DNA from: a phage
Length of the DNA: 64,000 nt
Strand: one strand, 5' to 3'
Sequence record: PV730300.1
Shown here: positions 1-64,000 of the stretch, one piece after another
How positions within the stretch are numbered: position 1 is the first letter of the stretch
How the letters are laid out: the number at the start of each line of letters is the position of its first letter
Position numbers and translations under genes: made by a program
The notes under the pieces: generated by a model
Seen by the model: only the letters and a program-made list of their open reading frames with translations
The model's database searches: none
What the model was told of the DNA's origin: nothing

Positions 1-20
1 CACAAGAAGAGAGAAAAATC

Positions 21-305
21 ATGAAAATCACAAAAAGCCTAACTAATTATGCAGCACGTCGCGGATTATGTTTAACCGTTGAAAACTTAGGGAAAGAAGA
101 CTTTTTGTGTTTTTGGGAGCTTGAAAATGATTGCGAGTGGATGTTTTCTTATTCTATCTGCGAAGATCAAAACGGTTGTTTGTTAACCTGTCGCGGTAAT
201 ATCTATTTACCGGAAGAAATTAAAGAAGAGTTACCAGGTACGATCATGACAGAGAGACAGCTTAAGGAAGTGATCAATTTTGTAGGGCAAAACATTAAAA
301 AATAA
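21..305 (+). CDS. hypothetical protein (94 aa)
   Basis: ORF track; ATG preceded by AGAGAAAAA; first gene of rightward array. Confidence 0.45.
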   Translation: MKITKSLTNYAARRGLCLTVENLGKEDFLCFWELENDCEWMFSYSICEDQNGCLLTCRGNIYLPEEIKEELPGTIMTERQLKEVINFVGQNIKK

Positions 306-306
306 T

Positions 307-336
307 TTGACAGTAGGCAAACAACGTAGTAAAGTT
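307..336 (+). promoter_or_regulatory. sigma70-like promoter (TTGACA-N17-TAAAGT)
   Basis: TTGACA at 307-312, TAAAGT at 330-335; followed by leader hairpin GAGCGGCGG...CCACCGCTC at about 346-369. Confidence 0.45.
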
Positions 337-390
337 TATTACATAGAGCGGCGGAATGGTCCACCGCTCACAACAGAAGAGAAACAAATC

Positions 391-561
391 ATGATCCCGA
401 CTATGTTTTATGTATCGCGCAAAGGTCACAATATTTTTTGGTCTGAAGATTTAAATGAAGCTATGACGTTTGCCCGTGATCGTGTTGCTATCGGTGGCGT
501 TAACATCACTGTAACCGATGAAAACGGCATTGAATACTATAACGGCGACGATGAAGAGTAA
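391..561 (+). CDS. hypothetical protein (56 aa)
   Basis: Track ORF 307..561 starts at a TTG that is the promoter -35 box; ATG at 391 follows GAGAAACAAATC. Confidence 0.4.
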   Translation: MIPTMFYVSRKGHNIFWSEDLNEAMTFARDRVAIGGVNITVTDENGIEYYNGDDEE

Positions 562-608
562 TTAATAAGGCGGGGGAGTATTCCCCGCCGTCAATAAAGA
601 GGTAAATC

Positions 609-878
609 ATGAAAATATCATTAGACGTTGCAATCAAGGCCATCGAATCCGGTTACATCCTGGTAAAAGATGATAAGGCTAAAATTGTGCACCACGTTAA
701 CAAGGAAACAGGCGAAAGCATGATCACATATAAAGCCGCCTATCTTCTCCAATCAGTAGCAGATCCGCGCGTACAGCGCCAGGTGACGGCGGCTATTGCT
801 AAAAAATTATGCGCTTTACAGGGTACAAGCTTTAACGAGATCGCCCCGTGTTTTGTCTGGTCAAGCTTGAAAAAATAG
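609..878 (+). CDS. hypothetical protein (89 aa)
   Basis: ORF track; RBS AAAGAGG upstream of ATG. Confidence 0.5.
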   Translation: MKISLDVAIKAIESGYILVKDDKAKIVHHVNKETGESMITYKAAYLLQSVADPRVQRQVTAAIAKKLCALQGTSFNEIAPCFVWSSLKK

Positions 879-906
879 TTTGACAACAGCCAATAATCTG
901 ATAAAG
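879..906 (+). promoter_or_regulatory. sigma70-like promoter (TTGACA-N16-TAAAGT)
   Basis: Same box architecture as promoter at 307; leader hairpin GGGCG...CGCCC at about 917-940. Confidence 0.45.
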
Positions 907-959
907 TGTACTACATAGGGCGGGGCAATAAGGCAACGCCCATTAATGAGGGTAAAATC

Positions 960-1064
960 ATGTTAGAGAAAATTTTCACGGTTGTAATAGTGGGCCTGGC
1001 GTTATCGGTTGGAGTGGTTGCAACTATGGCTAACATGATCCTATCTTCCCACGGTATCGGTTAA
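960..1064 (+). CDS. small hydrophobic peptide (34 aa, MLEKIFTVVIVGLALSVGVVATMANMILSSHGIG)
   Basis: Own translation; RBS GAGGG 8 nt upstream; below ORF-track size cutoff. Confidence 0.35.
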   Translation: MLEKIFTVVIVGLALSVGVVATMANMILSSHGIG

Positions 1065-1074
1065 GGTGAAACAA

Positions 1075-1290
1075 ATGATCACGAATAAGACAGGTAAAAC
1101 GGAATTTTTACGCGGCTTGCAAGTTGGTAAACCTAAGATCTGGCATTGTACTAAATCCGCGCATAATGAAATGAAAGATTTTACCGCTACTTTACAACGT
1201 GTTAAAATATCTATCACACAGAAAAAAGCCTTGTTAGTAGTAGAAAACGAGATCCCGCAAACCATTATCATTGTTGAGCGTACAGCATGA
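1075..1290 (+). CDS. hypothetical protein
   Basis: Track ORF 1066..1290 (GTG); ATG at 1075 after AAGGTG. Confidence 0.4.
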   Translation: MITNKTGKTEFLRGLQVGKPKIWHCTKSAHNEMKDFTATLQRVKISITQKKALLVVENEIPQTIIIVERTA

Positions 1291-1673
1291 AAACAGAAAA
1301 CATTAACGAAATGATCAACGGTTATATAGAAGCTTTTGTTTTTGCAGAAAGTGCAAGCTATTACAATGGCGACTATATCCCGGATCTGGCGAGGTTTGAT
1401 CTTTCTTCTCAAGCCCTGGACCGTATCGCGGACGATGTAACCGCCTTTATTAATGCTAATCTTACCGCTATCTTTGAGGCAATGAGCAACGGAGCAACAG
1501 CCAACCAGATCGGGAATGATTTACATTTCACCCGCAACGGGCACGGCGTAGGTTTTTGGGATCGCCCTGAAATATATACCCCTAACACGGCGAACCGCCT
1601 AACCAGTGCCGCCGAGGTCATGCCGGACGTGTCGGCTTACATTGGTGAAGATAATTTGATTTATATAGAATAA
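1287..1673 (+). CDS. hypothetical protein (128 aa)
   Basis: ORF track; ATGA overlap with upstream ORF. Confidence 0.5.
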   Translation: MKTENINEMINGYIEAFVFAESASYYNGDYIPDLARFDLSSQALDRIADDVTAFINANLTAIFEAMSNGATANQIGNDLHFTRNGHGVGFWDRPEIYTPNTANRLTSAAEVMPDVSAYIGEDNLIYIE

Positions 1674-1679
1674 AAAGTA

Positions 1680-1708
1680 TTGACACCGATCCCCAATATG
1701 TTACTATT
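1680..1708 (+). promoter_or_regulatory. sigma70-like promoter
   Basis: TTGACA at 1680-1685, TACTAT-like -10; leader hairpin GGCGGGA...TCCCGCC at about 1718-1739. Confidence 0.4.
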
Positions 1709-1762
1709 TACCACGTAGGCGGGAAAATGGTTTCCCGCCAGGTAATCAAAAAGGTAAACATT

Positions 1763-2152
1763 ATGCGCAACCTGGTTTCTGTTTCTAACGTTGAAAAATT
1801 TCAATCCTTGCAGGGTATCGTTAACAACGTAGCGCCTTTTTTAGTCAAAGGCTTGATTGTAAAGATGAAAAATAAACATCATACGGCATGGTCTGCTTAT
1901 TGCTTTGATAATGATGAAAAAGCGGCTGAAATGATGTTAAATATGCTTTTGGATAGTGTAGAATCATCTTTACCGGAAAACATCGCAGAAGAGATCACCT
2001 ATCGTTATAATACGGCGATCACCTTTCAGGAGGTTGCACAATTCAACATGCTGGACGATGACGAACAACAAGATCAGGAAATGTTTTGGGAGTACGCGGA
2101 TCGTCAAGCGGCTTTTGATGAAAAGTTAGCGATGTATTATAACGAATATTAA
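1763..2152 (+). CDS. hypothetical protein (about 129 aa)
   Basis: Track ORF 1727..2152; ATG at 1763 preceded by AAAAAGG. Confidence 0.45.
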   Translation: MRNLVSVSNVEKFQSLQGIVNNVAPFLVKGLIVKMKNKHHTAWSAYCFDNDEKAAEMMLNMLLDSVESSLPENIAEEITYRYNTAITFQEVAQFNMLDDDEQQDQEMFWEYADRQAAFDEKLAMYYNEY

Positions 2153-2170
2153 TACACGGTAAAAGAAAGG

Positions 2171-2194
2171 GGGCGCACAAAGCGCCCTTTTTTG
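2171..2194 (+). terminator. rho-independent terminator (GGGCGC-ACAAA-GCGCCC + T-run)
   Basis: Perfect 6-bp GC stem followed by TTTTTT. Confidence 0.6.
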
Positions 2195-2626
2195 TATTCT
2201 TTTTTCACGATGGAAACAACACGTAAAGAATAGGCGTAAAGGTGGCGTAAAGGTGGCGTAAAACCATCTAAAACCGACTGTAACCGCTTAAACAAGGTGG
2301 CAATGATTAATCACCTTACCAGGATGAAAAAGCCGTTATAAAGCTATCTAGAGCGTTTAAAGCACATGGGAAATAATTTGCTTTTTATCTTGCCTTTTAT
2401 TCTGCTTTTGATTATTATTATGGAACGGGCGGCACCTGGGGACAGGTGAAGATAATCACCGGAAGATCCCGCTATATATCGATAGCTAATACCTATCAAA
2501 CAACAAAACATCAAAGAGATAAACTATCAAATCTTTACAATCCTACATATTGACCGATAAATCACAACAGTTTAATATTGTTTTTAGAGGGTAGAACATA
2601 CCCAAAACGAAAACAGGAAAAAGAAA

Positions 2627-2863
2627 ATGAAAGAAGTCATGATCCTCAAAAAATCACCTATTTTACGTGGTGGCTTTATCGCTTACTCCGATGATCTGTT
2701 AATTGCAACGGTTGCAAAAATACTAAAATCAGAAGAGGATAGTAAAAACGGCGTTTATCGTATCTGTTTCACCCGTGGGAAGTTGCAAGGTAAGATCGCT
2801 TATGCTTTTGATTTACAAGATGTAAACGATAAAATATGCGCTGTTATTGATTATGCGAAATAG
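2627..2863 (+). CDS. hypothetical protein (78 aa)
   Basis: ORF track; isolated ORF inside otherwise non-coding region. Confidence 0.35.
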   Translation: MKEVMILKKSPILRGGFIAYSDDLLIATVAKILKSEEDSKNGVYRICFTRGKLQGKIAYAFDLQDVNDKICAVIDYAK

Positions 2864-2927
2864 TTAATTTTCTTATTGACACCGGATCTACTCAATATAT
2901 GAAGCGTTATAATTGACAACAAAACAA

Positions 2928-2955
2928 GGGGGCGCACAAAGCGCCCTTTCTTTTT
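2928..2955 (+). terminator. rho-independent terminator (second copy of GGGGCGCACAAAGCGCCC hairpin)
   Basis: Near-identical hairpin to 2171-2194 followed by T-rich tract. Confidence 0.5.
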
Positions 2956-4537
2956 GCCCGAAAAATGTTGATAGCTTTCGCCTATGAAAAACCGACACAG
3001 AGCAAAACTGAATAAATCACGGTATCAAGCTAATCAACCATCAAATGAATAACCATACACCCCAGGGCAAAAGGCCGTCAGAGAGCTATTTATAGCGTTT
3101 AAAATCGATCAACAGCCAACAACAAACCATCAAAAACACCCTTTTACCTCCTTTCTAGTGCAATGATAACCATTATCATCTACCCATGATTATCTATGCA
3201 ATATAAGCGCATAGTTATAGTGTTGATAATAGTTCGCAACAACTAACCAACAAACAACATAAAACAATAAGCAAACTAATCATAATCAAAGGAATAATAG
3301 CAAGATGATTGATAACGGCAAACAATTAAACCGTGATGAATAGTAAGCAAAATAACGATAACACGACAAAACAACCAACTAACGAACAATAACAAACGAA
3401 ACCATTAAAATAATAACTATTGCCATAATAGTAACTGAATGAAATCATTACAAAACAAATCATTCCCAGGATCATCATTAGCACGCTATGCCGGACACAT
3501 AGCGAGCTAATAATAAGCCAACTACACCCCAACAATCATAACCATCGGTGATGGTTATTTCTTGTTACTGCGTAGCTTGCAATAATTGCAAGCGTAATGA
3601 CGCTTACACTTATTGCGCTGGCTTATTATTAGCATTATATGTAATTACCAAGATCATAACATTAGCGCAATAACAATAATCATTGTAATGGTTACAATAT
3701 GAAATCATTAGCAAGATGAATAATTGCACGTAGCAACATGAGCGAATAGCGACAGGTTGCATAGTGTGCACATAATAGAATAAAAGTCAATAATTTTGGG
3801 GGCGAAATGTTACCGCCAGGGGCGGGAATGTTGAGCACTAAGAAAAGAGATAAACCTTAATCATGGGGGGCGTAAATATCCGAGGATTGCCAACGGCGAT
3901 CCGGTAGGATGTTGAGCAAGTTCTCTTAAACGTAAATAAAATCAGAAAATTCTTGATTTATTTTAGTTTTTATGTTAATAAACGTTTAAATAATAATCAT
4001 TCTCATATAGATAATAGTCTGCTTGTCATGAGCGGGATCGGTTGACATTGTTCCGTCATATGATGAAGTTGCCAAACCATTGATAAATAAGTGTTTGTGT
4101 GATTTATAATCAAATGGCCCACCTTGTCGCTATGTTGGTATGAGCCTTGCATAAGTCATTGAATACAAATGATAATTATTCTCATTCGCATGATATTTGG
4201 GAATTGTCGCTGCGTGGACCTGACGGCCCGAAAATTCGCGTTAAGCACTTCTTACGTATGCGCCATGATTTTTGCCATATTATATTGATTCTATTAGATA
4301 TTCTTGCCATGATTGCCATGAAACAGGGTGTCCCGAAATAATCTCTCCCCGTAGATATTTTGGGTTACTTTTTATACAAGAGTAGGGTGTCAAAAATAAT
4401 CGGTATATATGGGATAATTGATAGGAATCCCCTATGATAATTCGATTGTAATTCCCTGAGATTGATCGTATGATGTTGGTAGATGTTAGTGATTGATGAT
4501 TGCCATGAAAGATGGCTAACGATGAGAGGAGATTATC

Positions 4538-4942
4538 ATGCAAGAGAGTAAAAATGTTCCGTTGAGCAGTATAGTATTGCTTCGATTCTACAAAGCATGG
4601 ATGGCTGATCACTTCAGTATGGATCGCACGAAGAATGGTCTGTGCAATTGTCTTATCAATTTCCTAGCCTCAACACTGCAACCTGAAAATCCGACAGAGG
4701 ACCAATGGATAACCTACTTGAAGGTGCGTAATAAGATTGTAAGAGAGATGAAATCTCAATTCATTTGTGCAAACCTGTCTTATGTCTTTCCATTTAACAT
4801 GGGATTCAAAGATTACGAAGACGAAACCAGATACAAAAGATGCCATGAAAATCCCCTCCGTGTGCAATGGGTGGAGGACAGAATTCAAGATTGTTTGAAT
4901 AATTATGAGGAGGTGTTATGCGAACAAAACAAGTCTCATTGA
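4538..4942 (+). CDS. hypothetical protein, member of 6-copy paralog family (GLCxCL / PFN / HxNxxRxxWVKD motifs)
   Basis: ORF track; RBS GAGAGGAG; shares motifs with ORFs at 4918, 8176, 11505, 14349, 15654. Confidence 0.55.
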   Translation: MQESKNVPLSSIVLLRFYKAWMADHFSMDRTKNGLCNCLINFLASTLQPENPTEDQWITYLKVRNKIVREMKSQFICANLSYVFPFNMGFKDYEDETRYKRCHENPLRVQWVEDRIQDCLNNYEEVLCEQNKSH

Positions 4943-5283
4943 GTAGTACGATGTTGTTGATGTTTTATAAAAGGTGGTTGGAAGGAGATACCTCCCTTAA
5001 TCTCACAGAGCACGGGTTGTGTTTATGTATTAATCATTTTGTGCGAAGTCATTATGCAAAGGATGTGCACAGTCCCAGATGGTATGATGACATGGTGAAC
5101 AGTTTGTTATATGAAATGCGCAAGCAATTTGAAGAAGCTGGTCTTAGTGCTATTAATCCATTTAACAAAGTATATGCAGATTACTTCCTTGAAGTTGAGA
5201 ACAAAATGTGTCATCTGAACCCGCTTCGCATTCAATGGGTGAAAGATCGTATTGAAGATGCAAATAATGCTTGCATTGAATAA
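4918..5283 (+). CDS. hypothetical protein, paralog family member
   Basis: LCLCI, NPFN, CHLNPLRIQWVKDRI motifs shared with 4538 ORF. Confidence 0.55.
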   Translation: MRTKQVSLSSTMLLMFYKRWLEGDTSLNLTEHGLCLCINHFVRSHYAKDVHSPRWYDDMVNSLLYEMRKQFEEAGLSAINPFNKVYADYFLEVENKMCHLNPLRIQWVKDRIEDANNACIE

Positions 5284-5342
5284 AAATGTCTGTATGATGG
5301 TTTGCATACCGCGCATAACAGATAGCCAATGAGGAGATTGAA

Positions 5343-5552
5343 ATGTCAAATATGAAAACTGTATCCTTGTATTTAGCTAACACTGATCGTGTGCACACCC
5401 TTGCTAACGCAAGTCGTGTACTCGTGCAGTTCCGAAACTTCGCACCGTCCGTTGTGACGGGTAGTGAAACGTGTGTGATCGATTTCATCAATGAATATTT
5501 CTACGGGAATCCTGTTGCTCGTCACTTCGTGGAGAATATGAAAGATGCATAA
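5343..5552 (+). CDS. hypothetical protein
   Basis: ORF track; RBS GAGGAG. Confidence 0.45.
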   Translation: MSNMKTVSLYLANTDRVHTLANASRVLVQFRNFAPSVVTGSETCVIDFINEYFYGNPVARHFVENMKDA

Positions 5553-5775
5553 CATGAAACGCATGAAAATTCGTATTGAGAATGATGGTGGTTATAAAGG
5601 ACTTATCCATGCAAAATTTCCACTTGTGTTGGAAGCTACGGTGGAATACAGTGGGCTTGCTCATGTGCGATTCTCGAAGATGATGGAAGTGCAGGAGTGG
5701 TTTTGGGACGAGATAGATGCACGAGAAGGGGAAGATTATGTTTTCTTTCCTCACGAATATGAAATTGTCTATTAA
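5545..5775 (+). CDS. hypothetical protein; paralog of 8886..9107 (shared EWFxxExxxxEGxDYVFF C-terminus)
   Basis: ORF track; C-terminal similarity to 8886 ORF. Confidence 0.5.
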   Translation: MHNMKRMKIRIENDGGYKGLIHAKFPLVLEATVEYSGLAHVRFSKMMEVQEWFWDEIDAREGEDYVFFPHEYEIVY

Positions 5776-5778
5776 AGG

Positions 5779-6027
5779 TTGTGTGCAATGATCACACCAC
5801 AACAGAATGAAGCAGCAATGGATCTTCTTGATAGTTTGTATTTCGATAATTGGTACTCTGAATGTGAATGGATGAATATGCAAACTCTGAAAGAGAAAAC
5901 AGAAGCGTTGATTACAGTAGATCAATTTCTTGCAGAGACGGAAAGAATGAACTATGATATGGCATCTCGCGCACGACGCGTTTCCATTTTCAATAAAATG
6001 TTAGCATTATGGGGAGGTAGAAAATGA
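5779..6027 (+). CDS. hypothetical protein
   Basis: ORF track. Confidence 0.45.
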   Translation: MCAMITPQQNEAAMDLLDSLYFDNWYSECEWMNMQTLKEKTEALITVDQFLAETERMNYDMASRARRVSIFNKMLALWGGRK

Positions 6028-6485
6028 GACAATTCACTATACTGGCAGCTTATGTGCAATGTGTTCACGATTATGTTAGTGCTCATATAGGTTTGCTGGA
6101 AGTTAATAGTAAAATTGAAGGCAATGTGGGTACTGTCTATGTGCAACATACTTTATCTATCGTGCCGTTTAAAGTGTTCAGTGTTGTAGCTGCCGATTAC
6201 AATCGTGTAGATGTGTGTTTCTTGGATCATAATTTTCGTAACGCACTAGATAATATCGAAGATTATCTTCCCGTGAAACCTTTGTCATTTCCACCGAGTC
6301 GTGCAAATAATGTAGTGACAAACCTTAATGAAAGGAATGTGGCTATGCACAAAAAAGTCCGTCAACTGAAAATGCTGATGGAAATGCAAGAAGAGATTGA
6401 AAAAGAACTGAAAGAAGATTTTGGTATGCTTCCAAAAGACGCTTTGAAATGGTATGATGAACTAGGAAGAGAAAGTTATGAATAA
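6024..6485 (+). CDS. hypothetical protein (153 aa)
   Basis: ORF track; ATGA overlap. Confidence 0.5.
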   Translation: MRQFTILAAYVQCVHDYVSAHIGLLEVNSKIEGNVGTVYVQHTLSIVPFKVFSVVAADYNRVDVCFLDHNFRNALDNIEDYLPVKPLSFPPSRANNVVTNLNERNVAMHKKVRQLKMLMEMQEEIEKELKEDFGMLPKDALKWYDELGRESYE

Positions 6486-6672
6486 AGGAACTACTGTATA
6501 TTTAGTAACAAAGAATACCCCAGGCTGGAGCCAATGCAGCACTGTCCCTTACAAGATCTGTGCAACATTAGAACTAGCACAACGTGCAGAAGCAGAAGTG
6601 GATGCCATGCGATACAGCTACGGTGAAATCATTCCTTTCACTCTTGAACAAGAAGGAGCATACAATGTTTAA
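6478..6672 (+). CDS. hypothetical protein
   Basis: ORF track. Confidence 0.4.
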   Translation: MNKGTTVYLVTKNTPGWSQCSTVPYKICATLELAQRAEAEVDAMRYSYGEIIPFTLEQEGAYNV

Positions 6673-6763
6673 AGAAGGTCATGTCTACCGTTTCCAGGAT
6701 GAAGTTTATAAACGTTTGGTTGTTGCTACCATCGGCGTATCTTTTGTTTAAAAGGGGAATGTT

Positions 6764-7201
6764 ATGTTTAAAGTTAATGCTGTTTACTGTTTCAAAACTA
6801 AAGCTGCCCGTGAAGCTTTCTCTATGATCTCTGATGAAAATTTCAAAATGGCAGCTTTGATTGAAGGGTCTTGTTTTCGCGTCGAAGATGTTAGTGAATC
6901 AGGCTCTGTTTGCTCATTGACTTTATTGGACAGCGGGGATATTATTGAAGCTGGACAGTATCCGTTCAGGAGTTGGGAGATATTGTTAGCTCGCGGAGAG
7001 CGTAACTTTTTTATGTGCGTGTCTGCGGGTGAAGTTGTGAAAGAAACTAAGGATGTTTCTGTTTACAATTCTGAATTTATAAGTTATAGTGAGTATCAAC
7101 ATCTGGAAGGCATTGTTGGTCACTTGTTATCTCTGATTGACGTTGAATGTGACCTGCCTGAATCATTGAAAGAAGAGTTGAAAGCATTAGATCTGTTATA
7201 A
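6764..7201 (+). CDS. hypothetical protein; C-terminus LIDVECDLPESLKEELKALDLL shared with 7528 ORF
   Basis: ORF track; RBS AAGGGGAA. Confidence 0.5.
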   Translation: MFKVNAVYCFKTKAAREAFSMISDENFKMAALIEGSCFRVEDVSESGSVCSLTLLDSGDIIEAGQYPFRSWEILLARGERNFFMCVSAGEVVKETKDVSVYNSEFISYSEYQHLEGIVGHLLSLIDVECDLPESLKEELKALDLL

Positions 7202-7228
7202 TGTTTCGCACAACGAAAGGAGAATAAG

Positions 7229-7528
7229 ATGAATCTGACCGAACAGTTACGCCGTATTGCAAAAGAAGCTTCCTTCAACTTCCCTGTTGAAGAAGTGATC
7301 GAGACTTGTTTTGCTGAAGCACGAGCGGGAAACTCTTCAAGAAATTTCACGCCATCCGATTTTGGTCTGGATAACTCCCCTACTCACCCAGGGGAAATCT
7401 ACAATCAGGTGAAATGGATGGATGAAGCAGTAGCAATTCTTCGTGAGCGTGGGCTTGTTGTTTATAAAGAAATGGACCTAAACGGAGCATACGAGTGGAT
7501 CACTATTGATTGGTCCGAGGTGAAATAA
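7229..7528 (+). CDS. hypothetical protein
   Basis: ORF track; RBS AAAGGAG. Confidence 0.5.
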   Translation: MNLTEQLRRIAKEASFNFPVEEVIETCFAEARAGNSSRNFTPSDFGLDNSPTHPGEIYNQVKWMDEAVAILRERGLVVYKEMDLNGAYEWITIDWSEVK

Positions 7529-7740
7529 TGGTTCTTGAACGTTATGACATTGAAGAAACGAGCAAAAACCCTTTTGCATCTTATCGTTGCATCGTAGAGG
7601 TTGACGAAGGGGATTATGTGTTGTATGATGATTACCAGAAGTTAGCCGAAGCCACCTCTTGGTTGGTTTCGATGCTGGATGTGGAGTGTGATCTTCCGCC
7701 TTCACTGAAAGAAGCACTTGAAGAGCTTGAAATTTTATAA
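7528..7740 (+). CDS. hypothetical protein; paralog of 6764 ORF C-terminus
   Basis: Track ORF 7510..7740 (GTG); ATG at 7528 after GAGGTG. Confidence 0.45.
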   Translation: MVLERYDIEETSKNPFASYRCIVEVDEGDYVLYDDYQKLAEATSWLVSMLDVECDLPPSLKEALEELEIL

Positions 7741-7751
7741 GAGGAGATCGT

Positions 7752-7985
7752 ATGAAAGGTAACAAGATGAAAGTTAATCAAGTGCCGAGCGCATACACCT
7801 TGTGGCTTGCGCGAGCGTTACACCAGACGATCAAAAATCCTAAGAAGCCAATGAAGAGCGGGAAGAAGTTTATGTCTAAGGGCAAAACAACCTTTGGCTT
7901 CACTCGTATGTCTGTTAAGATGAAAAGGCTGGGGTACAAGCCAAACTACGCTCGTTACCCTTCTGAATACAACTGGTTTGACTAA
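7752..7985 (+). CDS. hypothetical basic protein
   Basis: ORF track; RBS AGAGGAG. Confidence 0.45.
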   Translation: MKGNKMKVNQVPSAYTLWLARALHQTIKNPKKPMKSGKKFMSKGKTTFGFTRMSVKMKRLGYKPNYARYPSEYNWFD

Positions 7986-7998
7986 AAGGAGAAAGATT

Positions 7999-8175
7999 AT
8001 GGCTACTTTTCAACAACTGAAAGATGTTTCACGTTTAGTAAGAAAAATCCGAGAAGCAGACGCTGCTGTGCGGAATGCATTAACGCCAGCAGAGCGTGAA
8101 GATCTTGAAGAGGAGGTGAAAACAGCCGAGAATGCTTTTGCTGTGTATCTTTCAACACTGTATACAGGAGGTTAA
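7999..8175 (+). CDS. hypothetical protein
   Basis: Track ORF 7978..8175 (TTG); ATG at 7999 after AAAGGAGAAAG. Confidence 0.4.
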   Translation: MATFQQLKDVSRLVRKIREADAAVRNALTPAEREDLEEEVKTAENAFAVYLSTLYTGG

Positions 8176-8490
8176 ATGTCAGAAGAACTTAAAGAATTTT
8201 ATCAAGCATATCATAACTGGCTGTTAGCTGGTGCTCCAGATAATAATCCTTTCTGGCATGATAAAGGATTATGTAGTTGCCTCTACCTTTGGACTGGAGG
8301 TTATGATGATCTAAATTATGAAATGCAAATGCAATTCCGTGAGGCAGGATTGTCTGAAGAATACCCGTTTGATGACGGAGACTGGTTTAAATATGATTTT
8401 GCACAAAGAAACGGGCTATTGCATTTGAATGCTGCCCGTATAAAATGGGTAAAAGATCATGCTACACAGGAGGATGTGCAATGCCAATAG
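8176..8490 (+). CDS. hypothetical protein, paralog family member (GLCSCL, YPFD, RIKWVKDH)
   Basis: Motif sharing with 4538 family. Confidence 0.55.
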   Translation: MSEELKEFYQAYHNWLLAGAPDNNPFWHDKGLCSCLYLWTGGYDDLNYEMQMQFREAGLSEEYPFDDGDWFKYDFAQRNGLLHLNAARIKWVKDHATQEDVQCQ

Positions 8491-8681
8491 TGTTTAGTTT
8501 CTTGATAATTGTTATGGTTGTTCTTTTCGCGGCATGGCTTTGGGATTTTGACCCAGGAGCAGCGCAGCAAAGAGCTACAGACTGGAAAGAACAATGTATT
8601 GTGCTCAAACATGAACGAAATGCGGAGAAATTTCTTGACCTGGAGTGTGATCGCCTTGTAAGATACAAGCAAGATAAATAA
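8480..8681 (+). CDS. small membrane protein
   Basis: Track ORF 8445..8681; ATG at 8480 after AGGAGG; hydrophobic N-terminus. Confidence 0.4.
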
Positions 8682-8695
8682 CCTTGAGGTGCAAA

Positions 8696-8884
8696 ATGGT
8701 AATTGAGATTAAACTTGAATATGCTGGGGCTGTTGCCCTGATCGCACAAATGTTGGGAGCAAAGATTGAAGAAGTGTGTATCAATGCCTGGAGTGTAGAG
8801 ATTAATGTTCCTATGGATAACATTGCTAATCGCTTGCTGGTGGCAGAGTGTGAACGCACCAACATAATCTACAAAGGAGCATAA
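8696..8884 (+). CDS. hypothetical protein
   Basis: Track ORF 8684..8884 (TTG); ATG at 8696. Confidence 0.4.
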   Translation: MVIEIKLEYAGAVALIAQMLGAKIEEVCINAWSVEINVPMDNIANRLLVAECERTNIIYKGA

Positions 8885-8885
8885 T

Positions 8886-9107
8886 ATGAAAATTAGAGTT
8901 TGTGATGTATTGGGTTATGTTGGTTTTGAGAATGTTCAGATTCCTTTTGTTGTTGAAGCACATCTTGTTAGCGATGATATGACAACATTCTTTGTTACGA
9001 TAGAAGAAATGTCCAAAGTTGAGGGATGGGAGTGGTTTGAAGAAGATGTTTGGGAAGGTTGTGATTACGTATTTTTCTCTGATGAAGTGAATGTTCTTTC
9101 GGAGTAG
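8886..9107 (+). CDS. hypothetical protein; paralog of 5545 ORF
   Basis: ORF track; shared WEWFEEDVWEGCDYVFFSDE-type C-terminus. Confidence 0.5.
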   Translation: MKIRVCDVLGYVGFENVQIPFVVEAHLVSDDMTTFFVTIEEMSKVEGWEWFEEDVWEGCDYVFFSDEVNVLSE

Positions 9108-9109
9108 GT

Positions 9110-9316
9110 ATGTCTTGTTTTACGAAAGCAGTATCCATATGTAAGAAACAGTATGAAAGTGATTACGGAATATTTAATATTCCAGCAGATCATACGGAGT
9201 ATTGTTCATGTGGTGGCAGAATGAAGAAAACAGTGATTTATGCGGATAATGAAGATGAACTTGTTCCGGTTATGGTTTGCAAAGCTTGTCATTCTGTTAA
9301 AACATTAAAAGCGTAA
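9110..9316 (+). CDS. hypothetical Cys-rich protein (possible zinc ribbon)
   Basis: ORF track; CxC...CxxC spacing. Confidence 0.4.
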   Translation: MSCFTKAVSICKKQYESDYGIFNIPADHTEYCSCGGRMKKTVIYADNEDELVPVMVCKACHSVKTLKA

Positions 9317-9411
9317 GGAGTCGGGACACCCGACGATTGGAGCTAAAAATTTTGCGTACAACCCTTTCCGCCCAACAGGGGCGCGTCGGGTAAATAAAGA
9401 GGAGAGTTTAT

Positions 9412-9810
9412 ATGAAAAAGATCATCGTAGGTTTATTGTTACTCATTGCATCACTAGGAACAGCAAATGCGTCTCAAGTTTATGAGTGTGTGTCAGAGGT
9501 GGTTGTTAAAAATCTGAAAGGTGAAGTGATTTCTGGTCCTAAGAAAATGGCTTCTGTTGTCATTAATAAAGATAACTCTTTTATCCTTAAAAATTCAGGT
9601 GGTGCTTTGATGAGTGGCATTCTGCAATACACAGGAGAAAAAAGTAAAGATGGTAGTGCTATGTATGGTTCACAACAGTTTATTGGCACTACTAAAGTAG
9701 TAATGATGCGCACAGAGTATCGAGACACTTTGGCTTGGTTTGCATTTCTAAAAAATGATAAAACAATAACGAATGTTCTTACTCTAGAAGCTGATTGTAC
9801 GCAACGATAA
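9412..9810 (+). CDS. secreted protein with N-terminal signal peptide
   Basis: MKKIIVGLLLLIASLGTANA signal-like N-terminus; RBS AGAGGAGAG. Confidence 0.5.
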   Translation: MKKIIVGLLLLIASLGTANASQVYECVSEVVVKNLKGEVISGPKKMASVVINKDNSFILKNSGGALMSGILQYTGEKSKDGSAMYGSQQFIGTTKVVMMRTEYRDTLAWFAFLKNDKTITNVLTLEADCTQR

Positions 9811-9820
9811 GGGGGTATTT

Positions 9821-10267
9821 ATGACTAAAGTGCGACATTATGCTGTAAACTGCAATGATGTTTGGCGTTTGTGTCCTGATGATCCGACAGAAGGCACATT
9901 TGTAAAATATGAGGATTATAAAGAGTTATCGGATGCTGTGATCGCATTGTTAACCGATATCCGTTCACGTTATCCAGGACAAGATTTCACTTGCCCTCAC
10001 ATCAAACTTCTTGCTTGTCTGGTAGAAGGTGAGAAAGAAGTGGAAGATGGCTTCAAGCGTGTAGAGTATCAAGGTGAAATTTTAGAGGTTCCTGAATTTG
10101 TTAATTATATTGCAACAGATTCGAGTGGCGAGCGTTATGGCTACAGCCATAAGCCAGAGATTCCTGATTGGATTCCCGCTTGGAGATATTCCGTTAGTAC
10201 CGGAGACTATATCTTCCTTGGTGTAGGTAGTAGTAAGGATTGGCGGTTCTCTTTGACAGAGGTTTAA
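9821..10267 (+). CDS. hypothetical protein (148 aa)
   Basis: ORF track; RBS AAGGGGG. Confidence 0.5.
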   Translation: MTKVRHYAVNCNDVWRLCPDDPTEGTFVKYEDYKELSDAVIALLTDIRSRYPGQDFTCPHIKLLACLVEGEKEVEDGFKRVEYQGEILEVPEFVNYIATDSSGERYGYSHKPEIPDWIPAWRYSVSTGDYIFLGVGSSKDWRFSLTEV

Positions 10268-10271
10268 TAAT

Positions 10272-10535
10272 ATGGAAGAAACATTGCCAGCAGCATATCG
10301 TTTGAATGATGAGCGTATTTGGGAGTGGACCGACGTTTCTTGTTTTTACCCTGAAATAGTTCAATATTGGCGAGCGAAAGGGTGTGTTGTAGTTATCAAC
10401 CCTTGTGGACCAGTAGATGAAGATTGCTTGTATCTCGATGGGAAGTGGCACAGTTATTGTCGCTGGCCTTTTGAGTGGATGTGTAAAGAAGATCTCCCAG
10501 AGGGTTGGGAGTATCCAAAAGCAAATAGGAGATAA
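10272..10535 (+). CDS. hypothetical Cys/Trp-rich protein
   Basis: ORF track. Confidence 0.45.
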   Translation: MEETLPAAYRLNDERIWEWTDVSCFYPEIVQYWRAKGCVVVINPCGPVDEDCLYLDGKWHSYCRWPFEWMCKEDLPEGWEYPKANRR

Positions 10536-10536
10536 T

Positions 10537-10899
10537 ATGTCTAAAGATTTTGTTGAAGTATTTGTCAAAGATGAAGAAACTGGTTTAGGCACGGATTTCA
10601 TTTGTGAAGAAACTTTTAAGCGTGAACAAGAAAAAGCTATTCTTATGCACCGCTATGATCATGCACTAGAACAATGGAAAAATGCAGAACAAAAATGCAA
10701 AAACCTTTACGCAGAAAATAGAAAACTACAAGATCAAATGGAGTTGTTAGCTATCAGTTTACGATCTCTCATTTTGGCTGTAGAAGATGGCTTTAAAAAT
10801 CCAGATGGTTTTCCTGTGAGCGATATTGAACATGATTTGTATCTTGCTCGTGGTGCTTACTTTTATGTTAAACAGAAGTCTGTAGAAGGAGAGAAATGA
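10537..10899 (+). CDS. hypothetical protein (coiled-coil rich)
   Basis: Track ORF 10417..10899; ATG at 10537 after AATAGGAG. Confidence 0.45.
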   Translation: MSKDFVEVFVKDEETGLGTDFICEETFKREQEKAILMHRYDHALEQWKNAEQKCKNLYAENRKLQDQMELLAISLRSLILAVEDGFKNPDGFPVSDIEHDLYLARGAYFYVKQKSVEGEK

Positions 10900-11072
10900 T
10901 GGAAGAAAAACTGGAACGTATTATCGAGTTAGCCATGTCTATTGGCTACGACGATTGTTTTCTCCAAACCATTGGAGAATCAGAGAAAGATTACGACTCT
11001 TGGGTGAAAGAGTTGGAAGAACTCAAAACTTCCTTGATTGCTGACTTTGCTGAAGCAGAGGAGGATGAATAA
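10896..11072 (+). CDS. hypothetical small acidic protein (58 aa)
   Basis: Own translation; ATGA overlap with upstream and TAATG with downstream gene; below track cutoff. Confidence 0.35.
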   Translation: MMEEKLERIIELAMSIGYDDCFLQTIGESEKDYDSWVKELEELKTSLIADFAEAEEDE

Positions 11073-11299
11073 TGTCGGATTATAACTGGTATGAACTTGA
11101 AGCTGTTTGTCAGTTTTATGATTCAATAGTTCTACGTGATCCAATCTGTCAAGAATTAAGTCGCCGTGCAAGTGCATTGGCAATCCGTGTTAAAATAAAT
11201 GGTTGGGACGCAGATCTGGAAAAAGAATTGGAATTCCTTTTGGAAACAACTCGTGTCTTCCGTAAAGTATTCCCTCAATGGTTTAAGATGGAGGAATAA
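11072..11299 (+). CDS. hypothetical protein
   Basis: ORF track; RBS GAGGAGG. Confidence 0.5.
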   Translation: MSDYNWYELEAVCQFYDSIVLRDPICQELSRRASALAIRVKINGWDADLEKELEFLLETTRVFRKVFPQWFKMEE

Positions 11300-11301
11300 T
11301 C

Positions 11302-11514
11302 ATGTGGATTGTCCGTCTTAAGTATGATGGCAAGTTTCCGTGGGAGAAAGATGTTTGTGCCTGTGATTCGGCAGCACATGCCAAAGCAGCGGGTCAGGCA
11401 GTAGTTGACATGTATAACAACACTTCCGTTGATCCAGAAATGGGAGGTGTTACAATGAGCATGTTCACTTACTATTCTTTTGAGGTTTACTATCATGAAG
11501 GAGAGTGGAAATGA
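11302..11514 (+). CDS. hypothetical protein
   Basis: ORF track. Confidence 0.45.
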   Translation: MWIVRLKYDGKFPWEKDVCACDSAAHAKAAGQAVVDMYNNTSVDPEMGGVTMSMFTYYSFEVYYHEGEWK

Positions 11515-11831
11515 GCGAAGAACTATTAACATTTTACCGCACGTATTTGGCATGGTTGGAAGCTGGTGCTCCTGAAGGTGAACCGTTCACCCGTTGCACA
11601 GGATTGTGCTCGAACCTCTATGATTTTTACGATATAGGGGAAAACGAACGATACGAACCTGTACTGGATGAAATGCATGAGCAGTTCTACCGCAAAGGTT
11701 TGGTTATGGTGTTGCCTTTCAACAGTAATTTTGGAAAGTACACCTTAGAAGCGGAAAGAAGCCGTTGTCATTTGAATGTGGATCGTGTGAACTGGGTAAA
11801 AGAACGTGTAGCAGAAGAAATAATTGGTTGA
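11505..11831 (+). CDS. hypothetical protein, paralog family member (GLCSNL, LPFN, RCHLNVDRVNWVKER)
   Basis: Motif sharing with 4538 family. Confidence 0.55.
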   Translation: MEMSEELLTFYRTYLAWLEAGAPEGEPFTRCTGLCSNLYDFYDIGENERYEPVLDEMHEQFYRKGLVMVLPFNSNFGKYTLEAERSRCHLNVDRVNWVKERVAEEIIG

Positions 11832-11856
11832 CAGAAGGATCTGTCTTTGTCATAAT
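11828..11856 (+). promoter_or_regulatory. sigma70-like promoter (TTGACA-N17-CATAAT)
   Basis: Upstream of 11886 CDS. Confidence 0.4.
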
Positions 11857-11885
11857 CATCTCATCGAAACAGAGAGGAGAAAATC

Positions 11886-12299
11886 ATGAAACAGTTTATC
11901 TGCACCCGTTCCACTAACAGTGATATCCTTGTAGGTAAGGTTATCAAAGGAGAACTCTTCCATGCAAACGGTAAGAAATATATTCTGCTGAAAGATTCTT
12001 TCAACGGGGAATATCCGCGCTGCACTTTCTTCAATTACAACACTCCGTTTGCTTTAGAAGGAGATGCTTGGGAATGGGCTGAACTCAATCCTTGTTGTGA
12101 GGAAGAAGAATCTATGTTCTTAGGTTTAAACGTTTACCGTGTAGATTACACCATGTGCGGAGCGGAACATTCTGTTCGCGTAGAAGCCGAATCCAAACTA
12201 CAAGCACCTTTCAAGGCGGGATTGACTTTGGGTCATTGTTTGGCAAACATTGAAGATGTTGTGATCCAAAGGGTTGTTTTAGAGAAAGAGGCTATTTGA
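11886..12299 (+). CDS. hypothetical protein (137 aa)
   Basis: ORF track; RBS AGAGGAGAA. Confidence 0.5.
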   Translation: MKQFICTRSTNSDILVGKVIKGELFHANGKKYILLKDSFNGEYPRCTFFNYNTPFALEGDAWEWAELNPCCEEEESMFLGLNVYRVDYTMCGAEHSVRVEAESKLQAPFKAGLTLGHCLANIEDVVIQRVVLEKEAI

Positions 12300-12351
12300 C
12301 AGAAGACGGCACAATATTTAAATATAAAGATTAACCACAAAGGAGATAGAT

Positions 12352-12651
12352 ATGCAAGTTGAAGACCTGATCAAAATTTTGAATGAAGCCAAAGAGAAAG
12401 GTGCTATCAAGGACTGGAAACGTGAAACAAGTGAAGACCTATCTCACTGTTGCCGAGAATTTTACATCGAAGGTATTGCTGACGATCATTATATTATCGA
12501 ATGGTATATCAACTTAATGACTCTTAAGCACGGTTCGTTTGAGGTTTGGTTTGATGACATTGATGTAAATGGTTTTCATCCTGGCTATAAAATCGCTATG
12601 CAGTTGTCTTATCGTAGAGAAGTTGTAGCACATTTGGGTTTACATAATTAA
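12352..12651 (+). CDS. hypothetical protein
   Basis: ORF track; RBS AAAGGAG. Confidence 0.5.
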   Translation: MQVEDLIKILNEAKEKGAIKDWKRETSEDLSHCCREFYIEGIADDHYIIEWYINLMTLKHGSFEVWFDDIDVNGFHPGYKIAMQLSYRREVVAHLGLHN

Positions 12652-12661
12652 GGAGAAAAGA

Positions 12662-12985
12662 ATGCAAGCAGTTGTTAACGAAGCTATTATGAACTTATCC
12701 TTCTTGTTAGCTGGTTTAGGAGGTGTTCTCATAGGTTTGGCTCTTATCTGGTGTATTCGTCGATTAATCGGGTACCGACAAAAAGGTGTTTCATGTTTTG
12801 TATCTTACAATTTTACAACTGCTTACAGCAATGAGGTTGGATCTGGCAATGCTCAAGCATTTTTACCAACATATCCTCCTACGGTGGAAGATATTCGAAA
12901 CTTGGAAGTAGAACTTATGGGACTAAGTGATAACTATACATCTCTCGTTATTCAAAATATTTTTCGACTAAAACAGGAGGCGTGA
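12662..12985 (+). CDS. membrane protein (N-terminal TM helix)
   Basis: ORF track; hydrophobic segment LSFLLAGLGGVLIGLALIWCI. Confidence 0.45.
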   Translation: MQAVVNEAIMNLSFLLAGLGGVLIGLALIWCIRRLIGYRQKGVSCFVSYNFTTAYSNEVGSGNAQAFLPTYPPTVEDIRNLEVELMGLSDNYTSLVIQNIFRLKQEA

Positions 12986-13198
12986 ATGAAGGCACATTAC
13001 CCTCATCCCTTTGATCCTAAAAACAAAGCCGTAATTCTTCGTCAGTGGCAACGGGTTTGTCGTACTAAATGTCCAATTAATAGCCAACACGATGTGGACA
13101 AGGACTATCTTGGGACATTTGTTGAATACACTTACATAGACAAAAACAAGCGTAAACAACATGTCGAGGAATACTGCTTAAGAGTAGAATGGCTGTAA
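12986..13198 (+). CDS. hypothetical protein
   Basis: ORF track. Confidence 0.45.
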   Translation: MKAHYPHPFDPKNKAVILRQWQRVCRTKCPINSQHDVDKDYLGTFVEYTYIDKNKRKQHVEEYCLRVEWL

Positions 13199-13210
13199 AT
13201 AATAAATACC

Positions 13211-13239
13211 TTGACAAGTGTTTATTCGTTTTGTAAAGT
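13211..13239 (+). promoter_or_regulatory. sigma70-like promoter (TTGACA-N17-TAAAGT)
   Basis: Same -10 hexamer as promoters at 307 and 879; upstream of recombinase gene. Confidence 0.45.
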
Positions 13240-13268
13240 GAGAATACAGCAATGGTTTAGGAGTGGTT

Positions 13269-13940
13269 ATGAAAAAGTTTGTTGTTTACAGTCGTCTTTC
13301 TAAACAGAAAAAAGGTGAGGCACAATATGGTATGGAGAGCCAAGAGAACGATATCCGTTACTTCTTAGACTCTGTGCCTGATGCGGAAGTTATTGGTCAA
13401 TTTTCTGAATACTATTCGGGTAAGGGCGATTGGAAGCAACGTAAAGAACTGGTTAAAGCGGTTGAAATGTGTAAAGCTACCGGAGCAACTTTATTGGTAG
13501 CTAAAGTTGACCGCTTGGGTCGTAACAACGCCTCCGTAGCAACTCTTCTGGAGATGATCAATGTTAAGATAGCCATCATGCCAGACGCAGATAAAATGGT
13601 TATACAGCTTCTATCTGTTCTGGCTGAACAAGAAGTTAGAGGTATTGCTGATCGTATTAAAAAGGGTCTTGCTGTAGCAAAAAGTAAAGGTGTTTTATTA
13701 GGTAGTGCTAATCCTAAAACTGCCGCTGCACGTAGAAAAGGAAAAATGGAATACAACTCTGTTAAAGCAGATGCTTTTGCAGAGACATTCCGTGAACGCT
13801 TGGAGATCCTTAGAGATTTAAATACACCTTACAAAACTATTGCTGAAAAATTCAATAGTAAGAAAATAGCAACAGCACGTGGTGGTAAATGGGATGCTAA
13901 AACTGTTTCTCGTTTGTGTGCCAGACTTAACATTAAATAG
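13269..13940 (+). CDS. serine recombinase (resolvase/invertase family) with C-terminal HTH
   Basis: YSRLSKQ catalytic-Ser region, VAKVDRLGRN, EQEVRGIADRIKKGL motifs typical of small serine recombinases. Confidence 0.65.
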   Translation: MKKFVVYSRLSKQKKGEAQYGMESQENDIRYFLDSVPDAEVIGQFSEYYSGKGDWKQRKELVKAVEMCKATGATLLVAKVDRLGRNNASVATLLEMINVKIAIMPDADKMVIQLLSVLAEQEVRGIADRIKKGLAVAKSKGVLLGSANPKTAAARRKGKMEYNSVKADAFAETFRERLEILRDLNTPYKTIAEKFNSKKIATARGGKWDAKTVSRLCARLNIK

Positions 13941-13948
13941 GAGAGGAT

Positions 13949-14359
13949 ATGAAACAAGAAAATGAATCTGTAGATCACTTAATCATGCTGTCAGCCCTTT
14001 TTGCCGGATGGGACGTATTTTTTGAAAATTTGTTCAATTCTGCTACAGATGGTTCCGATTTTATGCGGCAGTTTAAACGACGAACTGTTGAGGACTATGC
14101 TTTCTATTCAGGTCGGATTGAAAAAGGTTACGAAGATACAAATACAACACTCACCATTAAAGTTTTAGATGTGATGTTTAGTGTTATAGATGCTATCGAC
14201 GAAAGTCTTCCGATCCTAGACAATTGTAATACGAAAGCCTATGTTTACAAAATAGCTCGTGCTTATGTGTCTGCAAACAGTTGTCTTCTTTCCACCCAGA
14301 TTGCCGTGAACAATCTTGCCAACTTGTTTGATGAAGGAGAAACTTTTTATGACAATTGA
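13949..14359 (+). CDS. hypothetical protein
   Basis: ORF track; RBS GGAGAGGA. Confidence 0.5.
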   Translation: MKQENESVDHLIMLSALFAGWDVFFENLFNSATDGSDFMRQFKRRTVEDYAFYSGRIEKGYEDTNTTLTIKVLDVMFSVIDAIDESLPILDNCNTKAYVYKIARAYVSANSCLLSTQIAVNNLANLFDEGETFYDN

Positions 14360-14714
14360 TTTGAAGTGTAAGAGGATTCTTTTAGATTTCTATAATAATT
14401 GGTTAGAACACCTCCGTCTTTTTCCAAGAGAAAGTGGTTACGCTGATGTTGGCTTATGCCGAGGTCTACGTATGTATATAAGTGATGAATTTCGGGCCGA
14501 GCATTCTTTAGCATATTCTGTTTATGGTATGCAATTAGCCAGTTTTGAAAACGCTGGTTTAGATACAACTTTCCCATTTAACACAGCAAAATCTTTTGAG
14601 CAAGAGTGTAAGGAAAAACGTTGCATGTTTAATGAAAAACGTGTACAGTGGGTTAAGGATCAAGTTAAACAATTGGAACAAGAGTTGGATTTCTTTTATG
14701 ATGAGGCAGAATAA
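14349..14714 (+). CDS. hypothetical protein, paralog family member (GLCRGL, FPFN, RVQWVKDQ)
   Basis: Track ORF 14316..14714; ATG at 14349 after GAAGGAGAA. Confidence 0.5.
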   Translation: MTIDLKCKRILLDFYNNWLEHLRLFPRESGYADVGLCRGLRMYISDEFRAEHSLAYSVYGMQLASFENAGLDTTFPFNTAKSFEQECKEKRCMFNEKRVQWVKDQVKQLEQELDFFYDEAE

Positions 14715-14986
14715 TGGATAGACAAACCTTAAAAACAATGGCAGATGCTACTAATTCCCCGTACTTTGAAAAAGTAAGTAAATTGGTAGCTCAAGCCGCA
14801 GAGGAAGGATATTATAACATAAACATCCACAACCCAAGTCTTATACTAGAAATGCCAAGTGATAAGAAGATGCAAGAAAGTATCTGTGAAGGTATTGTTA
14901 GTTACTGGCGCGAGCGTGGGTGTGGTGCAAACATGGCTTTAGACAGTGCAAACATTGTAAGATATATAAATATTTCTTGGGGGTGA
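14714..14986 (+). CDS. hypothetical protein
   Basis: ORF track. Confidence 0.45.
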   Translation: MDRQTLKTMADATNSPYFEKVSKLVAQAAEEGYYNINIHNPSLILEMPSDKKMQESICEGIVSYWRERGCGANMALDSANIVRYINISWG

Positions 14987-14990
14987 TTTT

Positions 14991-15602
14991 ATGATTCAAT
15001 GCACTCATATCCAAATTACTTGGAGAGATGAACTTTACCATTTGGGACAATTTACTGTAGGGGAAACATACCCTATCATTAAACATAATCCTAACATCGT
15101 AAACTTTGACAGGATGGTTCTTGTTGAGGATGATCTAGGTCAAACTTATTCTTTAGATCTAAAATGTCCGTTTTCTTACGGCTACGATTGGATCGTTACT
15201 TTTGAAGACGTGGAGGAAAATAAAACAATGAACGAAAAAAATTCTTGGTATTATCGTTGTGAACTGCCGCCAGTAGGTGAAAAGGTTATCTTTGTTCCTG
15301 ACTTGGAAAGATATTCTTGGGACAGTTCTTATTCTATTCCTAAAGAAGGCACCGAAGTTGAAGTTATTGCACATCGCACAACTTCGCATGGTAACGATGT
15401 AGCAGTTGTTTTCTGGGATGATGAAGGCGCTGCTTGTGCAGGTGGCTTTGTTGCAGGTAATTTTGAACCCCTGCCAGATCCTTTGAAGGAGGCAATTTTA
15501 GGCGTAGCTTCTTTTGGACTCTCTTACACGTCTGCACAGGAGATCGTAGAAGGTATTTTAAACGGTACCGTTCCAAACGAAATTTTCAAACAGATTAAAT
15601 AA
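14991..15602 (+). CDS. hypothetical protein (203 aa)
   Basis: ORF track. Confidence 0.5.
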   Translation: MIQCTHIQITWRDELYHLGQFTVGETYPIIKHNPNIVNFDRMVLVEDDLGQTYSLDLKCPFSYGYDWIVTFEDVEENKTMNEKNSWYYRCELPPVGEKVIFVPDLERYSWDSSYSIPKEGTEVEVIAHRTTSHGNDVAVVFWDDEGAACAGGFVAGNFEPLPDPLKEAILGVASFGLSYTSAQEIVEGILNGTVPNEIFKQIK

Positions 15603-15608
15603 CAGTTG

Positions 15609-15633
15609 CACCCCGTTCTTCGGGGTGTTATTG
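15609..15633 (+). terminator. rho-independent terminator (CACCCCG-TTCTT-CGGGGTG + T-rich)
   Basis: 7-bp GC-rich stem directly after 14991 CDS. Confidence 0.5.
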
Positions 15634-15653
15634 TATACGTAAAGGAGGAGATA

Positions 15654-15992
15654 ATGTATTACACTGAAGACTACATACTGTATAACTTTTTTAAAGGCTG
15701 GTTGAAATGGGCTGAACAAGCTCCTGTCGGAGATTGTGTTTTTCCTTGGGATTCTCGTCAAGGTTTGTGTCGTTGTTTGGAAGATTGGCTTATAACCACA
15801 AACTACAACTCAGAAACTAAGAAATCTACATCACAAAGACTAAAAATGTTATTTGAAGAAGATGGTTTAGATCCGATTTATCCTTTCGGTGAGGAAAGTT
15901 TCCACAATGGTCTTTTCCTTGGCACTCAACATTATGATAAAGATCGTGTAGATTGGGTAAAAGAAAAGGTAGCACAGTATGAATGGGGTTAA
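15654..15992 (+). CDS. hypothetical protein, paralog family member (GLCRCL, YPFG, RVDWVKEK)
   Basis: Track ORF 15606..15992; ATG at 15654 after AAAGGAGGAG. Confidence 0.5.
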   Translation: MYYTEDYILYNFFKGWLKWAEQAPVGDCVFPWDSRQGLCRCLEDWLITTNYNSETKKSTSQRLKMLFEEDGLDPIYPFGEESFHNGLFLGTQHYDKDRVDWVKEKVAQYEWG

Positions 15993-16182
15993 GAATTATC
16001 ACCGCTGGTTAGAAAGCTATCTTAAGAAATGCGAACTTGGTGTTCCAGGTTATACTTACGACACGGACGAGATTCTTGATGAAATGGAAGTTTGGTTTAA
16101 AGAGCCTCGTGAACTATTGGCAAATATTCTAATGGCTTGGGATGGTACGGCACAAAGCATCGAAGGAGGTAGAAATGAGTAA
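15979..16182 (+). CDS. hypothetical protein
   Basis: ORF track. Confidence 0.4.
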   Translation: MNGVKNYHRWLESYLKKCELGVPGYTYDTDEILDEMEVWFKEPRELLANILMAWDGTAQSIEGGRNE

Positions 16183-16326
16183 GAAATTGTTTAATATTCG
16201 TGAGAATCGTGATGGATCGTTCTCTGTAGTCAATGAATTTAACGTTTCGGTTGGGACTTTTATTACTAAACGTCAAGCAGAACAAGTAAGAGATACTTTA
16301 AACAAGTAAGTTTTTAAGGGGGACTT

Positions 16327-16746
16327 ATGTTAGGTAAGATCAAAGCTTTTTTCAAACGTATTATTGAAGGAAGTCCAACAGAAGGTGCATTAGGAAGATC
16401 TCTAACAGGAGAACCACTTGCCATAATTTCTATCAGTCGTCATGGTGGATATTCCATTCGACAAACACCTTTAGGTATAGAAGGTAGTATGCTTTCTTGG
16501 ACAATATCTCAAGTTGGTGATAACAGACTTGCAGCTATAGCATTGCTTCGTGGGGAGTATGACTATTGTTTATCAGCATCTTGTAAAAAGCACCTCATAG
16601 AGCACATTAGAGACAGAGTAGAAAGAGAAGGCGGATACTTCTTCGAAACTAAGAGAAACGAACAAGGAACTCTTGACTTCACTAAGGTTTACTGGGACAA
16701 TCATACTCGTCAAACTGTTGAACAACTTCTGGAGGAAAGATGTTAA
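16327..16746 (+). CDS. hypothetical protein (139 aa)
   Basis: ORF track; RBS AAGGGGGA. Confidence 0.5.
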   Translation: MLGKIKAFFKRIIEGSPTEGALGRSLTGEPLAIISISRHGGYSIRQTPLGIEGSMLSWTISQVGDNRLAAIALLRGEYDYCLSASCKKHLIEHIRDRVEREGGYFFETKRNEQGTLDFTKVYWDNHTRQTVEQLLEERC

Positions 16747-16949
16747 AAGCTTTTGCTATATACTCTACTGTAGGATTCTTTTATTGGATTATAGTTATTG
16801 CCGGATGTTGGTTAGGTTCTTGTGTTGTGATGGGAGAATGGTTAACATACAACGTATTTGAATGGGATGTAGTTTGTAGATCATTACTTGTTATATGGAC
16901 TGCTATTGTTTGTTGGATAACTGTTAGTCTAACATTAGATCTATATTGA
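16740..16949 (+). CDS. small membrane protein (2 predicted TM segments)
   Basis: ORF track; hydrophobic. Confidence 0.4.
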   Translation: MLKAFAIYSTVGFFYWIIVIAGCWLGSCVVMGEWLTYNVFEWDVVCRSLLVIWTAIVCWITVSLTLDLY

Positions 16950-17309
16950 TTAATAGATGGTAGATAGATGATCATAGTTTATCTACCTTCACTTACGTTT
17001 CATACCTCACTATCGTGAGTAACATGAAACATTATTATATAGAAATCTACTACTCGCTATCGCTCGTAAACATATGTTTAGGGTACCATATTTTTTTGAA
17101 AAAGTCAATGCTGATTCACCTATCAATTATCTGTTTAAGATAAGTCTTACCTATCAATCTAACTCTTAACTAGTATTGCACCTATAGTCAGACTATTCCT
17201 ATAGTTATTAACCCTCTTCTTCTATAGAATGTAATTAGATCCTTGACAAACTCACAAAACCTGTGTTACATTGTGTCTCACAGGTGAATAATACCAAACA
17301 GGAGGAAGA

Positions 17310-17525
17310 ATGAGTTCCAATTTTCTATACAAAGCAAAAGATTCACGAGATGGAGAGAACCATTGGTGGTTGATCACAGAAGATGGTGTTATCATCCTAC
17401 CGTGGGACGGAGAGACGAAAGTTCAAATACTAGAGAAAGTAAAAGGTGTTAGTTTTAATGTTAGTCATGACATAACAACTTTCAAAGCTTTTGCTATGAA
17501 TCCTAGTCTTGTTGCCGAATGGTAA
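17310..17525 (+). CDS. hypothetical protein
   Basis: ORF track; RBS AGGAGGAAG; promoter-like TTGACA at 17243. Confidence 0.5.
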   Translation: MSSNFLYKAKDSRDGENHWWLITEDGVIILPWDGETKVQILEKVKGVSFNVSHDITTFKAFAMNPSLVAEW

Positions 17526-17537
17526 TCCAGGAGAAAA

Positions 17538-17757
17538 TATGACTAAAATGTATGCAGCCGTTGATAAGCTGGATGGGTCTGATTCTGTTTTTATTTTGAA
17601 TAAAATGGGTGTCTTAGTTTATGCCCGAACTTCTCAAAATGTAGAACACCAAGTGGAAGCAGCACAAATTTTAGAGCAAATAACCCCTCCATACCTATAC
17701 TCAAATGTTGAGCGTTTTAACGATGCACTTGGTTTGACGTTAATAGCGGAATGGTAA
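17538..17757 (+). CDS. hypothetical protein (C-terminal AEW shared with 17310 ORF)
   Basis: Track ORF 17509..17757; ATG at 17538 after AGGAGAAAAT. Confidence 0.45.
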
Positions 17758-17957
17758 TAATGGCGAAAATGTTGGAAATTGATAATGTCGTAACAATCAC
17801 TACGTCCATACCTTGTCCTCCTATGCCTTGTCCCTATTGTGGTGGTGCAAGATATGTTATGGCGGATGTAGGTCAAATTTACGAGTGTAACCCGTGCAAA
17901 ACCACAGGTTATATCCAAATAGAATCAGAGGAGAAACACTATGAGCCAAAACGCTAA
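17751..17957 (+). CDS. hypothetical zinc-ribbon protein
   Basis: CPYCGG...CNPCK motif. Confidence 0.45.
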   Translation: MVIMAKMLEIDNVVTITTSIPCPPMPCPYCGGARYVMADVGQIYECNPCKTTGYIQIESEEKHYEPKR

Positions 17958-18390
17958 AGAAAAAGAAGTAATCACGGTAATCCGTCAGATGGAAGGTGCC
18001 GAAAACAATGCTTTTGTTACTAAGATTCTTCTTAACATCTTTGAAGATGTTATTTTAAACAATCCTGGTCATAAAGATTATCAGTATGATGTTATGATGG
18101 GTGCTTTGCTTGAAATTAACAAAAACACTTTTGCTGAATATGAGCAACACATGCTTTTACCAGAGGAAGATCAGGATTATTTGTTATCTGGTGCTTTAAG
18201 TGCACAAGAAAATTTCTACCACGTTCTTAATATGGCTTATGCAGATGAACTTGCTGTTTCCCTTGAAGAGCGGATTCAAATGGTTCGTGACGTAATGAAT
18301 GAACAAATCCAAGAAGTTGAAGATCTGGTAGCAGAGCCTTTAGCAGAAATTCGTGCAGCTATTGAAAAACAAAAAGGAACTCAATCATGA
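17941..18390 (+). CDS. hypothetical protein (149 aa)
   Basis: ORF track. Confidence 0.5.
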   Translation: MSQNAKEKEVITVIRQMEGAENNAFVTKILLNIFEDVILNNPGHKDYQYDVMMGALLEINKNTFAEYEQHMLLPEEDQDYLLSGALSAQENFYHVLNMAYADELAVSLEERIQMVRDVMNEQIQEVEDLVAEPLAEIRAAIEKQKGTQS

Positions 18391-18554
18391 TGCAAGTAGG
18401 TGATGTTGTTTGTCTTAAAGGTGCAAACAAACAAATGACAGTAATAGAAAGTTATGGTGAATCTTGTAAAGTAACTTGGTTTGATGAAAACGGGGAGTTG
18501 CAACACGCTATATTCGATCAAAAAGCTTTGAGGAAGGTTGAAGAAAAAGAATGA
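18387..18554 (+). CDS. hypothetical small protein (55 aa)
   Basis: Own translation; overlaps stop of upstream gene; below track cutoff. Confidence 0.3.
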   Translation: MMQVGDVVCLKGANKQMTVIESYGESCKVTWFDENGELQHAIFDQKALRKVEEKE

Positions 18555-18814
18555 GCCATCCGTCAATATTTTTCTGTTTTGTAGATCTTGAAAACGAGTC
18601 TTTAATCGTTGATAGTGAGGGTTACTTCACTTATTGGGAATCCGAGCACGAAACTATAAGTGTAGTGAAAGAAATTATGCAAACCAATCCAAACCTACCA
18701 GCGCATAAGTACGGTATTGCAAAAGTGTTTGTTACTAAAACAGAGTACACAAAAGAGCGAAGCACTTTGTACCATAATATTGAAGTGATTCACTATTTCA
18801 AAGATGTTATTTAG
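18551..18814 (+). CDS. hypothetical protein
   Basis: ORF track. Confidence 0.45.
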   Translation: MSHPSIFFCFVDLENESLIVDSEGYFTYWESEHETISVVKEIMQTNPNLPAHKYGIAKVFVTKTEYTKERSTLYHNIEVIHYFKDVI

Positions 18815-18822
18815 GAGGTTAT

Positions 18823-19431
18823 ATGGAAGAGAAGATTTGGGATGGTAAAGATCCTTTAGAAGTTGGACACGTAGCGCGTGTCAAAAAATCTACTACAGGT
18901 CCTGGTTTTTCTGGTTTGTATCATATACCAGAAGAAGGTCAGCACGTTACAATTTTGGCTCGTGACAAACAAAACGGAGCAACGCCTGTGTGGATTGTTC
19001 GTTGGTATGACAAAGATCTTAACATTTGCTTGTCACCTATTATGGCTCATTTGCTGGAAGCCCCTTGCTCTGAAGAAGCTCTAATTTTTGTTTCGGCTTT
19101 TCAGAAAGCCACAGGTTTAACATTAGATGTAAAAGATGTGCAAAAAGCACTTGACATTATTGAGGAAGACAACGATACTACATCTAACGACGAACTGGTT
19201 GAAGTTACAATATTATCTTCAGCAGATATCCGAGAGATTGAGAATTGTGATTTTCCAATCACATTTAAAATGTCGCAGAAAGACATACAGTCATCTGGAA
19301 GTTGTTTTGGCATACCTCGTTGGTTTTTTGATTCTATCAAAAATTCTACTACAGAGGGATCAGACTATGATCAAGATGACATGCTTTGGTTCTTAAAAAA
19401 CCGAGAGATTGTTCTCTCACCACTTAAGTAA
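18823..19431 (+). CDS. hypothetical protein (202 aa)
   Basis: ORF track; RBS AGGAGG. Confidence 0.5.
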   Translation: MEEKIWDGKDPLEVGHVARVKKSTTGPGFSGLYHIPEEGQHVTILARDKQNGATPVWIVRWYDKDLNICLSPIMAHLLEAPCSEEALIFVSAFQKATGLTLDVKDVQKALDIIEEDNDTTSNDELVEVTILSSADIREIENCDFPITFKMSQKDIQSSGSCFGIPRWFFDSIKNSTTEGSDYDQDDMLWFLKNREIVLSPLK

Positions 19432-19549
19432 GGAGAAATAATGGTTTCATTTATCGTAGGTGTAGTTGTAGGCTATCTTATTAACAAATATCAAGACGTT
19501 ATTACGGCAAAAGTAAAAGACATTTTAGACTCATCTAAATAATCTATCA

Positions 19550-19580
19550 AAGCTGCATCTTCAATAGGTGCAGCCTTTTA
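19550..19580 (+). terminator. rho-independent terminator-like hairpin (GCTGCA...TGCAGC + TTTT)
   Basis: Inverted repeat followed by T-run. Confidence 0.4.
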
Positions 19581-19594
19581 AAAGGAGATATGGC

Positions 19595-19768
19595 ATGACT
19601 AAACGCACTGATTTTAAATGTATGCATTGTGGGAAATCTTTTGGGGATCATCAAGCTCGCACATTCAACTGTCCACGTAAAGGTCGCGGAAATTTTAAAG
19701 GTTTTAATCCCGCACATGTTTATTCTCCAGATTACGATAAGCCAGAAGAAGAAAAATTTGTTATTTAA
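19595..19768 (+). CDS. hypothetical zinc-finger protein
   Basis: Track ORF 19568..19768; ATG at 19595 after AAAGGAGAT; CxxC...C motif. Confidence 0.45.
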   Translation: MTKRTDFKCMHCGKSFGDHQARTFNCPRKGRGNFKGFNPAHVYSPDYDKPEEEKFVI

Positions 19769-19780
19769 TAAGGAGGTCAT

Positions 19781-20062
19781 ATGGAACTCGTTCAAGAATT
19801 GTATAATGCTTTAGGAGCAAAAGGAAAAGATTGGCCCGAACATGCGCTTATTGCTATAAGAGACTCCGATGGTGAGATTAAGTTTTCAAGCGTAAGTAAA
19901 GAGCACATCGTAGAAACAAAACTGGGTATTTACATGCGTGGAACTTATTGCTTATTCAACACCAGAATGGTAGAAGCCCCTGTTATCGAGGATGGAACAA
20001 AAGGTTGCCCCACAATCGTAACAAAATCCGAATATGAGAAGTTTTTCTACGCTAAGGCTTGA
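19781..20062 (+). CDS. hypothetical protein
   Basis: ORF track; RBS AAGGAGG. Confidence 0.5.
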   Translation: MELVQELYNALGAKGKDWPEHALIAIRDSDGEIKFSSVSKEHIVETKLGIYMRGTYCLFNTRMVEAPVIEDGTKGCPTIVTKSEYEKFFYAKA

Positions 20063-20107
20063 CACAGAAACAATACTATAGGATAGTGATCCTATCGTAG
20101 CAATAGA

Positions 20108-20131
20108 ACCCGCTTCGGCGGGTTTTTTCAT
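20108..20131 (+). terminator. rho-independent terminator (ACCCGC-TTCG-GCGGGT + TTTTTT)
   Basis: Seen directly; tetraloop hairpin plus T-run. Confidence 0.6.
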
Positions 20132-20153
20132 ATCTGTAGCAATAGGAGGTCGT

Positions 20154-20384
20154 GTGTTAAATAAAATCGAAGAAGGTTGTATGGCATTTTTGGTAGATAA
20201 CCCGTTTCCCTTTATGGTTAAGGTCCATGTAGGAGAGTATTTAGGTTATGACGAATGGGATTGTAGTATCAATAGTGAAATGCACCACTACCAACCAACA
20301 ATACTTAAGACGGATCAAATGGCGCGTATTACAGTAGAGGATGAATTGATCATTGAGTTATACGAGAGAGCACTACACAAGTAA
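20154..20384 (+). CDS. hypothetical protein
   Basis: ORF track (GTG start); last gene of rightward block. Confidence 0.4.
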   Translation: MLNKIEEGCMAFLVDNPFPFMVKVHVGEYLGYDEWDCSINSEMHHYQPTILKTDQMARITVEDELIIELYERALHK

Positions 20385-20426
20385 GCTAGAACCCACCTAA
20401 ATCGAACAGAGACGCTCTAAAATAGA

Positions 20427-20455
20427 AAAGGCACCCACTTGGGTGCCTTTGTTTT
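20427..20455. terminator. bidirectional terminator at convergence of rightward and leftward blocks
   Basis: GGCACCC-ACTT-GGGTGCC hairpin flanked by T-runs on both strands. Confidence 0.55.
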
Positions 20456-20726
20456 ATTCTTCGTTAGATTGCGTCTCAGACGCGTTAAATTCGGTTTCAG
20501 TACAACTTGCTAGGTAACTTATATTTTGCATCACTACAACTACAGGTGTTTGAAGTTTATCTTCTAGCCCCGCAGCCACTTGAGCCAAGGCATTATCAAT
20601 ATTTGATTTCCTAACGCCTGTTCCATGTCCTGTTGCCAAGTAAAGATTACCTTCCCCTTTTTGCGTAGCATTAGCAAAGTAGTAAACGTAATGTGCAAGG
20701 TAGTAATCACGGATTTCTTCAGTCAT
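20454..20726 (-). CDS. hypothetical protein (90 aa), last gene of Sir2 operon
   Basis: ORF track; RBS AGGAGAATAAA. Confidence 0.5.
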   Translation of the reverse strand: MTEEIRDYYLAHYVYYFANATQKGEGNLYLATGHGTGVRKSNIDNALAQVAAGLEDKLQTPVVVVMQNISYLASCTETEFNASETQSNEE

Positions 20727-20746
20727 TTTATTCTCCTAATAAGAAA

Positions 20747-20760
20747 GGGGCCGAAGCCCC
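20747..20760 (-). other. conserved intercistronic hairpin GGGGCCGAAGCCCC (copy 1 of 3)
   Basis: Identical 14-nt palindromic hairpin also at 32853 and 37139. Confidence 0.5.
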
Positions 20761-20769
20761 TTGAGTGGT

Positions 20770-21585
20770 TTATTTGTTTAAGTGGTCTTCGACCATTTTA
20801 ATGAAACCTTCATTGCTGAAGGCTGTTGCAGCTTTTTCTCGGTAAACAAAAACTCCACGATCTTCATAGAGAAGTGTTTCTTCGTAATTAACTCCAGGGT
20901 TAACTACAACCATTTTTGTACCCATACTAAGCGCAGGGAATAATTCCCAATTAAAATTGATAACTTGGTTTGAACATCCTACTACTACAACCAAATCTTG
21001 CATGGTCAAAGTATCGAACAAGTGAGCCATATCTGCATACAAAGGTGCAGCCTCACCAAAAAATACAACATTAGGCTTCACCCAGTTATAATCATCTATG
21101 TTTATACTATTGTAACCAATATCTACCAGTGTTTTGTAATCTCCAGGATGCATACGGTAAACTACTTCAGGGAGATATCCGTGCACGTGAATAACAGAAT
21201 CTCTGTCTACACCTGCTCGCTCTAGTAGATCATCAACGTTTGTTGTCAAGTTTACTATTTGGTTAGGATATTCCTTAAACCATTTTGCTATTTGAATATG
21301 TGCAGCATTAGGTTGTACATCTTTAAGTTCAACACGCCTTTTGTTATAAAATTCGTGTGTTTTGGCATACAAATCCATACCGTTCTCGTCTACACCACCG
21401 ACCACCGGAAGATCTGGAGATGTTCTAACACGATAACCTGCCTGGAAAGCTCCAATATCGCAGACCTCTTCTAAATCATATTCTTCCCATAAGGCACGAC
21501 CACTATCGGTGTCTGTTCGGAATGTTCTAATCCCACTATCTGCACTTAAACCTGCACCGCTTACAAAAATCACTCGTCTTGGCAT
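20770..21585 (-). CDS. Sir2-family (sirtuin-like, NAD-binding) protein lacking the zinc ribbon
   Basis: GAGLSADSGIRTFR, NVDDLLERAG, HVHG, VVVVGCS motifs; no CxxC pairs; RBS GAGGAGG. Confidence 0.7.
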   Translation of the reverse strand: MPRRVIFVSGAGLSADSGIRTFRTDTDSGRALWEEYDLEEVCDIGAFQAGYRVRTSPDLPVVGGVDENGMDLYAKTHEFYNKRRVELKDVQPNAAHIQIAKWFKEYPNQIVNLTTNVDDLLERAGVDRDSVIHVHGYLPEVVYRMHPGDYKTLVDIGYNSINIDDYNWVKPNVVFFGEAAPLYADMAHLFDTLTMQDLVVVVGCSNQVINFNWELFPALSMGTKMVVVNPGVNYEETLLYEDRGVFVYREKAATAFSNEGFIKMVEDHLNK

Positions 21586-22073
21586 TCTTCCTCCTCATAA
21601 TCATCATAATCTTCGTCATCCAAATCGTACACTTCATCTTGAGAATAACTCACTTCAAAGTAAATATCAAACTCCGCAAACAAACGTAGAATGTTGGACA
21701 TGCTATAATAAGTATCGTAGGCAGATTCAGCTTCATAGTAAACATAAAGCAAATGGTTAGCCTTATCATCTTCCAAATATTTCCCGTCTGCATACGCATA
21801 GTCTGCATATGCTTTACCTGCATCTTCCACAAGAGAACGATCAAGCAGAGTAGGAAACGGTTTCTCTTTTTCTTTTAGTTTGCTCACCAACCAGTGTGCA
21901 ATATCATGCCAATCTGCATCCTCTCCGCTGAAGCAGCTTGCAACTTCGCCAAACTTGGCATCTCCTAAGTCCCCGCTGATAGTGATCATGGTTGAACTAT
22001 TGTAACCACAAGTTTCGCAATTTGAACAACTGTTGTGCACATGAATTTCTACTTGAAACATATTTCCTCCCAT
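21570..22073 (-). CDS. hypothetical protein with N-terminal Cys cluster and polyacidic C-terminal tail
   Basis: ORF track; CSNCETCG; C-terminus DLDDEDYDDYEEEECQDE. Confidence 0.5.
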   Translation of the reverse strand: MGGNMFQVEIHVHNSCSNCETCGYNSSTMITISGDLGDAKFGEVASCFSGEDADWHDIAHWLVSKLKEKEKPFPTLLDRSLVEDAGKAYADYAYADGKYLEDDKANHLLYVYYEAESAYDTYYSMSNILRLFAEFDIYFEVSYSQDEVYDLDDEDYDDYEEEECQDE

Positions 22074-22119
22074 AAAAGAAAAGCCCCCTGAAACAGGAGG
22101 CTTTGTTCAGATGCTGGCA

Positions 22120-22773
22120 CTATACCAGACTTTGTAGGTATTTGTCAAGGGCTTCTTGATCTCCTTGACAAACATAGCAACGGAAGTCTTGAGCCGAAGG
22201 TTGTTTATTTTCATCCCAGTCCCAATAAACATTACCCTTATAACGTGAACCAGGAAACTCAAAAGAGGCTGTATGTGTAATGTATCCTGGGCCACCAGTG
22301 AAATCACAGAATGAGAATTGGGGGTATGCCGCCTTTACTGCCTCAATAAACCAAGCTTTACGATCTAAAGCTTCATTGATGCTATATGCATGTCTCTCCA
22401 TTTCTTCCCACGTTTTCCAGACACTTCTTTCATCAGGAGAAAAGACAAGCCATTCTGGAAGGTAGAGAGTGTCATAGTAATCATCATATTCGATCTCGGA
22501 GGCGCACGAAGCTGACTCCTCCAGTTTTGAGTAATCAAAAGCAGAATATACCCACCAACCATCTTCCAGTAAGGCTTTGACAGGGACGAAGCCTTTATCA
22601 GCATATTGATCGAATTGTTTGACACGGTGGCTTGTGCAGTCTTCAAACTCACATTCTAAACGATATGCACCTTTTCGACGAGCCTCAAGACCGTGTGTAC
22701 TGAAAATAACAACACTTCCTTCACCATCATTACGATCTACTTGATAAGCAACTACTGGTTTTGAATTTGACAT
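22120..22773 (-). CDS. hypothetical protein (217 aa)
   Basis: ORF track. Confidence 0.5.
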   Translation of the reverse strand: MSNSKPVVAYQVDRNDGEGSVVIFSTHGLEARRKGAYRLECEFEDCTSHRVKQFDQYADKGFVPVKALLEDGWWVYSAFDYSKLEESASCASEIEYDDYYDTLYLPEWLVFSPDERSVWKTWEEMERHAYSINEALDRKAWFIEAVKAAYPQFSFCDFTGGPGYITHTASFEFPGSRYKGNVYWDWDENKQPSAQDFRCYVCQGDQEALDKYLQSLV

Positions 22774-23456
22774 TATTTCTCCTTATCTAGAAGATTGTTA
22801 GACAAAAACACGGCACGAGCAAAACCACGAGCGGTTAGGGATCTAAGTTGTTTTGTTTTTGCACTAGCTCCACCTAAGCTTTTCCAACCCCAGAAGCAGC
22901 CTATATGATCTACTGGTTTCTTCACTGGTTGAACAAAACCATTGCCGTGCCAAATACAAGTTTTCTTTGTATACCCATCACGGGTAGGCATTTTAGGATG
23001 AAAGCTTCCTTCCTCTTCAAACAAATACCCACCATATTCATAAGGATCAAAGTAAAAATCGGGTTTACGCCATAAGGTTGAAAGTTTACCTACTGGGTTC
23101 TCAATCATCCAAGGAACATTATATTTGTTACCCAAAGCTTCCACTACACGAATATTAGCTAAAGCTTCATCTAATTCCTCTGTGCTACGTTCGTGTTTGC
23201 TACCACTACCTGCTAACATAGTGCAAGGTGGAAATCCAAAAATAATATCGGGTTTAGGTATCCCATGATCTTCAGGGTTGAATGTAGAATCTATCCAGGC
23301 ATTCACATAGGTTATGTTTGGGTGCTCCATCCTAACCTCGTATTTACCGTGGTCCCCTTCGTCAGCGTTCACACAAAAACACTTGTGACCTGCTTCGGCA
23401 TAACGTAACACCATGATCCCAGATCCGTCAAACATAGACAAAACTGTTTTACTCAT
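22773..23456 (-). CDS. cytosine-C5 methyltransferase-like protein (compact, no target-recognition domain)
   Basis: LSMFDGSG (motif I-like), FGFPPCT (PC motif IV-like), IENPVG (ENV-like motif VI); ATG at 23456 after GGAGGGG. Confidence 0.5.
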   Translation of the reverse strand: MSKTVLSMFDGSGIMVLRYAEAGHKCFCVNADEGDHGKYEVRMEHPNITYVNAWIDSTFNPEDHGIPKPDIIFGFPPCTMLAGSGSKHERSTEELDEALANIRVVEALGNKYNVPWMIENPVGKLSTLWRKPDFYFDPYEYGGYLFEEEGSFHPKMPTRDGYTKKTCIWHGNGFVQPVKKPVDHIGCFWGWKSLGGASAKTKQLRSLTARGFARAVFLSNNLLDKEK

Positions 23457-23862
23457 TACCCCTCCATTTAAGACAAGCCATAACTTTACGCCAATCACTT
23501 TCTGTAAGAAAAATCTCGTTTGCTTTCTTCCACAAATCTAAATCGTGAAGGGTTGGAATACGATATGTTAGTTCACAGAATCTATGCTCTTCTTCTGTAA
23601 TATAACCAAAATGCAGAGCCACATCGTGAAACCAACACCAACCATGCATCTCTCGAACAACATGGTCATGCTGAGACATTGTTTTATGCCGTAAACCTAA
23701 CCAACAAGGAACAGATACTTTAGTAGTCTTTAATCTGTGATTAACAGTATTAGAGTATTCAATAATAGCTGTCAGTTTCAATCGTGCTTTTTCTAAATCC
23801 TCATGGGTCACTTTGAAATAACTTTCTGAAAGATATCCACACATATTAATAACCTCCTTCAA
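23449..23862 (-). CDS. hypothetical His-rich protein
   Basis: ORF track. Confidence 0.45.
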   Translation of the reverse strand: MKEVINMCGYLSESYFKVTHEDLEKARLKLTAIIEYSNTVNHRLKTTKVSVPCWLGLRHKTMSQHDHVVREMHGWCWFHDVALHFGYITEEEHRFCELTYRIPTLHDLDLWKKANEIFLTESDWRKVMACLKWRGNE

Positions 23863-24787
23863 AAGGCTTAACTACATGTTGATTAGCTTTAAAACGTTCA
23901 ACATAGTCGTTTTCACCCATGTTTTCATATAGCTTAGTAACAACATAAAAGTTTTCCCAAGCATACTCCCTAAACCAACCACTAGTGATGGATGTGCAGA
24001 CTTTAGATAAAGCCATTATAAAACTTTGCTTAGGGGTTGGACCTCCGATCTCTCCACCGAAAGGAATTTGTGAACGTTCCAAAGCCAAAACACACGCTTC
24101 TTCATAAACACCTAATAGGCGCACATGTTTTGGTTGAGCAAAAAACTTTTCTTTGCTGGTCATAACTTCACTTCCATCTTTCATATAAGATTTATATGCT
24201 GGAGCATCCATTACCGCGATTGCTTCATGGATAGAATCATGATCATAAACATACGGAACCTCATCACCTTTAAAGAAGTCTTTACTTTTTACGTTTAAGT
24301 TTGGATGAGAGTAAGTGTATGTTTCTTTCTCACGCAACTCATAAATACTCTTAAGATTTTCTGGGATCTTTGCGCCCAGTGACCGCATGAAATGAATATC
24401 TTTCATAGTTTTAAAGAAGTGAGGACTATCCTTTTTAAAACGATGACTCATTTTAAGAAGGTAGAGCACATCTAAAGGAGCAACAACATGTCCAGCGTAA
24501 GTTCGACGAACATCCTCAGAATCTTCACAATAACTAATCAAAGCTTCTGTGCTATCTCCTTGAGAAGCAATATCGTATTCCAAATGTGCACCAGCTATCA
24601 TTTTGACATGGCCTTTGTTCCCTTTACGTTCTACAAGTTCAACAAACTCATCTTGAGAGAACATTTTTGATAATTCTTCCCACTCTTGTTCTGTACACAG
24701 GTAATCTAAATCTACACAAGGGCGATACAAGTCTTTTCCCATGTCCATAGCATGAATTTGCAATGCACGGCTACCAATTAACACCAT
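23846..24787 (-). CDS. putative nucleotidyltransferase-fold protein
   Basis: N-terminal IGSRA...VDLDYL resembles GS...DxD NTase signature; tentative. Confidence 0.35.
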   Translation of the reverse strand: MVLIGSRALQIHAMDMGKDLYRPCVDLDYLCTEQEWEELSKMFSQDEFVELVERKGNKGHVKMIAGAHLEYDIASQGDSTEALISYCEDSEDVRRTYAGHVVAPLDVLYLLKMSHRFKKDSPHFFKTMKDIHFMRSLGAKIPENLKSIYELREKETYTYSHPNLNVKSKDFFKGDEVPYVYDHDSIHEAIAVMDAPAYKSYMKDGSEVMTSKEKFFAQPKHVRLLGVYEEACVLALERSQIPFGGEIGGPTPKQSFIMALSKVCTSITSGWFREYAWENFYVVTKLYENMGENDYVERFKANQHVVKPFEGGY

Positions 24788-24851
24788 AATATTTCTCCTC
24801 TATTGGTTGATAGGTTAAGTTTATCAAGCTTCCAGATTCCTGTCAATAAAA

Positions 24852-24872
24852 AACCCGCCGAAGCGGGTTATT
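24852..24872 (-). terminator. rho-independent terminator (ACCCGC-TTCG-GCGGGT + T-run)
   Basis: Same hairpin sequence as 20108 terminator, here oriented for the minus strand. Confidence 0.5.
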
Positions 24873-24877
24873 ATTTA

Positions 24878-25150
24878 CTAACACATTGAGGAAGAAGAGA
24901 TCCAAACACCTCTTGTGGTTAAACCATTTTCATCCAACTCTACACCATAATCTTCACAAATGAAATCAATATAGTGATCTGCGGCTGACGTTCCTGTAGG
25001 GTAATAAGTTTCTCCGTTACCGTAGTCACCTATCCAAGCTTGTTCCTGAAACTGTTCACAAAGTTCTTCAATCTCCTTACGAAACTTTCTTTGTGCTTGT
25101 TCCATCTCTTTAACTTTCTTTTTTATCAGCAGTTCGCCTTCAGACTCCAC
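24878..25150 (-). CDS. small acidic protein, W-x-SSS-C C-terminal family (member 1)
   Basis: C-terminus GVWISSSSMC; helical N-terminus. Confidence 0.5.
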   Translation of the reverse strand: MESEGELLIKKKVKEMEQAQRKFRKEIEELCEQFQEQAWIGDYGNGETYYPTGTSAADHYIDFICEDYGVELDENGLTTRGVWISSSSMC

Positions 25151-25159
25151 AATCTCTCC

Positions 25160-25378
25160 TTAACAGCTACTACTGTGCCAAACGCCTTGAGAATTAACGA
25201 CGAAACCATCATCACCTTCGCCATAACAAGAAGAGGATTGCCAATCTTCAAAACAGATTGCGTCATTTTCTAAACTAAGACCAAAACCAGCATCTTCAGC
25301 TTCTTTTGTAAGTTCGTCCACTAAAGCCATAATAGCTTGGGCTTTTTCAGTTAATTCTTCAACATTACGATCACTCAT
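25160..25378 (-). CDS. small acidic protein, W-x-SSS-C C-terminal family (member 2)
   Basis: C-terminus GVWHSSSC plus internal EDWQSSSC; start at MSDRNV (TAATG overlap). Confidence 0.5.
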   Translation of the reverse strand: MSDRNVEELTEKAQAIMALVDELTKEAEDAGFGLSLENDAICFEDWQSSSCYGEGDDGFVVNSQGVWHSSSC

Positions 25379-25692
25379 TAGTATTTCTCCTCTGGTTGGA
25401 AAACTGAACGACAAGCCCACATACTAGCTTCTTTTAAATGTTTAATAGCACAACGGATTTGATCAATACGTTCGTATGCAAGATCTAATTCTTTTTCTGT
25501 GCCGTCAAAAGACCCATGATATGCTTCACAATACTCTTCCTCTAAAGCTTTGAAGATTAAACCTAAACGCTCTTCTGCATCTTTAATAGCGTTAACCTTG
25601 CCAATCTTATCGTCAGTATGCGCCTTATAACCTTTGATATCTTCGATTCCCACTTTACCCCCTATTAACAACTTAAAGAAGATGGATGCCAA
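25378..25692 (-). CDS. hypothetical protein
   Basis: ORF track; start uncertain. Confidence 0.4.
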   Translation of the reverse strand: MASIFFKLLIGGKVGIEDIKGYKAHTDDKIGKVNAIKDAEERLGLIFKALEEEYCEAYHGSFDGTEKELDLAYERIDQIRCAIKHLKEASMWACRSVFQPEEKY

Positions 25693-25862
25693 TTTGTCCC
25701 AGTATTCTCATTTTCATCTTCTGGATCATAATAACCACCCATCCCATATTCAGGGGAGAAACGGAAACCTTTACCAGTCTCATCTGCTAACTGCTCTGCT
25801 TCCGCTAAAGCCTCATAAGCTGCTTTTACGGCTTCTTCTACTGTTTTAAACTTGGTCGTCAT
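25665..25862 (-). CDS. small acidic protein, W-x-SSS-C C-terminal family (member 3)
   Basis: C-terminus TNWHPSSLSC. Confidence 0.5.
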   Translation of the reverse strand: MTTKFKTVEEAVKAAYEALAEAEQLADETGKGFRFSPEYGMGGYYDPEDENENTGTNWHPSSLSC

Positions 25863-26136
25863 AAAATTTCTCCTCTCCTAAAGACATGTTGACATGAAAT
25901 GCACGATATGTAAATTCGTTGTCCGTTGTGTTTGAATAAAACTCAAATTGAACAACACCGTCTTGAGAAGACAGATACATGCCAATTTGAACTGTTCCTT
26001 CTGGTACCAGGTAAGCATACTCTGGACGTAGTGTTACATTGTAAAAATAAAGTTCCCCAACACCCATTTCATCCCAAGCTTCCCAAGCGGTAACGAAGTT
26101 ACTTTCAAAACTTGTTACTGATCCGAACTCTGCCAT
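25846..26136 (-). CDS. hypothetical protein
   Basis: ORF track. Confidence 0.45.
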   Translation of the reverse strand: MAEFGSVTSFESNFVTAWEAWDEMGVGELYFYNVTLRPEYAYLVPEGTVQIGMYLSSQDGVVQFEFYSNTTDNEFTYRAFHVNMSLGEEKFYDDQV

Positions 26137-26627
26137 AAAACCTCCTCAATCTTGTAGTTTGACTCCATCTCCAACACATTTCCACGAACGTCTCTCCGAA
26201 GAAAGGCATAAGCTTTATTAGGTATTGTAGACTCATATTTAACCATATCTGGCACAGCAAAAGATACTACTACTCCTGCTGGGCTTCTGTCAAGAGCCTT
26301 ATTAATATTTCTAAGGATATCGTTAGCCAAGATTTCTGCCAATTCTCCAAGAACAGTTTCGGTTATATCTTTATATCCCATTAAGTATTTGTTGATATCT
26401 TTCATCTCTGTATTGTTCAGAGTATAGTCCAAAGGATAGAAATTCAAAGCGGAGTCACTTTTATGTGTCCACATGAAATGCACCCGATCAGAGCAGAATC
26501 GTAACCCTCTGTGAAGAATATCTTCTACAACAGGGAGAATTTCTTTTGTTACATCATTAACCATGTTGTAATCTAAGATTTCTGCCAAGTTTGTTCTTTG
26601 TTCACCACGTTTACGTTTAGGAATCAC
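26115..26627 (-). CDS. hypothetical protein (170 aa)
   Basis: ORF track. Confidence 0.45.
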   Translation of the reverse strand: MIPKRKRGEQRTNLAEILDYNMVNDVTKEILPVVEDILHRGLRFCSDRVHFMWTHKSDSALNFYPLDYTLNNTEMKDINKYLMGYKDITETVLGELAEILANDILRNINKALDRSPAGVVVSFAVPDMVKYESTIPNKAYAFLRRDVRGNVLEMESNYKIEEVLWQSSDQ

Positions 26628-27198
26628 TTGTTATTGCCCTCATTACCAAAGGTCGTAGAAAATCGTAAATCTCTTGTTTTGTTTTCCCACGAATGTTTAA
26701 ACAAGGAACATTATTGGCTTTAGCTATCTTCCAAGCCGTAGCTGTTCCACCTTTTGCATCTCCATGTTTATCAGCATTAGCACAAGCCAACAAGAAACAT
26801 GATGGAGCAGGATTCTCCAAATCTCTACCTAACACTTGATGCACATTACGTTGGTGCAATTTTCTAGCACCCTGCTTAAGCTTTTCATAGGCTGGGTGAA
26901 CATCTTTGATCCATTGCACAGAGATAGCATAGTTCATTGTATCTGGTTTTGCAAGAACAATAACATCCCCTGGAATCTGATTACCTTTGAAATTTTCCCA
27001 AGGAACATAAATCTCCTTGTTAGTAGGATTTTCAGACTCTTGGACACCTGTTTCAAAAGCAGAATCACTACCCTCTGCCTTCCCAGACCTTAATTTAAAC
27101 CCAAGGTTTGAAAGCCATTTCCCTATGCCTACCATCAAAGCCCACTCTTCTTCGGATATGTCTCTACTTCCAACTCCCGTATAGAACAGTTCTGCCAT
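26617..27198 (-). CDS. DprA/Smf-like (SLOG superfamily) Rossmann-fold protein
   Basis: GVGSR...SGKAEGSDSA motif pattern; start at MAELFYTG after GAGGTG. Confidence 0.45.
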   Translation of the reverse strand: MAELFYTGVGSRDISEEEWALMVGIGKWLSNLGFKLRSGKAEGSDSAFETGVQESENPTNKEIYVPWENFKGNQIPGDVIVLAKPDTMNYAISVQWIKDVHPAYEKLKQGARKLHQRNVHQVLGRDLENPAPSCFLLACANADKHGDAKGGTATAWKIAKANNVPCLNIRGKTKQEIYDFLRPLVMRAITSDS

Positions 27199-27205
27199 AA
27201 TCACC

Positions 27206-27514
27206 TCAACAAGTAATTTCAAAAGGTGTATACGGTTCCGTATTTCTCATGATCCAAGGACTGCTAGGATTGCTCGGATCATAAGGACCAAAAGGTTTTA
27301 TGGTAGGTTGTGTTTCTTTCTTCTGAATCTCTTCAAAAATACGACGAAGTTCAGAATATTCTTGATCCACCATAAGATTCGGTGCATCTGATTCTACAGC
27401 TTGTAGGTTATTTTCCTTAAAAACAACCTCACGAACAAGATTAACATCCTCTGTTTCTAAGATAACTTCTTTACGGATATTACCTACACTTTGAATAATT
27501 GTAATCTTATACAT
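27206..27514 (-). CDS. hypothetical protein
   Basis: ORF track. Confidence 0.45.
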   Translation of the reverse strand: MYKITIIQSVGNIRKEVILETEDVNLVREVVFKENNLQAVESDAPNLMVDQEYSELRRIFEEIQKKETQPTIKPFGPYDPSNPSSPWIMRNTEPYTPFEITC

Positions 27515-28257
27515 TAATCCTCCTCAAGAGTTGAATAAAATTGAAGACCACCGTCCATATCGAAATAAGCAAATGTTAAGTTATTATTGAACACAGATCC
27601 AGTATCCATATAAACACGATTCGCATTGATAATAGGTGTTTTTACATAAGAGTGTCCATGAAACACATAATCCACACCCATCACAACAGGAAGTTTCATT
27701 CCCTCTTTAGCACAATCCACCATATCTCTGTCCCACATAAGTGCTTCAGCAAAACGGTTTTCCTGTGTTTTTGTCATCTTCAAAATGTATTCTGGAATAT
27801 CTGTTACAGGGAGATATTCCAAAGAAGATGGATACCCACCATGAATAAACGCAAGTTTCATGCCTCTGTAGTTAACAATGAGAACAACAGGTAAATCTTC
27901 TGTCATCATTGCTAAGGCTGTAGCTCCTTCTTCACCACATTCTTCAAGGACCGTATATCCTCCATTTTGATACCAACACTCGAAGTAGCTACGATCTCCT
28001 TCCAGCATACCTTTAATCATCATGTCTTCATGATTTCCACGAATAGCATAGCGATGGTGTTTACGAGTAAATTCTAAAACACAACGAAAGTTTTGCTTTC
28101 CACGGTCAGTAAGATCTCCTAAAGATACAACTACATCTGTATCTCGGATACCTAACTTTGCCTTTCCTTTTTCATACAAATTATAACAACCGTGTAGATC
28201 TCCGATTATAAAAAGATCTTGATCGCTTTTAACAGTAATTTCTCTGTGTATGATCAC
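27514..28257 (-). CDS. Ser/Thr protein phosphatase (lambda-phosphatase-like metallophosphatase)
   Basis: GDLHGC, GDLTDRG, GNHE, GHS motifs. Confidence 0.7.
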   Translation of the reverse strand: MIIHREITVKSDQDLFIIGDLHGCYNLYEKGKAKLGIRDTDVVVSLGDLTDRGKQNFRCVLEFTRKHHRYAIRGNHEDMMIKGMLEGDRSYFECWYQNGGYTVLEECGEEGATALAMMTEDLPVVLIVNYRGMKLAFIHGGYPSSLEYLPVTDIPEYILKMTKTQENRFAEALMWDRDMVDCAKEGMKLPVVMGVDYVFHGHSYVKTPIINANRVYMDTGSVFNNNLTFAYFDMDGGLQFYSTLEED

Positions 28258-28583
28258 TTATCCTCCTCAAAATCTAAGAAAATAAAAATATTCACCTTTC
28301 CTTCAATCTCTTGTTCTAAAACAAGATCGGCAAATTCTGCATAAGCTTTCTCTTCAACTTTTTCAATATGTTCTGCGGCATCTTTAAAAGGCGTATCCCC
28401 ATCCACCTTTACTAATAAGAAAAGAGATCGCATTTCGACGTTTTTACTGTTACGAGGAAGGAAATCTACAGCTTCAACAATTCTCCAACCCAAATAGCCA
28501 GGGGTTTTATGAATCTCCCCTAAATACTTTTCTAAGATTTTACGACCCTCGTCGATAAGGGCTTGTTCTGTAGTAATTTCCAT
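28254..28583 (-). CDS. hypothetical protein
   Basis: ORF track; ATGA overlap. Confidence 0.45.
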   Translation of the reverse strand: MEITTEQALIDEGRKILEKYLGEIHKTPGYLGWRIVEAVDFLPRNSKNVEMRSLFLLVKVDGDTPFKDAAEHIEKVEEKAYAEFADLVLEQEIEGKVNIFIFLDFEEDK

Positions 28584-28593
28584 TCCTTCCTCC

Positions 28594-29184
28594 TCAAATT
28601 ATTAACGAAACCGCATGACTAAATCTTGGTTCAGATATAACCTCTGCTACAGTCACATATGTATCGTGCAGCCAAAAAGATTCTACTCTACAAACACAAA
28701 TACCGTTGATAATGAAATCTACACAGGATTTATTATTTTCGCACACCTGTTGACTATAAACAACCCCTAAAGAGTCATAAAGTGATCTCACTGTTGCTAC
28801 CATTTCATCTGTTTCGTCTTCCTGTGAAACAAAGAAAACGAATACAGACAAGTTGTTAGCGAAAGTACTGCTATTCTCTACTTCAACCGACTTACAAGGT
28901 AAAAAGGAGTAATATTTACCGTTAGGTATCAATTTCGCCTCAACCTGGTTAAGTATGCTTTGAGATGGTTTTGTTACATAAAAAAGATTTTCTGTTGGGT
29001 TTTCAACATTGCTCCTTACTATGCAACGAGTGGGGTTCGAAGGATCAAAAACATGATCAAAATCGACACACACAGGTAAGTTAACAACTTTAAACTTTTT
29101 GCTAAGAATGCTTACTGCTGTAAAAATCAAACCAGCATTTATTTTGCCAGTGAAAGTTGAACGCATAACTACTCCTCGGATCAT
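28594..29184 (-). CDS. hypothetical protein (196 aa)
   Basis: ORF track. Confidence 0.45.
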   Translation of the reverse strand: MIRGVVMRSTFTGKINAGLIFTAVSILSKKFKVVNLPVCVDFDHVFDPSNPTRCIVRSNVENPTENLFYVTKPSQSILNQVEAKLIPNGKYYSFLPCKSVEVENSSTFANNLSVFVFFVSQEDETDEMVATVRSLYDSLGVVYSQQVCENNKSCVDFIINGICVCRVESFWLHDTYVTVAEVISEPRFSHAVSLII

Positions 29185-29375
29185 TCTACCAAAGAGAATT
29201 CCGCCTCTTCCAGGTAGATTACAGACCTTGTTGCATGATATTTAACGCTCCAGAAATTACCTTCGCGCCGTAAAAGTATCTCATTCACATCAAGATTGCT
29301 TAGAAAAACCATATAACTTAAAGCTTGTTGACGCGTTGAGAATTGTTTCTCTAAAAGTTCTTCTCCGCTCTGCAT
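29181..29375 (-). CDS. hypothetical protein
   Basis: ORF track. Confidence 0.4.
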   Translation of the reverse strand: MQSGEELLEKQFSTRQQALSYMVFLSNLDVNEILLRREGNFWSVKYHATRSVIYLEEAEFSLVE

Positions 29376-29421
29376 AATCCCTCCCTAAAAATACTCCCTC
29401 CGAGAAGGGAGTATAAGTATA

Positions 29422-29625
29422 TCACGTAGTTGTTATGTTGTCTTCTTGGATACCAGAATCCACTTCTGCAAACATATCTTCTGCACTGTAATTATTTCCA
29501 GTCCAGCGTGATAGAAGGATAGCACCAATCTCTTTTGCATGAGATTCAGACTCCGCATAAACGTTAGTCCCAGTATCACCTTTTTTCTTTTCATGTGCAT
29601 AAATGCAGTAATAATTGTAAACCAT
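29422..29625 (-). CDS. hypothetical protein
   Basis: ORF track. Confidence 0.4.
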   Translation of the reverse strand: MVYNYYCIYAHEKKKGDTGTNVYAESESHAKEIGAILLSRWTGNNYSAEDMFAEVDSGIQEDNITTT

Positions 29626-29861
29626 TAGTCTTCCCAGTCATTGTCCTCGGTAGAGTGAACCAAAGCTCGCACGATGCCGCCATAATCTACTGCTTGGTTT
29701 GCAGCATGTTCGGCATAAACTTCAATGGCTTTTTTGAAGAAAAGAGCAGTAGCTGCTTCAATATTATCCATTTCGCCATCTACGTCAGTAGAAAGTGAAA
29801 GGTTGAGGCTTTCATCTACTTCATCAAAATCAATAGCCACTGTCATAATTAGTTTACCCAT
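29625..29861 (-). CDS. hypothetical acidic protein
   Basis: ORF track. Confidence 0.4.
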   Translation of the reverse strand: MGKLIMTVAIDFDEVDESLNLSLSTDVDGEMDNIEAATALFFKKAIEVYAEHAANQAVDYGGIVRALVHSTEDNDWED

Positions 29862-29873
29862 AGTTCACACTCC

Positions 29874-30383
29874 TTAAACAAAATAAAATGGTTGAGAGAG
29901 GCCCAAACGATTCTTTGGGTCGTATACATACCAAGCGTATGCTGTCTTATCTGTTCCACCTGCAACAAACGAAGGCCGTTCTGAAAGGACTATAAGGTTT
30001 GTTGGTGGATTCTTTTGATGGAACTCTCGTCGTTTCTTTGACTCCAAGAAGCCCAACCGAAGAAGATAAATACAAACATCCGCCTCTTTTAAGCTCTTTT
30101 CCAAGAACTCCATTGCTAACTTGAATGGAGGATTTGTGATTATAATGTCGGGACGATTTTCCCATTCATGACTAAAATAATCTTTACCTTCTTCAAGTTC
30201 ACAATATTCTGAACCTTCAGGAAAATGGCGATAAATCGCTTCAGCTTCACCTCTGCAAGGTTCTGCAAAAACCCAACCTTCTTCCTTTAGATTTTTGAAA
30301 TCTATAACACTAAACAAACTATTGATTGCTTTTTGCGGTGTCGGATAATAATCGCTCGTTGGGCGATCATAATCTAATGCCAT
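29874..30383 (-). CDS. small amino-methyltransferase-like protein (NPPF motif)
   Basis: FAEPCRGEAE (motif I-like) followed by DIIITNPPF (motif IV); only 169 aa. Confidence 0.4.
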   Translation of the reverse strand: MALDYDRPTSDYYPTPQKAINSLFSVIDFKNLKEEGWVFAEPCRGEAEAIYRHFPEGSEYCELEEGKDYFSHEWENRPDIIITNPPFKLAMEFLEKSLKEADVCIYLLRLGFLESKKRREFHQKNPPTNLIVLSERPSFVAGGTDKTAYAWYVYDPKNRLGLSQPFYFV

Positions 30384-30801
30384 CTAAAATCTCCTCTTTT
30401 GTAATATTATCCAACTCTTTAAAGGATGAAATCTCATTTAATAATCCTATTTGATCAGCCTCTAGAGGATAAGTGTTTTTATCTGTTTTTCTAGACAGAA
30501 TATCTTCAACAAACTTATCAATAGCCAAAGAAGAATCATAAAATTTTAAAAGTTGGTAATCCATAGGAGATATTTTGTCATCTCTTAGAAATATTTCTAA
30601 CATGTTTTCAGGAGTATCGTGGTTTAGTTTATGTTCACCAAAAATATTAACTTCGTAAACATCTTTGCCAAACCAACGTTTTTTCTTTTCAACAGTATAG
30701 GTTTTTGCCACCAGACCATCTAAACAGTTTCTTGCCCTCTTACATGTTTGACGGTAAGAGTGGATAGCGCCTTCAACAAACTTAGCAGGAACTTGTAACA
30801 T
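30367..30801 (-). CDS. hypothetical protein
   Basis: ORF track. Confidence 0.45.
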   Translation of the reverse strand: MLQVPAKFVEGAIHSYRQTCKRARNCLDGLVAKTYTVEKKKRWFGKDVYEVNIFGEHKLNHDTPENMLEIFLRDDKISPMDYQLLKFYDSSLAIDKFVEDILSRKTDKNTYPLEADQIGLLNEISSFKELDNITKEEILDGIRL

Positions 30802-30846
30802 TATTAATCTCCTATGTTTAAGAAATGCCCCCGAAGGGGCAGTTTG

Positions 30847-31539
30847 TTAAATAGCGGTTCCTTCGAAATCCGCCACATTTACGAGATTAATATTTTCAGA
30901 TTTAGAAGTCAAGTTGTTTTCTGCAACAGATTTTTCTTCAGTATCCGCCTCGTTACCTGCCACGTTACGAGGTTCTTCTTCACCGTAGGGATTACCGAAT
31001 TTCAAAAGATTGATCAATTCTTCTTTGGAGAAGTTTTCTAAATCATCATCTGTTAATTCAATAATCTCGTCTTGTTCTTCAATAAATGTTTCACCACCAG
31101 AAAAAGCATCTCGCTTTTTAGCTACTTCCATAGCCTGTTCTGGTGTTGCTCCTGCATCAAGAGCAGCTAAAGCAAAATCTGACCCGCTTCCTACCGCATA
31201 ATATTCTTCATCAATCGGATATGCACGTGTTGGGTTGTTACCTTCATGCAGGAAAATACGTCCGTCTGGATGAACAACAAGTGCAATAAACTCTTCATCT
31301 TCTTTGTCTGGATCAGAGTGAATCATCAAACCAGGGACAGCATCACGTGCTGCTTCGCACTGTAGGTTTTGTTCAAACCATTGAAAGAAAGAAAGCACGG
31401 AGGTCAGACGACCAGCACCACCTACAAGGTAATCTCCAATTTTTCGGACCTTTTTGAAATTAATAGAATCTACACGTCCACCGAAAGTTACCTTACCGTC
31501 ACTCAAAATCTTATTTTTGGTTGCAATAATTGTCGTCAC
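30847..31539 (-). CDS. HslV-like Ntn-hydrolase peptidase with acidic C-terminal extension
   Basis: GTG start then TTIIA (Thr2 nucleophile position), KKVRK, GGAG, AVGSGSDFALAALDAG align to HslV; RBS GAGGAGG. Confidence 0.6.
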   Translation of the reverse strand: MTTIIATKNKILSDGKVTFGGRVDSINFKKVRKIGDYLVGGAGRLTSVLSFFQWFEQNLQCEAARDAVPGLMIHSDPDKEDEEFIALVVHPDGRIFLHEGNNPTRAYPIDEEYYAVGSGSDFALAALDAGATPEQAMEVAKKRDAFSGGETFIEEQDEIIELTDDDLENFSKEELINLLKFGNPYGEEEPRNVAGNEADTEEKSVAENNLTSKSENINLVNVADFEGTAI

Positions 31540-32042
31540 TATTCTTCCTCCTCTGTTAATGTTTTAAGAACCGCTTTCCCGCCATTCACATATTTGCAGA
31601 TGTATTCTATCGCACGTAGTGTCTCTTTGTCAACAAAAATTTGATCAGACGTTGCGAGCGGGTTATTAAGAAGATCACTGCAATCACGAACAAGCAGTGC
31701 TTTCTTATTAAACAAATTACTTAAGAACAGTAACTTCGCCTCTTCTTCTGTTATGTGCAGAAGGCTAGGATCGGAGCCAGCTATTCCTATTATACAATCA
31801 AACAAGCTTTCTTTACTATCAGAAAGTTCTTGAAAATGGTTTAAAAGCCAATCTTCTCCTAGACACCAACATTTAAACATTTCCAGTTTATCTCGGAGGG
31901 TCATATTCTCTAAAGTAAGAGCAATCTCTTTTTCAATATGGTTTACACAAATTTGACGAAATTCGTTAGGTTTTACGAGTCCCGTTTGATAGCACTCATC
32001 TATACCGCTTCTTCCGATAGCTATTGTTGCTACACCCATCAA
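31539..32042 (-). CDS. hypothetical protein (167 aa)
   Basis: ORF track. Confidence 0.45.
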   Translation of the reverse strand: MMGVATIAIGRSGIDECYQTGLVKPNEFRQICVNHIEKEIALTLENMTLRDKLEMFKCWCLGEDWLLNHFQELSDSKESLFDCIIGIAGSDPSLLHITEEEAKLLFLSNLFNKKALLVRDCSDLLNNPLATSDQIFVDKETLRAIEYICKYVNGGKAVLKTLTEEEE

Positions 32043-32074
32043 TCCTCCTTATAAATGGCTTCCCTGCCATGTTA

Positions 32075-32833
32075 TTAAATAAACACTTCAGTAATCAGTT
32101 TAGACAAACGTCCACGTTTATTATCGTCCGTTGTCAGTTCAACGTATCCAATAAAATCTACAATTGGCTCACGAACACCTTCTTCATTTTCTGGATACAA
32201 AAGTTCCAAAATTTGATGCAGACCATTACTACGTTTTTTAATTGCATATGTCTGGCGAACATCGCCTAATACAATAACATGCGTATTAATACCTGCACGT
32301 TCAATAAGAAGTTTAAGTGTTTCTGTTGACATAAGTTGTGCTTCGTCAATAATGACGATTGTATTATCCAGGGTAGCCCCTAACAAATAGTTAGGAATAT
32401 TCAATTCGATCTTACCTGATCCAATATCGTTTTCCAATTTGTTGGCTGTCATGAATTGCTGGAAAATACGTTTTGTAGATTCATAGTGTGCTGCTAGTTT
32501 ATCTGTTTTATCCCCCGACAAGAAACCAATCTGATCATCTCCGACTTCAGTAGGGTTCTTGATAAAAAGTAGTTTACGGAAGTCTCCTGAGCGAAGCATC
32601 TGCAAAGCTTTCCATAAAGCAACAGAGGTTTTACCAGTCCCTGCCGGAGCATTTACAACAGTCAGATCATTCCAAATCATGCTTTGAACAATCTTATTTT
32701 GGTCCCCTTCAGGCATAAATTCATCTAAACGGTAATCGTCATTACCTACCGCTTTTGCTGCATAACGGCTTTCAATCTTTGCTGAATTAGCCAGTTTCTG
32801 CCGTTGTGTTTTAGCTGCGGTTTTATTTCCCAT
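32075..32833 (-). CDS. phoH: PhoH-like ATPase
   Basis: NAPAGTGKT Walker A, VIIDEAQ Walker B-like; ATG at 32833 after AAAGGAG (track start 32884 overlaps lysozyme). Confidence 0.75.
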   Translation of the reverse strand: MGNKTAAKTQRQKLANSAKIESRYAAKAVGNDDYRLDEFMPEGDQNKIVQSMIWNDLTVVNAPAGTGKTSVALWKALQMLRSGDFRKLLFIKNPTEVGDDQIGFLSGDKTDKLAAHYESTKRIFQQFMTANKLENDIGSGKIELNIPNYLLGATLDNTIVIIDEAQLMSTETLKLLIERAGINTHVIVLGDVRQTYAIKKRSNGLHQILELLYPENEEGVREPIVDFIGYVELTTDDNKRGRLSKLITEVFI

Positions 32834-32850
32834 AGTAGCACTCCTTTTAG

Positions 32851-32868
32851 AAGGGGCCGAAGCCCCTT
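32851..32868 (-). other. conserved intercistronic hairpin AAGGGGCCGAAGCCCCTT (copy 2 of 3)
   Basis: Between lysozyme stop and phoH RBS. Confidence 0.5.
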
Positions 32869-32870
32869 TA

Positions 32871-33371
32871 TTAGTTGTAAGCATCTAAAGTTCCAGAAGT
32901 CAGAACTTTAATTACTCGTTCAGCACGGTTTGGCGTCTGGCTATACCATCGGCTTTTACGCATGTTTTTACCTGCTTGAGTATAATATGCATTGCTGATT
33001 AAAGTCAAGCTATTTTGAAACCCTTCAGCACCTTTTAACCCCAACTGGAAAACCATGTTGATTATTCCCAATTTACGAGTATCACTAACCTTATCATAGA
33101 TTGGTGATAAGATAGTACTGTTTTTTATGTCTCTCTTCACTTTTGCAACATCGTCAGCAAAGATTTGACGGGCTTCTTTTTCTGTGATAACTCCATTAGT
33201 CTTACGACCAAGAAGATTATCTAAGATTTGAATAGCCTTTGCTTTATCTTTTATTTTAGTCAGAAGGTGTCCTATGCCGACTGTCCAATAACCAAGATGG
33301 TCTTGATAAACAGTAAGCTTCAGTCCTTCATCGACTCGTAGCATATCAAACTCATCTACTACTTTAGCCAT
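32871..33371 (-). CDS. T4-type lysozyme (endolysin, glycoside hydrolase family 24)
   Basis: DEGLKLTVYQDHLGYWTVGIGHLLTK and RWYSQTPNRAERVI align closely to T4 lysozyme. Confidence 0.85.
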   Translation of the reverse strand: MAKVVDEFDMLRVDEGLKLTVYQDHLGYWTVGIGHLLTKIKDKAKAIQILDNLLGRKTNGVITEKEARQIFADDVAKVKRDIKNSTILSPIYDKVSDTRKLGIINMVFQLGLKGAEGFQNSLTLISNAYYTQAGKNMRKSRWYSQTPNRAERVIKVLTSGTLDAYN

Positions 33372-33533
33372 TTACTTCCTATTCGTCGTCTCCTACTCCG
33401 TGATCCAACTCGTTAAACAACAGATGTTCTGGAGAAGTTTCACGTTTTGGTTTCGTTTTCTTTATGTTGGACTTCAGCTCATTTGCCAAAGCACGAGAAA
33501 AGATCTTACGTTTCTGTTTACTTTTCATAATTG

Positions 33534-33794
33534 TTACTCCGCAATTTGAGCCATGAGATCACGCAGTTCGGTAAAACCGCCTACGTATGTTACCTCCCCG
33601 TTCACTTCAGACAGAATTTGTGGAAATGTGCGTGGAGGAACTCCGGTAAGATCAACAACTGTTTTAGTCATTGATTCTAAATCGTAGTCTTGGTCAAGAC
33701 TTAAATATTCAAACTGTTTATTGCGCATAGTCAATAGTTGTTTTGACATTTCACAAAATTGACAGTTAGGTTTACCAAAAATTACAAATTCCAT
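33534..33794 (-). CDS. glutaredoxin-like protein (NrdH/NrdC-type redoxin)
   Basis: CQFC active-site motif, about 86 aa, adjacent to RNR genes. Confidence 0.6.
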   Translation of the reverse strand: MEFVIFGKPNCQFCEMSKQLLTMRNKQFEYLSLDQDYDLESMTKTVVDLTGVPPRTFPQILSEVNGEVTYVGGFTELRDLMAQIAE

Positions 33795-34636
33795 TACCTC
33801 TCCTTATTAAGTAATACTGCTAAAGACTGTTCAATACCTTTATTTAAATCTGATTTTGTAAGATAGTGACTGGTTACTAGTTGTGACTTCACCGGACGTG
33901 CTGCTGGAGCATTATAGGTTGAAGCTGATACCGCCGATATCTTAACAGGTTCTGGCATCTGTGTCAAGATCTTTTCCGCAAACTCCGCCCAAGAAATAAG
34001 ATGGCTTCCTGCAAAATGGTAAGTCTTAACAGACCTTGACCAACCTGTTTTTAATACTTCAAAAATAGCTTCTGCTAAATCTGGAGCATATGTTGGACAA
34101 GAGAACTGATCAGCAACAATAATAAAATCACGTTGTCCATCATTATAGCGAGACAACATGGTTTTTAGAAAGTTATTTCCAAATTCGCTATATACCGAGG
34201 CTGTTCGAATAATATATGCATTTGGGTTAACTCCTCGCACCATTTTTTCACCAAGTTCTTTCGTATACCCATAATTGTTTATTGGGTTAGGTGTAGTATC
34301 TTCAAAAATAGGATGAGAATAATTAAAAATATAGTCTGTAGAAATATGCACAAAATCAATTTTAAGTTTGCTGCACACTGCCGCAATATTTGCAGGTCCA
34401 TACGCATTAACAGCCAAAGCAGTAGCAAAATCATGTTCTGCTTTATCTACAGCCGTATAAGCAGCGCAGTTAATAACACCGTCTACATAATCTTCAACAA
34501 TAGCGTTTCGCACAGCTTCAAAATTTGTAATATCTACACGTTCTTTAGGATAAATTAAAGATACGTTTGAAGGAACCACTTTACGTAAAGCTTGTCCCAG
34601 TTGTCCATTACCACCCAATACCAGATATGTTAGCAT
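33794..34636 (-). CDS. rmlD: dTDP-4-dehydrorhamnose reductase
   Basis: VLGGNGQLG, AAYTAVDKAE, STDYIF, YGYTK, NNFLKTML, DQFSCPT align to RmlD. Confidence 0.8.
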   Translation of the reverse strand: MLTYLVLGGNGQLGQALRKVVPSNVSLIYPKERVDITNFEAVRNAIVEDYVDGVINCAAYTAVDKAEHDFATALAVNAYGPANIAAVCSKLKIDFVHISTDYIFNYSHPIFEDTTPNPINNYGYTKELGEKMVRGVNPNAYIIRTASVYSEFGNNFLKTMLSRYNDGQRDFIIVADQFSCPTYAPDLAEAIFEVLKTGWSRSVKTYHFAGSHLISWAEFAEKILTQMPEPVKISAVSASTYNAPAARPVKSQLVTSHYLTKSDLNKGIEQSLAVLLNKER

Positions 34637-35196
34637 ACACCCTCACTACGCAACTGTTGAAAAGATTTAGCCATTGCATCTTTTGTTGATAAGATAGGTT
34701 TAAAACCTTCGTCAAAAATCATATCGAAGCCCCAATCGATCCCTATGTCAGGATCATCCCAACGTAAACTTTGTTCGCTAGAAGGGTCGTATGGAGTTGT
34801 GCATTTGTATTCAAAGATAGCGTCCATACTCAAAACTATAAAACCATGTGCCAAACCAGGGGGAAGCCAAAACTGCGTATGGTGTCGTGCACTAAGAACA
34901 ACACCGTCCCAAGCACCGTAAGTTGGACTATCTTTACGTAAATCTACAGCGAAATCCAATACTTCTCCACTTACACAACGAACAAGCTTACCTTGCGGGT
35001 TATTTGTTTGAAAGTGCATTCCTCGCAAAACACCGAAGTTTGATTTAGACATATTATCTTGAACGAAAGTTTGTTTACCAATGATATCTTCGTATTTTTG
35101 TTCATTGTATGTTTCTAAAAAGAAACCACGATCATCTTTATAAACGTCTGGTTTGATAATTACCGCACCTTCAATTTTTGTTTTTTCTACTTTCAT
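34630..35196 (-). CDS. rmlC: dTDP-4-dehydrorhamnose 3,5-epimerase
   Basis: DDRGFFLETYN, FVQDNMSKSNFGVLRGMHFQ, GKLVRCVSGEVLDFAVDLRK align to RmlC. Confidence 0.8.
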   Translation of the reverse strand: MKVEKTKIEGAVIIKPDVYKDDRGFFLETYNEQKYEDIIGKQTFVQDNMSKSNFGVLRGMHFQTNNPQGKLVRCVSGEVLDFAVDLRKDSPTYGAWDGVVLSARHHTQFWLPPGLAHGFIVLSMDAIFEYKCTTPYDPSSEQSLRWDDPDIGIDWGFDMIFDEGFKPILSTKDAMAKSFQQLRSEGVC

Positions 35197-35205
35197 TTTC
35201 TCTCC

Positions 35206-35532
35206 TTACCAGACATGTTGAGAAATAATAGTTTCCGTTTTAATGTTATATTTTTCAAGTAGCTCTGCATAGGCTTCTTTTGCATTCTCATTTACTTTCT
35301 CAAGATCTACAGCTACGCTTCCTTCTCCGCCTTCTAAATAAATACCATATATGCAATAAGACTCATCAGCATCGTAGAAAGGAGAGATGCGACTTAAGTC
35401 AAGACCTTCTTGTAAGAACCAGTTAAAATCTCCGTCAAATTCTTCTTCAATTCTAGGGTCTTCTCCTACAGCCTCTTCCCATTTATTAAAAGGTGCACCC
35501 TGTAACATACGCCATTCGATATCAATACCCAT
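35206..35532 (-). CDS. hypothetical acidic protein
   Basis: ORF track. Confidence 0.45.
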   Translation of the reverse strand: MGIDIEWRMLQGAPFNKWEEAVGEDPRIEEEFDGDFNWFLQEGLDLSRISPFYDADESYCIYGIYLEGGEGSVAVDLEKVNENAKEAYAELLEKYNIKTETIISQHVW

Positions 35533-35707
35533 TTTTCATCTCCTCCTCTTCTTGAGCAGCTTTAATAATTGCTTCATAAATATCGTAAGCAATGCCTCCA
35601 CAACATCTAGCTTCGAAAGCTATTGCTTCTGCAATGTGATCTGTTAATTCTCGTGGAATACGGACATACTCTTTTTCATTCTCCATCTTCCACCTCTTCT
35701 TTTTCAA
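35522..35707 (-). CDS. hypothetical small protein (possible ribbon-helix-helix)
   Basis: ORF track; EYVRIPRELTDHIAEAIA resembles RHH N-terminus. Confidence 0.35.
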   Translation of the reverse strand: MKKKRWKMENEKEYVRIPRELTDHIAEAIAFEARCCGGIAYDIYEAIIKAAQEEEEMKNGY

Positions 35708-35821
35708 AGACTACTACTCGTCCCTCACCATGACAATTCAGGCAAGGAAATGTTACCATAATTTCCACTTCCATCTGTCCAGTCCCACCGCACACAGGAC
35801 AAAAAATAAGTTTTTCAGCCA

Positions 35822-36031
35822 TTATTCCTCCTTAATTATTTCAAACTTGGCAACACCGTTTACAATAATATGACCACAAGACATAACTCCTAGCCAAGGA
35901 TCGCCGTTTTTCTTCGGGCGTTTACCGAATACATCACAAAAACCATTCTTCATTTCGGAGGCTTCATAAGAAGCCCCTTTGTCAAAAACGTCTTTGAATG
36001 TGTCGATTATACCAACACATCTCAAAATCAT
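35822..36031 (-). CDS. hypothetical protein
   Basis: ORF track; ATGA overlap with nrdB stop. Confidence 0.4.
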   Translation of the reverse strand: MILRCVGIIDTFKDVFDKGASYEASEMKNGFCDVFGKRPKKNGDPWLGVMSCGHIIVNGVAKFEIIKEE

Positions 36032-37116
36032 TAGAAGTCAAGCTCCTCATCATCAGAGAGATCTTTGTTAGCTGAATTCAATTTGTAATTAGTTAACTGA
36101 ATCTCTTGGGCTGCTGACTGAATCAAATCAGGATTCAACCATTTTTCCATCCAAGCTAAAGGACTATGTTTAGGTGCTTTAAACTTAGCTTTCATTTTCA
36201 ATCGACGATAAATAGGAGCAGCATTGAAATAAACCCACTGTTTAGACAATTCGGCGTTAAGACCTACAATAAAACGACCTTCACTAAACAGGTAGTCACA
36301 CCACTGTTCCTCTTGTTCAACAACAGTGTCGAGGATCAAAGTCAACTCTTCAATATTGTCTTCGTAAATTTTACGCCAAATTGGGTCATGCATCAATGCA
36401 TCAATTACAGCATAATCCATCTTAACATGCAAGATTTCATCTAACATAATTTTCTGGATCAGTTTACAAGCCCCAACAAACAGTTGTTGTTCTGCCATAG
36501 CAAAAGTAGCAGAGAAGGAAGATATAAACTGAATACCTTCTAATCCAATCAGGGCTACCATCCCTTTAAGAATCAGCAGTCGAAGTTCATCGTTAGCTTC
36601 AATCAATCCTAGAGCATACTTATGACCAGCTTCTTCCAACTGACCCATGATATCAGCAATGATACCCATACGATTGAAAATTTTATCATTAATCATAATC
36701 TGATTGATGACTTCGATTGGATCTGGAGTACATTGACGGATTATTTCAGAATACGTTAACGCATGGAGAACTTCCATTTCACTCTGCTTCATCATCATAG
36801 CACAGGCTTCATTGTTACTCAAGAATGGAGAGAACAAAGTGATGATTGATTTTGCAAGAGAATCATTTTCCCATTGGAACGATAAGTTTTTAATCATAAC
36901 ATCATAGTTGTTTTTAGAACAAGCTACGAAATCTTTACGTGTCTGATCCAGATTGACTTCATTCTCATCCCAATCTTGTGCTTTTTGAAGTTTGTAGAGT
37001 TTGTGCATTTCTGGATAAGTTACGTTAACAGAATCAAAGATCCCTAATTGTTCCCCTAAAAATACTGGATATTTTCCTGTTTTGTAAACTTCATTGTGTA
37101 AATTAATTGCTGCCAT
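36031..37116 (-). CDS. nrdB: ribonucleotide reductase class Ia small subunit
   Basis: Length 361 aa; N-terminus and helical core resemble E. coli NrdB; adjacent to nrdA. Confidence 0.8.
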   Translation of the reverse strand: MAAINLHNEVYKTGKYPVFLGEQLGIFDSVNVTYPEMHKLYKLQKAQDWDENEVNLDQTRKDFVACSKNNYDVMIKNLSFQWENDSLAKSIITLFSPFLSNNEACAMMMKQSEMEVLHALTYSEIIRQCTPDPIEVINQIMINDKIFNRMGIIADIMGQLEEAGHKYALGLIEANDELRLLILKGMVALIGLEGIQFISSFSATFAMAEQQLFVGACKLIQKIMLDEILHVKMDYAVIDALMHDPIWRKIYEDNIEELTLILDTVVEQEEQWCDYLFSEGRFIVGLNAELSKQWVYFNAAPIYRRLKMKAKFKAPKHSPLAWMEKWLNPDLIQSAAQEIQLTNYKLNSANKDLSDDEELDF

Positions 37117-37133
37117 TTAAAATTCTCCTCAAT

Positions 37134-37155
37134 AAAAGGGGGCCGAAGCCCCTTT
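37134..37155 (-). other. conserved intercistronic hairpin AAAGGGGGCCGAAGCCCCTTT (copy 3 of 3)
   Basis: Between nrdA stop and nrdB RBS. Confidence 0.5.
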
Positions 37156-37184
37156 ACGTTTACCCTTCTTCACCTGTTCTCCTA

Positions 37185-39428
37185 CTACATTTTACAGGCA
37201 CTACACCCTTCGTCTTCAGAATCTTCTTGTGCTAAAGAGTCTGCTGATTTTGTTCTACTATTAAGGTAATACAATGACTTGCCACCCAGTCTGGCAAAAT
37301 TCAGAATAAACTGCATCTCAGCTTTCACTGATAAACGTCCACCTACCAATTTAGAATAATCTAGCCAAGAATCACAAGAAATTCCTTGGTCCGTGAACTT
37401 GGTAAAGATACCATACATTTCTGCAAGATCTTTAGCCGGAGTATCCCAGGCGGATTGGTAGAACATTTTCAGTTTTTCGTAGTCTGGAACAATAAATAAT
37501 ACACTACCTTTCTGACTTTGTTTATACATAATAGTATCACGAACAGGATACAGAGAGTTAGTAGTATTGCTTACCAAACTGCTGGACTCATTAGGTGCAA
37601 TAGCAGCCAAGACACTGTTACGGATACCACCTTGTTCAATGATTTCAGCACGTAAGCCTTCCCAGTCCATTTTAAGATCAAAATTACCGATACTATCTAC
37701 TGTTTTAGCATAAGTGTCAATTGGTAGCCAACCTTGAGGCCATTTGGTTTTATCGATCCATTCCGCATTACCTTTTTCCTTAGCCAGACGCAGAGAGGCT
37801 TTTGCCAACCAAAAGTAATGACGTTCTGCAAGTTCATGCATTAATTTTTTAGCATAAGCATCTGAATAATTTACAAAATTGCTTGCCAAGTAATGCGCTA
37901 AGTTTGTAATACCTACACCAATAGATCTACGTGCTTTAGCAGTTATTTCGTTATGTTTAAATGGATAATCCATTGTTTCAATAACGTTGTCAATTGTCAA
38001 TACAGTGTAGTATGCAACATCCTCATATTCTTCAGGTAATACACGACCAGCAACAATAGAAGATAAGAAGCATAAAGCCAATTCTTGATCTTCTGTATTC
38101 TCACCAGTAAAGAGATCCGGCATACTGTGGAAAGCTTTAGTTGGTAAGAAGATCTCTTGACACAGGTTTGATTGATATACCGTATCCAGGAAAGGTGTAT
38201 GGTTGTTAACGTTGTCAGCAAAGAACATGTAAATACGTCCTGTTTCTGCACGTTGAACAATAATCTCTGTCAGAAGATCACGAGCCTTAACAAATTTTTT
38301 CTTAATGCGACGACGGCTTACTTTGTCATAAACTGCATCAAACTCTTCTTCACTTTTATACAAAGCTTCATAAAGTTCAGGAGCATCATCACAACTAACT
38401 AACATCCAGTCTTCGTTTTTTGCTGCTCGACGCAAGAACGAACGGTTAACAACAATAGAATAATCTAGTTTATCCACTCGTTTATCTATAGGTGTTGTTG
38501 GATTCTTCAGTCGAATCAGATCGTCGAAGTCTGGTTCAAGTATGGTAAAGGTAACTGTAGCACTACCTCCACGGCTTGCTTGCTTTGAAGCTCCAACACT
38601 ATCTTCCATCCATTTCAGATACGGAAGAAGACCACCGTGAATAATACGATTATTCTTAACACCTTGACCTGTGGCACGAGTTTGAAGATTAACACCAATA
38701 CCTGCGTTATTCAACGTATACTCATGAGCTAAGTAATTAGCAATGGCTAAAGACTCTGCTGTATCGTCTGCACGGAATAAACAACAAGACGCACTTCCTT
38801 TGATCGGAGTTCGTAGAGTTGTCAGATACGGCGATGGCAGATTAATCTTAAGATCGCTAACATAAGTATAAAGTTTTTTAATATCTTCTATACGGCGTTC
38901 TTTTGGTTGGATCTCCATAACCTTCATTGCGACACCAATGAAAAGAAACTGTGGAGACTCATGCACCACATCGTTTACTGCATCTCGAATAAGATATTTA
39001 TCCACCATTTGACGTAAAACAGAATAACCATAAGTTAGATTTTTATTATGCTTTACAATCTTACCGATTTCTTTGATCTCTTCATCAGTATAATCCATTT
39101 TAGCCCAATGACCACGTTCTACCATATCATGATAAAAGGTATTCAGTGAAGGGATACTGTGGTATCCCCCATGAGCCTGTTTGTAAATCATACCCAGAAG
39201 AAGTCTTCCTGCCATATCACTGTAAGCTTGTGTTTTCTTGTCAATACACGCTGCAATCATTGCTTTATGCAGATCACGTGTAGACACACCGTCATAACAC
39301 CGCTTCACAGCTTCTAATTCAATTTCAGACCAGTTTAGTTTACCTGCTGCAAATTCAGACCACTTGCGAAGTTTTTCTGGGTTAAACTCCTCTGTCTTAC
39401 CATTAGATTTAGTTACAAAACGAATCAA
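37185..39428 (-). CDS. nrdA: ribonucleotide reductase class I large subunit
   Basis: 747 aa; ATP-cone-like N-terminus; C-terminal CSACKM redox tail; TTG start after GGGAGGAG. Confidence 0.85.
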   Translation of the reverse strand: MIRFVTKSNGKTEEFNPEKLRKWSEFAAGKLNWSEIELEAVKRCYDGVSTRDLHKAMIAACIDKKTQAYSDMAGRLLLGMIYKQAHGGYHSIPSLNTFYHDMVERGHWAKMDYTDEEIKEIGKIVKHNKNLTYGYSVLRQMVDKYLIRDAVNDVVHESPQFLFIGVAMKVMEIQPKERRIEDIKKLYTYVSDLKINLPSPYLTTLRTPIKGSASCCLFRADDTAESLAIANYLAHEYTLNNAGIGVNLQTRATGQGVKNNRIIHGGLLPYLKWMEDSVGASKQASRGGSATVTFTILEPDFDDLIRLKNPTTPIDKRVDKLDYSIVVNRSFLRRAAKNEDWMLVSCDDAPELYEALYKSEEEFDAVYDKVSRRRIKKKFVKARDLLTEIIVQRAETGRIYMFFADNVNNHTPFLDTVYQSNLCQEIFLPTKAFHSMPDLFTGENTEDQELALCFLSSIVAGRVLPEEYEDVAYYTVLTIDNVIETMDYPFKHNEITAKARRSIGVGITNLAHYLASNFVNYSDAYAKKLMHELAERHYFWLAKASLRLAKEKGNAEWIDKTKWPQGWLPIDTYAKTVDSIGNFDLKMDWEGLRAEIIEQGGIRNSVLAAIAPNESSSLVSNTTNSLYPVRDTIMYKQSQKGSVLFIVPDYEKLKMFYQSAWDTPAKDLAEMYGIFTKFTDQGISCDSWLDYSKLVGGRLSVKAEMQFILNFARLGGKSLYYLNSRTKSADSLAQEDSEDEGCSACKM

Positions 39429-39444
39429 CTTCTCCTCCCTATTA

Positions 39445-39687
39445 TTAATGCATATTCAAAACATCTACATCATAACCGAACTTCATTTCATTAAAAAGTC
39501 CATTAGCATATAGAAAACCTTCAAAATGAGTTATGTCATCAAACCCTTTTGCTTTTGCTCGACGGTCTGCTTCTTGTCTTTTAGGAGATAAACGTTTTGA
39601 AGTGTCTAGAATTACAGTTACATTACAACCAACAGTTTCATCAAAATAGACTTCGATTTCACAGCCTTCATATTTATTATCAGTCAT
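39445..39687 (-). CDS. hypothetical protein
   Basis: Track ORF 39445..39699; start likely MTDNKY. Confidence 0.4.
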   Translation of the reverse strand: MTDNKYEGCEIEVYFDETVGCNVTVILDTSKRLSPKRQEADRRAKAKGFDDITHFEGFLYANGLFNEMKFGYDVDVLNMH

Positions 39688-39695
39688 TGTCCCTC

Positions 39696-40106
39696 TCATT
39701 GATTAGTATCATCTGCTTTCGCAGGATCATAAGAGTTACCGAAATCATCCATCTTAATATGTGACGCACCCCAACCTGTAAATTCTTCATCACCAAAATG
39801 AAAAATATCATTTTCTTGGTAGATTCGTTTAAAACCACAATTAGGTGAAACAGGGAAAGTGAAAAGCGTTGTATTTGCAAACACTACTCGCTTATCGTTA
39901 TTGCTTCGGATATTCACATTACGCTCAACAGAATAGTGTGAATCTTCAGCCATACCCAGCATTACAAGCGACGCTCTAATAACAGCATTTTGTTTCTCGT
40001 GTGGGATATTGCCATTGTGTTTATTTGATTCTAGTTTCCAGATAGGGGTAGACATTACAGTAGACATGCTTACGGTAGCCCAAGTTGTAGTATTTACTAA
40101 TGACAT
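39696..40106 (-). CDS. hypothetical protein
   Basis: Track ORF 39696..40139; start likely MSLVNT after AAGGAGAAAAT. Confidence 0.4.
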   Translation of the reverse strand: MSLVNTTTWATVSMSTVMSTPIWKLESNKHNGNIPHEKQNAVIRASLVMLGMAEDSHYSVERNVNIRSNNDKRVVFANTTLFTFPVSPNCGFKRIYQENDIFHFGDEEFTGWGASHIKMDDFGNSYDPAKADDTNQ

Positions 40107-40204
40107 ATTTTCTCCTTCGTTTTGAATGGGAGGACTCACCTCCTCCCAGTATTGTGCTATATTATACTAAAACTAATACTAAAGTCAATAACTATTTAAA
40201 CAGA

Positions 40205-41203
40205 TCACCATTTAGTATGATTTGTTAAAAGTTGACGATGTTGAATCCAGCCTTTGAAATTGCCAGACCAAAACTTACCATTACGATCTACATGGGTAAT
40301 ACCTGGTTCCCAAGAGTTAAAATCCCAAGGAGCATTGATAAACAAATCTTCAAAACAGTTCTCTCCATATTGTTCGCATGTTTCTTGCATTGGAGTGGCT
40401 TGATGTTCAAACGGAGAAGCATGAACCTTGCGCCCAGTCAGCAAACGACCATAGATATCTAAAGCTTTATCTTTAGTTGCATTCAAACGACGATAGCTAA
40501 CCTGTGCACAACACGAAGCTGAAATAGCTTTGGCTTCTTCCAAAGTAAGCACAACAACTTCTCCAGATTCATCTTGAACGTAGTATCCACCAAAAACAAA
40601 ATGATCGTCACCTTCTGTGCCAATATTATCATAGAAATGGTCTACATAAGGTGTGTGCCATTGCCCTGGTTTCAGCACCTCTGGTGTAGATTCTTCATAC
40701 TCTTTGTGCATATCTTTAGCCAAAGCTTCGATAGTAGGATCGGCTTCTTTGTCATCACGTAGCCACCAGAAATTTTCATATTCTGTTGCTGTCAGAACTG
40801 TTTTAATTCGTTGGAAAGGTTCTAGAAGACGGTTTGCAACTTGTTTGTGGTACCCTGCCAAAGAGAATTCTTCTGCAAAACGTGCTGCACTAAGCGCGGC
40901 AAGATCCCACCACTCTTGAGCAGTATAACCTGCATCAATAAGAGCGTCATGATCAACACCTTTATCCTGCATACCAGGTTGGTTAGCCCCAAAACGATAA
41001 GGACGAGCAGGTTGATTTCGCACCATTTCAATCAGTGTTTTAACAGGTATAGCACGGCTAGAAGCAGCATTACGACTGAACAGGCGGTGAGTCATCAATT
41101 CTGAATGAATAATACGTGGATATTCTAGTTCAAAAGTTACAATCTCTTTTCCGTCTTCAGTGATGGAATGCGCAATAATACTAGCCGAAATCTGTTTTGT
41201 CAT
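40205..41203 (-). CDS. thyX: flavin-dependent thymidylate synthase (ThyX)-like protein, atypically long
   Basis: THRLFSRNAASSRA matches the ThyX RHRxxxxxxxS signature region; 332 aa; RBS TAAGGAGAA. Confidence 0.6.
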   Translation of the reverse strand: MTKQISASIIAHSITEDGKEIVTFELEYPRIIHSELMTHRLFSRNAASSRAIPVKTLIEMVRNQPARPYRFGANQPGMQDKGVDHDALIDAGYTAQEWWDLAALSAARFAEEFSLAGYHKQVANRLLEPFQRIKTVLTATEYENFWWLRDDKEADPTIEALAKDMHKEYEESTPEVLKPGQWHTPYVDHFYDNIGTEGDDHFVFGGYYVQDESGEVVVLTLEEAKAISASCCAQVSYRRLNATKDKALDIYGRLLTGRKVHASPFEHQATPMQETCEQYGENCFEDLFINAPWDFNSWEPGITHVDRNGKFWSGNFKGWIQHRQLLTNHTKW

Positions 41204-41212
41204 TTTTTCTCC

Positions 41213-41821
41213 TTAGTTTTTAAAATTGTTCAAAGTGTTAAAAACATCCAAACATGTTAGCCACTGATCTTCTAAACCTGTGATCACAACATTTGGTTTT
41301 TTCTTTAGTTCTTCTAGATGGTTATCTTTATAAGGCGTATTAAAATATATTTTAACCACTTCATCTGGAAAATATAGTAGGTTATCAGCCCTGTCATCTA
41401 TTGCTATATCACAAGGCAATAAGTATTTTTCTTTCGTAGCAAAAAAGCCGTTACCAGATCCTTTGCTAAAATCAATCGTATCTAACGTTCTTAAAACATG
41501 CTTATGTTTAGAACTTAAGTGACCACCTTTTGTCACACTTGCGATCAAAAGATTGCTACCTTTCCTTGAAACATACTTTAAGAAATCCGGCATACCTGGA
41601 ACAAAACCCATTGTATCATAGAGATGAGGATTATCCAGAAATCCGTAAGGATCTATATTGAACTCCTCCCTGAAACCAGGAAAGTAGTTGGTAAGATCAT
41701 AGTCTGCATTTTTTGTGAATGTGTCTATCTTAACACCAAGTCCACTAATCTTATTCAACCATTCTAACCAAGCAACATCTAATGGAGCCACAACTAAATC
41801 CCAATCACATACTATCTGCAT
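41213..41821 (-). CDS. HAD-superfamily hydrolase, possible 5'(3')-deoxyribonucleotidase
   Basis: N-terminal CDWD (DxD) and IAIDDRADN (motif IV DD). Confidence 0.4.
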   Translation of the reverse strand: MQIVCDWDLVVAPLDVAWLEWLNKISGLGVKIDTFTKNADYDLTNYFPGFREEFNIDPYGFLDNPHLYDTMGFVPGMPDFLKYVSRKGSNLLIASVTKGGHLSSKHKHVLRTLDTIDFSKGSGNGFFATKEKYLLPCDIAIDDRADNLLYFPDEVVKIYFNTPYKDNHLEELKKKPNVVITGLEDQWLTCLDVFNTLNNFKN

Positions 41822-41857
41822 AAAACCTCCTCTCTCTTTTAGTATAGTTATCTTATA

Positions 41858-42433
41858 CTAACTTTCAATTTCCTGCAATAGGATTTTGACTATTTGTTTA
41901 CGGCGTTTTGCTACTGTGCTTTCAGGTTCTATTTTACGCTTCTTCAACCAAGCCTTATCTTTCTTAGCTCTACACAAAGCTATCGCTTCTTTTTCAGCTT
42001 TTGCTTCTTCAAAAGATATGCCTTGCTTGTCTGCATAAGCAAGAATAGAGTTGCACAATTTACAAACCATTCGCAAATCTTCTTCTTTCACATAGATCAA
42101 ACGGAAAACAAAAAGAGGGATATCATCAAAACATTGAAGTTGTTTTGCTGCGTGAATATGATCCACTTGGAAGTCTTTCATTCCTCCTCTATGTCCACAT
42201 ATTTCGCACTCACAATTCCAAACTTGTTTTGGTTTTCCAGTTTTCTTATCTATCATTACATTGCCGTCTTTATCTACACGATCAACTTTAAAACGCCTTG
42301 CATTGATAACCTTAATTTTATTAGGGTGTCTCATCCATGCTTTTCTAAAGCATCCCCTAAGATAAGTATAAAATTCAGCTTGTGTTTTCCAGGGTGTTCC
42401 TTCACCCCACATTATTTTTGGTTCACCTGCCAA
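41858..42433 (-). CDS. HNH endonuclease (free-standing, homing-type)
   Basis: CECEICGH ... QVDHIHA ... CKLCN HNH zinc-finger nuclease pattern. Confidence 0.6.
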   Translation of the reverse strand: MAGEPKIMWGEGTPWKTQAEFYTYLRGCFRKAWMRHPNKIKVINARRFKVDRVDKDGNVMIDKKTGKPKQVWNCECEICGHRGGMKDFQVDHIHAAKQLQCFDDIPLFVFRLIYVKEEDLRMVCKLCNSILAYADKQGISFEEAKAEKEAIALCRAKKDKAWLKKRKIEPESTVAKRRKQIVKILLQEIES

Positions 42434-42656
42434 TATTGCTCACCTTTTTAGCTGTATATTCCCCTGGTGGGATATTGTGTTTAAAAAACAAAAGGCGGTC
42501 TAACCCAGCCTTGCACATTGTTTCTGGAATAGTCAAAGTTAGTAAAAGTTTATCACCTTTTCGGTTGAATATTTTATAAACTTCTCCTGCTCCATATTGT
42601 TTAGTATTACTCGCCACTAATACGTTCCTTAAGTTGTTTAATAGCTTCGATTGCAT
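42423..42656 (-). CDS. hypothetical small protein (start uncertain)
   Basis: ORF track; overlaps both neighbours, true start probably internal. Confidence 0.25.
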   Translation of the reverse strand: MQSKLLNNLRNVLVASNTKQYGAGEVYKIFNRKGDKLLLTLTIPETMCKAGLDRLLFFKHNIPPGEYTAKKVSNIGR

Positions 42657-43002
42657 CTACATAAGAAGAGTTATACATGTGTTTCAGTGCTACTCGTACT
42701 AAAGGATCTTTTGTGAAGAAATCAATAAGAAGCATAGCTTGATCATGTTTAGCTGCATTTGTCATAGATGGATAATTTTCACGAACCATATACGTGTTAT
42801 TTTGCATAAGGGTTCTTTCTAGTTCAATACAATGAATAGCTTTATCTAGGTTAATCTGACGTTCACCTTTGATACGTGTTGCGTATTTTGCCAATTTGCA
42901 AAAACAAGGTGTGCCACCAACCAAATAAGCTAGTTCAATAGGTTGCATTGCCATTTTTGTGTAGTGATCACCGTCAACCTGATTATCAAAAGCATTAGAC
43001 AT
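42607..43002 (-). CDS. DUF3310-like phage protein
   Basis: N-terminal QVDGDHY...MQPIE motif as recalled for DUF3310; unverified. Confidence 0.35.
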   Translation of the reverse strand: MSNAFDNQVDGDHYTKMAMQPIELAYLVGGTPCFCKLAKYATRIKGERQINLDKAIHCIELERTLMQNNTYMVRENYPSMTNAAKHDQAMLLIDFFTKDPLVRVALKHMYNSSYVDAIEAIKQLKERISGE

Positions 43003-43258
43003 AATTTTCCTCCTGAATTCCTACTGCGCCGTCTTCTGGGTAGTCTGTATAATAAGCTACCCTACCTTGATAGATAACATCACCATCGCTATTGTAGATT
43101 GCTGTATCTTCTTGAATTGTTATTTCAACGTCAAGTAAATCTGGGTCTTTCTCGATGGTATAGTTCAAACCTAACATTTCAAACAGTTCGAAAATTTCGT
43201 TACCTGTTAATGTAATGCTCATATTTCCTCCTTTTATTGTGGTTAGCAGAGTATACAC
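42995..43258 (-). CDS. hypothetical protein
   Basis: ORF track. Confidence 0.4.
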   Translation of the reverse strand: MYTLLTTIKGGNMSITLTGNEIFELFEMLGLNYTIEKDPDLLDVEITIQEDTAIYNSDGDVIYQGRVAYYTDYPEDGAVGIQEENYV

Positions 43259-43308
43259 TAATATAAAATTTTTGTCAATAAAAAAGGGAGCAATAAGCTC
43301 CCTGATTA

Positions 43309-44268
43309 TTAGATTCCAATAATAGTTGCTGCTCGTTTATCCTTGGATCTGGTGTTTGCTCTACTACGTGACAAACCTCCACAAGATTCACAACGAATGA
43401 TATCGAAAGAACTTACCGCAGTGTGGTATTGCTTACCAGTAACAACGTGAACATGATCACTTCCGCAACGAGAACAACGGACTTTCTCATCTGGGTAATA
43501 AGCGGATAAGTTAGGATGTTGTGGAATCCACGGAAGGATTTTCATATACAAATCACGGAGTGAAACAACATCACCATCGTTGTAAATCTGCATACGTTCA
43601 AAAGCATCACGATCACCTTCACAACATGCTTTCCATAAAGGGAACCCCTCGTTATCCAGTTTTTCACTCTCTGTTTCGAAATATGCTCCCATTTCTTTAA
43701 GGGAGTTGGAAGGAAGTGCAAATTGTTTCTTAGCTGCCTTCAATGTATCAACAACTACATAATTAGAAGGAGGAGCCATATCGTGATATGCAAATCGTTG
43801 GTTAATGTATGCACGGTCAAACTTATACCCGTTGTGTGCCACAACTACATCTGCCTCATTCAGAAGGTTCCAAAGATCTTGGCAAAGCTCCCAATCATCT
43901 GTATGATCAATATCAAAAAGAGGATAAGAAGACAAATTCTTACCTTCCACTTCACCAGTATACAGATCAGCAGAAGAATAAGATAACAAATAACCTCTGC
44001 GAATTACCTGGTCTGGAGAAATGAAGGCTTTGAATCGACGGAAAGTATATGCAATCTCTGGTGCAGTTTCAACATCAATAATTTTAATAACTGGTTGTTT
44101 CTTTTTAACGGGTTCTTGTTTACTTCCACTGAAACGTGCAAGGAAATCATTTACTGTGCTTTTTCTTGTTGGGCTACCTAAAACAATTGCTGCAATATTG
44201 CGAGAAGACATACCCTCTGCACTCATACTAAGGATATCTGCTTTCTGCTCTTCTGTTAATCTGCTCAC
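43309..44268 (-). CDS. DnaQ-like 3'-5' exonuclease with N-terminal HTH and C-terminal zinc ribbon
   Basis: IIDVETAP (Exo I), VVAHNGYKFD (Exo II), YNDGDVVSLRDLY (Exo III); CSRCGS...CESCGG. Confidence 0.55.
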   Translation of the reverse strand: MSRLTEEQKADILSMSAEGMSSRNIAAIVLGSPTRKSTVNDFLARFSGSKQEPVKKKQPVIKIIDVETAPEIAYTFRRFKAFISPDQVIRRGYLLSYSSADLYTGEVEGKNLSSYPLFDIDHTDDWELCQDLWNLLNEADVVVAHNGYKFDRAYINQRFAYHDMAPPSNYVVVDTLKAAKKQFALPSNSLKEMGAYFETESEKLDNEGFPLWKACCEGDRDAFERMQIYNDGDVVSLRDLYMKILPWIPQHPNLSAYYPDEKVRCSRCGSDHVHVVTGKQYHTAVSSFDIIRCESCGGLSRSRANTRSKDKRAATIIGI

Positions 44269-45371
44269 TCTGCCTCCTGTTGTGAGATGTATGACTGAAG
44301 CATACTCTCAAATGTTGTATCGTCATTATCCCAGCGTTTCATGTATACCAACTGGAAAATTGTTTCTATCCATTCATCTGTTGTCATATGGACTTCTTCT
44401 CCATCCCAAGAAGTAAAATTAACACCATCTGGGAACCACGAGTAGTAAGTATCTTTAACTGTTTGGAAAAGCTCTGCTTGAGTTTTACAAGCTGAAAGAA
44501 GATTAAAACAAGTAATATCTCCAAACTTAATATCAAAATCTTGATAAGGTCGAATACTATCTGTTTTATCTCCCATTAGCATCTGATATGCTAACCAGTA
44601 ACTGCCCCAACCTTTAACTTCTTTCTTTTTACCTTTATCTACGATCCATATATCGCCAATAGACTCGTCAATAAGAATTATATCTGGATTTTTAAATACT
44701 CCATCCTCTTTGTAGAAATTAAAAAGGATACTAGGAGTATGTAAACTATCTTTATCTATAGACACTACGATATAAGAAAATTTACCCGTCCTTTTATAAT
44801 CTTTATAACCTTGGAAACCATACTTCTCTAACTCATCATCGGCTTCTATTACAGTAACAACATCACCATTGTGGAACTCCACAAGATAATCTTTGGTTTC
44901 TGAAAGCTGAAGTGGTTTGATATCTAATCGTTCAGATTTATATTCTACAGGCATTTTGAAGGCGTGTCTGAAAGTTTTTCCTACGCCAATAACTCCGCAA
45001 TATTTTTCTAAACGTAGATGTTTTAGAATACCTAAGACTTTTGTTTTAGCTGCTTGGAAGGTGTGTCCGATATCTTCTGGCGGGTATTGCTTATCAATGA
45101 TTTCGAACTCTTCCTTTGTGAAGGGACGTTTGTTTTTGGAGGCTCTTTCTGCATTTGTATCTCCTAGCCAACCTCCAATTTTAGTCTTGCTTTTACCCCA
45201 AAACTCTGTCTTATTTTTAAATTCCTTTTGAGCACCTGAAGGGATGTGCTTCGCAATGATTGTTCTTTTCTCTAATGCAGATGCTGCTTGGAAAGCGATC
45301 TGATCATAATCAATTGCAGCTATTGTTTCTTCGTTGACATATAAATGAAGATCTTCAGGTTTAATTAAAAT
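44265..45371 (-). CDS. rnh: T4-type RNase H / flap endonuclease (5'-3' exonuclease) with no canonical start codon
   Basis: IAAIDYDQIAFQAASA and GDKTDSIRP align to T4 RNase H; reading frame open from stop at 45396-45398 with no ATG/GTG/TTG until 44954; 5' end approximate. Confidence 0.55.
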   Translation of the reverse strand: MLIKPEDLHLYVNEETIAAIDYDQIAFQAASALEKRTIIAKHIPSGAQKEFKNKTEFWGKSKTKIGGWLGDTNAERASKNKRPFTKEEFEIIDKQYPPEDIGHTFQAAKTKVLGILKHLRLEKYCGVIGVGKTFRHAFKMPVEYKSERLDIKPLQLSETKDYLVEFHNGDVVTVIEADDELEKYGFQGYKDYKRTGKFSYIVVSIDKDSLHTPSILFNFYKEDGVFKNPDIILIDESIGDIWIVDKGKKKEVKGWGSYWLAYQMLMGDKTDSIRPYQDFDIKFGDITCFNLLSACKTQAELFQTVKDTYYSWFPDGVNFTSWDGEEVHMTTDEWIETIFQLVYMKRWDNDDTTFESMLQSYISQQEAE

Positions 45372-45395
45372 ATAACCGCTAATATTTCCCCCTAA

Positions 45396-45605
45396 TTATT
45401 CATCGTCATCCTCTGTTGAGAATGTTTTAGTATACGGACATTGACGACTTTTCGGGATTGCTATAACTTCATCTTGGTTAGCGTTAGAATAGTAGCAATA
45501 TTTTGTATTGCCATTAACTTCAGAATCAGACAAGATTAAAGTAATTTGACCTGCTGCTACTGTGAAACTAAAAGCTAAAAGAACGACTGTCAGAATCTTT
45601 TTCAT
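45396..45605 (-). CDS. small secreted protein (signal peptide)
   Basis: MKKILTVVLLAFSFTVAAG signal-like N-terminus. Confidence 0.45.
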   Translation of the reverse strand: MKKILTVVLLAFSFTVAAGQITLILSDSEVNGNTKYCYYSNANQDEVIAIPKSRQCPYTKTFSTEDDDE

Positions 45606-45677
45606 AACGCCTCCTAAAAAGCCTACCTCATTAAGTAGGTAGGCATAATATCATAACTAATCCCGCAAGTCAAGAAC

Positions 45678-46556
45678 TTATTTAAGGATTGTTGCTTTGG
45701 TTAAATCTTCCATCAGACCTCGAATCTCATTGAAGCACAGAAGGACTGAAGCTTCAATACTACCTTCTTCGTCTGCAAAATATTTCGGAAAACGTAGTTT
45801 AGAAAGTTTAAACTCTTTATCCACTACAAAATCTACAACACCATCATATTCAAGACCGATTGCAACCACATCTTTACCATCTTCTTTTAGTTCGACAGCT
45901 TTAGACTCGTATAGGGATTCTTTACTCCAAACAACAACGCCCTCGCTATCCTCCATTTTGATATAATTTCCGAGAGTAATACGATCTGCTTCGTGATTCT
46001 CCAACAATTCGCCAAAACCTTTTACAATAGCTTCTTCGTGCACACTAAAACCTACCGAAGGGAAAGTCCCCAGAACGGAACGGAGGAAAGAAGTAATCTC
46101 TTCTGCAACCTTTTTACTTCCATTAAGAACATAAAGAAGATTCGTAGTTTTATCCAAGACAACATAGTTAAAGAAATCTTCAGGTTCTGTTTCAGGCAAT
46201 AGTGCAAATTCAATATCTTCCTTCATCGCTTTGACTACTTCTTTATCGACATAAAACTCTTTACCTTCGCTCTCCATGTCCTGACGCATTTCTTCTAGAC
46301 GTTCATTCAGAATACGTTTAACTTTCTTTTTATCTACCTTCTTCACAGATTGACCTACATTAAGCAGTTCAAGATCTGAAAACTCTTTTACAAATTTAGA
46401 GTCATCTTCGAAACGAACAAGACCGATAGTGTGTGACTGGGAGCCTTCTGCTGTTACAAATTCCAGAGGAATATCTGTAATGCTGTTAAGGGATGCTACA
46501 GAAGCATTGTCACCAACAACCATAGGCAGAGCGGATTTAAAAGATTTTACAAACAT
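45678..46556 (-). CDS. rdgC: RdgC-like recombination-associated protein
   Basis: DKTTNLLYVLNGSKKVAEEITSFLRSVLGTFPSV aligns to the RdgC [33 protein letters not shown] region; similar length. Confidence 0.5.
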   Translation of the reverse strand: MFVKSFKSALPMVVGDNASVASLNSITDIPLEFVTAEGSQSHTIGLVRFEDDSKFVKEFSDLELLNVGQSVKKVDKKKVKRILNERLEEMRQDMESEGKEFYVDKEVVKAMKEDIEFALLPETEPEDFFNYVVLDKTTNLLYVLNGSKKVAEEITSFLRSVLGTFPSVGFSVHEEAIVKGFGELLENHEADRITLGNYIKMEDSEGVVVWSKESLYESKAVELKEDGKDVVAIGLEYDGVVDFVVDKEFKLSKLRFPKYFADEEGSIEASVLLCFNEIRGLMEDLTKATILK

Positions 46557-46612
46557 GTTTCCTCCTATTTAATACATCTCACATTACCGCCCATAAAGGG
46601 CGGCTTACAACA

Positions 46613-47338
46613 TTACTTGTTAATAATACCTGCAATATTAGGTTTAATGAAACCTGACCACTTCATGATCTTACCTTTATCATCAAAGAACACATACACT
46701 TTCTGTTTTTCATTATAAACAGCATGAACACCAGTGTATGCCCCTTCTGGACGATTGGCATTTCGTTCTTCAATTGCAGCACATTCTTGTGCAATGGCTG
46801 AATCGATATCTGAAGTTTTCCAAGTTTTCAGCAACTGTTGTTTAGTTGGATACTTGGAATCATTGCTTTTCAATACCTCTTTAATAACTTTCTTTTCTGG
46901 ATATTTTGAACGGATTAGAGTGTCACGAGACATACGCATAATACCCGCAGCCATTAGCGCCATTTGAACTGGCTCTGTAAATGTTTGTTCCAAAGCATCG
47001 AAATCGGTATACACAGTTGGAGTAAAAACATCGCCTACAGCATAGTCCAAGAAATTCATCGTATGTTCTTCACCAAAGAACATGTAAGTCAGATAACTGG
47101 ATACTACAAAAATATCCGCTGCTGCATCCAAGAGTTCTACATGATCGTTTACTTTCGCGGCTGTTTCATACTCTTTAAGCTCTTCACGAACGAACCCGAT
47201 TTGGGACATAAATAGCTCTTGAGTGAATTCAGGTTGTTCGCCACCTCGTGCTTTGGCATTCCAATCAATCACGTGCTTTGCTGCATTTTTGAAAAATTCA
47301 GTATCGAATTTAATATCTTTAAAAAAATTCTCGATCAT
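46613..47338 (-). CDS. MazG-like all-alpha nucleotide pyrophosphohydrolase (putative)
   Basis: EExxE...ExxD acidic helix pattern VREELKEYETAAKVNDHVELLDAAADIF. Confidence 0.4.
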   Translation of the reverse strand: MIENFFKDIKFDTEFFKNAAKHVIDWNAKARGGEQPEFTQELFMSQIGFVREELKEYETAAKVNDHVELLDAAADIFVVSSYLTYMFFGEEHTMNFLDYAVGDVFTPTVYTDFDALEQTFTEPVQMALMAAGIMRMSRDTLIRSKYPEKKVIKEVLKSNDSKYPTKQQLLKTWKTSDIDSAIAQECAAIEERNANRPEGAYTGVHAVYNEKQKVYVFFDDKGKIMKWSGFIKPNIAGIINK

Positions 47339-47347
47339 TATAACTCC

Positions 47348-47608
47348 TTATTTAAAATAGCTTTCTAGAAAGTTGCTAATATTTACTACAGTCTCACCCA
47401 TGTAAATTCCTGCGAAACCGAAAACAAGCATACGTGGAATATTGAAATACCATTTATCCGCCGGAAAAGATGCCAGAATTACAATAGCAATTGCTATCAA
47501 CATCATAAGAATTGTTGCTAAGATTATCATAAAAATGCCTCCAGGTATTTTGCACAATGATAAGCTAAGAAACAAGAAACTACCGCATACCCAACTCCAG
47601 ACATACAT
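47348..47608 (-). CDS. small membrane protein
   Basis: ORF track; hydrophobic; overlaps next ORF, start may be internal. Confidence 0.35.
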   Translation of the reverse strand: MYVWSWVCGSFLFLSLSLCKIPGGIFMIILATILMMLIAIAIVILASFPADKWYFNIPRMLVFGFAGIYMGETVVNISNFLESYFK

Positions 47609-47721
47609 GAATCAATCGCAACACATATGGTTCTTTTCTTTGAATTCTTAGGAAAGTTTTCAGAAGCATTCATACAATAAAAAGAAAGCACACTGAAAAC
47701 GATTAAAATGGCTAAGAACAT
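47527..47721 (-). CDS. small membrane protein
   Basis: ORF track; hydrophobic N-terminus. Confidence 0.4.
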   Translation of the reverse strand: MFLAILIVFSVLSFYCMNASENFPKNSKKRTICVAIDSCMSGVGYAVVSCFLAYHCAKYLEAFL

Positions 47722-47730
47722 TTTTCCTCC

Positions 47731-48846
47731 TTATTCTGCTGGTTCCCAAGTGCCTGGGATCATTTCTCGGATACGAACACCAACAGGTTTTGTTGGAATA
47801 CCTTCATCTGAAAATTCTTCATACTCTATTTCAACGAACTGATTAATCAAGGTAGAAGCATTCTCTGCTTTACGATAATTGATAGTCTCATGAGCATCTT
47901 TACGCATTAAGAATTCGACTACTTTACCATTTTCCATCTCACCTGTCAACACTCCATCGCCATTTTTATCACTTTTTGAATTTATTACTTTAACTTCAAG
48001 CGTATGACGAGGCTTACGTTTAATAACATCATAAGAACGTTTATCAAATTCGTAAACTCCGTGAGCATTACGATATACTACACCTTCAGCTTTCTCAAGT
48101 AAAGCTTTTTCATAGAAAGCATCAAACTGTTCTTGGTTTTCAATATACTCTGTATGAACTACACAAATAAGCTCATCAAGACCATAATCCTCCACTACTG
48201 CCTTAAGAGCAGTAAGAACATCAACACGTTTTTCAAACGGTAGATCTGGAACTGGAATATCGTATACGTAATAATTCAGCAAAGGTGTATTTGCATTATG
48301 CTTCTTCCAGGCACTGTTAATTTGTTGCAGACTAAGAACACCTAACCCAGCAAACACTTCACCATCAAGAGGATGACCAACAACTTCACTAATAAAGTTT
48401 GGAATACCTTTCCAATGAGGTGGCAGGTTGTACACTTCCCCAGCTTTTGATAAACACTCCCCTTTCATGTTAATCATAGAACGTAACCCGTTCAGTTTGT
48501 ATTGTGCATAACCAGGGAACACAACCCTTTCAGGATAATCTTTATAATCCTGGCATTTCATTGGTGTGGAAGGAACATGGTTTTCAGCTTCTTCTTTTGT
48601 TTTATAATAGCCATTCTTTAACTGTTTTGTCCATTTGGCAAAAGCTTCAAGTTCAGCTTGTTCTTCCGGTGTTGTTTCATTGGAACGACCAATGTTTTTT
48701 GCTTCTGCTGTATAAGATTTTTCTGTGATTTTTCCACCTACCCTTCCATGAGCTACAGTAACAACTGCACCATCTGTATACACTGTCCACTGTTTAAGTT
48801 TTCCTTTTGAATCTTTACCATACAGCGTTTGATTTGTTTGTTGCAT
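47731..48846 (-). CDS. ATP-dependent polynucleotide ligase (DNA ligase, or Rnl5-like nick-sealing RNA ligase)
   Basis: Motif I KLNGLR, motif III LDGEVF, motif IV EGVVYR, motif V DVIKRK; ATG at 48846 after GGGAGG. Confidence 0.65.
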   Translation of the reverse strand: MQQTNQTLYGKDSKGKLKQWTVYTDGAVVTVAHGRVGGKITEKSYTAEAKNIGRSNETTPEEQAELEAFAKWTKQLKNGYYKTKEEAENHVPSTPMKCQDYKDYPERVVFPGYAQYKLNGLRSMINMKGECLSKAGEVYNLPPHWKGIPNFISEVVGHPLDGEVFAGLGVLSLQQINSAWKKHNANTPLLNYYVYDIPVPDLPFEKRVDVLTALKAVVEDYGLDELICVVHTEYIENQEQFDAFYEKALLEKAEGVVYRNAHGVYEFDKRSYDVIKRKPRHTLEVKVINSKSDKNGDGVLTGEMENGKVVEFLMRKDAHETINYRKAENASTLINQFVEIEYEEFSDEGIPTKPVGVRIREMIPGTWEPAE

Positions 48847-49067
48847 TAGTCCTCCCACTTAAAAACTGAAATTTTCAATCTGTTACACACTTCATCCAAA
48901 TCTGCGTCGAGTAACGTTGTAGATGTTGCCAACATATAATCAATACTTGTGAAACCTTGCCCTTTGGCATAGTCAAGCATATCTTCATACATATCTTCAA
49001 GATCACCGTCATCAAAAGTAGCTAGAAAATCCTCGTCTCCGCTACGAACATAAAATGCAGTACTCAT
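48846..49067 (-). CDS. hypothetical acidic protein
   Basis: ORF track; TAATG overlap with ligase start. Confidence 0.45.
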   Translation of the reverse strand: MSTAFYVRSGDEDFLATFDDGDLEDMYEDMLDYAKGQGFTSIDYMLATSTTLLDADLDEVCNRLKISVFKWED

Positions 49068-49255
49068 TCTTCTTCATCCCAAGATTCAAAAGCACAACAA
49101 TCATCGGTTTCTATAATACCAACACGTCCGCAGGTATTGCAAGTGATTTTATCCCCGTAGAATAAATAATTTTTATCACCCTCTGTGTTTACAGTTATGT
49201 CATTACTACCACAAGGGCAAGTCAGCCAACCAACAACAACGATATCTTTTTTCAT
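49064..49255 (-). CDS. hypothetical zinc-ribbon protein
   Basis: CPCGS...CNTCG. Confidence 0.45.
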   Translation of the reverse strand: MKKDIVVVGWLTCPCGSNDITVNTEGDKNYLFYGDKITCNTCGRVGIIETDDCCAFESWDEEE

Positions 49256-49264
49256 AATCCCTCC

Positions 49265-49591
49265 TTAAGCGTTAAGTTCGTTGTTGAGTTCGTAAATCTC
49301 TTCTTGAAGAGCATCAATCTCTTCCTCCAAACGGGAGATCTCTTCTTTTAGATATACCATTTCGGATTCTTTCTCTTCTAATTCATTTTCAAATTTTACT
49401 TTATTAGCCTCATTTTCATAATGCAGTTCAGCGTAATCATCACGCATTTGTTCAATAAGATGAATCAGAGACAAGATATAATTGTCTCCCGTTTCATCAC
49501 GCCACTCTTCACCGTGACGGAGAACGGTAATTCGTCCAGTATCTTCATCTAAAATTGTCTCATATTTACGATCATCTGTATAAATCTGCAT
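49265..49591 (-). CDS. hypothetical coiled-coil protein
   Basis: ORF track; heptad-rich C-terminus. Confidence 0.45.
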   Translation of the reverse strand: MQIYTDDRKYETILDEDTGRITVLRHGEEWRDETGDNYILSLIHLIEQMRDDYAELHYENEANKVKFENELEEKESEMVYLKEEISRLEEEIDALQEEIYELNNELNA

Positions 49592-49600
49592 TATTTCTCC

Positions 49601-50005
49601 TTATTGAAGTTTAAGTGAACCACGAAGACGTTTCTCTTGCTGATCACGGATATATTGTGGAACCTCGTGAATTGAATCATTACCGTGCCTATTTTCAACA
49701 ACTAAAGAGATAACTTGATAACCAAACTCTTCAGCAAGAGCTAGGTAAGGTTTAAGTTCTTTCTCTGTGGTTGAAGTATTAGAAACAATAATCTTGTTAA
49801 GATTAGATGCCATAGCATCACGAACAATACCCTGACACCATGCGTGTGCTTTACCTACATTTTCTGGCTTCCAATCGTAAACACCACTTTCTGTGTAATG
49901 ATATTGATCTGCCTCACAGATAGGCCAATAACCTTCAGAAATAATTTCTGCTACTGTAGATTTACCAGCACCTGAAACGCCACGTAAAATGATAAGTTGT
50001 TTCAT
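49601..50005 (-). CDS. P-loop kinase (polynucleotide 5'-kinase-like)
   Basis: ILRGVSGAGKST Walker A at N-terminus, 134 aa; directly downstream of RNA ligase. Confidence 0.6.
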   Translation of the reverse strand: MKQLIILRGVSGAGKSTVAEIISEGYWPICEADQYHYTESGVYDWKPENVGKAHAWCQGIVRDAMASNLNKIIVSNTSTTEKELKPYLALAEEFGYQVISLVVENRHGNDSIHEVPQYIRDQQEKRLRGSLKLQ

Positions 50006-50938
50006 TTATCCTCCAAAAAAGTTTTCGATTTTTTCACGTCGCTCTTGCTGATTTAAAGCAGCCCATTGAGTCTTCGTAAAATTATTTCGAATCCATTCTA
50101 ACAAAGCGTAATATTCTTCGTCAACCATTTGCTTGGCATTTTTTGGATTATCCCAAATCAGATCCCACTTTTTATCTCCACCACGCATAAGAAACTTCTT
50201 AGTAAGATAGTGTGGTGATTTAATTTTTAAAAGTAAGTTGAACGGATAGTTTGTTTCACGAACTACAAACCCTTCGTGTTTACAATGTTTAGACATTTCA
50301 ACCACATCTGAAAATTTAATCATCGGATAAACTTCAGGACGTTTAAATTTTGTAATAGATGCAATCCCATCAAGCACACCTTCAGGTAACATAAAACTTG
50401 TCCCATCAGGATTTTGAATTCTGGCACCAATTAAGTATGCACCTGGTTCTTCTTCGACAATATGCGGATCAGAAGGATCACAGATTTCAAACAGGAAAGT
50501 TGCTTTTGCACTCTCTGCCCATTTGATGAAATGTTCTATGTCATCGCACTCTGAAACAATATGATTCTTTGCAATACTTGCAAAATCTGATTCAAGGCTT
50601 CCTGTTGTCGATACAATAAGTTGACCTTTATATACACCTACAGAGGCCATAAAACCATTTACTTTACGAACCACATCTACAAGTTCATCCGCTGGTAGAT
50701 CTGTGCCATTCTCAAAACGATTAAAAATCTTAGTGAAAGGCCAAATAACAACATTGTCATCAGCATCAACAACGATTCCGCGACATTCTAGAAGACGAGA
50801 ATCAATGCTCCATAAGTTATCCCAGAAAACTTTGTTCTTATACTTAAGAACAGATAGACCAGAATACTCTCCTTCTTTATATGTTTTCTTATGAACTAAA
50901 CCTTTTTCAACCAAATCGTCGCAATTAAATTTAGTCAC
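50006..50938 (-). CDS. rnlA: RNA ligase, T4 Rnl1-type
   Basis: LLECRGIVVD and KVNGFMASV (motif I) align to T4 Rnl1 LECRGIMF / KEDGSLVST; GTG start after AGGAGAG. Confidence 0.75.
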   Translation of the reverse strand: MTKFNCDDLVEKGLVHKKTYKEGEYSGLSVLKYKNKVFWDNLWSIDSRLLECRGIVVDADDNVVIWPFTKIFNRFENGTDLPADELVDVVRKVNGFMASVGVYKGQLIVSTTGSLESDFASIAKNHIVSECDDIEHFIKWAESAKATFLFEICDPSDPHIVEEEPGAYLIGARIQNPDGTSFMLPEGVLDGIASITKFKRPEVYPMIKFSDVVEMSKHCKHEGFVVRETNYPFNLLLKIKSPHYLTKKFLMRGGDKKWDLIWDNPKNAKQMVDEEYYALLEWIRNNFTKTQWAALNQQERREKIENFFGG

Positions 50939-50939
50939 A

Positions 50940-51491
50940 TTACTCTCCTTTGATTATTTTGTGATGGTCTACAGTCACGATATCTCGTTTACTCATCATA
51001 GAAATTATCTCATCAAAATGCAAGATTTTTCCGTGTGCATCCCAACCCACATCTAACATTTTACCATAAGCTTCATCAGGGAAAGATCCGTGGGAATGCC
51101 CGTGTAGCATGATTGATCCACGACCTTGTTTATTCCAGGAGGCTATAGGGTAATGGCTTAAGACGAAGAACAGCTTCTGATATTTCACTTCGTCATAATA
51201 CACCACTTCTCCATACTCTGCAAGCACTTCTCGGTGTTTGCTGTAGTCATGGTTCCCAACACAGTAGGTGATATCTCCTTGGAGACGGGAAGCAATTTTA
51301 CGGGTATCTTCTTCAGTTCCGAAACAGAAGTCGCCCAAATGCCACATCTTAACACCAGGAGTAGTAGCACATTTGTTCCATGCTTCGATCAAGGCTTCTG
51401 TCATGTGGTCCATATCTTCCCACGGACGATATTCAGGAGCAAACTCTCGAATACGTTTATGCATAAAATGCAAATCGCTTGTAATAAACAT
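50940..51491 (-). CDS. calcineurin-like metallophosphoesterase (candidate RNA 2',3'-cyclic/3'-phosphatase)
   Basis: SDLHF, LGDF, VGNHD, HGHSHG metallophosphatase motifs. Confidence 0.7.
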   Translation of the reverse strand: MFITSDLHFMHKRIREFAPEYRPWEDMDHMTEALIEAWNKCATTPGVKMWHLGDFCFGTEEDTRKIASRLQGDITYCVGNHDYSKHREVLAEYGEVVYYDEVKYQKLFFVLSHYPIASWNKQGRGSIMLHGHSHGSFPDEAYGKMLDVGWDAHGKILHFDEIISMMSKRDIVTVDHHKIIKGE

Positions 51492-51847
51492 TAGTATAAT
51501 CCCTCGCTAAATAATTCATGGTCGTGACCATTACGCTCATGGTCGATCTGGTCAGCATTTTCCGCGATGATGTAAGCATCCGCACGACTCCACCAATTGT
51601 AATACTGATCGATAAAGCCTTGATTATCTGGTGTGCACAAAGTTTTGTTGATTACACCTGCTTCTTTCAACACGTTTAACTGTGCATATAGTACAGGATT
51701 TGCATGTCGAACACAAGGAATAATTAATTCTTCACCATTATTCAAAATATACTTATTCGCAGCACAGACGATAACACGTTGCGCATAATGGCCCTCACCA
51801 ATCCAGGTGAGAGGTTGGTAACAAATGTTCTGATCAATACTACTCAT
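51491..51847 (-). CDS. hypothetical protein
   Basis: ORF track; ATGA overlap. Confidence 0.45.
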   Translation of the reverse strand: MSSIDQNICYQPLTWIGEGHYAQRVIVCAANKYILNNGEELIIPCVRHANPVLYAQLNVLKEAGVINKTLCTPDNQGFIDQYYNWWSRADAYIIAENADQIDHERNGHDHELFSEGLY

Positions 51848-51858
51848 TAAATTTCTCC

Positions 51859-52215
51859 TTAATAGTGAACACGAATCATTTTAATACCATAACGCAGCAT
51901 GGATTCTTTTGCAAGCATGAATTTATCCCCAGCGGCGGGATTAGAAGTATGCACGAAAATGGTAGGTGAACCAAAGCAAGGTTTACCAAACGCCAGAAGT
52001 TCTTCCAAACGCAAGAAAACATCATACCCGTCTTGATCAGAATCTTCACCCAAATCGTTGTCAAAATGCCACTCGTCTACAAAACGATAACCCTTCTGCA
52101 CCTCATTCATGTAACGAGAGGCAAGAAGTTCCTGTGAGGTTTTAAACCAGATTGCATCTGGACAACCATAATCTTTTGGATCACGTAAATCATCAAGCCA
52201 AATAATAGTACCCAT
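51859..52215 (-). CDS. hypothetical protein
   Basis: ORF track. Confidence 0.45.
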   Translation of the reverse strand: MGTIIWLDDLRDPKDYGCPDAIWFKTSQELLASRYMNEVQKGYRFVDEWHFDNDLGEDSDQDGYDVFLRLEELLAFGKPCFGSPTIFVHTSNPAAGDKFMLAKESMLRYGIKMIRVHY

Positions 52216-52225
52216 ATAACCTCCT

Positions 52226-52696
52226 CTAAGCTGGCATTATTAAAAAAGAACTCTCCACTTCAAAATGCCAATCATCCACAAGCCCTGATTCCCAATCCTT
52301 CTCTTCATGGAAAGAGCAAATCCAACGGTACATACCTGGCGGTGTATTCTCAACATCTTCTGGCAACCCGTAATCCAAAGCTGTCAAACCGTTCTCTGTA
52401 AAACTAGGATGGAGATTAGGAGCTTTCAATACAGAAACCATGCCTCCAACATCTACAGCCACAATCCACTCTGTCATGTATGGGCTGTCATATTGAGGCT
52501 CATCAGAACCTACCTCAACAGCCTCTGTGCGTAAGATGATAATAGCCTGCTCTGTGATTGGGGCTTTGACAATATACCCGTGGTCCTCAAAAAGATCGAT
52601 AACCTCGAACTCATCACCGTTTTCGATACCATAGCTCTTATTCAAAGAGATAAACTTCGGGTTATCATCGTAAGCTTTAGTTACTTTAATTTTCAT
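52226..52696 (-). CDS. hypothetical protein (156 aa)
   Basis: ORF track. Confidence 0.45.
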   Translation of the reverse strand: MKIKVTKAYDDNPKFISLNKSYGIENGDEFEVIDLFEDHGYIVKAPITEQAIIILRTEAVEVGSDEPQYDSPYMTEWIVAVDVGGMVSVLKAPNLHPSFTENGLTALDYGLPEDVENTPPGMYRWICSFHEEKDWESGLVDDWHFEVESSFLIMPA

Positions 52697-52917
52697 TTTT
52701 CCTCCTTCACTTTAACCTCAAATTCTACAGGCTTGCCCTCAATGTAAAAACACTGATACTCTGACTTATCATCCTCATCACGAGGCCAAGTTACCAAGGA
52801 GTTATAGCAATCTTCTGGTGCTTTGAAGATGTTTTTAGTCTCCACAGTAACATTCCCATTAAGTGTTGCCAATACCACCCAACCAGCTACAGGGATCATA
52901 GTGTCTCCACTTTCCAC
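52693..52917 (-). CDS. hypothetical protein
   Basis: ORF track. Confidence 0.4.
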   Translation of the reverse strand: MESGDTMIPVAGWVVLATLNGNVTVETKNIFKAPEDCYNSLVTWPRDEDDKSEYQCFYIEGKPVEFEVKVKEEK

Positions 52918-53078
52918 GTTTTACCATTATCAACCAAGGTCTTTGCTACAGCATACTCCTTCCCATTAATAATGAAATAATAAACTATAAAAGATTTTCC
53001 GATTGTTACTGTCTTAGTAACCTCTACGCGTTTAACACCTTGCATGTATTTCGCCTTACCGGAATAGAGTAAAATCAT
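52896..53078 (-). CDS. hypothetical protein
   Basis: ORF track. Confidence 0.35.
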   Translation of the reverse strand: MILLYSGKAKYMQGVKRVEVTKTVTIGKSFIVYYFIINGKEYAVAKTLVDNGKTWKVETL

Positions 53079-53356
53079 TTTGCATTCCTCTTGTTGTTGA
53101 TAACATCCATAGTAGTATATGGTTTATTAGTGCCATGATACTCTAGAATCATTGGAGAGCCTTCTTGCACTACTTCAAAAATACCATAAACAGAACTTTC
53201 AGCAAATACCATTTGCTTCGTGCCTTCATCGTTTACAACGAGAGAAAACTTCTTGCCTGTCCCGTTGAGGATCTCGTATTTCTTGCCAGCAGTGAATAAT
53301 CCAGAGTACCACTCGTTATCTGTTGCTTTTACACACTTCAGGAAAGTCTTGATCAT
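53075..53356 (-). CDS. hypothetical protein
   Basis: ORF track. Confidence 0.4.
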   Translation of the reverse strand: MIKTFLKCVKATDNEWYSGLFTAGKKYEILNGTGKKFSLVVNDEGTKQMVFAESSVYGIFEVVQEGSPMILEYHGTNKPYTTMDVINNKRNAK

Positions 53357-53706
53357 TTCTTTTTGCTCCTCTTTTTAGATTTCTCATACAAACCTAACAC
53401 AGCCGCTTCTTTTGCACAAGTAGGAACTGAAGTCATTCCTCTTCTTTTTGCTTCTGGTAGTTGCAAAGTCCATATTCCCCACCAATAAATTTGGTCTGCC
53501 GTGAGTGGTTCAGCCATTGGATCTGCCTCCTGCTCCTCAAGACGTTGCAACGCTTCTTCAATCTTCTCGATTGGTGTGTCAAAGACGAATGCCTCCGTAT
53601 CAAATTTATCTTTCTTAGGAACTGATTTGGCTACTTTGAGAACCTCGTTTTTCGGTTTCTTAGTAACGTTCTTTGGCTTTGATAACTTCTTCGGTGTTTT
53701 CGCCAC
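53353..53706 (-). CDS. hypothetical Lys-rich (putative nucleic-acid-binding) protein
   Basis: N-terminus and C-terminus Lys-rich (KKLSKPKNVTKKPK, KKRSKKK). Confidence 0.4.
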   Translation of the reverse strand: MAKTPKKLSKPKNVTKKPKNEVLKVAKSVPKKDKFDTEAFVFDTPIEKIEEALQRLEEQEADPMAEPLTADQIYWWGIWTLQLPEAKRRGMTSVPTCAKEAAVLGLYEKSKKRSKKK

Positions 53707-53899
53707 TTACTACCTCCATACGATCTAAAAAGTCATTCACAAATCTCCAGTAACGTTGACCTGTTCTAAGATCTTCATAGATAACCACAGGATCAAACAC
53801 TTTAGATATTCCGGCAGGTTTTGGAAATTCCACTACTGTATATAAACCACCTTTTGCTACACAAGAATAGGTTACGCCTGTAATTGGATAGTTGCTCAT
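53660..53899 (-). CDS. hypothetical protein
   Basis: ORF track. Confidence 0.4.
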   Translation of the reverse strand: MSNYPITGVTYSCVAKGGLYTVVEFPKPAGISKVFDPVVIYEDLRTGQRYWRFVNDFLDRMEVVSGENTEEVIKAKERY

Positions 53900-54090
53900 T
53901 TCTTTACGTACTCCATGATTGGGGTATGGTCGCCAGTAAGCGTAACACGGCTGTAGGACACATCTTGTGTCTTCAGTGTATCAATCCACTCTAAGAAGTG
54001 TTCTTTCGCTTCTGTGTAGTTCTGTGTGCCTTTAACAACGTGTATACCATCTAGAGTTACACGGAATACCATTTGAATAACGTCTTTCAT
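53896..54090 (-). CDS. hypothetical protein
   Basis: ORF track. Confidence 0.4.
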   Translation of the reverse strand: MKDVIQMVFRVTLDGIHVVKGTQNYTEAKEHFLEWIDTLKTQDVSYSRVTLTGDHTPIMEYVKK

Positions 54091-54284
54091 TTCTTACCTC
54101 CTTTGTTGTCAAAATAACTTACCAGAACATCGTGAACCACACACATGGCAAAAATCAGAACAATTGTTGTCAGGACTGGATTCTCACTAATTAGTGCTAT
54201 CATCTTTAACCACCTCCAATTGCCTTTCGAGTTTGACTTTGTTTGAGAACTGATAATGACACAACTTACATTGCATGTCAACAA
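54087..54284 (-). CDS. small membrane protein (start uncertain)
   Basis: ORF track; overlaps upstream ORF. Confidence 0.3.
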   Translation of the reverse strand: MLTCNVSCVIISSQTKSNSKGNWRWLKMIALISENPVLTTIVLIFAMCVVHDVLVSYFDNKGGKK

Positions 54285-54510
54285 TCTGATCGTGATTTAA
54301 CCCTACAATTTTAACTTCCTTTGCACCATCCCACTCCAAATACTCAAAGCCATCCAAATGATTACTCTTGTCCAACAGGAATGCTATCTGCTGCCATTCA
54401 ATCTGAATGTCATTTAAATGATATGCTGCACAGAAGATATCCTCATAGTAAAAGACGATCATTGTCATTGCTTCGTCCAGCACAACTACCTCTTGTCTTG
54501 TAAATCTCAT
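54187..54510 (-). CDS. hypothetical protein, first gene of leftward block
   Basis: ORF track; RBS AGGAGG. Confidence 0.45.
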   Translation of the reverse strand: MRFTRQEVVVLDEAMTMIVFYYEDIFCAAYHLNDIQIEWQQIAFLLDKSNHLDGFEYLEWDGAKEVKIVGLNHDQIVDMQCKLCHYQFSNKVKLERQLEVVKDDSTN

Positions 54511-54719
54511 TCTAGCCTCCTAAACGCGTCTCTGACGCACTTTTTATATATAAGATGATAAATCACCTTACCTAGTAAGTGAACTTGCTCTACGAGCCTC
54601 TTATGAAGCTTATGTTATAGGTTATACTATTGCTACCTGTTTAAGCAAGGTTTTTGCACACAGAAAATAATTTTTAATAAAACTCTTGACTTTTGTGTTC
54701 GAAGTATGCTACCCTAGAA

Positions 54720-54975
54720 ATCTATTAACGAGCGCAGCGAGTTAAGGTTTTAGGTTGTTGATGTAGTACTCTGTACTCAAGTACTGTACTCCGTACTAGA
54801 TTAATAATTATTAAATATTAATAATAAATAATTATTAGATCTAACAAACAGGTACAGTGTATCAGAACTGGTACGTACAGATCAACTTCTATCAATTAAA
54901 AATAAAATAATAAATTATTATAAATAATACTTGATCTATAGATCAGTATGAAGTACAGTACGGAACATCTTAACA
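54720..54975. promoter_or_regulatory. divergent control region with GTAC-rich imperfect inverted repeats flanking an AT-rich palindromic core
   Basis: Five GTACT repeats at 54764-54799, AATAATTATT palindromes, GTACAGTACGG arm at 54950-54965. Confidence 0.4.
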
Positions 54976-54991
54976 AGAATGGAGGTGTGCA

Positions 54992-55177
54992 ATGATTAGT
55001 GAGAATCCGTGCAAATGGCATCATGTGCCTATTAAAGATTGTATGTCTTGTAATCCACGTTCTATTTATAACATTGCATCTTATGATGATGACAATGTGT
55101 TAGACGATGATGAAGGCTGGGAGGATTTGGATTGGACTGGTTATGAAACCAAAAAGGATAAAATTATTCCTAGTTGA
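54992..55177 (+). CDS. hypothetical acidic protein
   Basis: ORF track; RBS GGAGG. Confidence 0.45.
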   Translation: MISENPCKWHHVPIKDCMSCNPRSIYNIASYDDDNVLDDDEGWEDLDWTGYETKKDKIIPS

Positions 55178-55214
55178 CTTAAGATATCCTTCGTGCTAAA
55201 CTAGAAGTGAGGAG

Positions 55215-55466
55215 ATGCCGATCACTCCCCATTTGGGGTTCGAAGGATATATGCAAAATAGCTTTTATTTTAGGTGCCGTGCTTGTAATAGGCATTTGAC
55301 AAACCACTCCAGACGTGATAAAAATGGAGTCATCAAGGAATCAGACCTCTGTTCTATTTGCACAGGTTTGGCTTTTGATGATAGTCCCGAAAGGGTTTAT
55401 CAGCATCAATGTATAACAGACGTTCTCGTGTCAAACTTGGTAGAGGACGAACAACTAACAGATTAG
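55215..55466 (+). CDS. hypothetical Cys-rich protein
   Basis: ORF track; CRACN...CSIC. Confidence 0.45.
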   Translation: MPITPHLGFEGYMQNSFYFRCRACNRHLTNHSRRDKNGVIKESDLCSICTGLAFDDSPERVYQHQCITDVLVSNLVEDEQLTD

Positions 55467-55474
55467 GAGGAACA

Positions 55475-55723
55475 ATGTCTCTATTAGAAAAACACGTGTT
55501 TGAAGATGGTAACGGCAATGCAGTTTTTCTTTTCCATCCAGAAAAATACACATCTGAAAACAATGGTACAACTTCTATTGTAATCACTAAAGATGTTAAA
55601 GTTATTGATTTCTTGGCTCTGATGCGAGAGATGGATCTTGAAATTAATACTTTTAACGCAGAAGCTTTGGTTGTTGCTCTTCTGGAAAAGAAAGATAGTG
55701 AAGAAGTAGCAGAATATGCTTAA
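55475..55723 (+). CDS. hypothetical protein
   Basis: Track ORF 55409..55723; ATG at 55475 after AGGAGGAACA. Confidence 0.45.
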   Translation: MSLLEKHVFEDGNGNAVFLFHPEKYTSENNGTTSIVITKDVKVIDFLALMREMDLEINTFNAEALVVALLEKKDSEEVAEYA

Positions 55724-55730
55724 ATAACTA

Positions 55731-55759
55731 TTGACAAACGTATCCTTCATATGTTAGGA
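55731..55759 (+). promoter_or_regulatory. promoter (ACTATTGACAA box) upstream of tRNA cluster
   Basis: TTGACA-N17-TTAGGA; box ACTATTGACAA repeated at 56318 and 57288. Confidence 0.45.
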
Positions 55760-55969
55760 TACGTTCATCAAGTGTGGTAACAGGGTCGTTGACTTTTGTT
55801 AAGAGGGGCTTGCACTGCGGTAGTGTTAGAGACTACTTCTTCAGAGGTTAGCTACCAAAGAGGAAAAGGAATAGTCTCGGCTCAAGAACTTTTACGCTGA
55901 AAGTTGGGCTTGGTCTTAGAGAATGTAGCGGTTCTCTACAATCGTCAGCGTCTCTGTTACCACATTTAT

Positions 55970-56044
55970 GGCCCTGTAGCTCAATGGGAGAGCTGTCGGC
56001 TCATAACCGATAGGTAGCTGGATCGAAACCAGCCAGGGCCACCA
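55970..56044 (+). tRNA. tRNA-Met (anticodon CAT; could be lysidine-modified Ile2)
   Basis: Manual cloverleaf: 7-bp acceptor GGCCCTG/CAGGGCC, loop CTCATAA, encoded CCA. Confidence 0.65.
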
Positions 56045-56046
56045 AC

Positions 56047-56121
56047 GTCTTTATGGTGTAATGGATAGCACAGGAGTCTTCTAAACTCTTAGTCAAGGTT
56101 CGATTCCTTGTAAAGACACCA
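56047..56121 (+). tRNA. tRNA-Arg (anticodon TCT)
   Basis: Manual fold: loop CTTCTAA, T-arm CAAGG-TTCGATT-CCTTG, CCA end. Confidence 0.65.
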
Positions 56122-56317
56122 GAACATTTTAACATGAATTAGCTCAAGTGATTTGAACCCACTACTGATCATGGTGGCAGAGAATGAGGCAAGTATGTCA
56201 GACATTATAAACAAAGGCCACGGTTATATTAGAAGACATAAATGCTCGAAGAGCACCGTTCGTTGAGAACGGGGGTTGGTGGAGTCACCATTCATGGTAA
56301 AATGTTTTAAAAAACTA

Positions 56318-56346
56318 TTGACAACTAACATTATTTTATGTTAGAT
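56318..56346 (+). promoter_or_regulatory. promoter (ACTATTGACAA box) internal to tRNA cluster
   Basis: TTGACA-N17-TTAGAT immediately upstream of tRNA-Ser. Confidence 0.45.
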
Positions 56347-56355
56347 TATAAGTAT

Positions 56356-56446
56356 GGAAGGGCAAATCGACGTGGCGACGAAAACGGTCTTGAAAACCGC
56401 CGAGCTTGAAAGAGCCTTGGGAGTTCGACTCTCCCTCCTTCCGCCA
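56356..56446 (+). tRNA. tRNA-Ser (anticodon TGA), type II
   Basis: CGGTCTTGAAAACCG anticodon arm matches E. coli tRNA-Ser(UGA); long variable arm; G73; CCA. Confidence 0.6.
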
Positions 56447-56451
56447 GATTA

Positions 56452-56537
56452 GGTAGATTGGTGAAATGGTAGCCACGACAGTTTGCTAAACTGTAGTCGG
56501 AAACGGCGTGTAGGTTCGAGTCCTACATCTACCGCCA
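56452..56537 (+). tRNA. tRNA-Ser (anticodon GCT), type II
   Basis: Acceptor GGTAGAT/ATCTACC, loop TTGCTAA, long variable arm, G73, CCA. Confidence 0.6.
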
Positions 56538-56667
56538 AGTTCTTTTTAATATAGCTTACTTTAATAGAGTAAACTTTCGGCAGATGGCCCCCACCATCTT
56601 ACCGATAACTCATAGTTAGTGGTGTGAACACTGGCTATTTTAAAAAGAATTTAAATATTAGTATTTA

Positions 56668-56755
56668 GGTGAGTTAATTCCGTAGGGGTAGCGGGGCAGA
56701 CTGTAAATCTGTTATCATTGCGATTCGGGTGGTTCGACTCCATCACTCACCACCA
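56668..56755 (+). tRNA. tRNA-Tyr (anticodon GTA), type II
   Basis: GCAGACTGTAAATCTG anticodon arm as in E. coli tRNA-Tyr; A73; CCA; D-arm atypical. Confidence 0.55.
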
Positions 56756-56761
56756 AATTAA

Positions 56762-56847
56762 GATGAGTTGGCTGAATGGTTTAAGCGGCGGACTGTTAAT
56801 CCGTGTTCGAAAGAACGATATAGGTTCAAATCCTATACTCATCGCCA
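56762..56847 (+). tRNA. type-II tRNA (long variable arm, G73) with GTT anticodon (Asn codons); identity uncertain
   Basis: Perfect 7-bp acceptor, loop CTGTTAA, variable arm GTTC-GAAA-GAAC, T-arm ATAGG-TTCAAAT-CCTAT, CCA. Confidence 0.55.
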
Positions 56848-56852
56848 GAATT

Positions 56853-56932
56853 ATGGACTTGTAGAGTTAAGGTAAACCCCCAGTCGCCAAGAGGCTTCTG
56901 AAATTGCAGGTATCGAATCCTGCCGAGTCCCA
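56853..56932 (+). ncRNA. tRNA-like element, isotype unresolved (possible degenerate tRNA)
   Basis: Acceptor-like GGACTTG/CGAGTCC and T-arm-like GCAGG-TATCGAAT-CCTGC but no canonical anticodon arm found. Confidence 0.25.
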
Positions 56933-56937
56933 GCTTT

Positions 56938-57012
56938 GCTCCTATAGTATAATGGCTATTACAACGGTTTTGTAATCCGTGGATCTCTGTTCGATTCAGA
57001 GTGGGAGCACCA
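56938..57012 (+). tRNA. tRNA-Thr (anticodon TGT)
   Basis: Acceptor GCTCCTA/TGGGAGC, loop TTTGTAA, T-arm CTCTG-TTCGATT-CAGAG, CCA. Confidence 0.6.
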
Positions 57013-57287
57013 ACACAACATTAAGAGCACTGTGATTGATCGTCGTATCCTGTGCACAAGGTCTGTTCGAAAGACAGTGTTCTTAGTATTGTGTTGATCA
57101 CACAAAAAGAGTTACCTGAAACTTGACCGGAGTAGGGTTGGATGGGGCAAAAGAAGAAGCGGCTCTCCCATCGACAGCAACGAAGAATAATATTTGACTT
57201 TGGTTTTGTATTATTTTAAGTTAGCTTACCGAACGTAGGGCTAGTCACCCAATGGGATACTCGTCACTGTCCCACTCAATAAAACTA

Positions 57288-57317
57288 TTGACAACCAATA
57301 GTAAAATGTAGTATAGT
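57288..57317 (+). promoter_or_regulatory. promoter (ACTATTGACAA box) internal to tRNA cluster
   Basis: TTGACA-N18-TATAGT upstream of tRNA-Gly. Confidence 0.45.
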
Positions 57318-57328
57318 AAAGATGTAGG

Positions 57329-57402
57329 GCGTTCTTGGTGTAGCGGTAGCATTCCGTCCTTCCAAGTCGGCGGCACGAGTTCGATCCTCGTAGAACGCTC
57401 CA
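57329..57402 (+). tRNA. tRNA-Gly (anticodon TCC)
   Basis: Loop CTTCCAA as in E. coli tRNA-Gly(UCC); T-arm ACGAG-TTCGATC-CTCGT; CCA. Confidence 0.6.
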
Positions 57403-57499
57403 AATTATTTAATAAAGGGTTGCCAGAAAACTTTCTCTTTTACTCATGGTTTTCTCCTTCTCTCACACCTCTTCTGGTTGCCCTTCATTAAATGATTTA

Positions 57500-57575
57500 T
57501 TGGTTTGTAGTGTAGTCCGGTAGCACACGACACTTTGACTGTCGTAGGTTTGGTTCAAATCCAGACAGACCAGCC
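57500..57575 (+). tRNA. tRNA-Gln (anticodon TTG)
   Basis: Anticodon arm CGACA-CTTTGAC-TGTCG; T-loop TTCAAAT; CCA. Confidence 0.6.
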
Positions 57576-57580
57576 ATATA

Positions 57581-57657
57581 ACGGAATTTAGCTCAGTTTG
57601 GTAGAGCATACGCTTTGGGAGCGTAGGGTCGCAGGTTCGAATCCTGCAATTCCGACC
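57581..57657 (+). tRNA. tRNA-Pro (anticodon TGG)
   Basis: Acceptor CGGAATT/AATTCCG; arm TACGC-TTTGGGA-GCGTA; T-loop TTCGAAT; CCA. Confidence 0.65.
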
Positions 57658-57663
57658 AATTTA

Positions 57664-57737
57664 ATGTTTCGTAGTTCAATGGTAGAACCCACGACTGATA
57701 ATCGTGAGACACAAGTTCGATTCTTGTCGAAACAACC
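57664..57737 (+). tRNA. tRNA-Ile (anticodon GAT)
   Basis: Acceptor TGTTTCG/CGAAACA; arm CACGA-CTGATAA-TCGTG; T-loop TTCGATT; CCA. Confidence 0.65.
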
Positions 57738-57741
57738 AGTT

Positions 57742-57811
57742 TCCCGTTAGACTTACAGGATAAGAGTTCCACAGCTTATTGTGATGCTGGTTCGAATCCA
57801 GCACGGGATAC
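57742..57811 (+). ncRNA. tRNA-like element, isotype unresolved
   Basis: T-arm GCTGG-TTCGAAT-CCAGC and acceptor-like TTCCCGT/ACGGGAT but anticodon arm not resolvable by eye; no CCA. Confidence 0.3.
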
Positions 57812-57816
57812 CTAAT

Positions 57817-57895
57817 AGCGGGATAGAGGAGTCTGGTCGTCCTCGCCAGTTTCATATGCTGGAGATCATCGGTTCGAATCCGATTCCCGCCTCCA
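57817..57895 (+). tRNA. tRNA-Met-like (anticodon CAT) with A1-C72 mismatch
   Basis: Arm CCAGT-TTCATAT-GCTGG, T-arm ATCGG-TTCGAAT-CCGAT, CCA; first acceptor pair unpaired. Confidence 0.5.
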
Positions 57896-58012
57896 AATAT
57901 CGCTTGCCAGCGGTATCTTTGAAGACCTTGCCTGGTTCCTTCTAAGATGGAGGGGTGCGACTCCTTAACGCACAATTATAATAAAGCATTTCAACTTAAC
58001 AGTATTTATTAG

Positions 58013-58038
58013 CCTCCTTATTGGAGGCTTTTTGCTAC
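58013..58038 (+). terminator. rho-independent terminator after tRNA cluster (AGCCTCC-TTATT-GGAGGCT + TTTTT)
   Basis: Seen directly. Confidence 0.6.
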
Positions 58039-58102
58039 CTATTGAATAAAACTTGACTTATTATTTTTTATATGTTAAGATAAAGTTTAGGAGGATTTTA
58101 TT

Positions 58103-58399
58103 ATGCCTAAACTAAAACGTGGTCGTGGAAGACCAACAGCCGAAATGCAACAGATTTACGCAATGGATGCGGCGCAAGCAAGTGTAAAAGAATTATTTGC
58201 AGAGCATTATTTAGAAGCTATGCGGTATATTGTTGAACTTGTTAATGATAAGGATGCAGCAAAACCTCTCCGCTTCCAAGCAGCTAAAGCTATTAAAGAG
58301 CAAGTAGAAGAATGGTTAGAAGAACATTATGAAGCTATGGAAGAAGAAACCCCTGCCGTGCAGAATACAGATGACGTTCCTAAAAAGATCGTAATCTAA
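58103..58399 (+). CDS. hypothetical DNA-binding protein (AT-hook-like KRGRGRP N-terminus)
   Basis: ORF track; RBS AGGAGGA; position upstream of terminase could fit a small terminase subunit but no motif support. Confidence 0.45.
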   Translation: MPKLKRGRGRPTAEMQQIYAMDAAQASVKELFAEHYLEAMRYIVELVNDKDAAKPLRFQAAKAIKEQVEEWLEEHYEAMEEETPAVQNTDDVPKKIVI

Positions 58400-58760
58400 T
58401 CCCTCTCCTCTCTTGGGGCTTTGCCCCCTCCTCCTTGTTATTTTTAACACCCCTCTCCGAAAGGTTAGGGGCTTTTTATTTTTAATGCTTGCAATTATAT
58501 ATCATTTTATGATAAGATCAGATATGAGGAGGATAAAATATGCGCAATTTTGTAGTTAAAAATGATTTTAACCGTTCTTCTTATCATAAAGATAAAAAGA
58601 ATGATTACACACGGGCTTGGAACTTAGAGGAAGAACTTTATGATGACAGAGAAGACTTGGGAAGAGATCCTAGCGGAGGCTCAACCAATGGAAGTGAAGA
58701 AGATAGTTAACAACGCCCCTTCTCTTCCTAAAATAAAATTTTATGAGGAAGTAGAAGATA

Positions 58761-59153
58761 ATGAATCTAAAGACTAAAACTGTATTAAGTTTTGTTTTAA
58801 TTGTTGTTCTTATTCTTGCCGGAATGTTTGCTTATAACAAGATACGTGAGTCTGGCTACAAAGATGGTGTTGCCTATCAAACGCAAGTATATCAAGCAGC
58901 CCAAGCAAAAGCAAAACAAGATTTCGATGTTCTTCAAAAAAGAGCGGATGAAGAAAGAGCATTATTAAATACTCAAATAAACAACTTGTCTAAAAACAAT
59001 GCACAATTAAAAGCAGATTTAGAGAAGAAGAAACAAACGATCAATGAGGATACAACGAATTATGCAAAAACTAATTCTGGCAGTATGTCTTGCTTTGCCC
59101 CTAATGATGACGGGTTGTTCATCATCAACAAAAGTTTCCCCAGTTCTTATTGA
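58761..59153 (+). CDS. i-spanin (Rz-like): N-terminal TM anchor plus periplasmic coiled coil
   Basis: TM segment TVLSFVLIVVLILAGMFAY then charged coiled-coil; overlapped by lipoprotein ORF in another frame. Confidence 0.55.
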   Translation: MNLKTKTVLSFVLIVVLILAGMFAYNKIRESGYKDGVAYQTQVYQAAQAKAKQDFDVLQKRADEERALLNTQINNLSKNNAQLKADLEKKKQTINEDTTNYAKTNSGSMSCFAPNDDGLFIINKSFPSSY

Positions 59154-59388
59154 TGAGTGTAAGGCTGTAGCCATAGAAAAGGTTAAAGGTCCAGATTCGG
59201 ATTTGATGGATAAAGTATCGACACCTGTGCCATACACTAAAAATCAAATTGCAAAAGGGGTTAGTAGATCTGAAGTTGTTAACAACCAAACTCAAAACAA
59301 CGCTCTTTGGGAGCAAGATAGACGAAAGGTTTTAGGTTTACAAACATATATTAAAACACTGCAAGAAAAAGGTATTATTGCTGAATAA
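59062..59388 (+). CDS. o-spanin (Rz1-like outer-membrane lipoprotein), overlapping i-spanin
   Basis: Signal peptide with lipobox LMMTGC; starts inside 58761 ORF in a different frame. Confidence 0.5.
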   Translation: MQKLILAVCLALPLMMTGCSSSTKVSPVLIDECKAVAIEKVKGPDSDLMDKVSTPVPYTKNQIAKGVSRSEVVNNQTQNNALWEQDRRKVLGLQTYIKTLQEKGIIAE

Positions 59389-59397
59389 GGAGGGAAT

Positions 59398-61473
59398 GTG
59401 GCAAAGAAAAAGGCAGCAGGTAGTTTAGCTGGAGTAGATATTGAAGTAAAGGCTCAACCAGGTAAACAGACTCTTGCAATGGATTTAATGCCAGAAGTTA
59501 TGATTTATGGTGGTGCCGCTGGATGTGTTTCTGCTGAAACGGAATATCTTACAAAAGATGGTTGGAGACAGATTAGTGAATATTCGGGAGAGGATATTTA
59601 CCAATACAACCCTAAGAATAAGCGTTTAGAATTGGTAACACCTTATTTTGTAGAATACGATTTAAATGGAGATAACCTATACAGAATAACAAATGGTGTA
59701 GGATTGTTCCAAGAACTTAGTATGGAACACCGTTTTGTATTCTATAAGAAAAAGAAATCAAAGAAACATTTCGAGATTCTTGTAGGAGATCTTATTGCAT
59801 TACAGCAAATAGGAAAACCCCTTCAAGGTTATGTAGAAAATCCATTCGGTAAACGTGTTCCTTTTAACATACCTGGTAAAAAGAGCACTTACTTAAAAAT
59901 ACACGAGGTTATTTCAACAGATGATAAGAAATATTGTTTTGAGACTCCAAGCAGTTATATTGTCTTTAGACGTGGCGATCACTGCTTCGTTACTGGGAAT
60001 AGCGGCAAGTCTCGTCTGCTATTGCTGAAAGCTTTAAAATACGCCTACAAAGACCCTTTGTTTGGTGGAATACTTTTCCGTAAGAACACCACTGCTCACC
60101 GTAAACCAGGGGGTCTGTTTACAGAAGCAAAACGTTTGTATCTTCCTTTACAACCGCACGTAAAAGAAAGTACAATGGATATCATTTTTGAAGCCACTGG
60201 TGGCGGAACCCTCAAATTTGACCATTTGGAAAACGATAACGTAACCGCAGAAACAAACCATCAGGGTACACAGTATTCAATGGTAGGTTTTGACGAGTTA
60301 ACCCACTTCACACAGTATGAAATGCTCTATCTTCTGGGACGTATGCGTTCAGAGTCAGAAACAAGTTTCATGTTGTGCACATGTAACCCTGACGCAGATA
60401 GTTGGGTTTTGAATTGGGTGTTACCTTATCTTGATGAGGGTGGTTATCCTAGAGAAGATATGTGTGGTAAACAAAAATATTTCATCATTGTTAACGATGA
60501 ACCTGTTTTTGCTGACACACCTGAAGAACTGAAAGAAAAATATCCAGAAAACTGTTTCATGGAAAACCCTAATACAGGGGAGACAGTTGTTATTGAACCA
60601 CAAACTTTCGTATTTATTGGTGGGACAATATTTGATAACCCAGAACTCATTAGGCTTAACCCTAATTACTTAGCACAGCTTAAATCACAAACAGCGATCA
60701 AAAGAGCACAGCTTCTGGACGGTTGTTGGTTTGCACGTATCCAGAAAGAATCTTTCTTTCAACGCGAATGGTTACATAAAATATCTTATAAAGATGTTCC
60801 TAACAATCTTAAACTAATGCGAGCATGGGATAAAGCTGTTTCAGTTCCTACAGAAACTTATCGTTATCCAGACTATACAACATCTGTCAAAATGGGTAAA
60901 GACCAAGATGGTAATATCTACATCTTTGGCGACTATGATTATGATGCTGTGGATGAGAAAAGTAAAATTTTCGGAAGGTTTCGAAGACTACCTGGGGAAA
61001 GGGATAACCTGATTCTAAATCAATGTAAGATTGATGGACCAGAAGTTACAGTAGTTCTTCCTAAAGACCCATCTGGTGCTGGGACAATAGAATATACAGA
61101 GTCTGCAAAGAAACTTATTCTAGAGGGTTTTGTTGTTAAACCAGATGCTATGCCAGGCAACAAGAAAAAGCTTCAGCGTTTTATGCCTTTTAGTAGTGCG
61201 TGTCAAAACGGTTTTGTTTATATTGTTGAAGACTCTTTCCCTAATGTGGAAACTTTAACCCACTTTTATAAAGAATTGGAATCTTTCAATGGTGAAAGAT
61301 CTACAGCCACTATTAAAGATGACATTCCCGATGCTGCTGCCTCTTGTTTTAATACTCTGTCAAAAGAGAATACTTTCAAGGCAGTAGCTATCCCTACAAC
61401 AACAAATGCTCCTACAGGATACAGTAGAATGAACAGCGGATTTCACCAACCGTATAGTGTCCGTAAAAGATAA
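59398..61473 (+). CDS. terL: terminase large subunit (intein-containing precursor)
   Basis: Walker A GGAAG|SGKS split by intein; Walker B MVGFDELTHF; C-terminal nuclease-like domain; followed by portal. Confidence 0.8.
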   Translation: MAKKKAAGSLAGVDIEVKAQPGKQTLAMDLMPEVMIYGGAAGCVSAETEYLTKDGWRQISEYSGEDIYQYNPKNKRLELVTPYFVEYDLNGDNLYRITNGVGLFQELSMEHRFVFYKKKKSKKHFEILVGDLIALQQIGKPLQGYVENPFGKRVPFNIPGKKSTYLKIHEVISTDDKKYCFETPSSYIVFRRGDHCFVTGNSGKSRLLLLKALKYAYKDPLFGGILFRKNTTAHRKPGGLFTEAKRLYLPLQPHVKESTMDIIFEATGGGTLKFDHLENDNVTAETNHQGTQYSMVGFDELTHFTQYEMLYLLGRMRSESETSFMLCTCNPDADSWVLNWVLPYLDEGGYPREDMCGKQKYFIIVNDEPVFADTPEELKEKYPENCFMENPNTGETVVIEPQTFVFIGGTIFDNPELIRLNPNYLAQLKSQTAIKRAQLLDGCWFARIQKESFFQREWLHKISYKDVPNNLKLMRAWDKAVSVPTETYRYPDYTTSVKMGKDQDGNIYIFGDYDYDAVDEKSKIFGRFRRLPGERDNLILNQCKIDGPEVTVVLPKDPSGAGTIEYTESAKKLILEGFVVKPDAMPGNKKKLQRFMPFSSACQNGFVYIVEDSFPNVETLTHFYKELESFNGERSTATIKDDIPDAAASCFNTLSKENTFKAVAIPTTTNAPTGYSRMNSGFHQPYSVRKR
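59524..60000 (+). mobile_element. mini-intein (159 aa) inserted in the terminase P-loop
   Basis: Starts CVSAETEYLTKDGW (block A), TxxH-like SMEH (block B), ends DHCFVTGN followed by +1 Ser; excision restores GGAAGSGKS. Confidence 0.7.
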
Positions 61474-61476
61474 TTG

Positions 61477-61505
61477 TTGACAAAAGTCACTTTAAAGTGT
61501 ATTAT
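61477..61505 (+). promoter_or_regulatory. sigma70-like promoter (TTGACA-N17-TATTAT) upstream of portal gene
   Basis: Seen directly. Confidence 0.4.
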
Positions 61506-61574
61506 AACTAGATAGGTGAGGTTGTATATAATACAGCCTTGCCTTAACGATTTTATACCTGACTGGAGGAACAA

Positions 61575-63140
61575 GTGTCAACAGGAAAAAGAACGTACAC
61601 TAAAAAGTCAGAATACTGGGACAAAGGTGCTGCAAATAAAGCTGCTCTCTCTCCAACAAAAGAAGCAGAGAAAGAGAAAACGTTACTCCTGTCACCTGAA
61701 ATAGGAACGATCGGATTAAACTCAATCAAAGCATTTACGAATTTCATGCAACCCTATGAGACTCGTTTCCCAGAATGTATTCGCACTTTTAAAGAGATGG
61801 GTGAAGACCCTGATGTAGCTACTGCTCTTGACGCTACATATATCTTTGTAGATAGAGCATTCTTTGATTTCAAGATAAAATACAATGTAAACTCGGCAAA
61901 GTCAAGAAAAGCTGCTAAGTTTATTGATTACATGTTACGCAATATGCAAGCCCCTCTACGTCAATATGTTAGATCACTTTTGACATATAAGCAATATGGT
62001 TTTGCATTCGCAGAGAAAGTTTATGAGTTGGATGAAGATCCTAAAAGTCCTTACTTTGGGTATTGGCGATTGACCAAATTGGCTTTTAGACCACAAGACA
62101 CTCTTCACATGGCTCAACCTTTTACATATTCGGCAGACGGACGTTCTATTCTATCTGTTAACCAGAATATCACCAATACGATGTTAGCTCCAGGTAATAC
62201 AACTTTAGAAACGGGTATTAAAGAAATTCCTTTCAGTAAAGTTTTATTTGTTGGTAGCAACATTACAGAGAATAACCCATTAGGAGTTAGTCCGCTGTTA
62301 GCTGTATATCGTAGCTGGCGTGAAAAATCTCTTATTCAGGAATTTGAGGTTATTGGGGTATCTAAAGATTTAGGCGGTATGCCAGTTCTTAAGGTTCCAA
62401 GTGACATTCTAAACAGGGCATCTTTAGATCCTGCGGGGGATGAAGCACAATCTCTTCGAGTTCTCCAAGCCAACATCGCTAACCTGCACTCTGGTGAGCA
62501 AGCCTACATGGTATTGCCTTCAGACGTTTATGAAGGTACAGTGATGCGTCAATACGATCTTGTATTCCAAGGTGTTGATGGCACGGGTAAACAGTTTGAC
62601 ACTCAAGCACTAATCAAACAACGCAAACTGGATATTTATAACCGCTTTGGTGCGGGTGTGTTGATTATGGGTGATGGTGATGCAGGAAGTTTTGCGCTTT
62701 CTGACAACAAACAAACACTATTGTCTCATTTTATTGAGCGAGATGTAGATATTGTTGTAGAAGCTATAAACTCTCAACTGATCCCTCAAACACTACGACT
62801 AAACAATATCTTCCTTTCTGATGAAGATATGCCTAAGTTTGTCAGTGGTGAAATGGGTGATCCTGATATTGAAGTAAATGCTAAAGCTATTCAGCAGTTG
62901 GTAGCCTCTGGTGCAATACCTTTAACCCCAGAAGTTATTAACGAGTTCCTTGAAAAAATTGGTTTTGAATATCGCATCCCTGACGATATTGTTGCCAATA
63001 AAGAAAAATTCTTTGAATTCATGGATAACTATATGCCTGACAAAACTTCACGATCAGGAGATGGTTTAGCTACAGCGGGAACTGGAACGTCTGATACTGT
63101 TTCTGCTTTAGATCCTTCAGCACAAAACCTGTCGAATTAA
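61575..63140 (+). CDS. portal protein (putative)
   Basis: 521 aa ORF immediately downstream of terL and upstream of prohead protease; GTG start after GGAGGAACAA; call by size and synteny. Confidence 0.6.
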   Translation: MSTGKRTYTKKSEYWDKGAANKAALSPTKEAEKEKTLLLSPEIGTIGLNSIKAFTNFMQPYETRFPECIRTFKEMGEDPDVATALDATYIFVDRAFFDFKIKYNVNSAKSRKAAKFIDYMLRNMQAPLRQYVRSLLTYKQYGFAFAEKVYELDEDPKSPYFGYWRLTKLAFRPQDTLHMAQPFTYSADGRSILSVNQNITNTMLAPGNTTLETGIKEIPFSKVLFVGSNITENNPLGVSPLLAVYRSWREKSLIQEFEVIGVSKDLGGMPVLKVPSDILNRASLDPAGDEAQSLRVLQANIANLHSGEQAYMVLPSDVYEGTVMRQYDLVFQGVDGTGKQFDTQALIKQRKLDIYNRFGAGVLIMGDGDAGSFALSDNKQTLLSHFIERDVDIVVEAINSQLIPQTLRLNNIFLSDEDMPKFVSGEMGDPDIEVNAKAIQQLVASGAIPLTPEVINEFLEKIGFEYRIPDDIVANKEKFFEFMDNYMPDKTSRSGDGLATAGTGTSDTVSALDPSAQNLSN

Positions 63141-63168
63141 AAATATTTAATATTTTTTAATTTTTCTA

Positions 63169-63197
63169 TTGACAAAACAACAAATATCCTGTAGACT
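63169..63197 (+). promoter_or_regulatory. sigma70-like promoter (TTGACA-N17-TAGACT)
   Basis: Seen directly; upstream of 63234 CDS. Confidence 0.35.
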
Positions 63198-63233
63198 AAG
63201 ATTTATGGGATATCTGTTTTTAAGAGGTTTCAA

Positions 63234-63713
63234 ATGGAACTCAATAAAGATACACTGTGGGAACTCTTCAAAACCTTCGCTGGTTTTAAAGAGAATTCTG
63301 AATCCCAACAAGATTCTATACCATCTCAAAAACCTGAAACTTTAGTCAAACAAAATAAATTTGATGAAGAAAAGATGCAGGTTATTGAGGTCTTGTATTG
63401 TCCACCTGAAGAAGACGATCTCCACGGAGAGCGCATGTCTGATTTGGAAATCAGGAAGATGGTTGACAACTTCAATGAGAATATTACCAACATTAGCGGT
63501 AATCTTGGTCACATGAAGAACACCGATAAGTTTTCTCCAATTAAAGCTTGGGTAAATGAAGTCGATTGTTACATTGGTGACGAACTCGTTGTGGAAGGAA
63601 CTCCCCTCGTTAAAATCCAATTCAACGACCCTGAATTATATCAAGCTCGTAAAGACGGCGTTCTTAAAGGTTTGAGTATAGGCGCAATGGGCGTTAAAGT
63701 CAAGAAGGACTAA
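63234..63713 (+). CDS. XkdF-like prohead protease / scaffold-associated protein (putative)
   Basis: EDDLHGERMS ... GLSIGAMG pattern recalled from XkdF-like family; position after portal. Confidence 0.45.
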   Translation: MELNKDTLWELFKTFAGFKENSESQQDSIPSQKPETLVKQNKFDEEKMQVIEVLYCPPEEDDLHGERMSDLEIRKMVDNFNENITNISGNLGHMKNTDKFSPIKAWVNEVDCYIGDELVVEGTPLVKIQFNDPELYQARKDGVLKGLSIGAMGVKVKKD

Positions 63714-63716
63714 TCG

Positions 63717-64000
63717 TGGCAAATACATATTTAACTAACGTAGACTTTTCAGGAAAAGCTACGGAAGAGTCACTAGGTGCTCATATTGCTTACACTTTTG
63801 ATTTTCAAGGTGGAGCGGCATCTGGTTATAATACCCCCCTTTTATTTAAGTCAGACGGATCTCCAGACATAACTTTTGAAAAGTTAGAAGCTCTCACTAA
63901 AATGGGAGAAGATGTTACAGAGTTACGTAAAAGCTATATCCAACAAGTGATGGATCGCATTTCTGAAAAAGTGCGTGAAAAATTTGAAGCTGGTTGGGAT
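63717..64000 (+). CDS. hypothetical head-module protein (partial, continues past window end)
   Basis: GTG-initiated ORF open to end of window. Confidence 0.35.

Follow-up and report, generated by a model that had tools for sequence, protein, structure and literature searches.

A zinc-less sirtuin, a compact C5-methyltransferase-like protein and a nucleotidyltransferase in the distal part of a Phapecoctavirus leftward gene block

The window analyzed here, a stretch of 64,000 nt, belongs to a Phapecoctavirus (a phAPEC8-like E. coli myophage). The region under study contains seven minus-strand ORFs, all of them present at the coordinates given by the initial annotation, together with the following features:

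24852..24869, minus strand: intrinsic terminator-like hairpin closing the upstream unit (AACCCGCTTCGGCGGGTT then a T run; -13.6 kcal/mol, z -3.3); an annotated terminator in Schickermooser
24818..24846, minus strand: sigma-70-like promoter motif (TTGACA, 17-nt spacer, TAAACT, with TG), a motif match only
23846..24787, minus strand: 313-aa nucleotidyltransferase, DUF7277 (residues 1-87) and DUF7275 (residues 107-297), MenT/AbiEii/ANT-type pol-beta fold
23449..23844, minus strand: 131-aa protein with no assigned function (phrog_16551), or 137 aa with TTG 23862 as start codon
22773..23456, minus strand: 227-aa compact C5-cytosine methyltransferase-like protein (motif I FDGSG, motif IV FPPC78T, motif VI E119-NPVG, C-terminal TKQLRSLT.RGFARAV)
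22120..22773, minus strand: 217-aa protein with no assigned function (phrog_8514)
22080..22104, minus strand: internal intrinsic terminator-like hairpin between the 217-aa and 163-aa genes (11-bp stem then TTTTCTTTT; -17.2 kcal/mol); annotated in Schickermooser
21570..22061, minus strand: 163-aa protein (phrog_9509) with, in the alignment, a conserved S-x-C-E-T-C-G...A-S-C motif and an acidic C-terminal tail
20770..21585, minus strand: 271-aa zinc-less sirtuin of the phage Sir2/CobB clade, keeping GAGLSxxSGIxTFR, TTN116-V-D118, H135-G, KPNVVFFGE and VVGCS
20745..20762, minus strand: internal terminator-like hairpin between the Sir2 and 90-aa genes (-12.7 kcal/mol, z -3.4); annotated in Schickermooser
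20454..20726, minus strand: 90-aa protein with no assigned function (phrog_15991), last gene of the leftward block
20427..20450, detected on both strands: bidirectional terminator hairpin where the rightward and leftward blocks converge (-17.5 kcal/mol, z -4.5)

A nucleotide search matched the region, over its full length and at ~97% identity, with ESCO37, Schickermooser, ESCO13 and others; 64 records cover 80% or more of it, and Sir2 and a DNA methyltransferase are already annotated in many of the matching deposited genomes. The seven ORFs are real, conserved genes: protein-level homologues of each occur in 129 to 1,488 phage records. They make up only the distal part of a ~34-kb run of leftward, co-directional genes, which GC skew and annotation place between about 20.4 and 54 kb of the window; the GC skew changes sign at about 20 kb. 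The phage also carries 10 tRNA genes and, at 49601-51491, a cassette encoding a kinase, Rnl1 and a metallophosphoesterase.

Regarding gene boundaries, ATG 23844, with a GGAGG ribosome-binding site in front of it, is the more likely start of the 137-aa ORF and shortens the product to 131 aa; for the 167-aa ORF, ATG 22061 is a more likely start than ATG 22073 and gives 163 aa. Neighbouring genes overlap at three points: the stop of the 131-aa gene with the methylase start (8 nt), the methylase stop codon with the 217-aa gene (base 22773, common to both), and the end of the 163-aa gene with the start of Sir2 (16 nt). The promoter motif comes directly after the upstream terminator and precedes the 313-aa gene by 30 nt; the region has no excess of promoter-like sites, with 24 found against 23.3 expected. 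As the initial annotation had proposed, terminators bracket the genes, with hairpins at 24869-24852 (-13.6 kcal/mol) and 20450-20427 (-17.5 kcal/mol). The folding energies of the two internal hairpins match those of the bracketing ones and, given their positions at 22104-22080 and 20762-20745, the seven genes are split into three units rather than forming a single operon. These units are likely to comprise the genes for the 313-, 131/137-, 227- and 217-aa proteins, those for the 163/167-aa protein and Sir2, and that for the 90-aa protein. Hence, from the proposed seven-gene leftward operon, the seven co-directional ORFs stand and the single operon does not.

Four of the seven proteins had no assignable function after comparison with Pfam, PHROG and PDB. 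The 131-aa protein has a homologue with 26% identity in phi92 (gp044) and no match in the PDB. The 217-aa protein, also without a PDB match, is found mostly in Stephanstirmvirinae; phages of Vibrio, Pseudomonas and Xanthomonas have weak relatives of its N-terminal part. Homologues of the 163-aa protein were found in Stephanstirmvirinae only, and the PDB gave no meaningful match to it; those of the 90-aa protein, among the loci examined, belong to close relatives only.

The GS...DxD nucleotidyltransferase-like N-terminus noticed previously in the 313-aa protein was borne out: G5-S6...D26-x-D28 is invariant in 40 aligned homologues, E70 is also invariant, and structure comparison gave a MenT/AbiEii/ANT-type fold with MenT toxins as the closest. 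The protein shares the hG[GS]...DxD catalytic motif with MenT1/3/4, TglT, AbiEii (DUF1814), ANT(2'') and LnuA, and no sequence-level match to the MenT, TglT, AbiEii, ANT or LnuA families was found. Unlike them, it has an extra helical C-terminal domain of ~160 residues (DUF7275), for which we looked for a structural match and found none; the invariant motifs of this domain are SPHF.KT, YDHDS.H and KVCTSITSG. In contrast to toxin nucleotidyltransferases, it has no antitoxin partner, and its family, unlike the MenT/AbiEii/ANT group, is virus-wide. Homologues occur in 735 phage records, among T4-likes, Otagovirus, Acinetobacter phages and actinophages, with relatives also in giant viruses; in Dhakavirus, Otagovirus and Lazarusvirus they have neither methylase nor Sir2 as a neighbour. 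The enzyme would be Mg2+-dependent, with G5-S6 and D26-x-D28 as catalytic residues and E70, only tentatively, as the third carboxylate. MenT toxins extend tRNA 3' ends. They are reported to target tRNA acceptor stems (PMC7450476, PMC10435456). We tentatively propose that the 313-aa protein nucleotidylates the 3' end of RNA; alternatively, by analogy with the ANT and Lnu enzymes, its substrate might be a small molecule.

The 227-aa protein had been described as a compact C5-methyltransferase-like protein with no room for a target-recognition domain, and its fold and motifs confirm this, with a minimal target-recognition region and no separate domain. FDGSG, FPPC and ENPVG are invariant across its family, and the 78-residue segment from motif VI to the C-terminal motif is highly conserved. 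Motifs I, IV (PC) and VI (EN) are common to Dcm, M.HhaI, M.HaeIII and the catalytic domain of DNMT3. In contrast to Dcm, M.HhaI and M.HaeIII, it has only 227 aa and lacks the separate domain, which sets it apart from a standard full-length Dcm-type enzyme; no valid match to Pfam PF00145 was obtained (E 0.18). Its best folds are DNMT3B, a DNA C5-carboxymethyltransferase, 3g7u, HhaI and HaeIII, each outscoring a Dnmt2 homologue. The family is found in 1,488 phage records, mostly ~50-kb siphoviruses, RB49-likes and rV5-likes; in rV5-likes the gene adjoins primase/helicase and DNA polymerase, and in SE131 it is near DNA replication genes. In phi92 a 329-aa canonical full-length Dcm-type PF00145 enzyme (E 3e-44) occupies the same genomic slot, flanked by homologues of the 137-aa and 217-aa proteins. 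The 227-aa protein would be SAM-dependent, with Cys78 of FPPC as nucleophile, Glu119 of ENPVG as protonating residue and a reduced, DNMT3-like recognition region. Literature searches turned up no papers testing the activity of this family. We consider it rather likely that the protein is an orphan DNA C5-cytosine methyltransferase that methylates phage DNA post-replication and confers at most a narrow protection from restriction.

The sirtuin matches PF02146 (E 1.9e-22) and keeps every NAD-binding and catalytic motif, while its HG...KPNV segment has no Cys where the aligned E. coli CobB has Cys residues; the zinc-ribbon Cys are absent in 20 of 20 aligned clade members. The initial reading of a Sir2 with NAD-binding motifs and no zinc ribbon is thus correct, and the association made from it with Thoeris/DSR-type NADases is not sustained. 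None of the PADLOC defence-Sir2 models matched (the sole hit was PDC-S65, E 0.017), CobB-type deacylase models matched at E 1e-30 (NF001753, E 1.2e-30), and the best solved structures were E. coli CobB (1s5p, E 7.6e-19), Sir2Af, Sir2Tm and SIRT5. At 106 bits against a curated cut-off of 243, it falls far below the CobB equivalogs, so it is not an ordinary CobB. It shares GAGxSxxSGIxxFR, TxNxD, HG and FGE with the CobB, Sir2Tm, Sir2Af and SIRT5 deacylases (class III/U), but has no zinc ribbon and carries GCSNQVINF instead of the GTSxxVxP motif. With Thoeris ThsA, DSR1/2, SIR2-HerA and the pAgo-associated SIR2 it has the Sir2 fold and NAD+ use in common; unlike these defence sirtuins, it has no sensor or partner domain and is the gene of a lytic phage rather than of a host defence island.

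By its sequence, the protein is derived from CobB-type sirtuins and is a member of a known zinc-less phage clade. Zinc loss in phage Sir2/CobB was reported earlier (Skliros et al. 2016, PMC5107563), and Iyer et al. 2022 (PMC9503650) predicted a KptA-like role in RNA repair for the clade. Clade members from KVP40-like, T5-like, rV5-like, Mydovirus and jumbo phages have the same size, zinc-Cys loss and catalytic motifs. Homologues occur in 984 phage records within these same groups, with tblastn identities of 50-60% in T5-likes, 57% in KB57, 47% in rV5, 37% in Serratia BF and 36% in Vibrio nt-1; Serratia BF, rV5, Mydovirus and T5-likes are the phages defining the clade of PMC9503650. The gene adjoins RNA ligase 1 and a phosphoesterase in rV5-likes, and we re-observed its RNA-repair neighbours in rV5 and Serratia phage BF. 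In this genus, by contrast, the RNA ligase/phosphoesterase genes lie 28 kb upstream, and Sir2 is preceded by the lineage-specific 163-aa protein with its Cys motif and acidic tail. Most likely, the enzyme would move the ADP-ribose of NAD+ onto a macromolecular acceptor rather than merely deplete NAD+. KptA/Tpt1-like removal of RNA 2'-phosphates in tRNA repair, as predicted by Iyer et al. 2022, is our tentative first choice; lysine deacylation is a plausible but somewhat less probable activity, NADase activity is unlikely, and any other activity even more so.

To assess co-occurrence, we counted the enzymes in IMG/VR loci with 10-kb flanks. All three were found in 6 of 80 nucleotidyltransferase loci, 5 of 57 Sir2 loci and 4 of 80 methylase loci, all of them on Stephanstirmvirinae-like contigs. 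The order nucleotidyltransferase-methylase-p217-Sir2 is kept in relatives down to 53%, 50-64%, 33-37% and 47-51% identity, respectively. Single genes nevertheless turn over within the subfamily: the nucleotidyltransferase is absent from phi92, and Klebsiella phage phi1_175008 has neither the 167-aa nor the 90-aa gene. In KB57, 70 kb separate the methylase gene from Sir2. SE131, an unrelated Moazamivirus phage, shows an 8-nt overlap between the methylase-like gene and the start of Sir2. Gene order is conserved in Stephanstirmvirinae-like genomes, but the genes are not co-conserved outside that subfamily.

From the observed folds, motifs, distributions and synteny, we infer every substrate and role proposed here; literature and database searches found no experimental data on any of the seven proteins. 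The region is probably the distal part of a long leftward early/middle gene block of Phapecoctavirus, where three unrelated accessory enzymes lie among four small lineage-specific proteins, in three transcription units, kept together by inherited synteny and without a shared pathway. Some observations count against this reading: a gene order kept in divergent relatives is also expected of a functional module, the SE131 arrangement is apparently a second, independent methylase-Sir2 linkage, and a connecting role remains conceivable for the four proteins without assignable function.

The initial annotation had suggested one operon that could be a single system for NAD-linked nucleic-acid modification or counter-defence; in it, Sir2 would act as a Thoeris/DSR-like NADase or a nucleic-acid ADP-ribosyltransferase together with the other two enzymes. 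Such a system would fit the tight packing of co-directional genes, the overlaps joining 131-aa/methylase, methylase/217-aa and 163-aa/Sir2, the order conserved within the subfamily and the loss of the zinc module. However, strong internal terminators split the cluster and set the methylase unit apart from the Sir2 unit, Sir2 sides with CobB-type and not defence-type models, components are individually lost or swapped in sister genera, and each enzyme is mostly found without the other two; besides, a phage-encoded bulk NADase would presumably damage the phage's own replication. We consider a single system very improbable, and since each enzyme occurs alone in hundreds of other phages and the region belongs to the early block of a well-sequenced phage, we do not regard it as a new defence or counter-defence system.

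One could also argue that all three enzymes act on tRNA and counter host anticodon/acceptor-end nucleases and toxins, with the nucleotidyltransferase rebuilding or modifying 3' ends, a DNMT2-like m5C activity, and the sirtuin removing 2'-phosphates as KptA does. The MenT-like fold, the RNA-repair prediction and neighbours of the sirtuin clade, the repair cassette and tRNA genes of this phage, and the gene overlap in SE131 are in line with this idea. Nonetheless, we find it unlikely: the methylase resembles DNA enzymes more than Dnmt2, a canonical DNA C5-methylase occupies its slot in phi92, its family is common in ~50-kb siphoviruses and lies by replication genes in rV5 and SE131, the repair cassette is 28 kb from Sir2, and the three enzymes rarely co-occur. 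Slightly more doubtful is a two-gene pair: the sirtuin might, for instance, deacylate or ADP-ribosylate the methylase and so regulate it, or both might share a substrate, DNA or RNA, with the remaining genes as bystanders. In its favour are the SE131 overlap and the distance of at most 1.2 kb between the two genes in every examined Stephanstirmvirinae-like locus with a compact methylase-like gene, including a 58-kb contig (L152). But rV5-likes and KB57 have both genes far apart, T5-likes have Sir2 without methylase, Webervirus and Drexlerviridae have the methylase without Sir2, and phi92 retains Sir2 alongside a different, canonical methylase; the linkage appears in only two of about four lineages holding both genes, which is within the chance range.

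The stretch 20300-24900, which holds the seven-gene cluster, is well represented among deposited phages. By megablast, 127 phage records match it. Of these, 64 span 80% or more of the stretch, and the top-ranking ones (among them Escherichia phages ESCO37, Schickermooser, ESCO13, anhysbys and phAPEC8_ev052) extend over its full length with 97-97.5% identity. These phages belong to Phapecoctavirus (Stephanstirmvirinae) and are myophages with genomes of about 150 kb. In many of the matching records, 'Sir2 (NAD-dependent deacetylase)' and 'DNA methyltransferase/Dcm' are already annotated here, and dozens of public phAPEC8-like genomes hence contain the cluster with its main annotations. The seven minus-strand ORFs described in the initial annotation (20454-24787) are all present; those discussed most here, and the hairpins around them, are the following:

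24869-24852, hairpin upstream of the cluster
23846-24787, minus strand, 313-aa nucleotidyltransferase-like protein
22773-23456, minus strand, 227-aa methylase-like protein
22120-22773, minus strand, 217-aa protein
22104-22080, hairpin between the 217-aa and 167-aa genes
21570-22061, minus strand, 163-aa protein (167-aa ORF)
20770-21585, minus strand, 271-aa Sir2 protein
20762-20745, hairpin between the Sir2 and 90-aa genes
20450-20427, hairpin at the end of the cluster

Two of the ORFs probably start downstream of their first possible codon: the 137-aa ORF at the ATG at 23844, giving 131 aa, and the 167-aa ORF at the ATG at 22061, giving 163 aa, both with a GGAGG site ahead.

These genes had been proposed to form a single operon bracketed by two terminators. 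The bracketing hairpins were indeed found, with folding energies of -13.6 kcal/mol (upstream) and -17.5 kcal/mol (downstream), the latter being bidirectional and coinciding with the GC-skew switch where the rightward and leftward blocks converge. The same scan detected the two internal terminator-like hairpins, with -17.2 (22104-22080) and -12.7 kcal/mol (20762-20745). Since these are as stable as the outer ones, and all four appear as terminators in the annotation of Schickermooser, the cluster is best read as three units and not as one operon. The region is enriched in terminator-like sites (13 observed vs 5.7 expected), and promoter-like sites are as frequent as in shuffled sequence (24 observed vs 23.3 expected). 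A TTGACA-17-TAAACT motif is found directly after the upstream terminator, before the 313-aa gene, and short overlaps couple three gene pairs (131-aa/methylase, methylase/217-aa and 163-aa/Sir2). The whole cluster is only the final 4.3 kb of a much longer series of leftward genes, which extends to approximately 54 kb. An Rfam scan of 18000-27000 returned no RNA family. The strongest sigma-70-like match of the region, TTGACA-18-TATAGT with a TG (11/12; 22119-22148, minus strand), falls within the terminal part of the 217-aa coding sequence; oddly, it shortly precedes the internal terminator hairpin instead of following it. It may be due to chance because promoter-like sites are not enriched, and we set it aside as an internal promoter.

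Regarding the Sir2 protein, we took as marks of the sirtuin superfamily a Sir2 profile, the NAD-binding GAGxSxxxGIPxFR motif, TQNxD and the catalytic His in HG. The protein matches PF02146 (E 1.9e-22, 80.5 bits vs a cut-off of 24) and PHROG 2162, and belongs to the superfamily. Across the alignment of 20 clade members, the NAD-binding and catalytic motifs GAGxSxxSG..FR, TTNVD, HxHG and KPNVxFFxE are unchanged, with GAGLSADSGIRTFR, TTNVDD and HVHG invariant in 20/20. Its top NCBIfam models are CobB-type deacylases (E 1.2e-30); the best of them, NF001753, gives 106 bits vs a curated cut-off of 243, which is well below the level of a CobB equivalog. Among solved structures, E. coli CobB (1s5p, E 7.6e-19) is the closest, followed by Sir2Af2, Sir2Tm and SIRT5. 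As had been noticed from the sequence, there is no Cys in the segment aligned with the zinc cysteines of CobB, so that the Cys4 ribbon of the small domain of CobB-type deacylases is missing. The loss of zinc is real, but since all 20 members lack these cysteines, it characterizes an entire phage clade that comes from CobB-like sirtuins. The initial annotation had also likened the protein to the NADase-type domains of Thoeris and DSR, which is not supported: CobB-type models match it, while among the PADLOC models for defence sirtuins (ThsA, DSR, SIR2-HerA and SIR2-pAgo) there was no match, only PDC-S65 at E 0.017. To count as defence-type, a Sir2 had to match a defence SIR2 profile and to be fused to or paired with SLOG, HerA, pAgo or a large C-terminal domain as its sensor or partner; this one is a stand-alone domain of 271 aa.

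The clade was defined as phage-encoded proteins of about 250-280 aa, without zinc ligands and close to the sirtuins of T5-likes, rV5, Mydovirus and Serratia BF, and we found it in 984 phage records. The Sir2 of the window has no zinc cysteines and aligns to these sirtuins with 37-60% identity over 84% or more of the length, and is therefore a member; it is 50-60% identical to those of T5-likes, 47% to rV5-likes, around 57% to Mydovirus, 36% to KVP40-likes and 37% to the Serratia jumbo phage BF. The missing zinc ligand of phage Sir2/CobB has been reported, together with a proposed deacetylase role (Skliros et al. 2016, PMC5107563), and most viral sirtuins have been placed in 'a distinct clade' typified by Serratia BF, rV5, Mydo and SP15 (Iyer et al. 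2022, PMC9503650). The latter study predicted a KptA-like removal of RNA 2'-phosphates from neighbourhoods with RNA-ligase, 2H, kinase, phosphoesterase and Nudix genes (PMC9503650). We looked for such neighbourhoods (RNA ligase, 2H, cREC, kinase, MazG, phosphoesterase, HAD or Nudix genes) and observed them again in rV5 (phosphoesterase and RNA ligase 1) and in Serratia BF (NAMPT, 2H 'RNA ligase' and Nudix). They were not seen beside the Sir2 of one T5-like phage, nor beside that of the window, whose neighbours are the methylase and function-unassigned proteins. In Serratia phage BF (NC_041917.1; locus L011, 1-5671), the genes flanking the Sir2 homologue encode a cytidyltransferase, NAMPT, a short 'RNA ligase', which is of the 2H type (PMC9503650), and a Nudix hydrolase; these neighbours link the BF Sir2 to both NAD+ salvage and RNA-end processing. 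The window does hold an RNA-repair-type cassette, in the same leftward block and 28 kb from Sir2, as well as a DNA ligase gene and a cluster of tRNA genes:

47731-48858, ATP-dependent DNA ligase
49601-51491, minus strand, RNA-repair-type cassette: AAA_33 kinase (134 aa), T4 Rnl1-type RNA ligase (310 aa) and Metallophos_2 phosphoesterase (183 aa)
55970-57895, plus strand, cluster of ten tRNA genes (Met x2, Arg, Ser, Asn, Thr, Gly, Gln, Pro and Ile)

Our literature search found no experimental study of any sirtuin of this phage clade. For this protein, present in about 1,000 phage records, T5-likes included, there are only in-silico proposals, either deacetylase or KptA-like RNA repair.

The 227-aa protein had been described as a compact C5-methylase-like enzyme and not a standard Dcm, and this description was right, as judged by the length of its family, its invariant motifs and its structural relatives. 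It has a class-I SAM fold with the FxGxG (motif I), PC (motif IV) and ENV (motif VI) of C5-cytosine methyltransferases, and matches PHROG 757 'DNA methyltransferase' with E 2e-84. PF00145 falls short of its cut-off (E 0.18, 11.6 bits vs 22, residues 4-92 only), and the PADLOC models for type II methylases and DruM match weakly. At 227 vs approximately 330 aa, the protein lacks the full PF00145 architecture, with its variable target-recognition domain between motifs VIII and IX, and the region past motif VI is short and conserved, not variable. All members of the family are compact (215-245 aa). They form 870 clusters at 90% identity, and the family was found in 1,488 phage records. FDGSG, FPxCT, ENPVG and the C-terminal TKQLRSLTPRGFARAV are invariant, as is much of the 78-residue stretch from motif VI to the C-terminal motif. 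Its structural relatives are DNMT3B (score of 12.6, 186 residues aligned), a DNA C5-carboxymethyltransferase (11.8), the prophage methylase 3g7u (11.3), DNMT3A (11.0), M.HhaI (10.2) and M.HaeIII (9.9).

The genomic context favours DNA as the substrate of this protein. In phi92 (FR775895.2, of the sister genus Justusliebigvirus; locus L004, 3964-4953), a canonical 329-aa PF00145 C5-methylase (E 3e-44) occupies the same slot, between homologues of the 137-aa and 217-aa genes, and can be aligned with the compact protein over motifs I-VI. The compact gene abuts primase/helicase and DNA polymerase genes in rV5-likes, and is located 1.3 kb downstream of the DNA polymerase in Salmonella phage SE131. 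In the BASEL study, methylase genes were not linked in any simple way to the restriction resistance of Drexlerviridae (PMC8594841), so that a protective role of the methylase must be narrow, if there is any. On DNA methylation or specificity in the compact family, we found only annotation-level names. About 1,500 phage records carry a C5-methyltransferase-like protein of 215-245 aa with almost no target-recognition region. Another ORF of the window, of 169 aa (29874-30383, minus strand), is called 'DNA methyltransferase' in Schickermooser (gp076), and had no Pfam match at E up to 0.001.

The 313-aa protein consists of DUF7277 (residues 1-87) and DUF7275 (107-297) and matches PHROG 2141. Its nucleotidyltransferase-like character was confirmed: it presents the minimal pol-beta pattern (hG[GS]...[DE]h[DE]h plus a third carboxylate), with G5, S6, D26, D28 and E70 invariant among 40 homologues, as are the C-terminal motifs SPHFxKT, YDHDSxH and KVCTSITSG. 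The structure model is confident (pLDDT 91.6, pTM 0.85), and its relatives are MenT1 (score of 11.8), TglT (Rv1045; 10.4), ANT(2'') (10.1), the Megavirus poly(A) polymerase (9.8), LnuA (9.5) and MenT4 (9.2); the helical C-terminal half gave no structural match. MenT toxins extend or modify tRNA acceptor stems (PMC7450476, PMC10435456). We found no Pfam, NCBIfam or PADLOC match that would place the protein in DUF1814/AbiEii, nothing when searching the family profile against PDB sequences, and no conserved antitoxin-like partner (MenA/AbiEi) in four different contexts. The family is present in 735 phage records, including Dhakavirus and other T4-likes, Otagovirus, Acinetobacter phages and actinophages, and its neighbours in three unrelated contexts are small hypothetical early genes, with neither a methylase nor Sir2 close by. 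A BFVD fold search with the predicted structure returned only unnamed or DUF7275 proteins. The DUF7275 relatives come from many phages and also from giant viruses (Sylvanvirus, Satyrvirus), in which the proteins are longer (508-571 aa). We found no experimental work on DUF7275 or on phage MenT-like nucleotidyltransferases, and the DUF7277/DUF7275 protein is common to T4-like phages and giant viruses, with a fold nearest to the tRNA-modifying MenT toxins.

The remaining 131/137-, 217-, 163/167- and 90-aa proteins matched only PHROG families with no assigned function. Pfam, NCBIfam and PADLOC gave nothing for the 217-, 167-, 137- and 90-aa proteins, and single-sequence PDB searches gave no meaningful match for the first three. 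The 217-aa and 167-aa families (149 and 129 records) are largely confined to Stephanstirmvirinae. The 163-aa protein has an S-x-C-E-T-C-G...A-S-C motif and a strongly acidic C-terminal tail, both kept in Phapecoctavirus, phi92 and metagenomic relatives; its gene is absent from Klebsiella phage phi1_175008 and several divergent loci. We considered whether this protein might provide Sir2 with the missing zinc module in trans, but most zinc-less phage sirtuins (T5-likes, rV5, phi1_175008) lack a neighbour of this kind, which makes the idea unlikely.

To analyze co-conservation, IMG/VR loci with 10-kb flanks were collected for each enzyme family and searched with all seven proteins. Among 80 nucleotidyltransferase loci, seven had the methylase-like gene and six had Sir2 nearby; the 57 Sir2 loci gave five with the nucleotidyltransferase and six with the methylase, and the 80 methylase loci gave four and five with the nucleotidyltransferase and Sir2, respectively, fractions that are probably overstated for whole families since the locus sets are best-scoring relatives. 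All three enzymes come together in only 4-6 of the 57-80 loci per family, all from one lineage, every one with a Stephanstirmvirinae-like gene order and with full-length contigs of about 140-153 kb among them. Conservation of gene order, proposed earlier as a check, thus stood within Stephanstirmvirinae-like genomes and failed as co-occurrence across distant ones. The order nucleotidyltransferase, methylase, 217-aa protein, Sir2 is kept down to around 50% identity. In phi92, the nucleotidyltransferase is absent and the methylase is of another kind, with the 137-aa and 217-aa homologues retained; phi1_175008 has the nucleotidyltransferase, the methylase (65% identity), the 217-aa protein and Sir2, and lacks the 167-aa and 90-aa genes. 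Within the subfamily, the order is inherited, with gene-by-gene turnover.

According to these results, the cluster is likely a mosaic, in which accessory early genes that are independent of each other have stayed together by descent. Its parts would be an orphan compact DNA C5-methyltransferase, a zinc-less phage sirtuin and a nucleotidyltransferase of the MenT fold that is virus-wide. The system suggested in the initial annotation, for NAD-linked modification or counter-defence, is very unlikely in view of the internal terminators, the co-occurrence in 4-6 of 57-80 loci and the losses and replacements in phi92 and phi1_175008. That new system does not stand, and the interest of the region lies in three abundant phage enzyme families, and the E. 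coli phages of this genus would be a convenient model for all of them.

Two other readings link the enzymes. Salmonella phage SE131 (MG873442.1) is a 7-11-like podovirus of the genus Moazamivirus with a genome of 89.9 kb, and its methylase-like gene shares 8 nt with the start of Sir2 (locus L229, 4998-6447; a 234-aa methylase homologue with 39.5% identity and a Sir2 homologue with 49%), and the adjacency also occurs at a further locus, L135. Moazamivirus, unrelated to Phapecoctavirus, is thus a second lineage with this arrangement. Such adjacency, the tRNA-acting proteins among the structural relatives of all three enzymes and the published RNA-repair prediction speak for a tRNA-centred protection and repair island, which we nonetheless deem unlikely, and for a methylase-Sir2 functional pair, which is quite improbable. 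The methylase and Sir2 are also at most 1.2 kb apart in all examined Stephanstirmvirinae-like loci carrying the compact gene; in rV5-likes and KB57 both are present, far apart. One could argue from the overlap, this proximity and the tRNA-acting relatives that the compact DNMT-like enzyme and the zinc-less sirtuin, possibly with the MenT-fold nucleotidyltransferase, form a functional pair that protects or repairs RNA, most plausibly tRNA. Such a pair, which we consider improbable, would counter host anticodon or acceptor-end nucleases by placing protective m5C in the manner of DNMT2, by removing 2'-phosphates like KptA and by rebuilding 3' ends.

Some further observations concern these phages. 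In SE131, a calcineurin-like Ser/Thr phosphatase gene is located 1.4 kb downstream of the methylase-Sir2 pair. The leftward block of Schickermooser contains genes annotated as RmlA, RmlB, RmlC and RmlD-like (31787-35065; 5788-9066 of locus L005), a dTDP-rhamnose-type sugar-nucleotide pathway, and a putative dTDP glycosylation machinery of phi92-like phages is mentioned in the BASEL paper (PMC8594841). Finally, several 'Campylobacter phage' records (host C. jejuni), including MG065645, MG065650, MG065656 and MG065672, carry the region at E. coli-phage-like identity, and the Sir2 of B15, labelled in the same way, is 98% identical to that of the window; these are probably mislabelled or contaminant E. 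coli phages.

Follow-up and report, generated by a model that had tools for sequence, protein, structure and literature searches.

Three identical hairpins in a 64-kb stretch of phage DNA (the window) are most probably leaky C(UUCG)G hairpins of the Rho-independent terminator type, which would combine partial termination with protection of RNA 3′ ends; judging from their sequence features, we assign this reading a probability of roughly 0.7. The hairpins occupy intercistronic spacers of a phAPEC8-like myovirus, within a ~34-kb run of early or metabolic genes that are all on the minus strand. The window is of Phapecoctavirus (phAPEC8-like) type and is 99% identical to Klebsiella phage ZCKP1.

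Exact matches to the 14-nt sequence GGGGCCGAAGCCCC were found in the window at positions 20747–20760 (copy 1), 32853–32866 (copy 2) and 37139–37152 (copy 3), as a previous sequence-only reading had reported. The number expected by chance was 0.02, and none of 100 dinucleotide-preserving shuffles matched the observed count. Pfam assignments of the flanking genes also agreed with that reading: SIR2 at copy 1, Phage_lysozyme and PhoH at copy 2, and the large and small RNR subunits at copy 3. Since the genes on both sides of all three hairpins are on the minus strand, the RNA loop is UUCG, not CGAA, and the transcribed form of every copy is GGGGC-UUCG-GCCCC with a C(UUCG)G tetraloop. The sequence-only reading gave the hairpin as it stands on the non-transcribed strand and overlooked this tetraloop. 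The AA...TT flanks that it described lengthen the stem to 7 bp (AAGGGGC/GCCCCUU) in copies 1 and 2, where the extended stem is present in the MFE fold, but not in copy 3, whose RNA is AAAGGGGC...GCCCC-C-UUUU. The 14-mer alone folds at −9.6 kcal/mol; a 61-nt stretch over copy 1 reaches −13.9 kcal/mol in a fold that includes the 7-bp stem.

Copy 1 (minus strand, extended stem 20745–20762) separates the Sir2 gene from a 90-aa ORF, and the upstream stop codon lies 9 nt before its GGGGC core; the RNA reads AAGGGGC-UUCG-GCCCCUU, then UCUUAUU-AGGAG-AAUAAA-AUG. Copy 2 (minus strand), between the lysozyme gene and phoH, has its upstream stop codon 4 nt before the core (UAA-U-AAAGGGGC-UUCG-GCCCCUU-CUAAAAGGAGUGCUACU-AUG). 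Copy 3 (minus strand), between nrdA and nrdB, lies 32 nt past the nrdA stop codon (AAAGGGGC-UUCG-GCCCC-C-UUUUAUU-GAGGAG-AAUUUUAA-AUG). The three spacers are 43–68 nt long and have no common sequence beyond the hairpin. The next RBS begins 6–9 nt past the hairpin and the start codon follows at 20, 19 and 22 nt in copies 1, 2 and 3, respectively, the intervening stretch being filled only by the U-rich tail and the Shine-Dalgarno (SD) sequence. The proposed location directly upstream of the next RBS was confirmed, and the hairpins are inside a long co-oriented gene block.

All three copies display features of intrinsic terminators: a stable G+C-rich stem-loop on the transcribed strand (five G-C pairs and a UUCG loop), placed in the spacer after a stop codon and oriented with transcription. 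The marks of the C(UUCG)G class, namely a UUCG loop, a C-G closing pair and a Watson-Crick stem of at least 2 bp in the RNA sense, were present at 3/3 sites, and the preference of this class for phage intergenic regions was also seen, all UUCG hairpins of the window and of ZCKP1 being intergenic. The tail of copy 1, UUUCUUAUU, has U at 7 of 9 positions. The copy 3 tail is C followed by UUUUAUU, and in Escherichia phage Schickermooser and in phi92 it is UUUUUAUU. The tail of copy 2, UUCUAAAA (UUCU), is a poor U-tract that falls below the threshold of ≥5 T in 9 nt; it is equally poor in phi92, KP13-26 and L014, and poor in every lineage compared. Rough d-scores were +13.8 for copy 1, −9.6 for copy 3 and −11.5 for copy 2, with block-end terminators at +26 to +32; as ViennaRNA energies replaced the original parameter set, the ranking of these scores is meaningful and their sign is not. 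In the existing annotation of Schickermooser (RefSeq NC_048196; method in PMC6563267), the orthologs of copies 1 and 3 are recorded as "putative transcriptional terminator, ARNOLD", both with −13.90. Three sister hairpins (24852, 29391 and 20107) are likewise annotated there as ARNold terminators, and the copy 2 ortholog has no such annotation. At gathering score, Rfam 15 returned only 11 tRNAs in the 64-kb window (55970–57892) and no match to the three hairpins.

The search for further copies, suggested by the sequence-only reading, revealed four more hairpins of the same class. In total, the window contains six perfect hairpins with a UUCG loop and one with CUCG, all intergenic and in transcribed orientation; genome-wide, 8/8 perfect G+C-rich UUCG hairpins of ZCKP1 are intergenic and in sense orientation, and none is antisense. 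The hairpin at 24852–24869 (minus strand; AACCCGC-UUCG-GCGGGUU, then UUUUAUU) is a strong terminator-like site, invariant throughout the subfamily, and is directly followed by a promoter-like TTGACA-17-TAAACT (24846–24818, minus strand). The hairpin at 20107–20124 (plus strand; AACCCGC-UUCG-GCGGGUU, then UUUU) closes the plus-strand gene block. At 29391–29414 (minus strand), AUACUCCCUU-CUCG-GAGGGAGUAU is followed by UUUU; Schickermooser, L008 and L014 have a UUCG loop there. The junction of an HslV-like gene with the next ORF holds UGCCCC-UUCG-GGGGCA, then UUUCUU (30826–30841, minus strand); in phi92 this hairpin is ACCCCC-GCAA-GGGGGU, which amounts to two compensatory stem changes. In addition, a bidirectional terminator-like hairpin, AAAGGCACCC-(AAGU/ACUU)-GGGUGCCUUU (20427–20450), marks the convergence point of the plus- and minus-strand gene blocks, one gene downstream of copy 1.

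At the orthologous junctions of phi92, KP13-26 and IMG/VR relatives, stem and position are conserved while the loops alternate between UUCG, UACG, GAAA, GUAA and GCAA, i.e., UNCG and GNRA tetraloops. This pattern indicates selection on hairpin stability rather than on the 14-mer. As the GGGGC stem is invariant at all three sites, covariation support comes only from the loop swaps and the sister hairpin at 30826. In KP13-26, the Sir2 hairpin closes the gene block and has a longer U-run. The flanking genes are syntenic throughout the subfamily, the nrdA-nrdB junction excepted.

The identity of the copies is no special reuse: the exact 18-mer AAGGGGCTTCGGCCCCTT recurs, in a like context, among unrelated viral contigs, at least 120 of which carry it. 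A same-strand ORF ended just upstream in 72 cases, and solely an opposite-strand one in 2. At least 5 T were present in the next 8 nt at 87/123 occurrences, and the same hairpin-SD-AUG module at 45/123.

According to the leaky-terminator reading, the 5–7 bp G+C hairpin would fold in the nascent RNA and, together with a U-rich tail, release a fraction of polymerases, while the remaining ones would continue into the next gene. Terminated or 3′-trimmed RNAs would finish in the hairpin, which may shield the upstream cistron from 3′ exonucleases; lower 3′-end folding energy correlates with higher expression of the upstream gene (PMC9257418). The net result would be a graded mRNA step-down along the block and stabilised upstream messages, with no hard operon boundary. 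Leaky terminators inside operons are the usual case in phages, and efficiency is below 50% for more than 60% of the phage terminators mapped (PMC9163698). The present hairpins resemble intrinsic terminators of E. coli and phages (e.g., lambda tR2 and those of Schickermooser) in the G+C hairpin, the frequent 5′ A-tract, the position just past a stop codon and, for copies 1 and 3, the U-rich 3′ tail. In contrast to these, their stems, at 5–7 bp, are among the shorter ones, their tails are interrupted, and copy 2 is essentially devoid of a U-tract. The spacing is tight (4–9 nt from the stop codon in copies 1 and 2; 19–22 nt to AUG); high efficiency is therefore not to be expected and would not be compatible with expression of the downstream genes. 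The distance to AUG leaves no room for a promoter, and therefore the 90-aa ORF, phoH and nrdB would be expressed only from read-through RNA. Because of the nearby stop codons of copies 1 and 2, terminating ribosomes should further suppress termination; nearly full repression by ribosomes is documented for terminators a few bp past a stop codon (PMC4824070).

Copy 1 is probably a moderate terminator, and copy 3 would be weakened in this genome by having C in place of U as the first nucleotide of its tail. Little termination is probable at copy 2, which would serve chiefly for stability or insulation; to call it a "terminator" may be wrong, because it has neither a proper U-tract nor an ARNold call. 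The identity of the three copies would reflect a near-minimal, near-optimal hairpin design reached repeatedly by phages, not a mobile or genome-specific element. The earlier preference for a partial attenuator or stability element over simple terminators was reasonable given the lack of promoter room and the weaker tails, but the sequence features are largely of terminator type.

Intergenic regions of T4 and other phages are rich in CUUCGG hairpins (Tuerk et al. 1988 PNAS 85:1364, via PMC8948821 and PMC4371310), and the roles reported in these accounts are varied: termination, mRNA stabilisation and reverse transcriptase block. As far as such literature summaries describe the T4 hairpins, both sets share a short G+C stem, a C-G-closed UUCG loop, a mostly intergenic location in mRNA sense, a large lytic coliphage as carrier and exceptional stability. 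Unlike T4, the present phage belongs to Stephanstirmvirinae, not Tevenvirinae, and, relative to the T4 hairpins as summarised, it has the same stem three times, with GNRA loops substituted in relatives. Weak intra-operon terminators of LUZ7, mapped by ONT-cappable-seq (PMC9163698), and those described for T7 are likewise hairpins within co-oriented blocks, with partial extension, nested transcription units and gene-dosage tuning; those terminators were measured, whereas the behaviour of ours is deduced from sequence, and the host and polymerase context differs.

The hairpins might instead be translation-gated attenuators, which we consider a tentative and rather unlikely alternative. A ribosome ending the upstream frame would block folding, allowing read-through only when the upstream message is translated, and transcripts that are untranslated or decoupled would undergo termination and carry the protective hairpin at their end. 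Copies 1 and 2 would be gated from 9 and 4 nt past the stop codon, and copy 3 from inside a translated remnant ORF. This 14-codon ORF, GUG-KKGKRKGASAPFY-UGA (37129–37173, minus strand), has its own SD, spans copy 3 and terminates inside the nrdB SD. It is a scar left by deletion of an HNH endonuclease gene and was found only in the window and DE16-type genomes. Under the same alternative, short-patch gene conversion among the copies may have homogenised the three loops to UUCG in the Phapecoctavirus lineage.

About as doubtful is the view of the hairpins, above all copy 2, as pure mRNA stability or processing elements that stop 3′ exonucleases or shield the processed downstream message at its 5′ end, with no polymerase release. 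The poor tail of copy 2, shared by phi92, KP13-26 and L014, agrees with this, as do its failure in the T-count and the missing ARNold call; moreover, stabilisation of T4 gene 32 mRNA by a 5′ CUUCGG hairpin has been reported (PMC8948821). A sigma-70-like TTGACT-18-TATACT (32979–33008, minus strand), a possible internal promoter, is located ~105 nt upstream of copy 2, within the 3′-terminal part of the lysozyme gene, with the −10 hexamer kept in 7/7 lineages compared and the −35 in 6/7 (TTAACT in L010). It would put copy 2 in the phoH leader, and the hairpin could act mainly as a 5′-leader element. However, copies 1 and 3 have U-rich tails and terminator calls, the same hairpin closes a gene block in KP13-26, and T-runs mostly follow the 18-mer in unrelated phages. 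Stability and termination roles are also compatible with each other.

A DNA-level element would explain the identity of the copies by copying rather than convergence and is very unlikely; it could be a palindrome bound by a protein, a hot spot for recombination or insertion, or a small mobile repeat that gene conversion has spread. Phapecoctavirus loops are all UUCG at the three sites, while the nearest outgroup, L014, has UACG, GCAA and UUCG, and a GCAA to UUCG change alters 4/4 loop positions. Besides the HNH endonuclease gene, a further ORF is polymorphic at the nrdA-nrdB junction, where one deletion end-point directly adjoins copy 3. Yet a 5-nt TAAAG microhomology accounts for this deletion junction, and similarity between copies stops at the hairpin. 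Orientation strictly tracks transcription (8/8 in ZCKP1; 72 vs 2 in unrelated contigs), and the alternative loops at the three junctions in these relatives are all sense-strand RNA-stable tetraloops. The other regional indel, at rmlA/rmlB, is not located at any hairpin.

Complete, efficient terminators dividing the block into operons with promoters of their own are the least credible option: copies 1 and 3 do combine a stable hairpin with a U-rich tail, and sister site 24852 has a conserved promoter-like sequence after its hairpin, but the 19–22 nt to AUG are taken up by tail and SD so that a promoter cannot fit, nrdA and nrdB encode subunits of one enzyme, and the sole candidate promoter is upstream of its hairpin, so its RNA also needs read-through.

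Three further classes were rejected. RNase III substrates have a long, roughly 20-bp (two-turn) double-stranded stem; a T7-type processing site does not match stems of 5–7 bp with weak flanking pairing, which in copies 2 and 3 was no better than in shuffles (z = −1.0 and +0.35). For a leader-peptide attenuator, folding predicted no alternative structure, a leader ORF is missing at copies 1 and 2, and the ORF at copy 3 is the HNH-deletion scar. PeSL cassettes (promoter-early stem-loops) of T4-type phages are repeated short intergenic stem-loops in the early gene block. The present hairpins are repeated, short and intergenic as well, and site 24852 couples a hairpin with a sigma-70-type promoter-like sequence. 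However, a PeSL-type mobile cassette is contradicted by spacers of 43–68 nt without an adjacent promoter, by flanking genes that are syntenic except at nrdA-nrdB, the only junction with variable cassettes, and by the lack of shared sequence outside the hairpin.

The finding is ordinary and has little weight outside annotation, two of the three copies being annotated as terminators already in NC_048196 and the hairpin being common in unrelated phages. AAGGGGCUUCGGCCCCUU is a compact hairpin of many unrelated phages, often placed right before the next RBS, and may be a possible insulator or stabiliser part for synthetic operons. Translation gating, if true, would offer a modest example of natural tuning through the stop-codon-to-terminator distance, a principle already established (PMC4824070). 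In the annotation of phAPEC8-like phages, copy 2 and the 30826 hairpin merit a place beside the sites already called, and the metabolic gene block would be described as punctuated by weak terminator-type hairpins rather than by hard operon boundaries.

The window derives from a Phapecoctavirus, a phAPEC8-like myovirus of the Stephanstirmvirinae. Klebsiella phage ZCKP1 is 99.1% identical to it over 8 kb, and many E. coli phages reach at least 98%. The hairpin-bearing block occupies the minus strand from ~20.45 kb to ~54.3 kb and contains ~70 genes, all in the same orientation, that serve nucleotide metabolism, DNA modification or accessory functions in replication. An Rfam scan of the whole window returned nothing but tRNAs above threshold; 11 tRNA genes (RF00005) are clustered at 55970-57892 on the plus strand.

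The 14-mer GGGGCCGAAGCCCC has exactly three plus-strand matches, at 20747-20760 between Sir2 and a 90-aa ORF (copy 1), 32853-32866 between lysozyme and phoH (copy 2) and 37139-37152 between nrdA and nrdB (copy 3). This compares with a chance expectation of 0.02 matches at up to two mismatches, and the observed count was reached in 0 of 100 dinucleotide-preserving shuffles. The sequence-only reading was therefore correct in reporting an identical hairpin at three junctions, and its naming of the flanking genes agrees with Pfam (SIR2; phage lysozyme and PhoH; ribonucleotide reductase large and small subunits); a Pfam search with the 90-aa ORF beside the SIR2 gene gave zero matches. Its reading of the strand was wrong. 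At all three sites the plus strand shows 'ctcct' followed by '...cat' start codons, the surrounding long ORFs lie on the minus strand, and the annotation of the nearest relative concurs. Because the transcribed strand is the minus strand, the RNA element GGGGC-UUCG-GCCCC is a C(UUCG)G tetraloop hairpin; the corrected strand is the key to this identification. The stem extends to 7 bp in copies 1 and 2 once the AA/UU flanks pair. Folding energy was -9.6 kcal/mol for the bare 14-mer and -13.9 kcal/mol for a 61-nt stretch that spans copy 1 and forms the extended stem when folded.

The exact sequence AAGGGGCTTCGGCCCCTT was found in at least 120 IMG/VR contigs. Among the contigs listed, none resembled the window over more than 100 nt, and G+C content ranged from 21% to 65%. 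When upstream ORFs (at least 60 codons, ending no more than 80 nt upstream) were sought among the matches listed, 72 cases had them on the UUCG strand only, 2 on the opposite strand only, 42 on both and 7 on neither. Within the same set of 123 listed occurrences, 87 had at least five T in the next 8 nt and 45 carried a Shine–Dalgarno (SD) sequence, start codon and ORF of at least 50 codons within 30 nt downstream, the same compact module. To judge from these contigs, the hairpin is a near-minimal design that phages appear to have reached repeatedly. As the exact sequence is generic in unrelated contigs, the identity of the three copies needs no special explanation.

Orthologous junctions were taken from phi92 (Justusliebigvirus), Klebsiella phage KP13-26 and seven IMG/VR relatives. 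The IMG/VR search, with a 169-aa methyltransferase-like protein as query, returned 8 loci, including an unrelated G+C-rich one (L015); these sufficed for comparing loops and were too few for a phylogeny. The GGGGC/GCCCC stem and its position were kept in all relatives compared. At the lysozyme-phoH junction the loop is UUCG in Phapecoctavirus, GCAA in the IMG/VR locus L014, GAAA in the phi92 group and GUAA in the KP13-26 group; the corresponding loops are UUCG, UACG, GAAA and GAAA after Sir2, and UUCG, UUCG, G·U-closed UUCG and GAAA after nrdA. Since the only alternatives among these relatives are UNCG or GNRA tetraloops on the sense strand, the pattern carries the apparent signature of selection on a stable RNA hairpin, not on sequence. 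Downstream of the HslV-like gene, the stem of the sister hairpin differs by two compensatory changes, UGCCCC/GGGGCA versus ACCCCC/GGGGGU (read by eye; in the MAFFT alignment the KP13-26 sequence was offset from the stem). KP13-26 lacks the gene that otherwise follows Sir2; its gene block ends at this Sir2 hairpin, which has a longer U-run.

A search for further copies, as the sequence-only reading had suggested, was run on the window and the complete ZCKP1 genome and found more hairpins of the same class. The window contains perfect UUCG hairpins at 24852-24869 and 30826-30841 (minus) and at 20107-20124 (plus, at the end of the plus-strand block), as well as a CUCG hairpin at 29391-29414 (minus); every member of the set has its loop, classed as UNCG, on the transcribed strand. 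The window-wide hairpin scan was drawn on for counts and the T-tail test only. The 24852-type hairpin, AACCCGC-UUCG-GCGGGUU with a U-run, is invariant among the relatives compared and is always followed by a promoter-like TTGACA...TAAACT. The ZCKP1 genome has 52 perfect G+C-rich tetraloop hairpins, with UUCG the commonest loop; all eight UUCG hairpins are sense-oriented and intergenic, and a sense-direction CGAA loop, the complement of UUCG, occurs in none of the 52. A ninth AAGGGGC stem in ZCKP1, AAGGGGC-UUCU-GCCCCUU (record 84747-84764, minus, stretch L002), has a G-to-U loop change relative to the copies and separates the DNA polymerase I gene from the next ORF, beyond the window.

Part of this set has been annotated previously. 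RefSeq entry NC_048196 (phage Schickermooser) carries features described as 'putative transcriptional terminator, determined by ARNOLD, -13.90', by a method given in Korf et al. 2019 (PMC6563267). These coincide exactly with the 14-mer at the nrdA-nrdB and Sir2 junctions, and further sister hairpins are likewise annotated as terminators; ARNold made no call there at the lysozyme-phoH copy or the 30826 hairpin. For Phapecoctavirus ASO2A, 55 predicted terminators were reported (PMC10612097).

Other hairpins were also observed. ZCKP1 has a separate family, GCGGCA-AUGG-UGCCGC, with nine copies (one with an AUGA loop) at record positions 127052-134379 (stretch L003); each is situated in an intergenic gap of a block of very small genes that look early. 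Most copies follow ACGTAGG or a near match to it. A look-alike, GGCGGGAAA-AUGG-UUUCCCGCC, is found at 1718-1739 of the window. Another terminator-like hairpin used twice, GGGCG-CACAAAG-CGCCC, occurs identically at 2171-2187 and 2930-2946 (plus), 759 nt apart in the plus-strand block, each time followed by a T-run. At 22080-22148 (minus), a gap of ~15 nt separates a strong promoter-like TTGACA-18-TATAGT with TG (11/12 matches) from a downstream terminator-like hairpin of 11 bp (22080-22104); a transcript from this site would start almost at the hairpin.

The three copies have weaker tails than the block-end and promoter-adjacent sites. Rough d'Aubenton-Carafa-type scores, computed with ViennaRNA energies and meaningful as a ranking alone, were +13.8, -11.5 and -9.6 for copies 1, 2 and 3, and +26 to +32 for the other sites. 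The copy 2 tail is poor in all lineages compared, and the first tail position of copy 3 is changed from U to C relative to Schickermooser and phi92. The stem core begins 9 nt after the stop codon in copy 1 and 4 nt in copy 2. In E. coli, a ribosome terminating this close to tR2 keeps the terminator hairpin from folding and represses it almost completely; more than ~30 bp are needed for full efficiency (PMC4824070). The anatomy is directly observed; as to mechanism, we infer as the best reading that the three copies are leaky terminator-type hairpins, with copy 2 the one closest to a 'stability hairpin'. A pure stability role for copy 2 is plausible. The sequence-only reading, which had favored an RNA processing or stability element or partial attenuator, holds in that the hairpins are probably leaky and may stabilize RNA; its separation of them from terminators does not.

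A DNA-level or mobile element is disfavored, since the transcriptional orientation is strict, the loop classes are RNA-specific and the flanks are not shared; a DNA-level palindrome was rejected on the same orientation bias and loops, and a REP- or MITE-like repeat because similarity is confined to the hairpin. Hairpins as general recombination boundaries were rejected, as the rmlA/rmlB indel lies away from any hairpin. The rmlB/rmlA pair (dTDP-glucose 4,6-dehydratase, glucose-1-phosphate thymidylyltransferase), present between a 108-aa ORF and rmlC in Schickermooser, ESCO5 and phi92, is missing at 35197-35205 of the window and in ZCKP1; of the rml genes the window retains rmlC and rmlD only.

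Complete terminators, each with its own downstream promoter, are excluded by the hairpin-AUG spacing. The stem lies 20, 19 and 22 nt from the next AUG in copies 1, 2 and 3, and this stretch is wholly occupied by the U-rich tail and the SD (AGGAG, AAGGAG, GAGGAG), leaving no room for a promoter; the 90-aa ORF, phoH and nrdB are therefore expressible solely from read-through RNA. One promoter-like site lies nearby, upstream of copy 2: TTGACT-18-TATACT (pattern TTGACW-18-TATACT) at 33008-32979 (minus), in the 3'-terminal part of the lysozyme gene. The -10 hexamer, synonymous positions included, is kept in 7/7 lineages and its -35 in 6/7 (TTAACT in IMG/VR locus L010), making it a possible internal promoter for phoH.

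Gene content varies at the nrdA-nrdB junction, where copy 3 lies within the scar of a deletion. A 218-aa free-standing HNH endonuclease gene separates nrdA from the hairpin in ETEC-TG (478-1134 of stretch L016) and phi92 (20321-20977 of L006), and ESCO5 also carries it in this spacer; it parallels T4 mobE, which is likewise found between nrdA and nrdB. In the window (37117-37187, minus) and DE16, a deletion at a 5-nt TAAAG microhomology has removed this gene from codon 8 as far as the hairpin. The remnant is a 14-codon ORF with intact SD, whose frame crosses the hairpin and stops within the nrdB SD. Schickermooser has neither gene nor scar, and ZCKP1 (19559-20105 of stretch L001) has an HNH remnant with an internal deletion plus an extra 112-aa ORF past the hairpin. 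The hairpin-tail-SD core is kept in every arrangement. The extra ORF (~110 aa, MSTLIVLPGVTP..., no annotated function) lies between hairpin and nrdB in ZCKP1 (L001 19559-19897) and KP13-26 (20364-20696 of stretch L007), overlaps the nrdB start and is missing from the window. Codons 12-18 of the HNH gene contain a GAGGGGA-GAAA-UCCCCUU hairpin (L006 20359-20376, L016 ~520-537), which may serve to regulate this homing endonuclease gene. A leader-peptide attenuator is not supported, as folding predicted no alternative structure and the ORF is a deletion scar; an RNase III site was ruled out by the short stem.

The element is not new: the C(UUCG)G hairpin class goes back to 1988 (Tuerk et al., as cited in PMC8948821 and PMC4371310), and a sister genome already has annotations at two of the three sites. 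A literature search found no transcriptomics for Phapecoctavirus. In one phage with measured termination, >60% of sites are <50% efficient, with stepwise read-through (PMC9163698). In E. coli reporter assays, upstream expression is correlated with 3'-end folding energy, being higher where the energy is lower (PMC9257418). Leaky hairpins of this kind would step transcription down along the block and would cap the upstream messages.

Follow-up and report, generated by a model that had tools for sequence, protein, structure and literature searches.

A phage-only family of small proteins with a Ser-Ser and Cys-ending tail is paired with a predicted nucleotidyltransferase

Introduction

Three small genes in the genome of a Phapecoctavirus, here called A, B and C, encode members of a large, uncharacterised and phage-only protein family, whose C-terminal tail contains a Trp, a Ser-Ser pair and a terminal Cys that are essentially invariant at the sequence level. 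Downstream of such genes lies a gene for a protein with a nucleotidyltransferase (NTase) fold and intact catalytic residues, the activity of which is predicted from a structural model. From the side of the small proteins this gene pairing is near-obligate, while the NTase can persist without them. We consider a functional partnership between the small proteins and the NTase very probable. A covalent modification of the tail specifically is put at a little under an even chance.

Results

The window, i.e. the whole 64-kb stretch of DNA that was analysed, carries the three genes and the following neighbouring elements, all on the minus strand:

25665..25862, minus strand: ORF C, 65 aa, ATG at 25862; C-type, with N-terminal helix, F-x-F strand, YGMGG loop and tail NWHPSSLSC
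25378..25653, minus strand: inserted gene, Vs.4/Acb2 homologue, 91 aa, GTG start; Pfam Acb2_Tad1_hairpin PF24729 (E 1.2e-16), PDB 7uq2 Vs.4 (E 1.8e-28)
25160..25378, minus strand: ORF B, 72 aa, ATG at 25378; B-type with double motif, internal FEDWQSSSC-YGEGD and terminal GVWHSSSC
24878..25150, minus strand: ORF A, 90 aa, GTG at 25150; A-type, with GDYGNGETYYP and tail GVWISSSSMC
24852..24869, minus strand: intrinsic-terminator-like hairpin, AACCCGCTTCGGCGGGTT then TTTTATT, directly 3' of ORF A; consensus match only
24818..24846, minus strand: sigma-70-like promoter match, TTGACA, 17 nt spacer and TG-extended TAAACT, ahead of the NTase gene; consensus match only
23846..24787, minus strand: NTase gene (DUF7277 + DUF7275, phrog_2141), 313 aa, 90 bp after ORF A

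A preliminary description of this DNA had proposed three tandem, paralogous and acidic proteins with a helical N-terminal half and similar C-termini. The ORFs indeed lie where it had placed them, on one strand, with the C-termini that it quoted and the internal EDWQSSSC of B. Their acidity is confirmed by computed pI values of 4.40 (A), 4.05 (B) and 4.31 (C), and the helical N-terminal part by an AlphaFold model of A with a helix at residues 4-34. The term 'tandem' needs correction, as the unrelated gene at 25378-25653 splits B from C. This gene does not belong to the tail-motif family; it is a homologue of T4 Vs.4/Acb2, a cyclic-nucleotide sponge family, and constitutes an insertion. The related contig L005 lacks the Vs.4/Acb2 gene, and its array runs from C through B to A without interruption. 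Besides the Acb2/Vs.4 sponge gene, the accessory region around A, B and C holds further accessory genes, one of them of the Sir2 family. The hairpin between ORF A and the NTase gene was considered as a conserved feature and discarded as lineage-specific; it is not kept in other phages, in which the last small gene often lies 13-60 bp from the NTase gene.

The small genes have strong ribosome-binding sites, with AAGGAGAG ahead of the GTG start of ORF A and GAGGAGAA ahead of the ATG start of ORF B. Comparison with the L005 orthologues gave low dN/dS values for B (0.14) and C (0.06), which bear them out as genuine genes; for ORF A, dN is 0.16 and dS is saturated. Homologues of ORF C share 58-97% identity, and a C-type consensus was drawn from 117 cluster representatives. 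Homologues of ORF A occur in Entb_45, PEi20 and other phages, and the double motif of B is kept in its orthologues, namely ORF063c of Aeromonas phage 31 and proteins of many T4-like phages. Translated in six frames, the 64-kb window yields 662 ORFs of 40 or more codons; only three of them, all within 1 kb, end in W.[SPAT]S.{1,3}C, which speaks against chance.

All three proteins match the uncharacterised PHROG phrog_899 (A, E 4.7e-14; B, E 1.4e-5; C, E 1.2e-12), with the C-terminal part of the profile being aligned. Pairwise BLASTP among the three is not significant, but the presumed paralogy stands for A and C, which are clear homologues, and is looser for B, a weaker member of the family. 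In a proper alignment the similarity did not disappear: A-type versus C-type profiles reached 98% probability (E 2e-13) and still 96.8% (E 2e-10) when the last 10 residues were removed, while B versus C-type reached 90%, falling to 44% without the tail. We defined the tail family as small standalone proteins, 50-200 aa long, whose last residue is Cys and whose tail reads W-x-[SAP]-S-S-x-x-C or W-x-x-S-x-C. A (WISSSSMC), C (WHPSSLSC) and B (WHSSSC, with an additional internal WQSSSC) all fall within this definition. The family forms 266 clusters at 50% identity, and its members are always small, standalone proteins. The C-terminal motif, for which a search in related phages had been suggested, hence turned out to be the signature of a large family. 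Of 140 representatives found independently by HMM, all 140 have Trp, S(+3) and the terminal Cys, 139 have S(+4), and Thr never takes the place of either Ser. In B-type proteins the motif occurs once more inside the chain, and so the side chains of the tail matter, and not the free carboxylate alone.

A chance or low-complexity origin of the similarity, or ORFs that are no genes, would fit the non-significant pairwise BLASTP comparisons among A, B and C, but is refuted by the shared phrog_899 profile, the A-type/C-type profile match, the 266 clusters, dN/dS values of 0.06-0.14, the strong ribosome-binding sites and the annotation of these genes across dozens of phage genomes, such that its probability is practically nil.

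Searches of A, B and C against Pfam, NCBIfam and PADLOC gave no significant family, and the small-protein HMM matched no PDB sequence, and the proteins showed no likeness to any solved fold; no named relative of the small proteins was found. All proteins of the module are annotated as hypothetical. In the literature on phrog_899, DUF7275/DUF7277, phage MenT/AbiEii-like enzymes and phage protein AMPylation we found no description of the module, nor is it mentioned in the passages found in the Aravind jumbo-phage survey. The small proteins are folded domains of 65-150 aa. In the AlphaFold model of A (pLDDT 93.8) the tail lies within the fold (pLDDT ~86) as a strand at residues 82-85 and a short helix at 86-89 and is not a free tag; W83 belongs to the beta-strand and SSSM forms a terminal helical turn, with fairly high confidence.

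The preliminary description had also advised looking for a modifying enzyme nearby, and a candidate is encoded immediately downstream. The DUF7277/DUF7275 protein yields a confident model with a MenT/AbiEii/ANT-type nucleotidyltransferase fold, and GS...DxD...E, including the catalytic GS...DxD of the Pol-beta NTase core, is invariant. The enzymes matched by the model are transferases of nucleotide monophosphates (NMP) to hydroxyl groups. A further stretch of some 160 residues, which does not align with MenT, is highly conserved and contains invariant His, Asp, Lys and Arg. Pfam searches with 44 NTase homologues returned DUF7277 and DUF7275 and no other significant family, DUF1814/AbiEii (PF08843) included, PADLOC gave no significant match for 7 homologues, and no sequence links to known NTases were found; the fold alone connects them. 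The NTase is present in 736 phage records. Its carriers include phages that are much used as models or are candidates for therapy, such as RB69, JS98-like phages, Phapecoctavirus and T4-like phages of Acinetobacter, Klebsiella and Aeromonas, as well as phages of distant bacterial phyla.

Viewed from the NTase, 65 of 77 phage loci have at least one strict-motif ORF (1-4) that ends within 3 kb upstream on the same strand, whereas 12 lack a nearby family member (motif genes per locus: 0 in 12 loci, 1 in 19, 2 in 17, 3 in 15 and 4 in 14). The 3-kb upstream zone contains 154 motif ORFs compared to 6 elsewhere (odds ratio 224), although the 77 loci are phylogenetically related and the p-value of this linkage test thus overstates their independence. 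Across 63 loci the main small-protein cluster is a neighbour in 52, any other family in at most 22. In the reciprocal direction, the NTase was found downstream of the small proteins in 25/25 assessable loci (9/9 viral, 16/16 metagenome). The window follows the same rule, with the NTase gene within 3 kb downstream on the same strand. The pairing spans Phapecoctavirus, T4-like phages of Escherichia, Aeromonas and Acinetobacter, Pseudomonas Otagovirus and Myxococcus phage Mx1, and is also seen in phage-like contigs binned with Saccharibacteria, Bacteroidota, Bacteriovoracales and cyanobacteria. From bacterial chromosomes the module is absent: 185,579 species genomes yielded only 9 loci, all on MAG contigs.

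One phage separates the two partners. In the complete genome of CC31, neither the regular expression nor six HMMs detected a family member, and yet its NTase differs from that of phage VPA32, which has two small-protein members upstream of the NTase, in only 1/305 residues (dN/dS 0.009 at dS 0.22). The CC31 enzyme is thus strongly constrained and, by sequence, catalytically intact. Given that the NTase is retained alone in CC31, while the small proteins were never found without it, the small proteins appear to depend on the NTase and not the reverse, which in turn counts against a toxin-antitoxin pair. As the CC31 NTase functions without them, the small proteins cannot be its sole substrate.

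Discussion

Why should phages keep one to five tail-bearing paralogues next to a single NTase? A possible reason is that the small proteins serve as clients of the enzyme and are nucleotidylylated at a tail Ser, a reading derived from sequence and models to which we give somewhat less than an even chance. The conserved tail would dock at the NTase active site, where one invariant Ser hydroxyl would take a nucleotide monophosphate (Ser-O-NMP), in parallel to relatives of the enzyme that transfer NMP to the tRNA 3'-OH (MenT) or to antibiotic hydroxyls (ANT, Lnu). The adjoining Cys and Trp might aid recognition or follow-up chemistry. The diversified paralogues of each phage would then be modified effectors or decoys acting early in infection, in host takeover or counter-defence, and the spread of paralogue number per locus fits several clients of one enzyme. 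The preliminary description had regarded the tail as a shared processing, modification or recognition tag. The invariant signature and the candidate enzyme downstream speak for this idea, but the notion of a free tag is at odds with the model of A. Because the tail is folded in there, it may serve structure or ligand binding instead of lying exposed as an acceptor; its role may, judging from the model, be purely structural, ligand-binding or docking.

A non-covalent relationship explains the linkage with the NTase equally well. The small proteins could bind the enzyme via the tail, the N-terminal helix or both, and inhibit it, time its activity or act as specificity subunits that steer it towards different targets. 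This is the main rival reading, which we regard as possible but rather unlikely. By analogy, the inhibitory version would be antitoxin-like, with the small proteins possibly serving as pseudo-substrates or tRNA mimics: MenA1, a 68-aa protein with a long helix, whose gene usually lies upstream of a menT-like gene, binds MenT1 and thereby blocks it (PMC10435456). The small genes are likewise located upstream, and their products are strongly acidic with a long N-terminal helix. The predicted folded state of the tail suits binding, and diversified bodies with a common tail suit adaptors. On the other hand, Ser-Ser and Cys stay absolutely invariant even between phages whose hosts are distant, which exceeds the needs of an ordinary binding interface, and 1-5 paralogues per enzyme are unusual for antitoxins. 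A strict toxin-antitoxin reading is further weakened by CC31 and by the lack of the module in bacterial genomes. An NTase kept alone in CC31, together with a 25/25 co-occurrence of the small proteins with the NTase, is the opposite of the usual toxin-antitoxin pattern.

The partnership itself would be in doubt if each small protein acted by itself in anti-defence or host takeover, e.g. by binding a ligand or metal, by mimicking a nucleic acid or a protein or as a sponge, with tail and YGxGG loop forming its own binding site and with the NTase being merely syntenic. Acidic proteins and an accessory-region setting beside Acb2/Vs.4 sponge and Sir2-family genes agree with such a function. So do the prediction of tail and Gly-rich loop in one compact fold and the B-type W-x-S-S-S-C-YGEGD fusion, which suggests that the two are spatial neighbours. 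Nevertheless, the NTase pairing outlasts all other shared neighbours across phage lineages, a 25/25 linkage is hard to explain via synteny alone, and the proteins resemble neither Acb2 nor Tad, nor any Pfam, NCBIfam or PADLOC family or solved fold. We thus judge independent effectors to be improbable.

The proposal that the NTase nucleotidylylates its clients has one special case, in which the O-nucleotidylylated tail Ser would be converted to dehydroalanine by elimination, followed by addition of the Cys thiol. This would close a thioether ring at the C-terminus that resembles lanthionine or, if the terminal Cys is also decarboxylated, AviCys. It is a hallmark of AviCys peptides such as epidermin that they end in Cys, and the tail spacings S(+4)-x-x-C-COOH and S(+3)-x-x-x-C correspond to those between Ser and Cys in lanthionine and AviCys rings (i,i+3 and i,i+4). 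A never-replaced Ser with a terminal Cys in 140/140 representatives, multiple precursors per enzyme as typical of RiPP clusters, and the extra conserved region of the NTase with its invariant His, Asp, Lys and Arg would also fit. However, Pfam searches of the window genes at ~20.4-29.2 kb detected no LanB, LanM, LanC, LanD or other RiPP family, and we know of no NTase-driven dehydration. Moreover, neither the short-form tail (S-x-C) nor the internal B-type motif fits well, the presumed 'core' is invariant while RiPP cores are usually variable, and folded domains of 65-150 aa are no leader-core peptides. Ring formation is therefore very unlikely.

Taken as a whole, the module might represent a previously unrecognised phage post-translational modification system, in which a MenT-fold NTase modifies the W-x-x-S-S-x-x-C tail of diversified small proteins by Ser-O-nucleotidylylation, after which elimination and Cys addition might close a C-terminal thioether ring, and the products act as effectors or decoys against the host. 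This full scenario is tentative and we would rather bet against it. Relatives of the NTase are anti-phage toxins blocking tRNA charging or antibiotic-modifying enzymes; a phage NTase with its own tail-tagged partner family could thus point towards a new mechanism of counter-defence or host takeover and, if the tail is modified, towards a new kind of protein modification.

Comparison with known systems

Acb2/Vs.4 and Tad sponges are, like A, B and C, small early phage proteins of accessory regions. They share no likeness in sequence or fold with the three proteins, and only the inserted gene matches PF24729 and a solved structure. Lanthipeptide and AviCys precursors such as epidermin resemble the module in a Ser run with a last-residue Cys and in several precursor genes next to one enzyme gene, but differ in that they come with a dehydratase, a cyclase or a LanD decarboxylase, whereas here none of these was detected, the tail is invariant and the proteins are folded. 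ANT(2'') and LnuA act on small-molecule antibiotics and have neither partner proteins nor the DUF7275-specific C-terminal region.

MenAT1 of Mycobacterium tuberculosis, consisting of MenT1 and the 68-aa MenA1, shares with the phage module a small long-helix protein encoded upstream of an NTase. DUF1814 systems in general (AbiEii/AbiEi, MenT3/MenA3, SanaTA) have no sequence-level relation to DUF7277/DUF7275, and A, B and C resemble neither MenA1 nor AbiEi in fold or sequence, such that no COG5340/AbiEi- or MenA1-type antitoxin is apparent among them. In MenAT and AbiE there is one antitoxin, the systems reside on bacterial chromosomes or mobile elements and the toxin is not tolerated alone; here, 1-5 paralogues accompany a phage-only enzyme that persists alone in CC31. 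MenT and AbiEii additionally possess an auto-phosphorylated Thr/Ser two residues before the first catalytic Asp, a position which is unconserved in the phage NTase (Cys, Ser, Met).

Pol-beta-type NTases that modify a small partner with a conserved acceptor have precedents: the MNT antitoxin AMPylates the HEPN toxin in type VII toxin-antitoxin systems and GlnD uridylylates PII. Family profile searches found no HEPN or PII homology in A, B and C. By analogy, the chemistry of these systems is the one that we propose for the small phage proteins, with the difference that the acceptors in HEPN and PII are Tyr residues, whereas the putative acceptor in the phage tail is a Ser.

The small genes and their tail

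We found a conserved two-component phage module, in which small proteins with an invariant W/S/S/C tail are paired with a partner of nucleotidyltransferase (NTase) fold with intact catalytic residues. The window comes from a Phapecoctavirus, a phAPEC8-like E. coli myovirus with a genome of ~150 kb. Over positions 24000-27000 the window shares 99.5% identity with Escherichia phage EF1-1 and 95% or more with 65 phage records, in which all genes of the finding are annotated as 'hypothetical protein'.

23846-24787, minus strand: 313-aa NTase gene (Pfam DUF7277 + DUF7275; phrog_2141), 90 bp downstream of ORF A
24878-25150, minus strand: ORF A
25160-25378, minus strand: ORF B
25378-25653, minus strand: homologue of T4 Vs.4, Acb2 cyclic-nucleotide sponge family, anti-CBASS (Pfam PF24729, E = 1.2e-16; PDB 7uq2, E = 1.8e-28)
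25665-25862, minus strand: ORF C

The preliminary description had delimited ORFs A, B and C exactly, and its readings of their C-termini and of the internal EDWQSSSC are correct. Each ORF is preceded by a good Shine-Dalgarno sequence, the start codon of ORF A being GTG, and computed pI values of 4.05-4.40 bear out their acidic character. Against the orthologues on L005, a related contig with 74-82% identity at the amino-acid level, dN/dS was 0.14 (B) and 0.06 (C), with saturated dS for ORF A; the three ORFs are translated, constrained genes. An ending of the form W.[SPAT]S.{1,3}C occurs in 3 of the 662 six-frame ORFs of the window, those three being neighbours. A 170-aa ORF at 26115-26627 (minus strand; phrog_8569) ends in LWQSSDQ, which is tail-like but lacks the Cys; beyond this ending it showed no similarity to the small-protein family, and the likeness is probably a coincidence.

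The array had been described as tandem. The genes are neighbours indeed, but an unrelated gene, the Vs.4/Acb2 homologue, sits between B and C. Since C, B and A are contiguous in L005, where this homologue is absent from the array, it is an insertion and not a member of the family. The proposed paralogy was undetected in pairwise BLASTP among A, B and C; all three match the profile phrog_899. Under profile-profile alignment it became clear for A and C, whose subfamilies (A-type and C-type) align with 98% probability (E = 2e-13), and still with 96.8% when the last 10 residues are removed, across the invariant positions Y-G-x-G...Y-x-P...W-x-x-S-S-x-x-C. B reached 90% against the C-type (44% without the tail) and is, judged by these alignments, only a more distant, double-motif member: B-type proteins contain a conserved internal motif copy fused to a Gly-rich loop (W-x-S-S-S-C-Y-G-E-G-D), and the short tail form W-x-x-S-x-C is found among them. 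The common C-type body opens with an amphipathic helix (A..EAE.hADE.G); an F-x-F strand comes next, then an invariant loop (YGMGG-x-Y-x-P) and a variable acidic linker, before the tail. The median pI is 4.4.

Homologues were found in 454 phage records for A and 322 for B, the hosts of the T4-like phages including Escherichia, Enterobacter, Klebsiella, Aeromonas, Yersinia and Edwardsiella. Members are ORF063c and ORF064c of Aeromonas phage 31 and, in RB69, ORF136c, ORF137c and the split ORF139c/138c. The latter (L003 3932-4238) is an A-type gene frameshifted into two ORFs (…GDYGSGRTYYPKGEIVSQWYEK* then …NGYVITEGAWVSSPALC), either a pseudogene or a sequencing error; the same gene is unbroken in the related locus L024. 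When 1.84 billion representative proteins were searched with a profile (E ≤0.001), 266 clusters emerged, all of 65-200 aa and nearly all matching up to the final residue, with no fusion to a larger protein among them.

The C-terminal motif, for which a search in related phages had been proposed, recurs well beyond the window: 145 of 149 newly listed profile matches end in it. Tryptophan occupies position -7 in 140 of 149 independently found sequences, and in these 140 S(+3) and the terminal Cys are present throughout and S(+4) in all except one (139/140). Position +2 is S, A or P, positions +1, +5 and +6 are free, and Thr never replaces either tail Ser. In Acinetobacter phage phi1_092060 (L064), one of three upstream family members ends in NWSNSES, without Cys.

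The NTase neighbour

A modifying enzyme encoded nearby had been suggested as something to look for, and the NTase is a candidate with a predicted role. Its AlphaFold model, built with 44 homologues (pLDDT 92.8, pTM 0.87), gave fold-comparison scores of 11.5 for the MenT1 toxin, 10.1 for TglT/MenT3, 9.4 for ANT(2''), 9.1 for Megavirus poly(A) polymerase, 8.9 for MenT4 and 8.6 for LnuA. The model thus places the enzyme, as a prediction, in the Pol-beta nucleotidyltransferase group, which transfers an NMP onto a hydroxyl (tRNA 3' end or antibiotic). The signature G5-S6, D26-x-D28 and E70 is invariant. About 150 of the 313 residues can be aligned to known enzymes; the remainder is a very conserved helical region (e.g. 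MSHRFKK, YDHDxIHEA, KVCTSITSGWFREYAWEN) that had no match, and sequence methods gave no link from the NTase to known families. The protein is mildly acidic (pI 5.6). In RB69 (ORF134c) and Aeromonas phage 31 (ORF062c), too, an NTase homologue of the same size comes after the small genes. The homologue at L064 3492-4445 is annotated as 'DefenseFinder protein'; PADLOC models did not match it.

Linkage of the two components

About 50 of 57 NTase-encoding viral contigs carry 1-5 tail-motif ORFs directly upstream on the same strand, and at least one strict-motif ORF lies within 3 kb upstream in 65 of 77 collected NTase loci. The 3-kb upstream zone holds 154 motif ORFs versus 6 elsewhere (odds ratio 224); as the loci are phylogenetically related, the p-value exaggerates their independence. 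Of 63 loci, 52 contain the main small-protein cluster and any unrelated neighbour family occurs in 20 at most, so that the pairing does not reflect general synteny. It recurs in Pseudomonas phage phiPsa267, Myxococcus phage Mx1, one Acinetobacter T4-like phage and eight of nine MAG contigs (bins: Saccharibacteria, Chitinophagales, Bacteriovoracales, Thermosynechococcus and Flavobacteria). These nine contigs were the sole matches of an NTase search in one genome per species across 185,579 species, and the NTase is essentially phage-only. A Streptomyces phage whose NTase homologue is distant and shorter showed no pairing. In the Phapecoctavirus-like lineage of L009-L011, no small gene adjoins the NTase and the sole member lies ~6.9 kb off on the opposite strand; the NTase gene of L011 (5824-6750) is broken into ORFs of 55 and 209 aa.

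Starting from the small protein, the NTase was found downstream on the same strand in 9 of 9 viral loci and in each of the 16 metagenome loci that extended far enough downstream; in several complete genomes present in both tblastn tables, e.g. phiR1-RT, Thanatos-1, IME341, myPSH1140, UP87 and ATK47, the two genes are adjacent. Across these 25 loci and the handful of complete genomes, on which the dependence of the small proteins is based, they never occurred without the NTase.

The NTase does occur alone, as judged from several partial loci and one complete genome, that of phage CC31 (165,540 bp). In this genome (locus L028; NC_014662.1 67713-70111) the NTase gene comes after a tRNA cluster, with one small ORF between; ARAGORN counts 7 tRNA genes in the locus, while the record annotates 8. 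Searches with a regular expression and six subfamily HMMs detected no family member in the whole genome. Its close relative VPA32 carries one A-type and one B-type gene in the equivalent position. Between the two phages the NTases differ at 1 of 305 residues (dS 0.22, dN/dS 0.009), so the NTase remains strongly constrained even without the small proteins. Since the small proteins were never found alone, the comparison indicates an own function of the NTase and a one-way dependence of the small proteins on it. Toxin-antitoxin pairs usually show the reverse.

Other genes of the window

20454-20726: 90-aa 'sir2-like' ORF, next to the Sir2-family gene
20770-21585, minus strand: Sir2-family protein (Pfam SIR2, E = 1.9e-22)
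22773-23498, minus strand: ORF with FDGSG and FPPC, motifs typical of C5-cytosine methyltransferases
27517-28257, minus strand: calcineurin-like phosphoesterase (Pfam Metallophos, E = 1e-12), ~2.7 kb upstream of the array
55970-57895, plus strand: 10 tRNA genes (Met, Arg, Ser, Asn, Thr, Gly, Gln, Pro, Ile, Met)

It is unusual for a phage to encode a Sir2-family protein, since the domain is known chiefly from NADases with which hosts act against phages. The ORF at 22773-23498 is annotated as DNA methyltransferase in EF1-1 and gave no Pfam match at E ≤0.01; in L009 its homologue comes after the NTase. The phosphoesterase is annotated elsewhere as NinI-like Ser/Thr phosphatase. A 2026 preprint (10.64898/2026.01.19.700257) reports that phosphorylation inactivates AbiEii-type NTases and that a Ser/Thr phosphatase restores their activity; a tie between the phosphoesterase and the phage NTase is conceivable.

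Possible function and comparison with known systems

We tentatively favour the idea that the small proteins serve as clients of the NTase, whereby the tail would dock at the active site and one tail Ser would receive a nucleotide (nucleotidylylation). This reading is motivated by the Ser-only conservation, the second, acceptor-like motif of the B-type, the presence of more than one paralogue per enzyme and the fact that relatives of the NTase direct their chemistry at hydroxyls. Its main rival, which we consider possible but rather doubtful, has the small proteins bind the NTase non-covalently, as regulators or as adaptors that direct it to targets: MenA1 provides a precedent (PMC10435456), the tail is folded in the predicted structure and the proteins are acidic, but CC31, the paralogue numbers and the phage-only distribution all weaken a strict antitoxin version. 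That they are independent effectors with a self-contained binding site seems improbable, and a thioether ring initiated by the NTase, which the S-x-x-C-COOH spacing suggests, is very unlikely.

As to its biological role, we guess at host takeover or counter-defence from the accessory-region context with its Acb2 insertion, Sir2-family gene, calcineurin-like phosphoesterase and annotated methyltransferases. Our literature search retrieved no paper naming phrog_899 or DUF7275/DUF7277 and none describing the module, which might, with considerable reservation, represent a novel kind of phage protein-modification system. Among known systems, it comes nearest to the toxin-antitoxin pairs with DUF1814 NTases, MenAT and AbiE. 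Only the NTase fold and the layout with a small upstream partner are common to them and to the module, which departs from MenAT and AbiE in sequence, antitoxin type, distribution and dependence.
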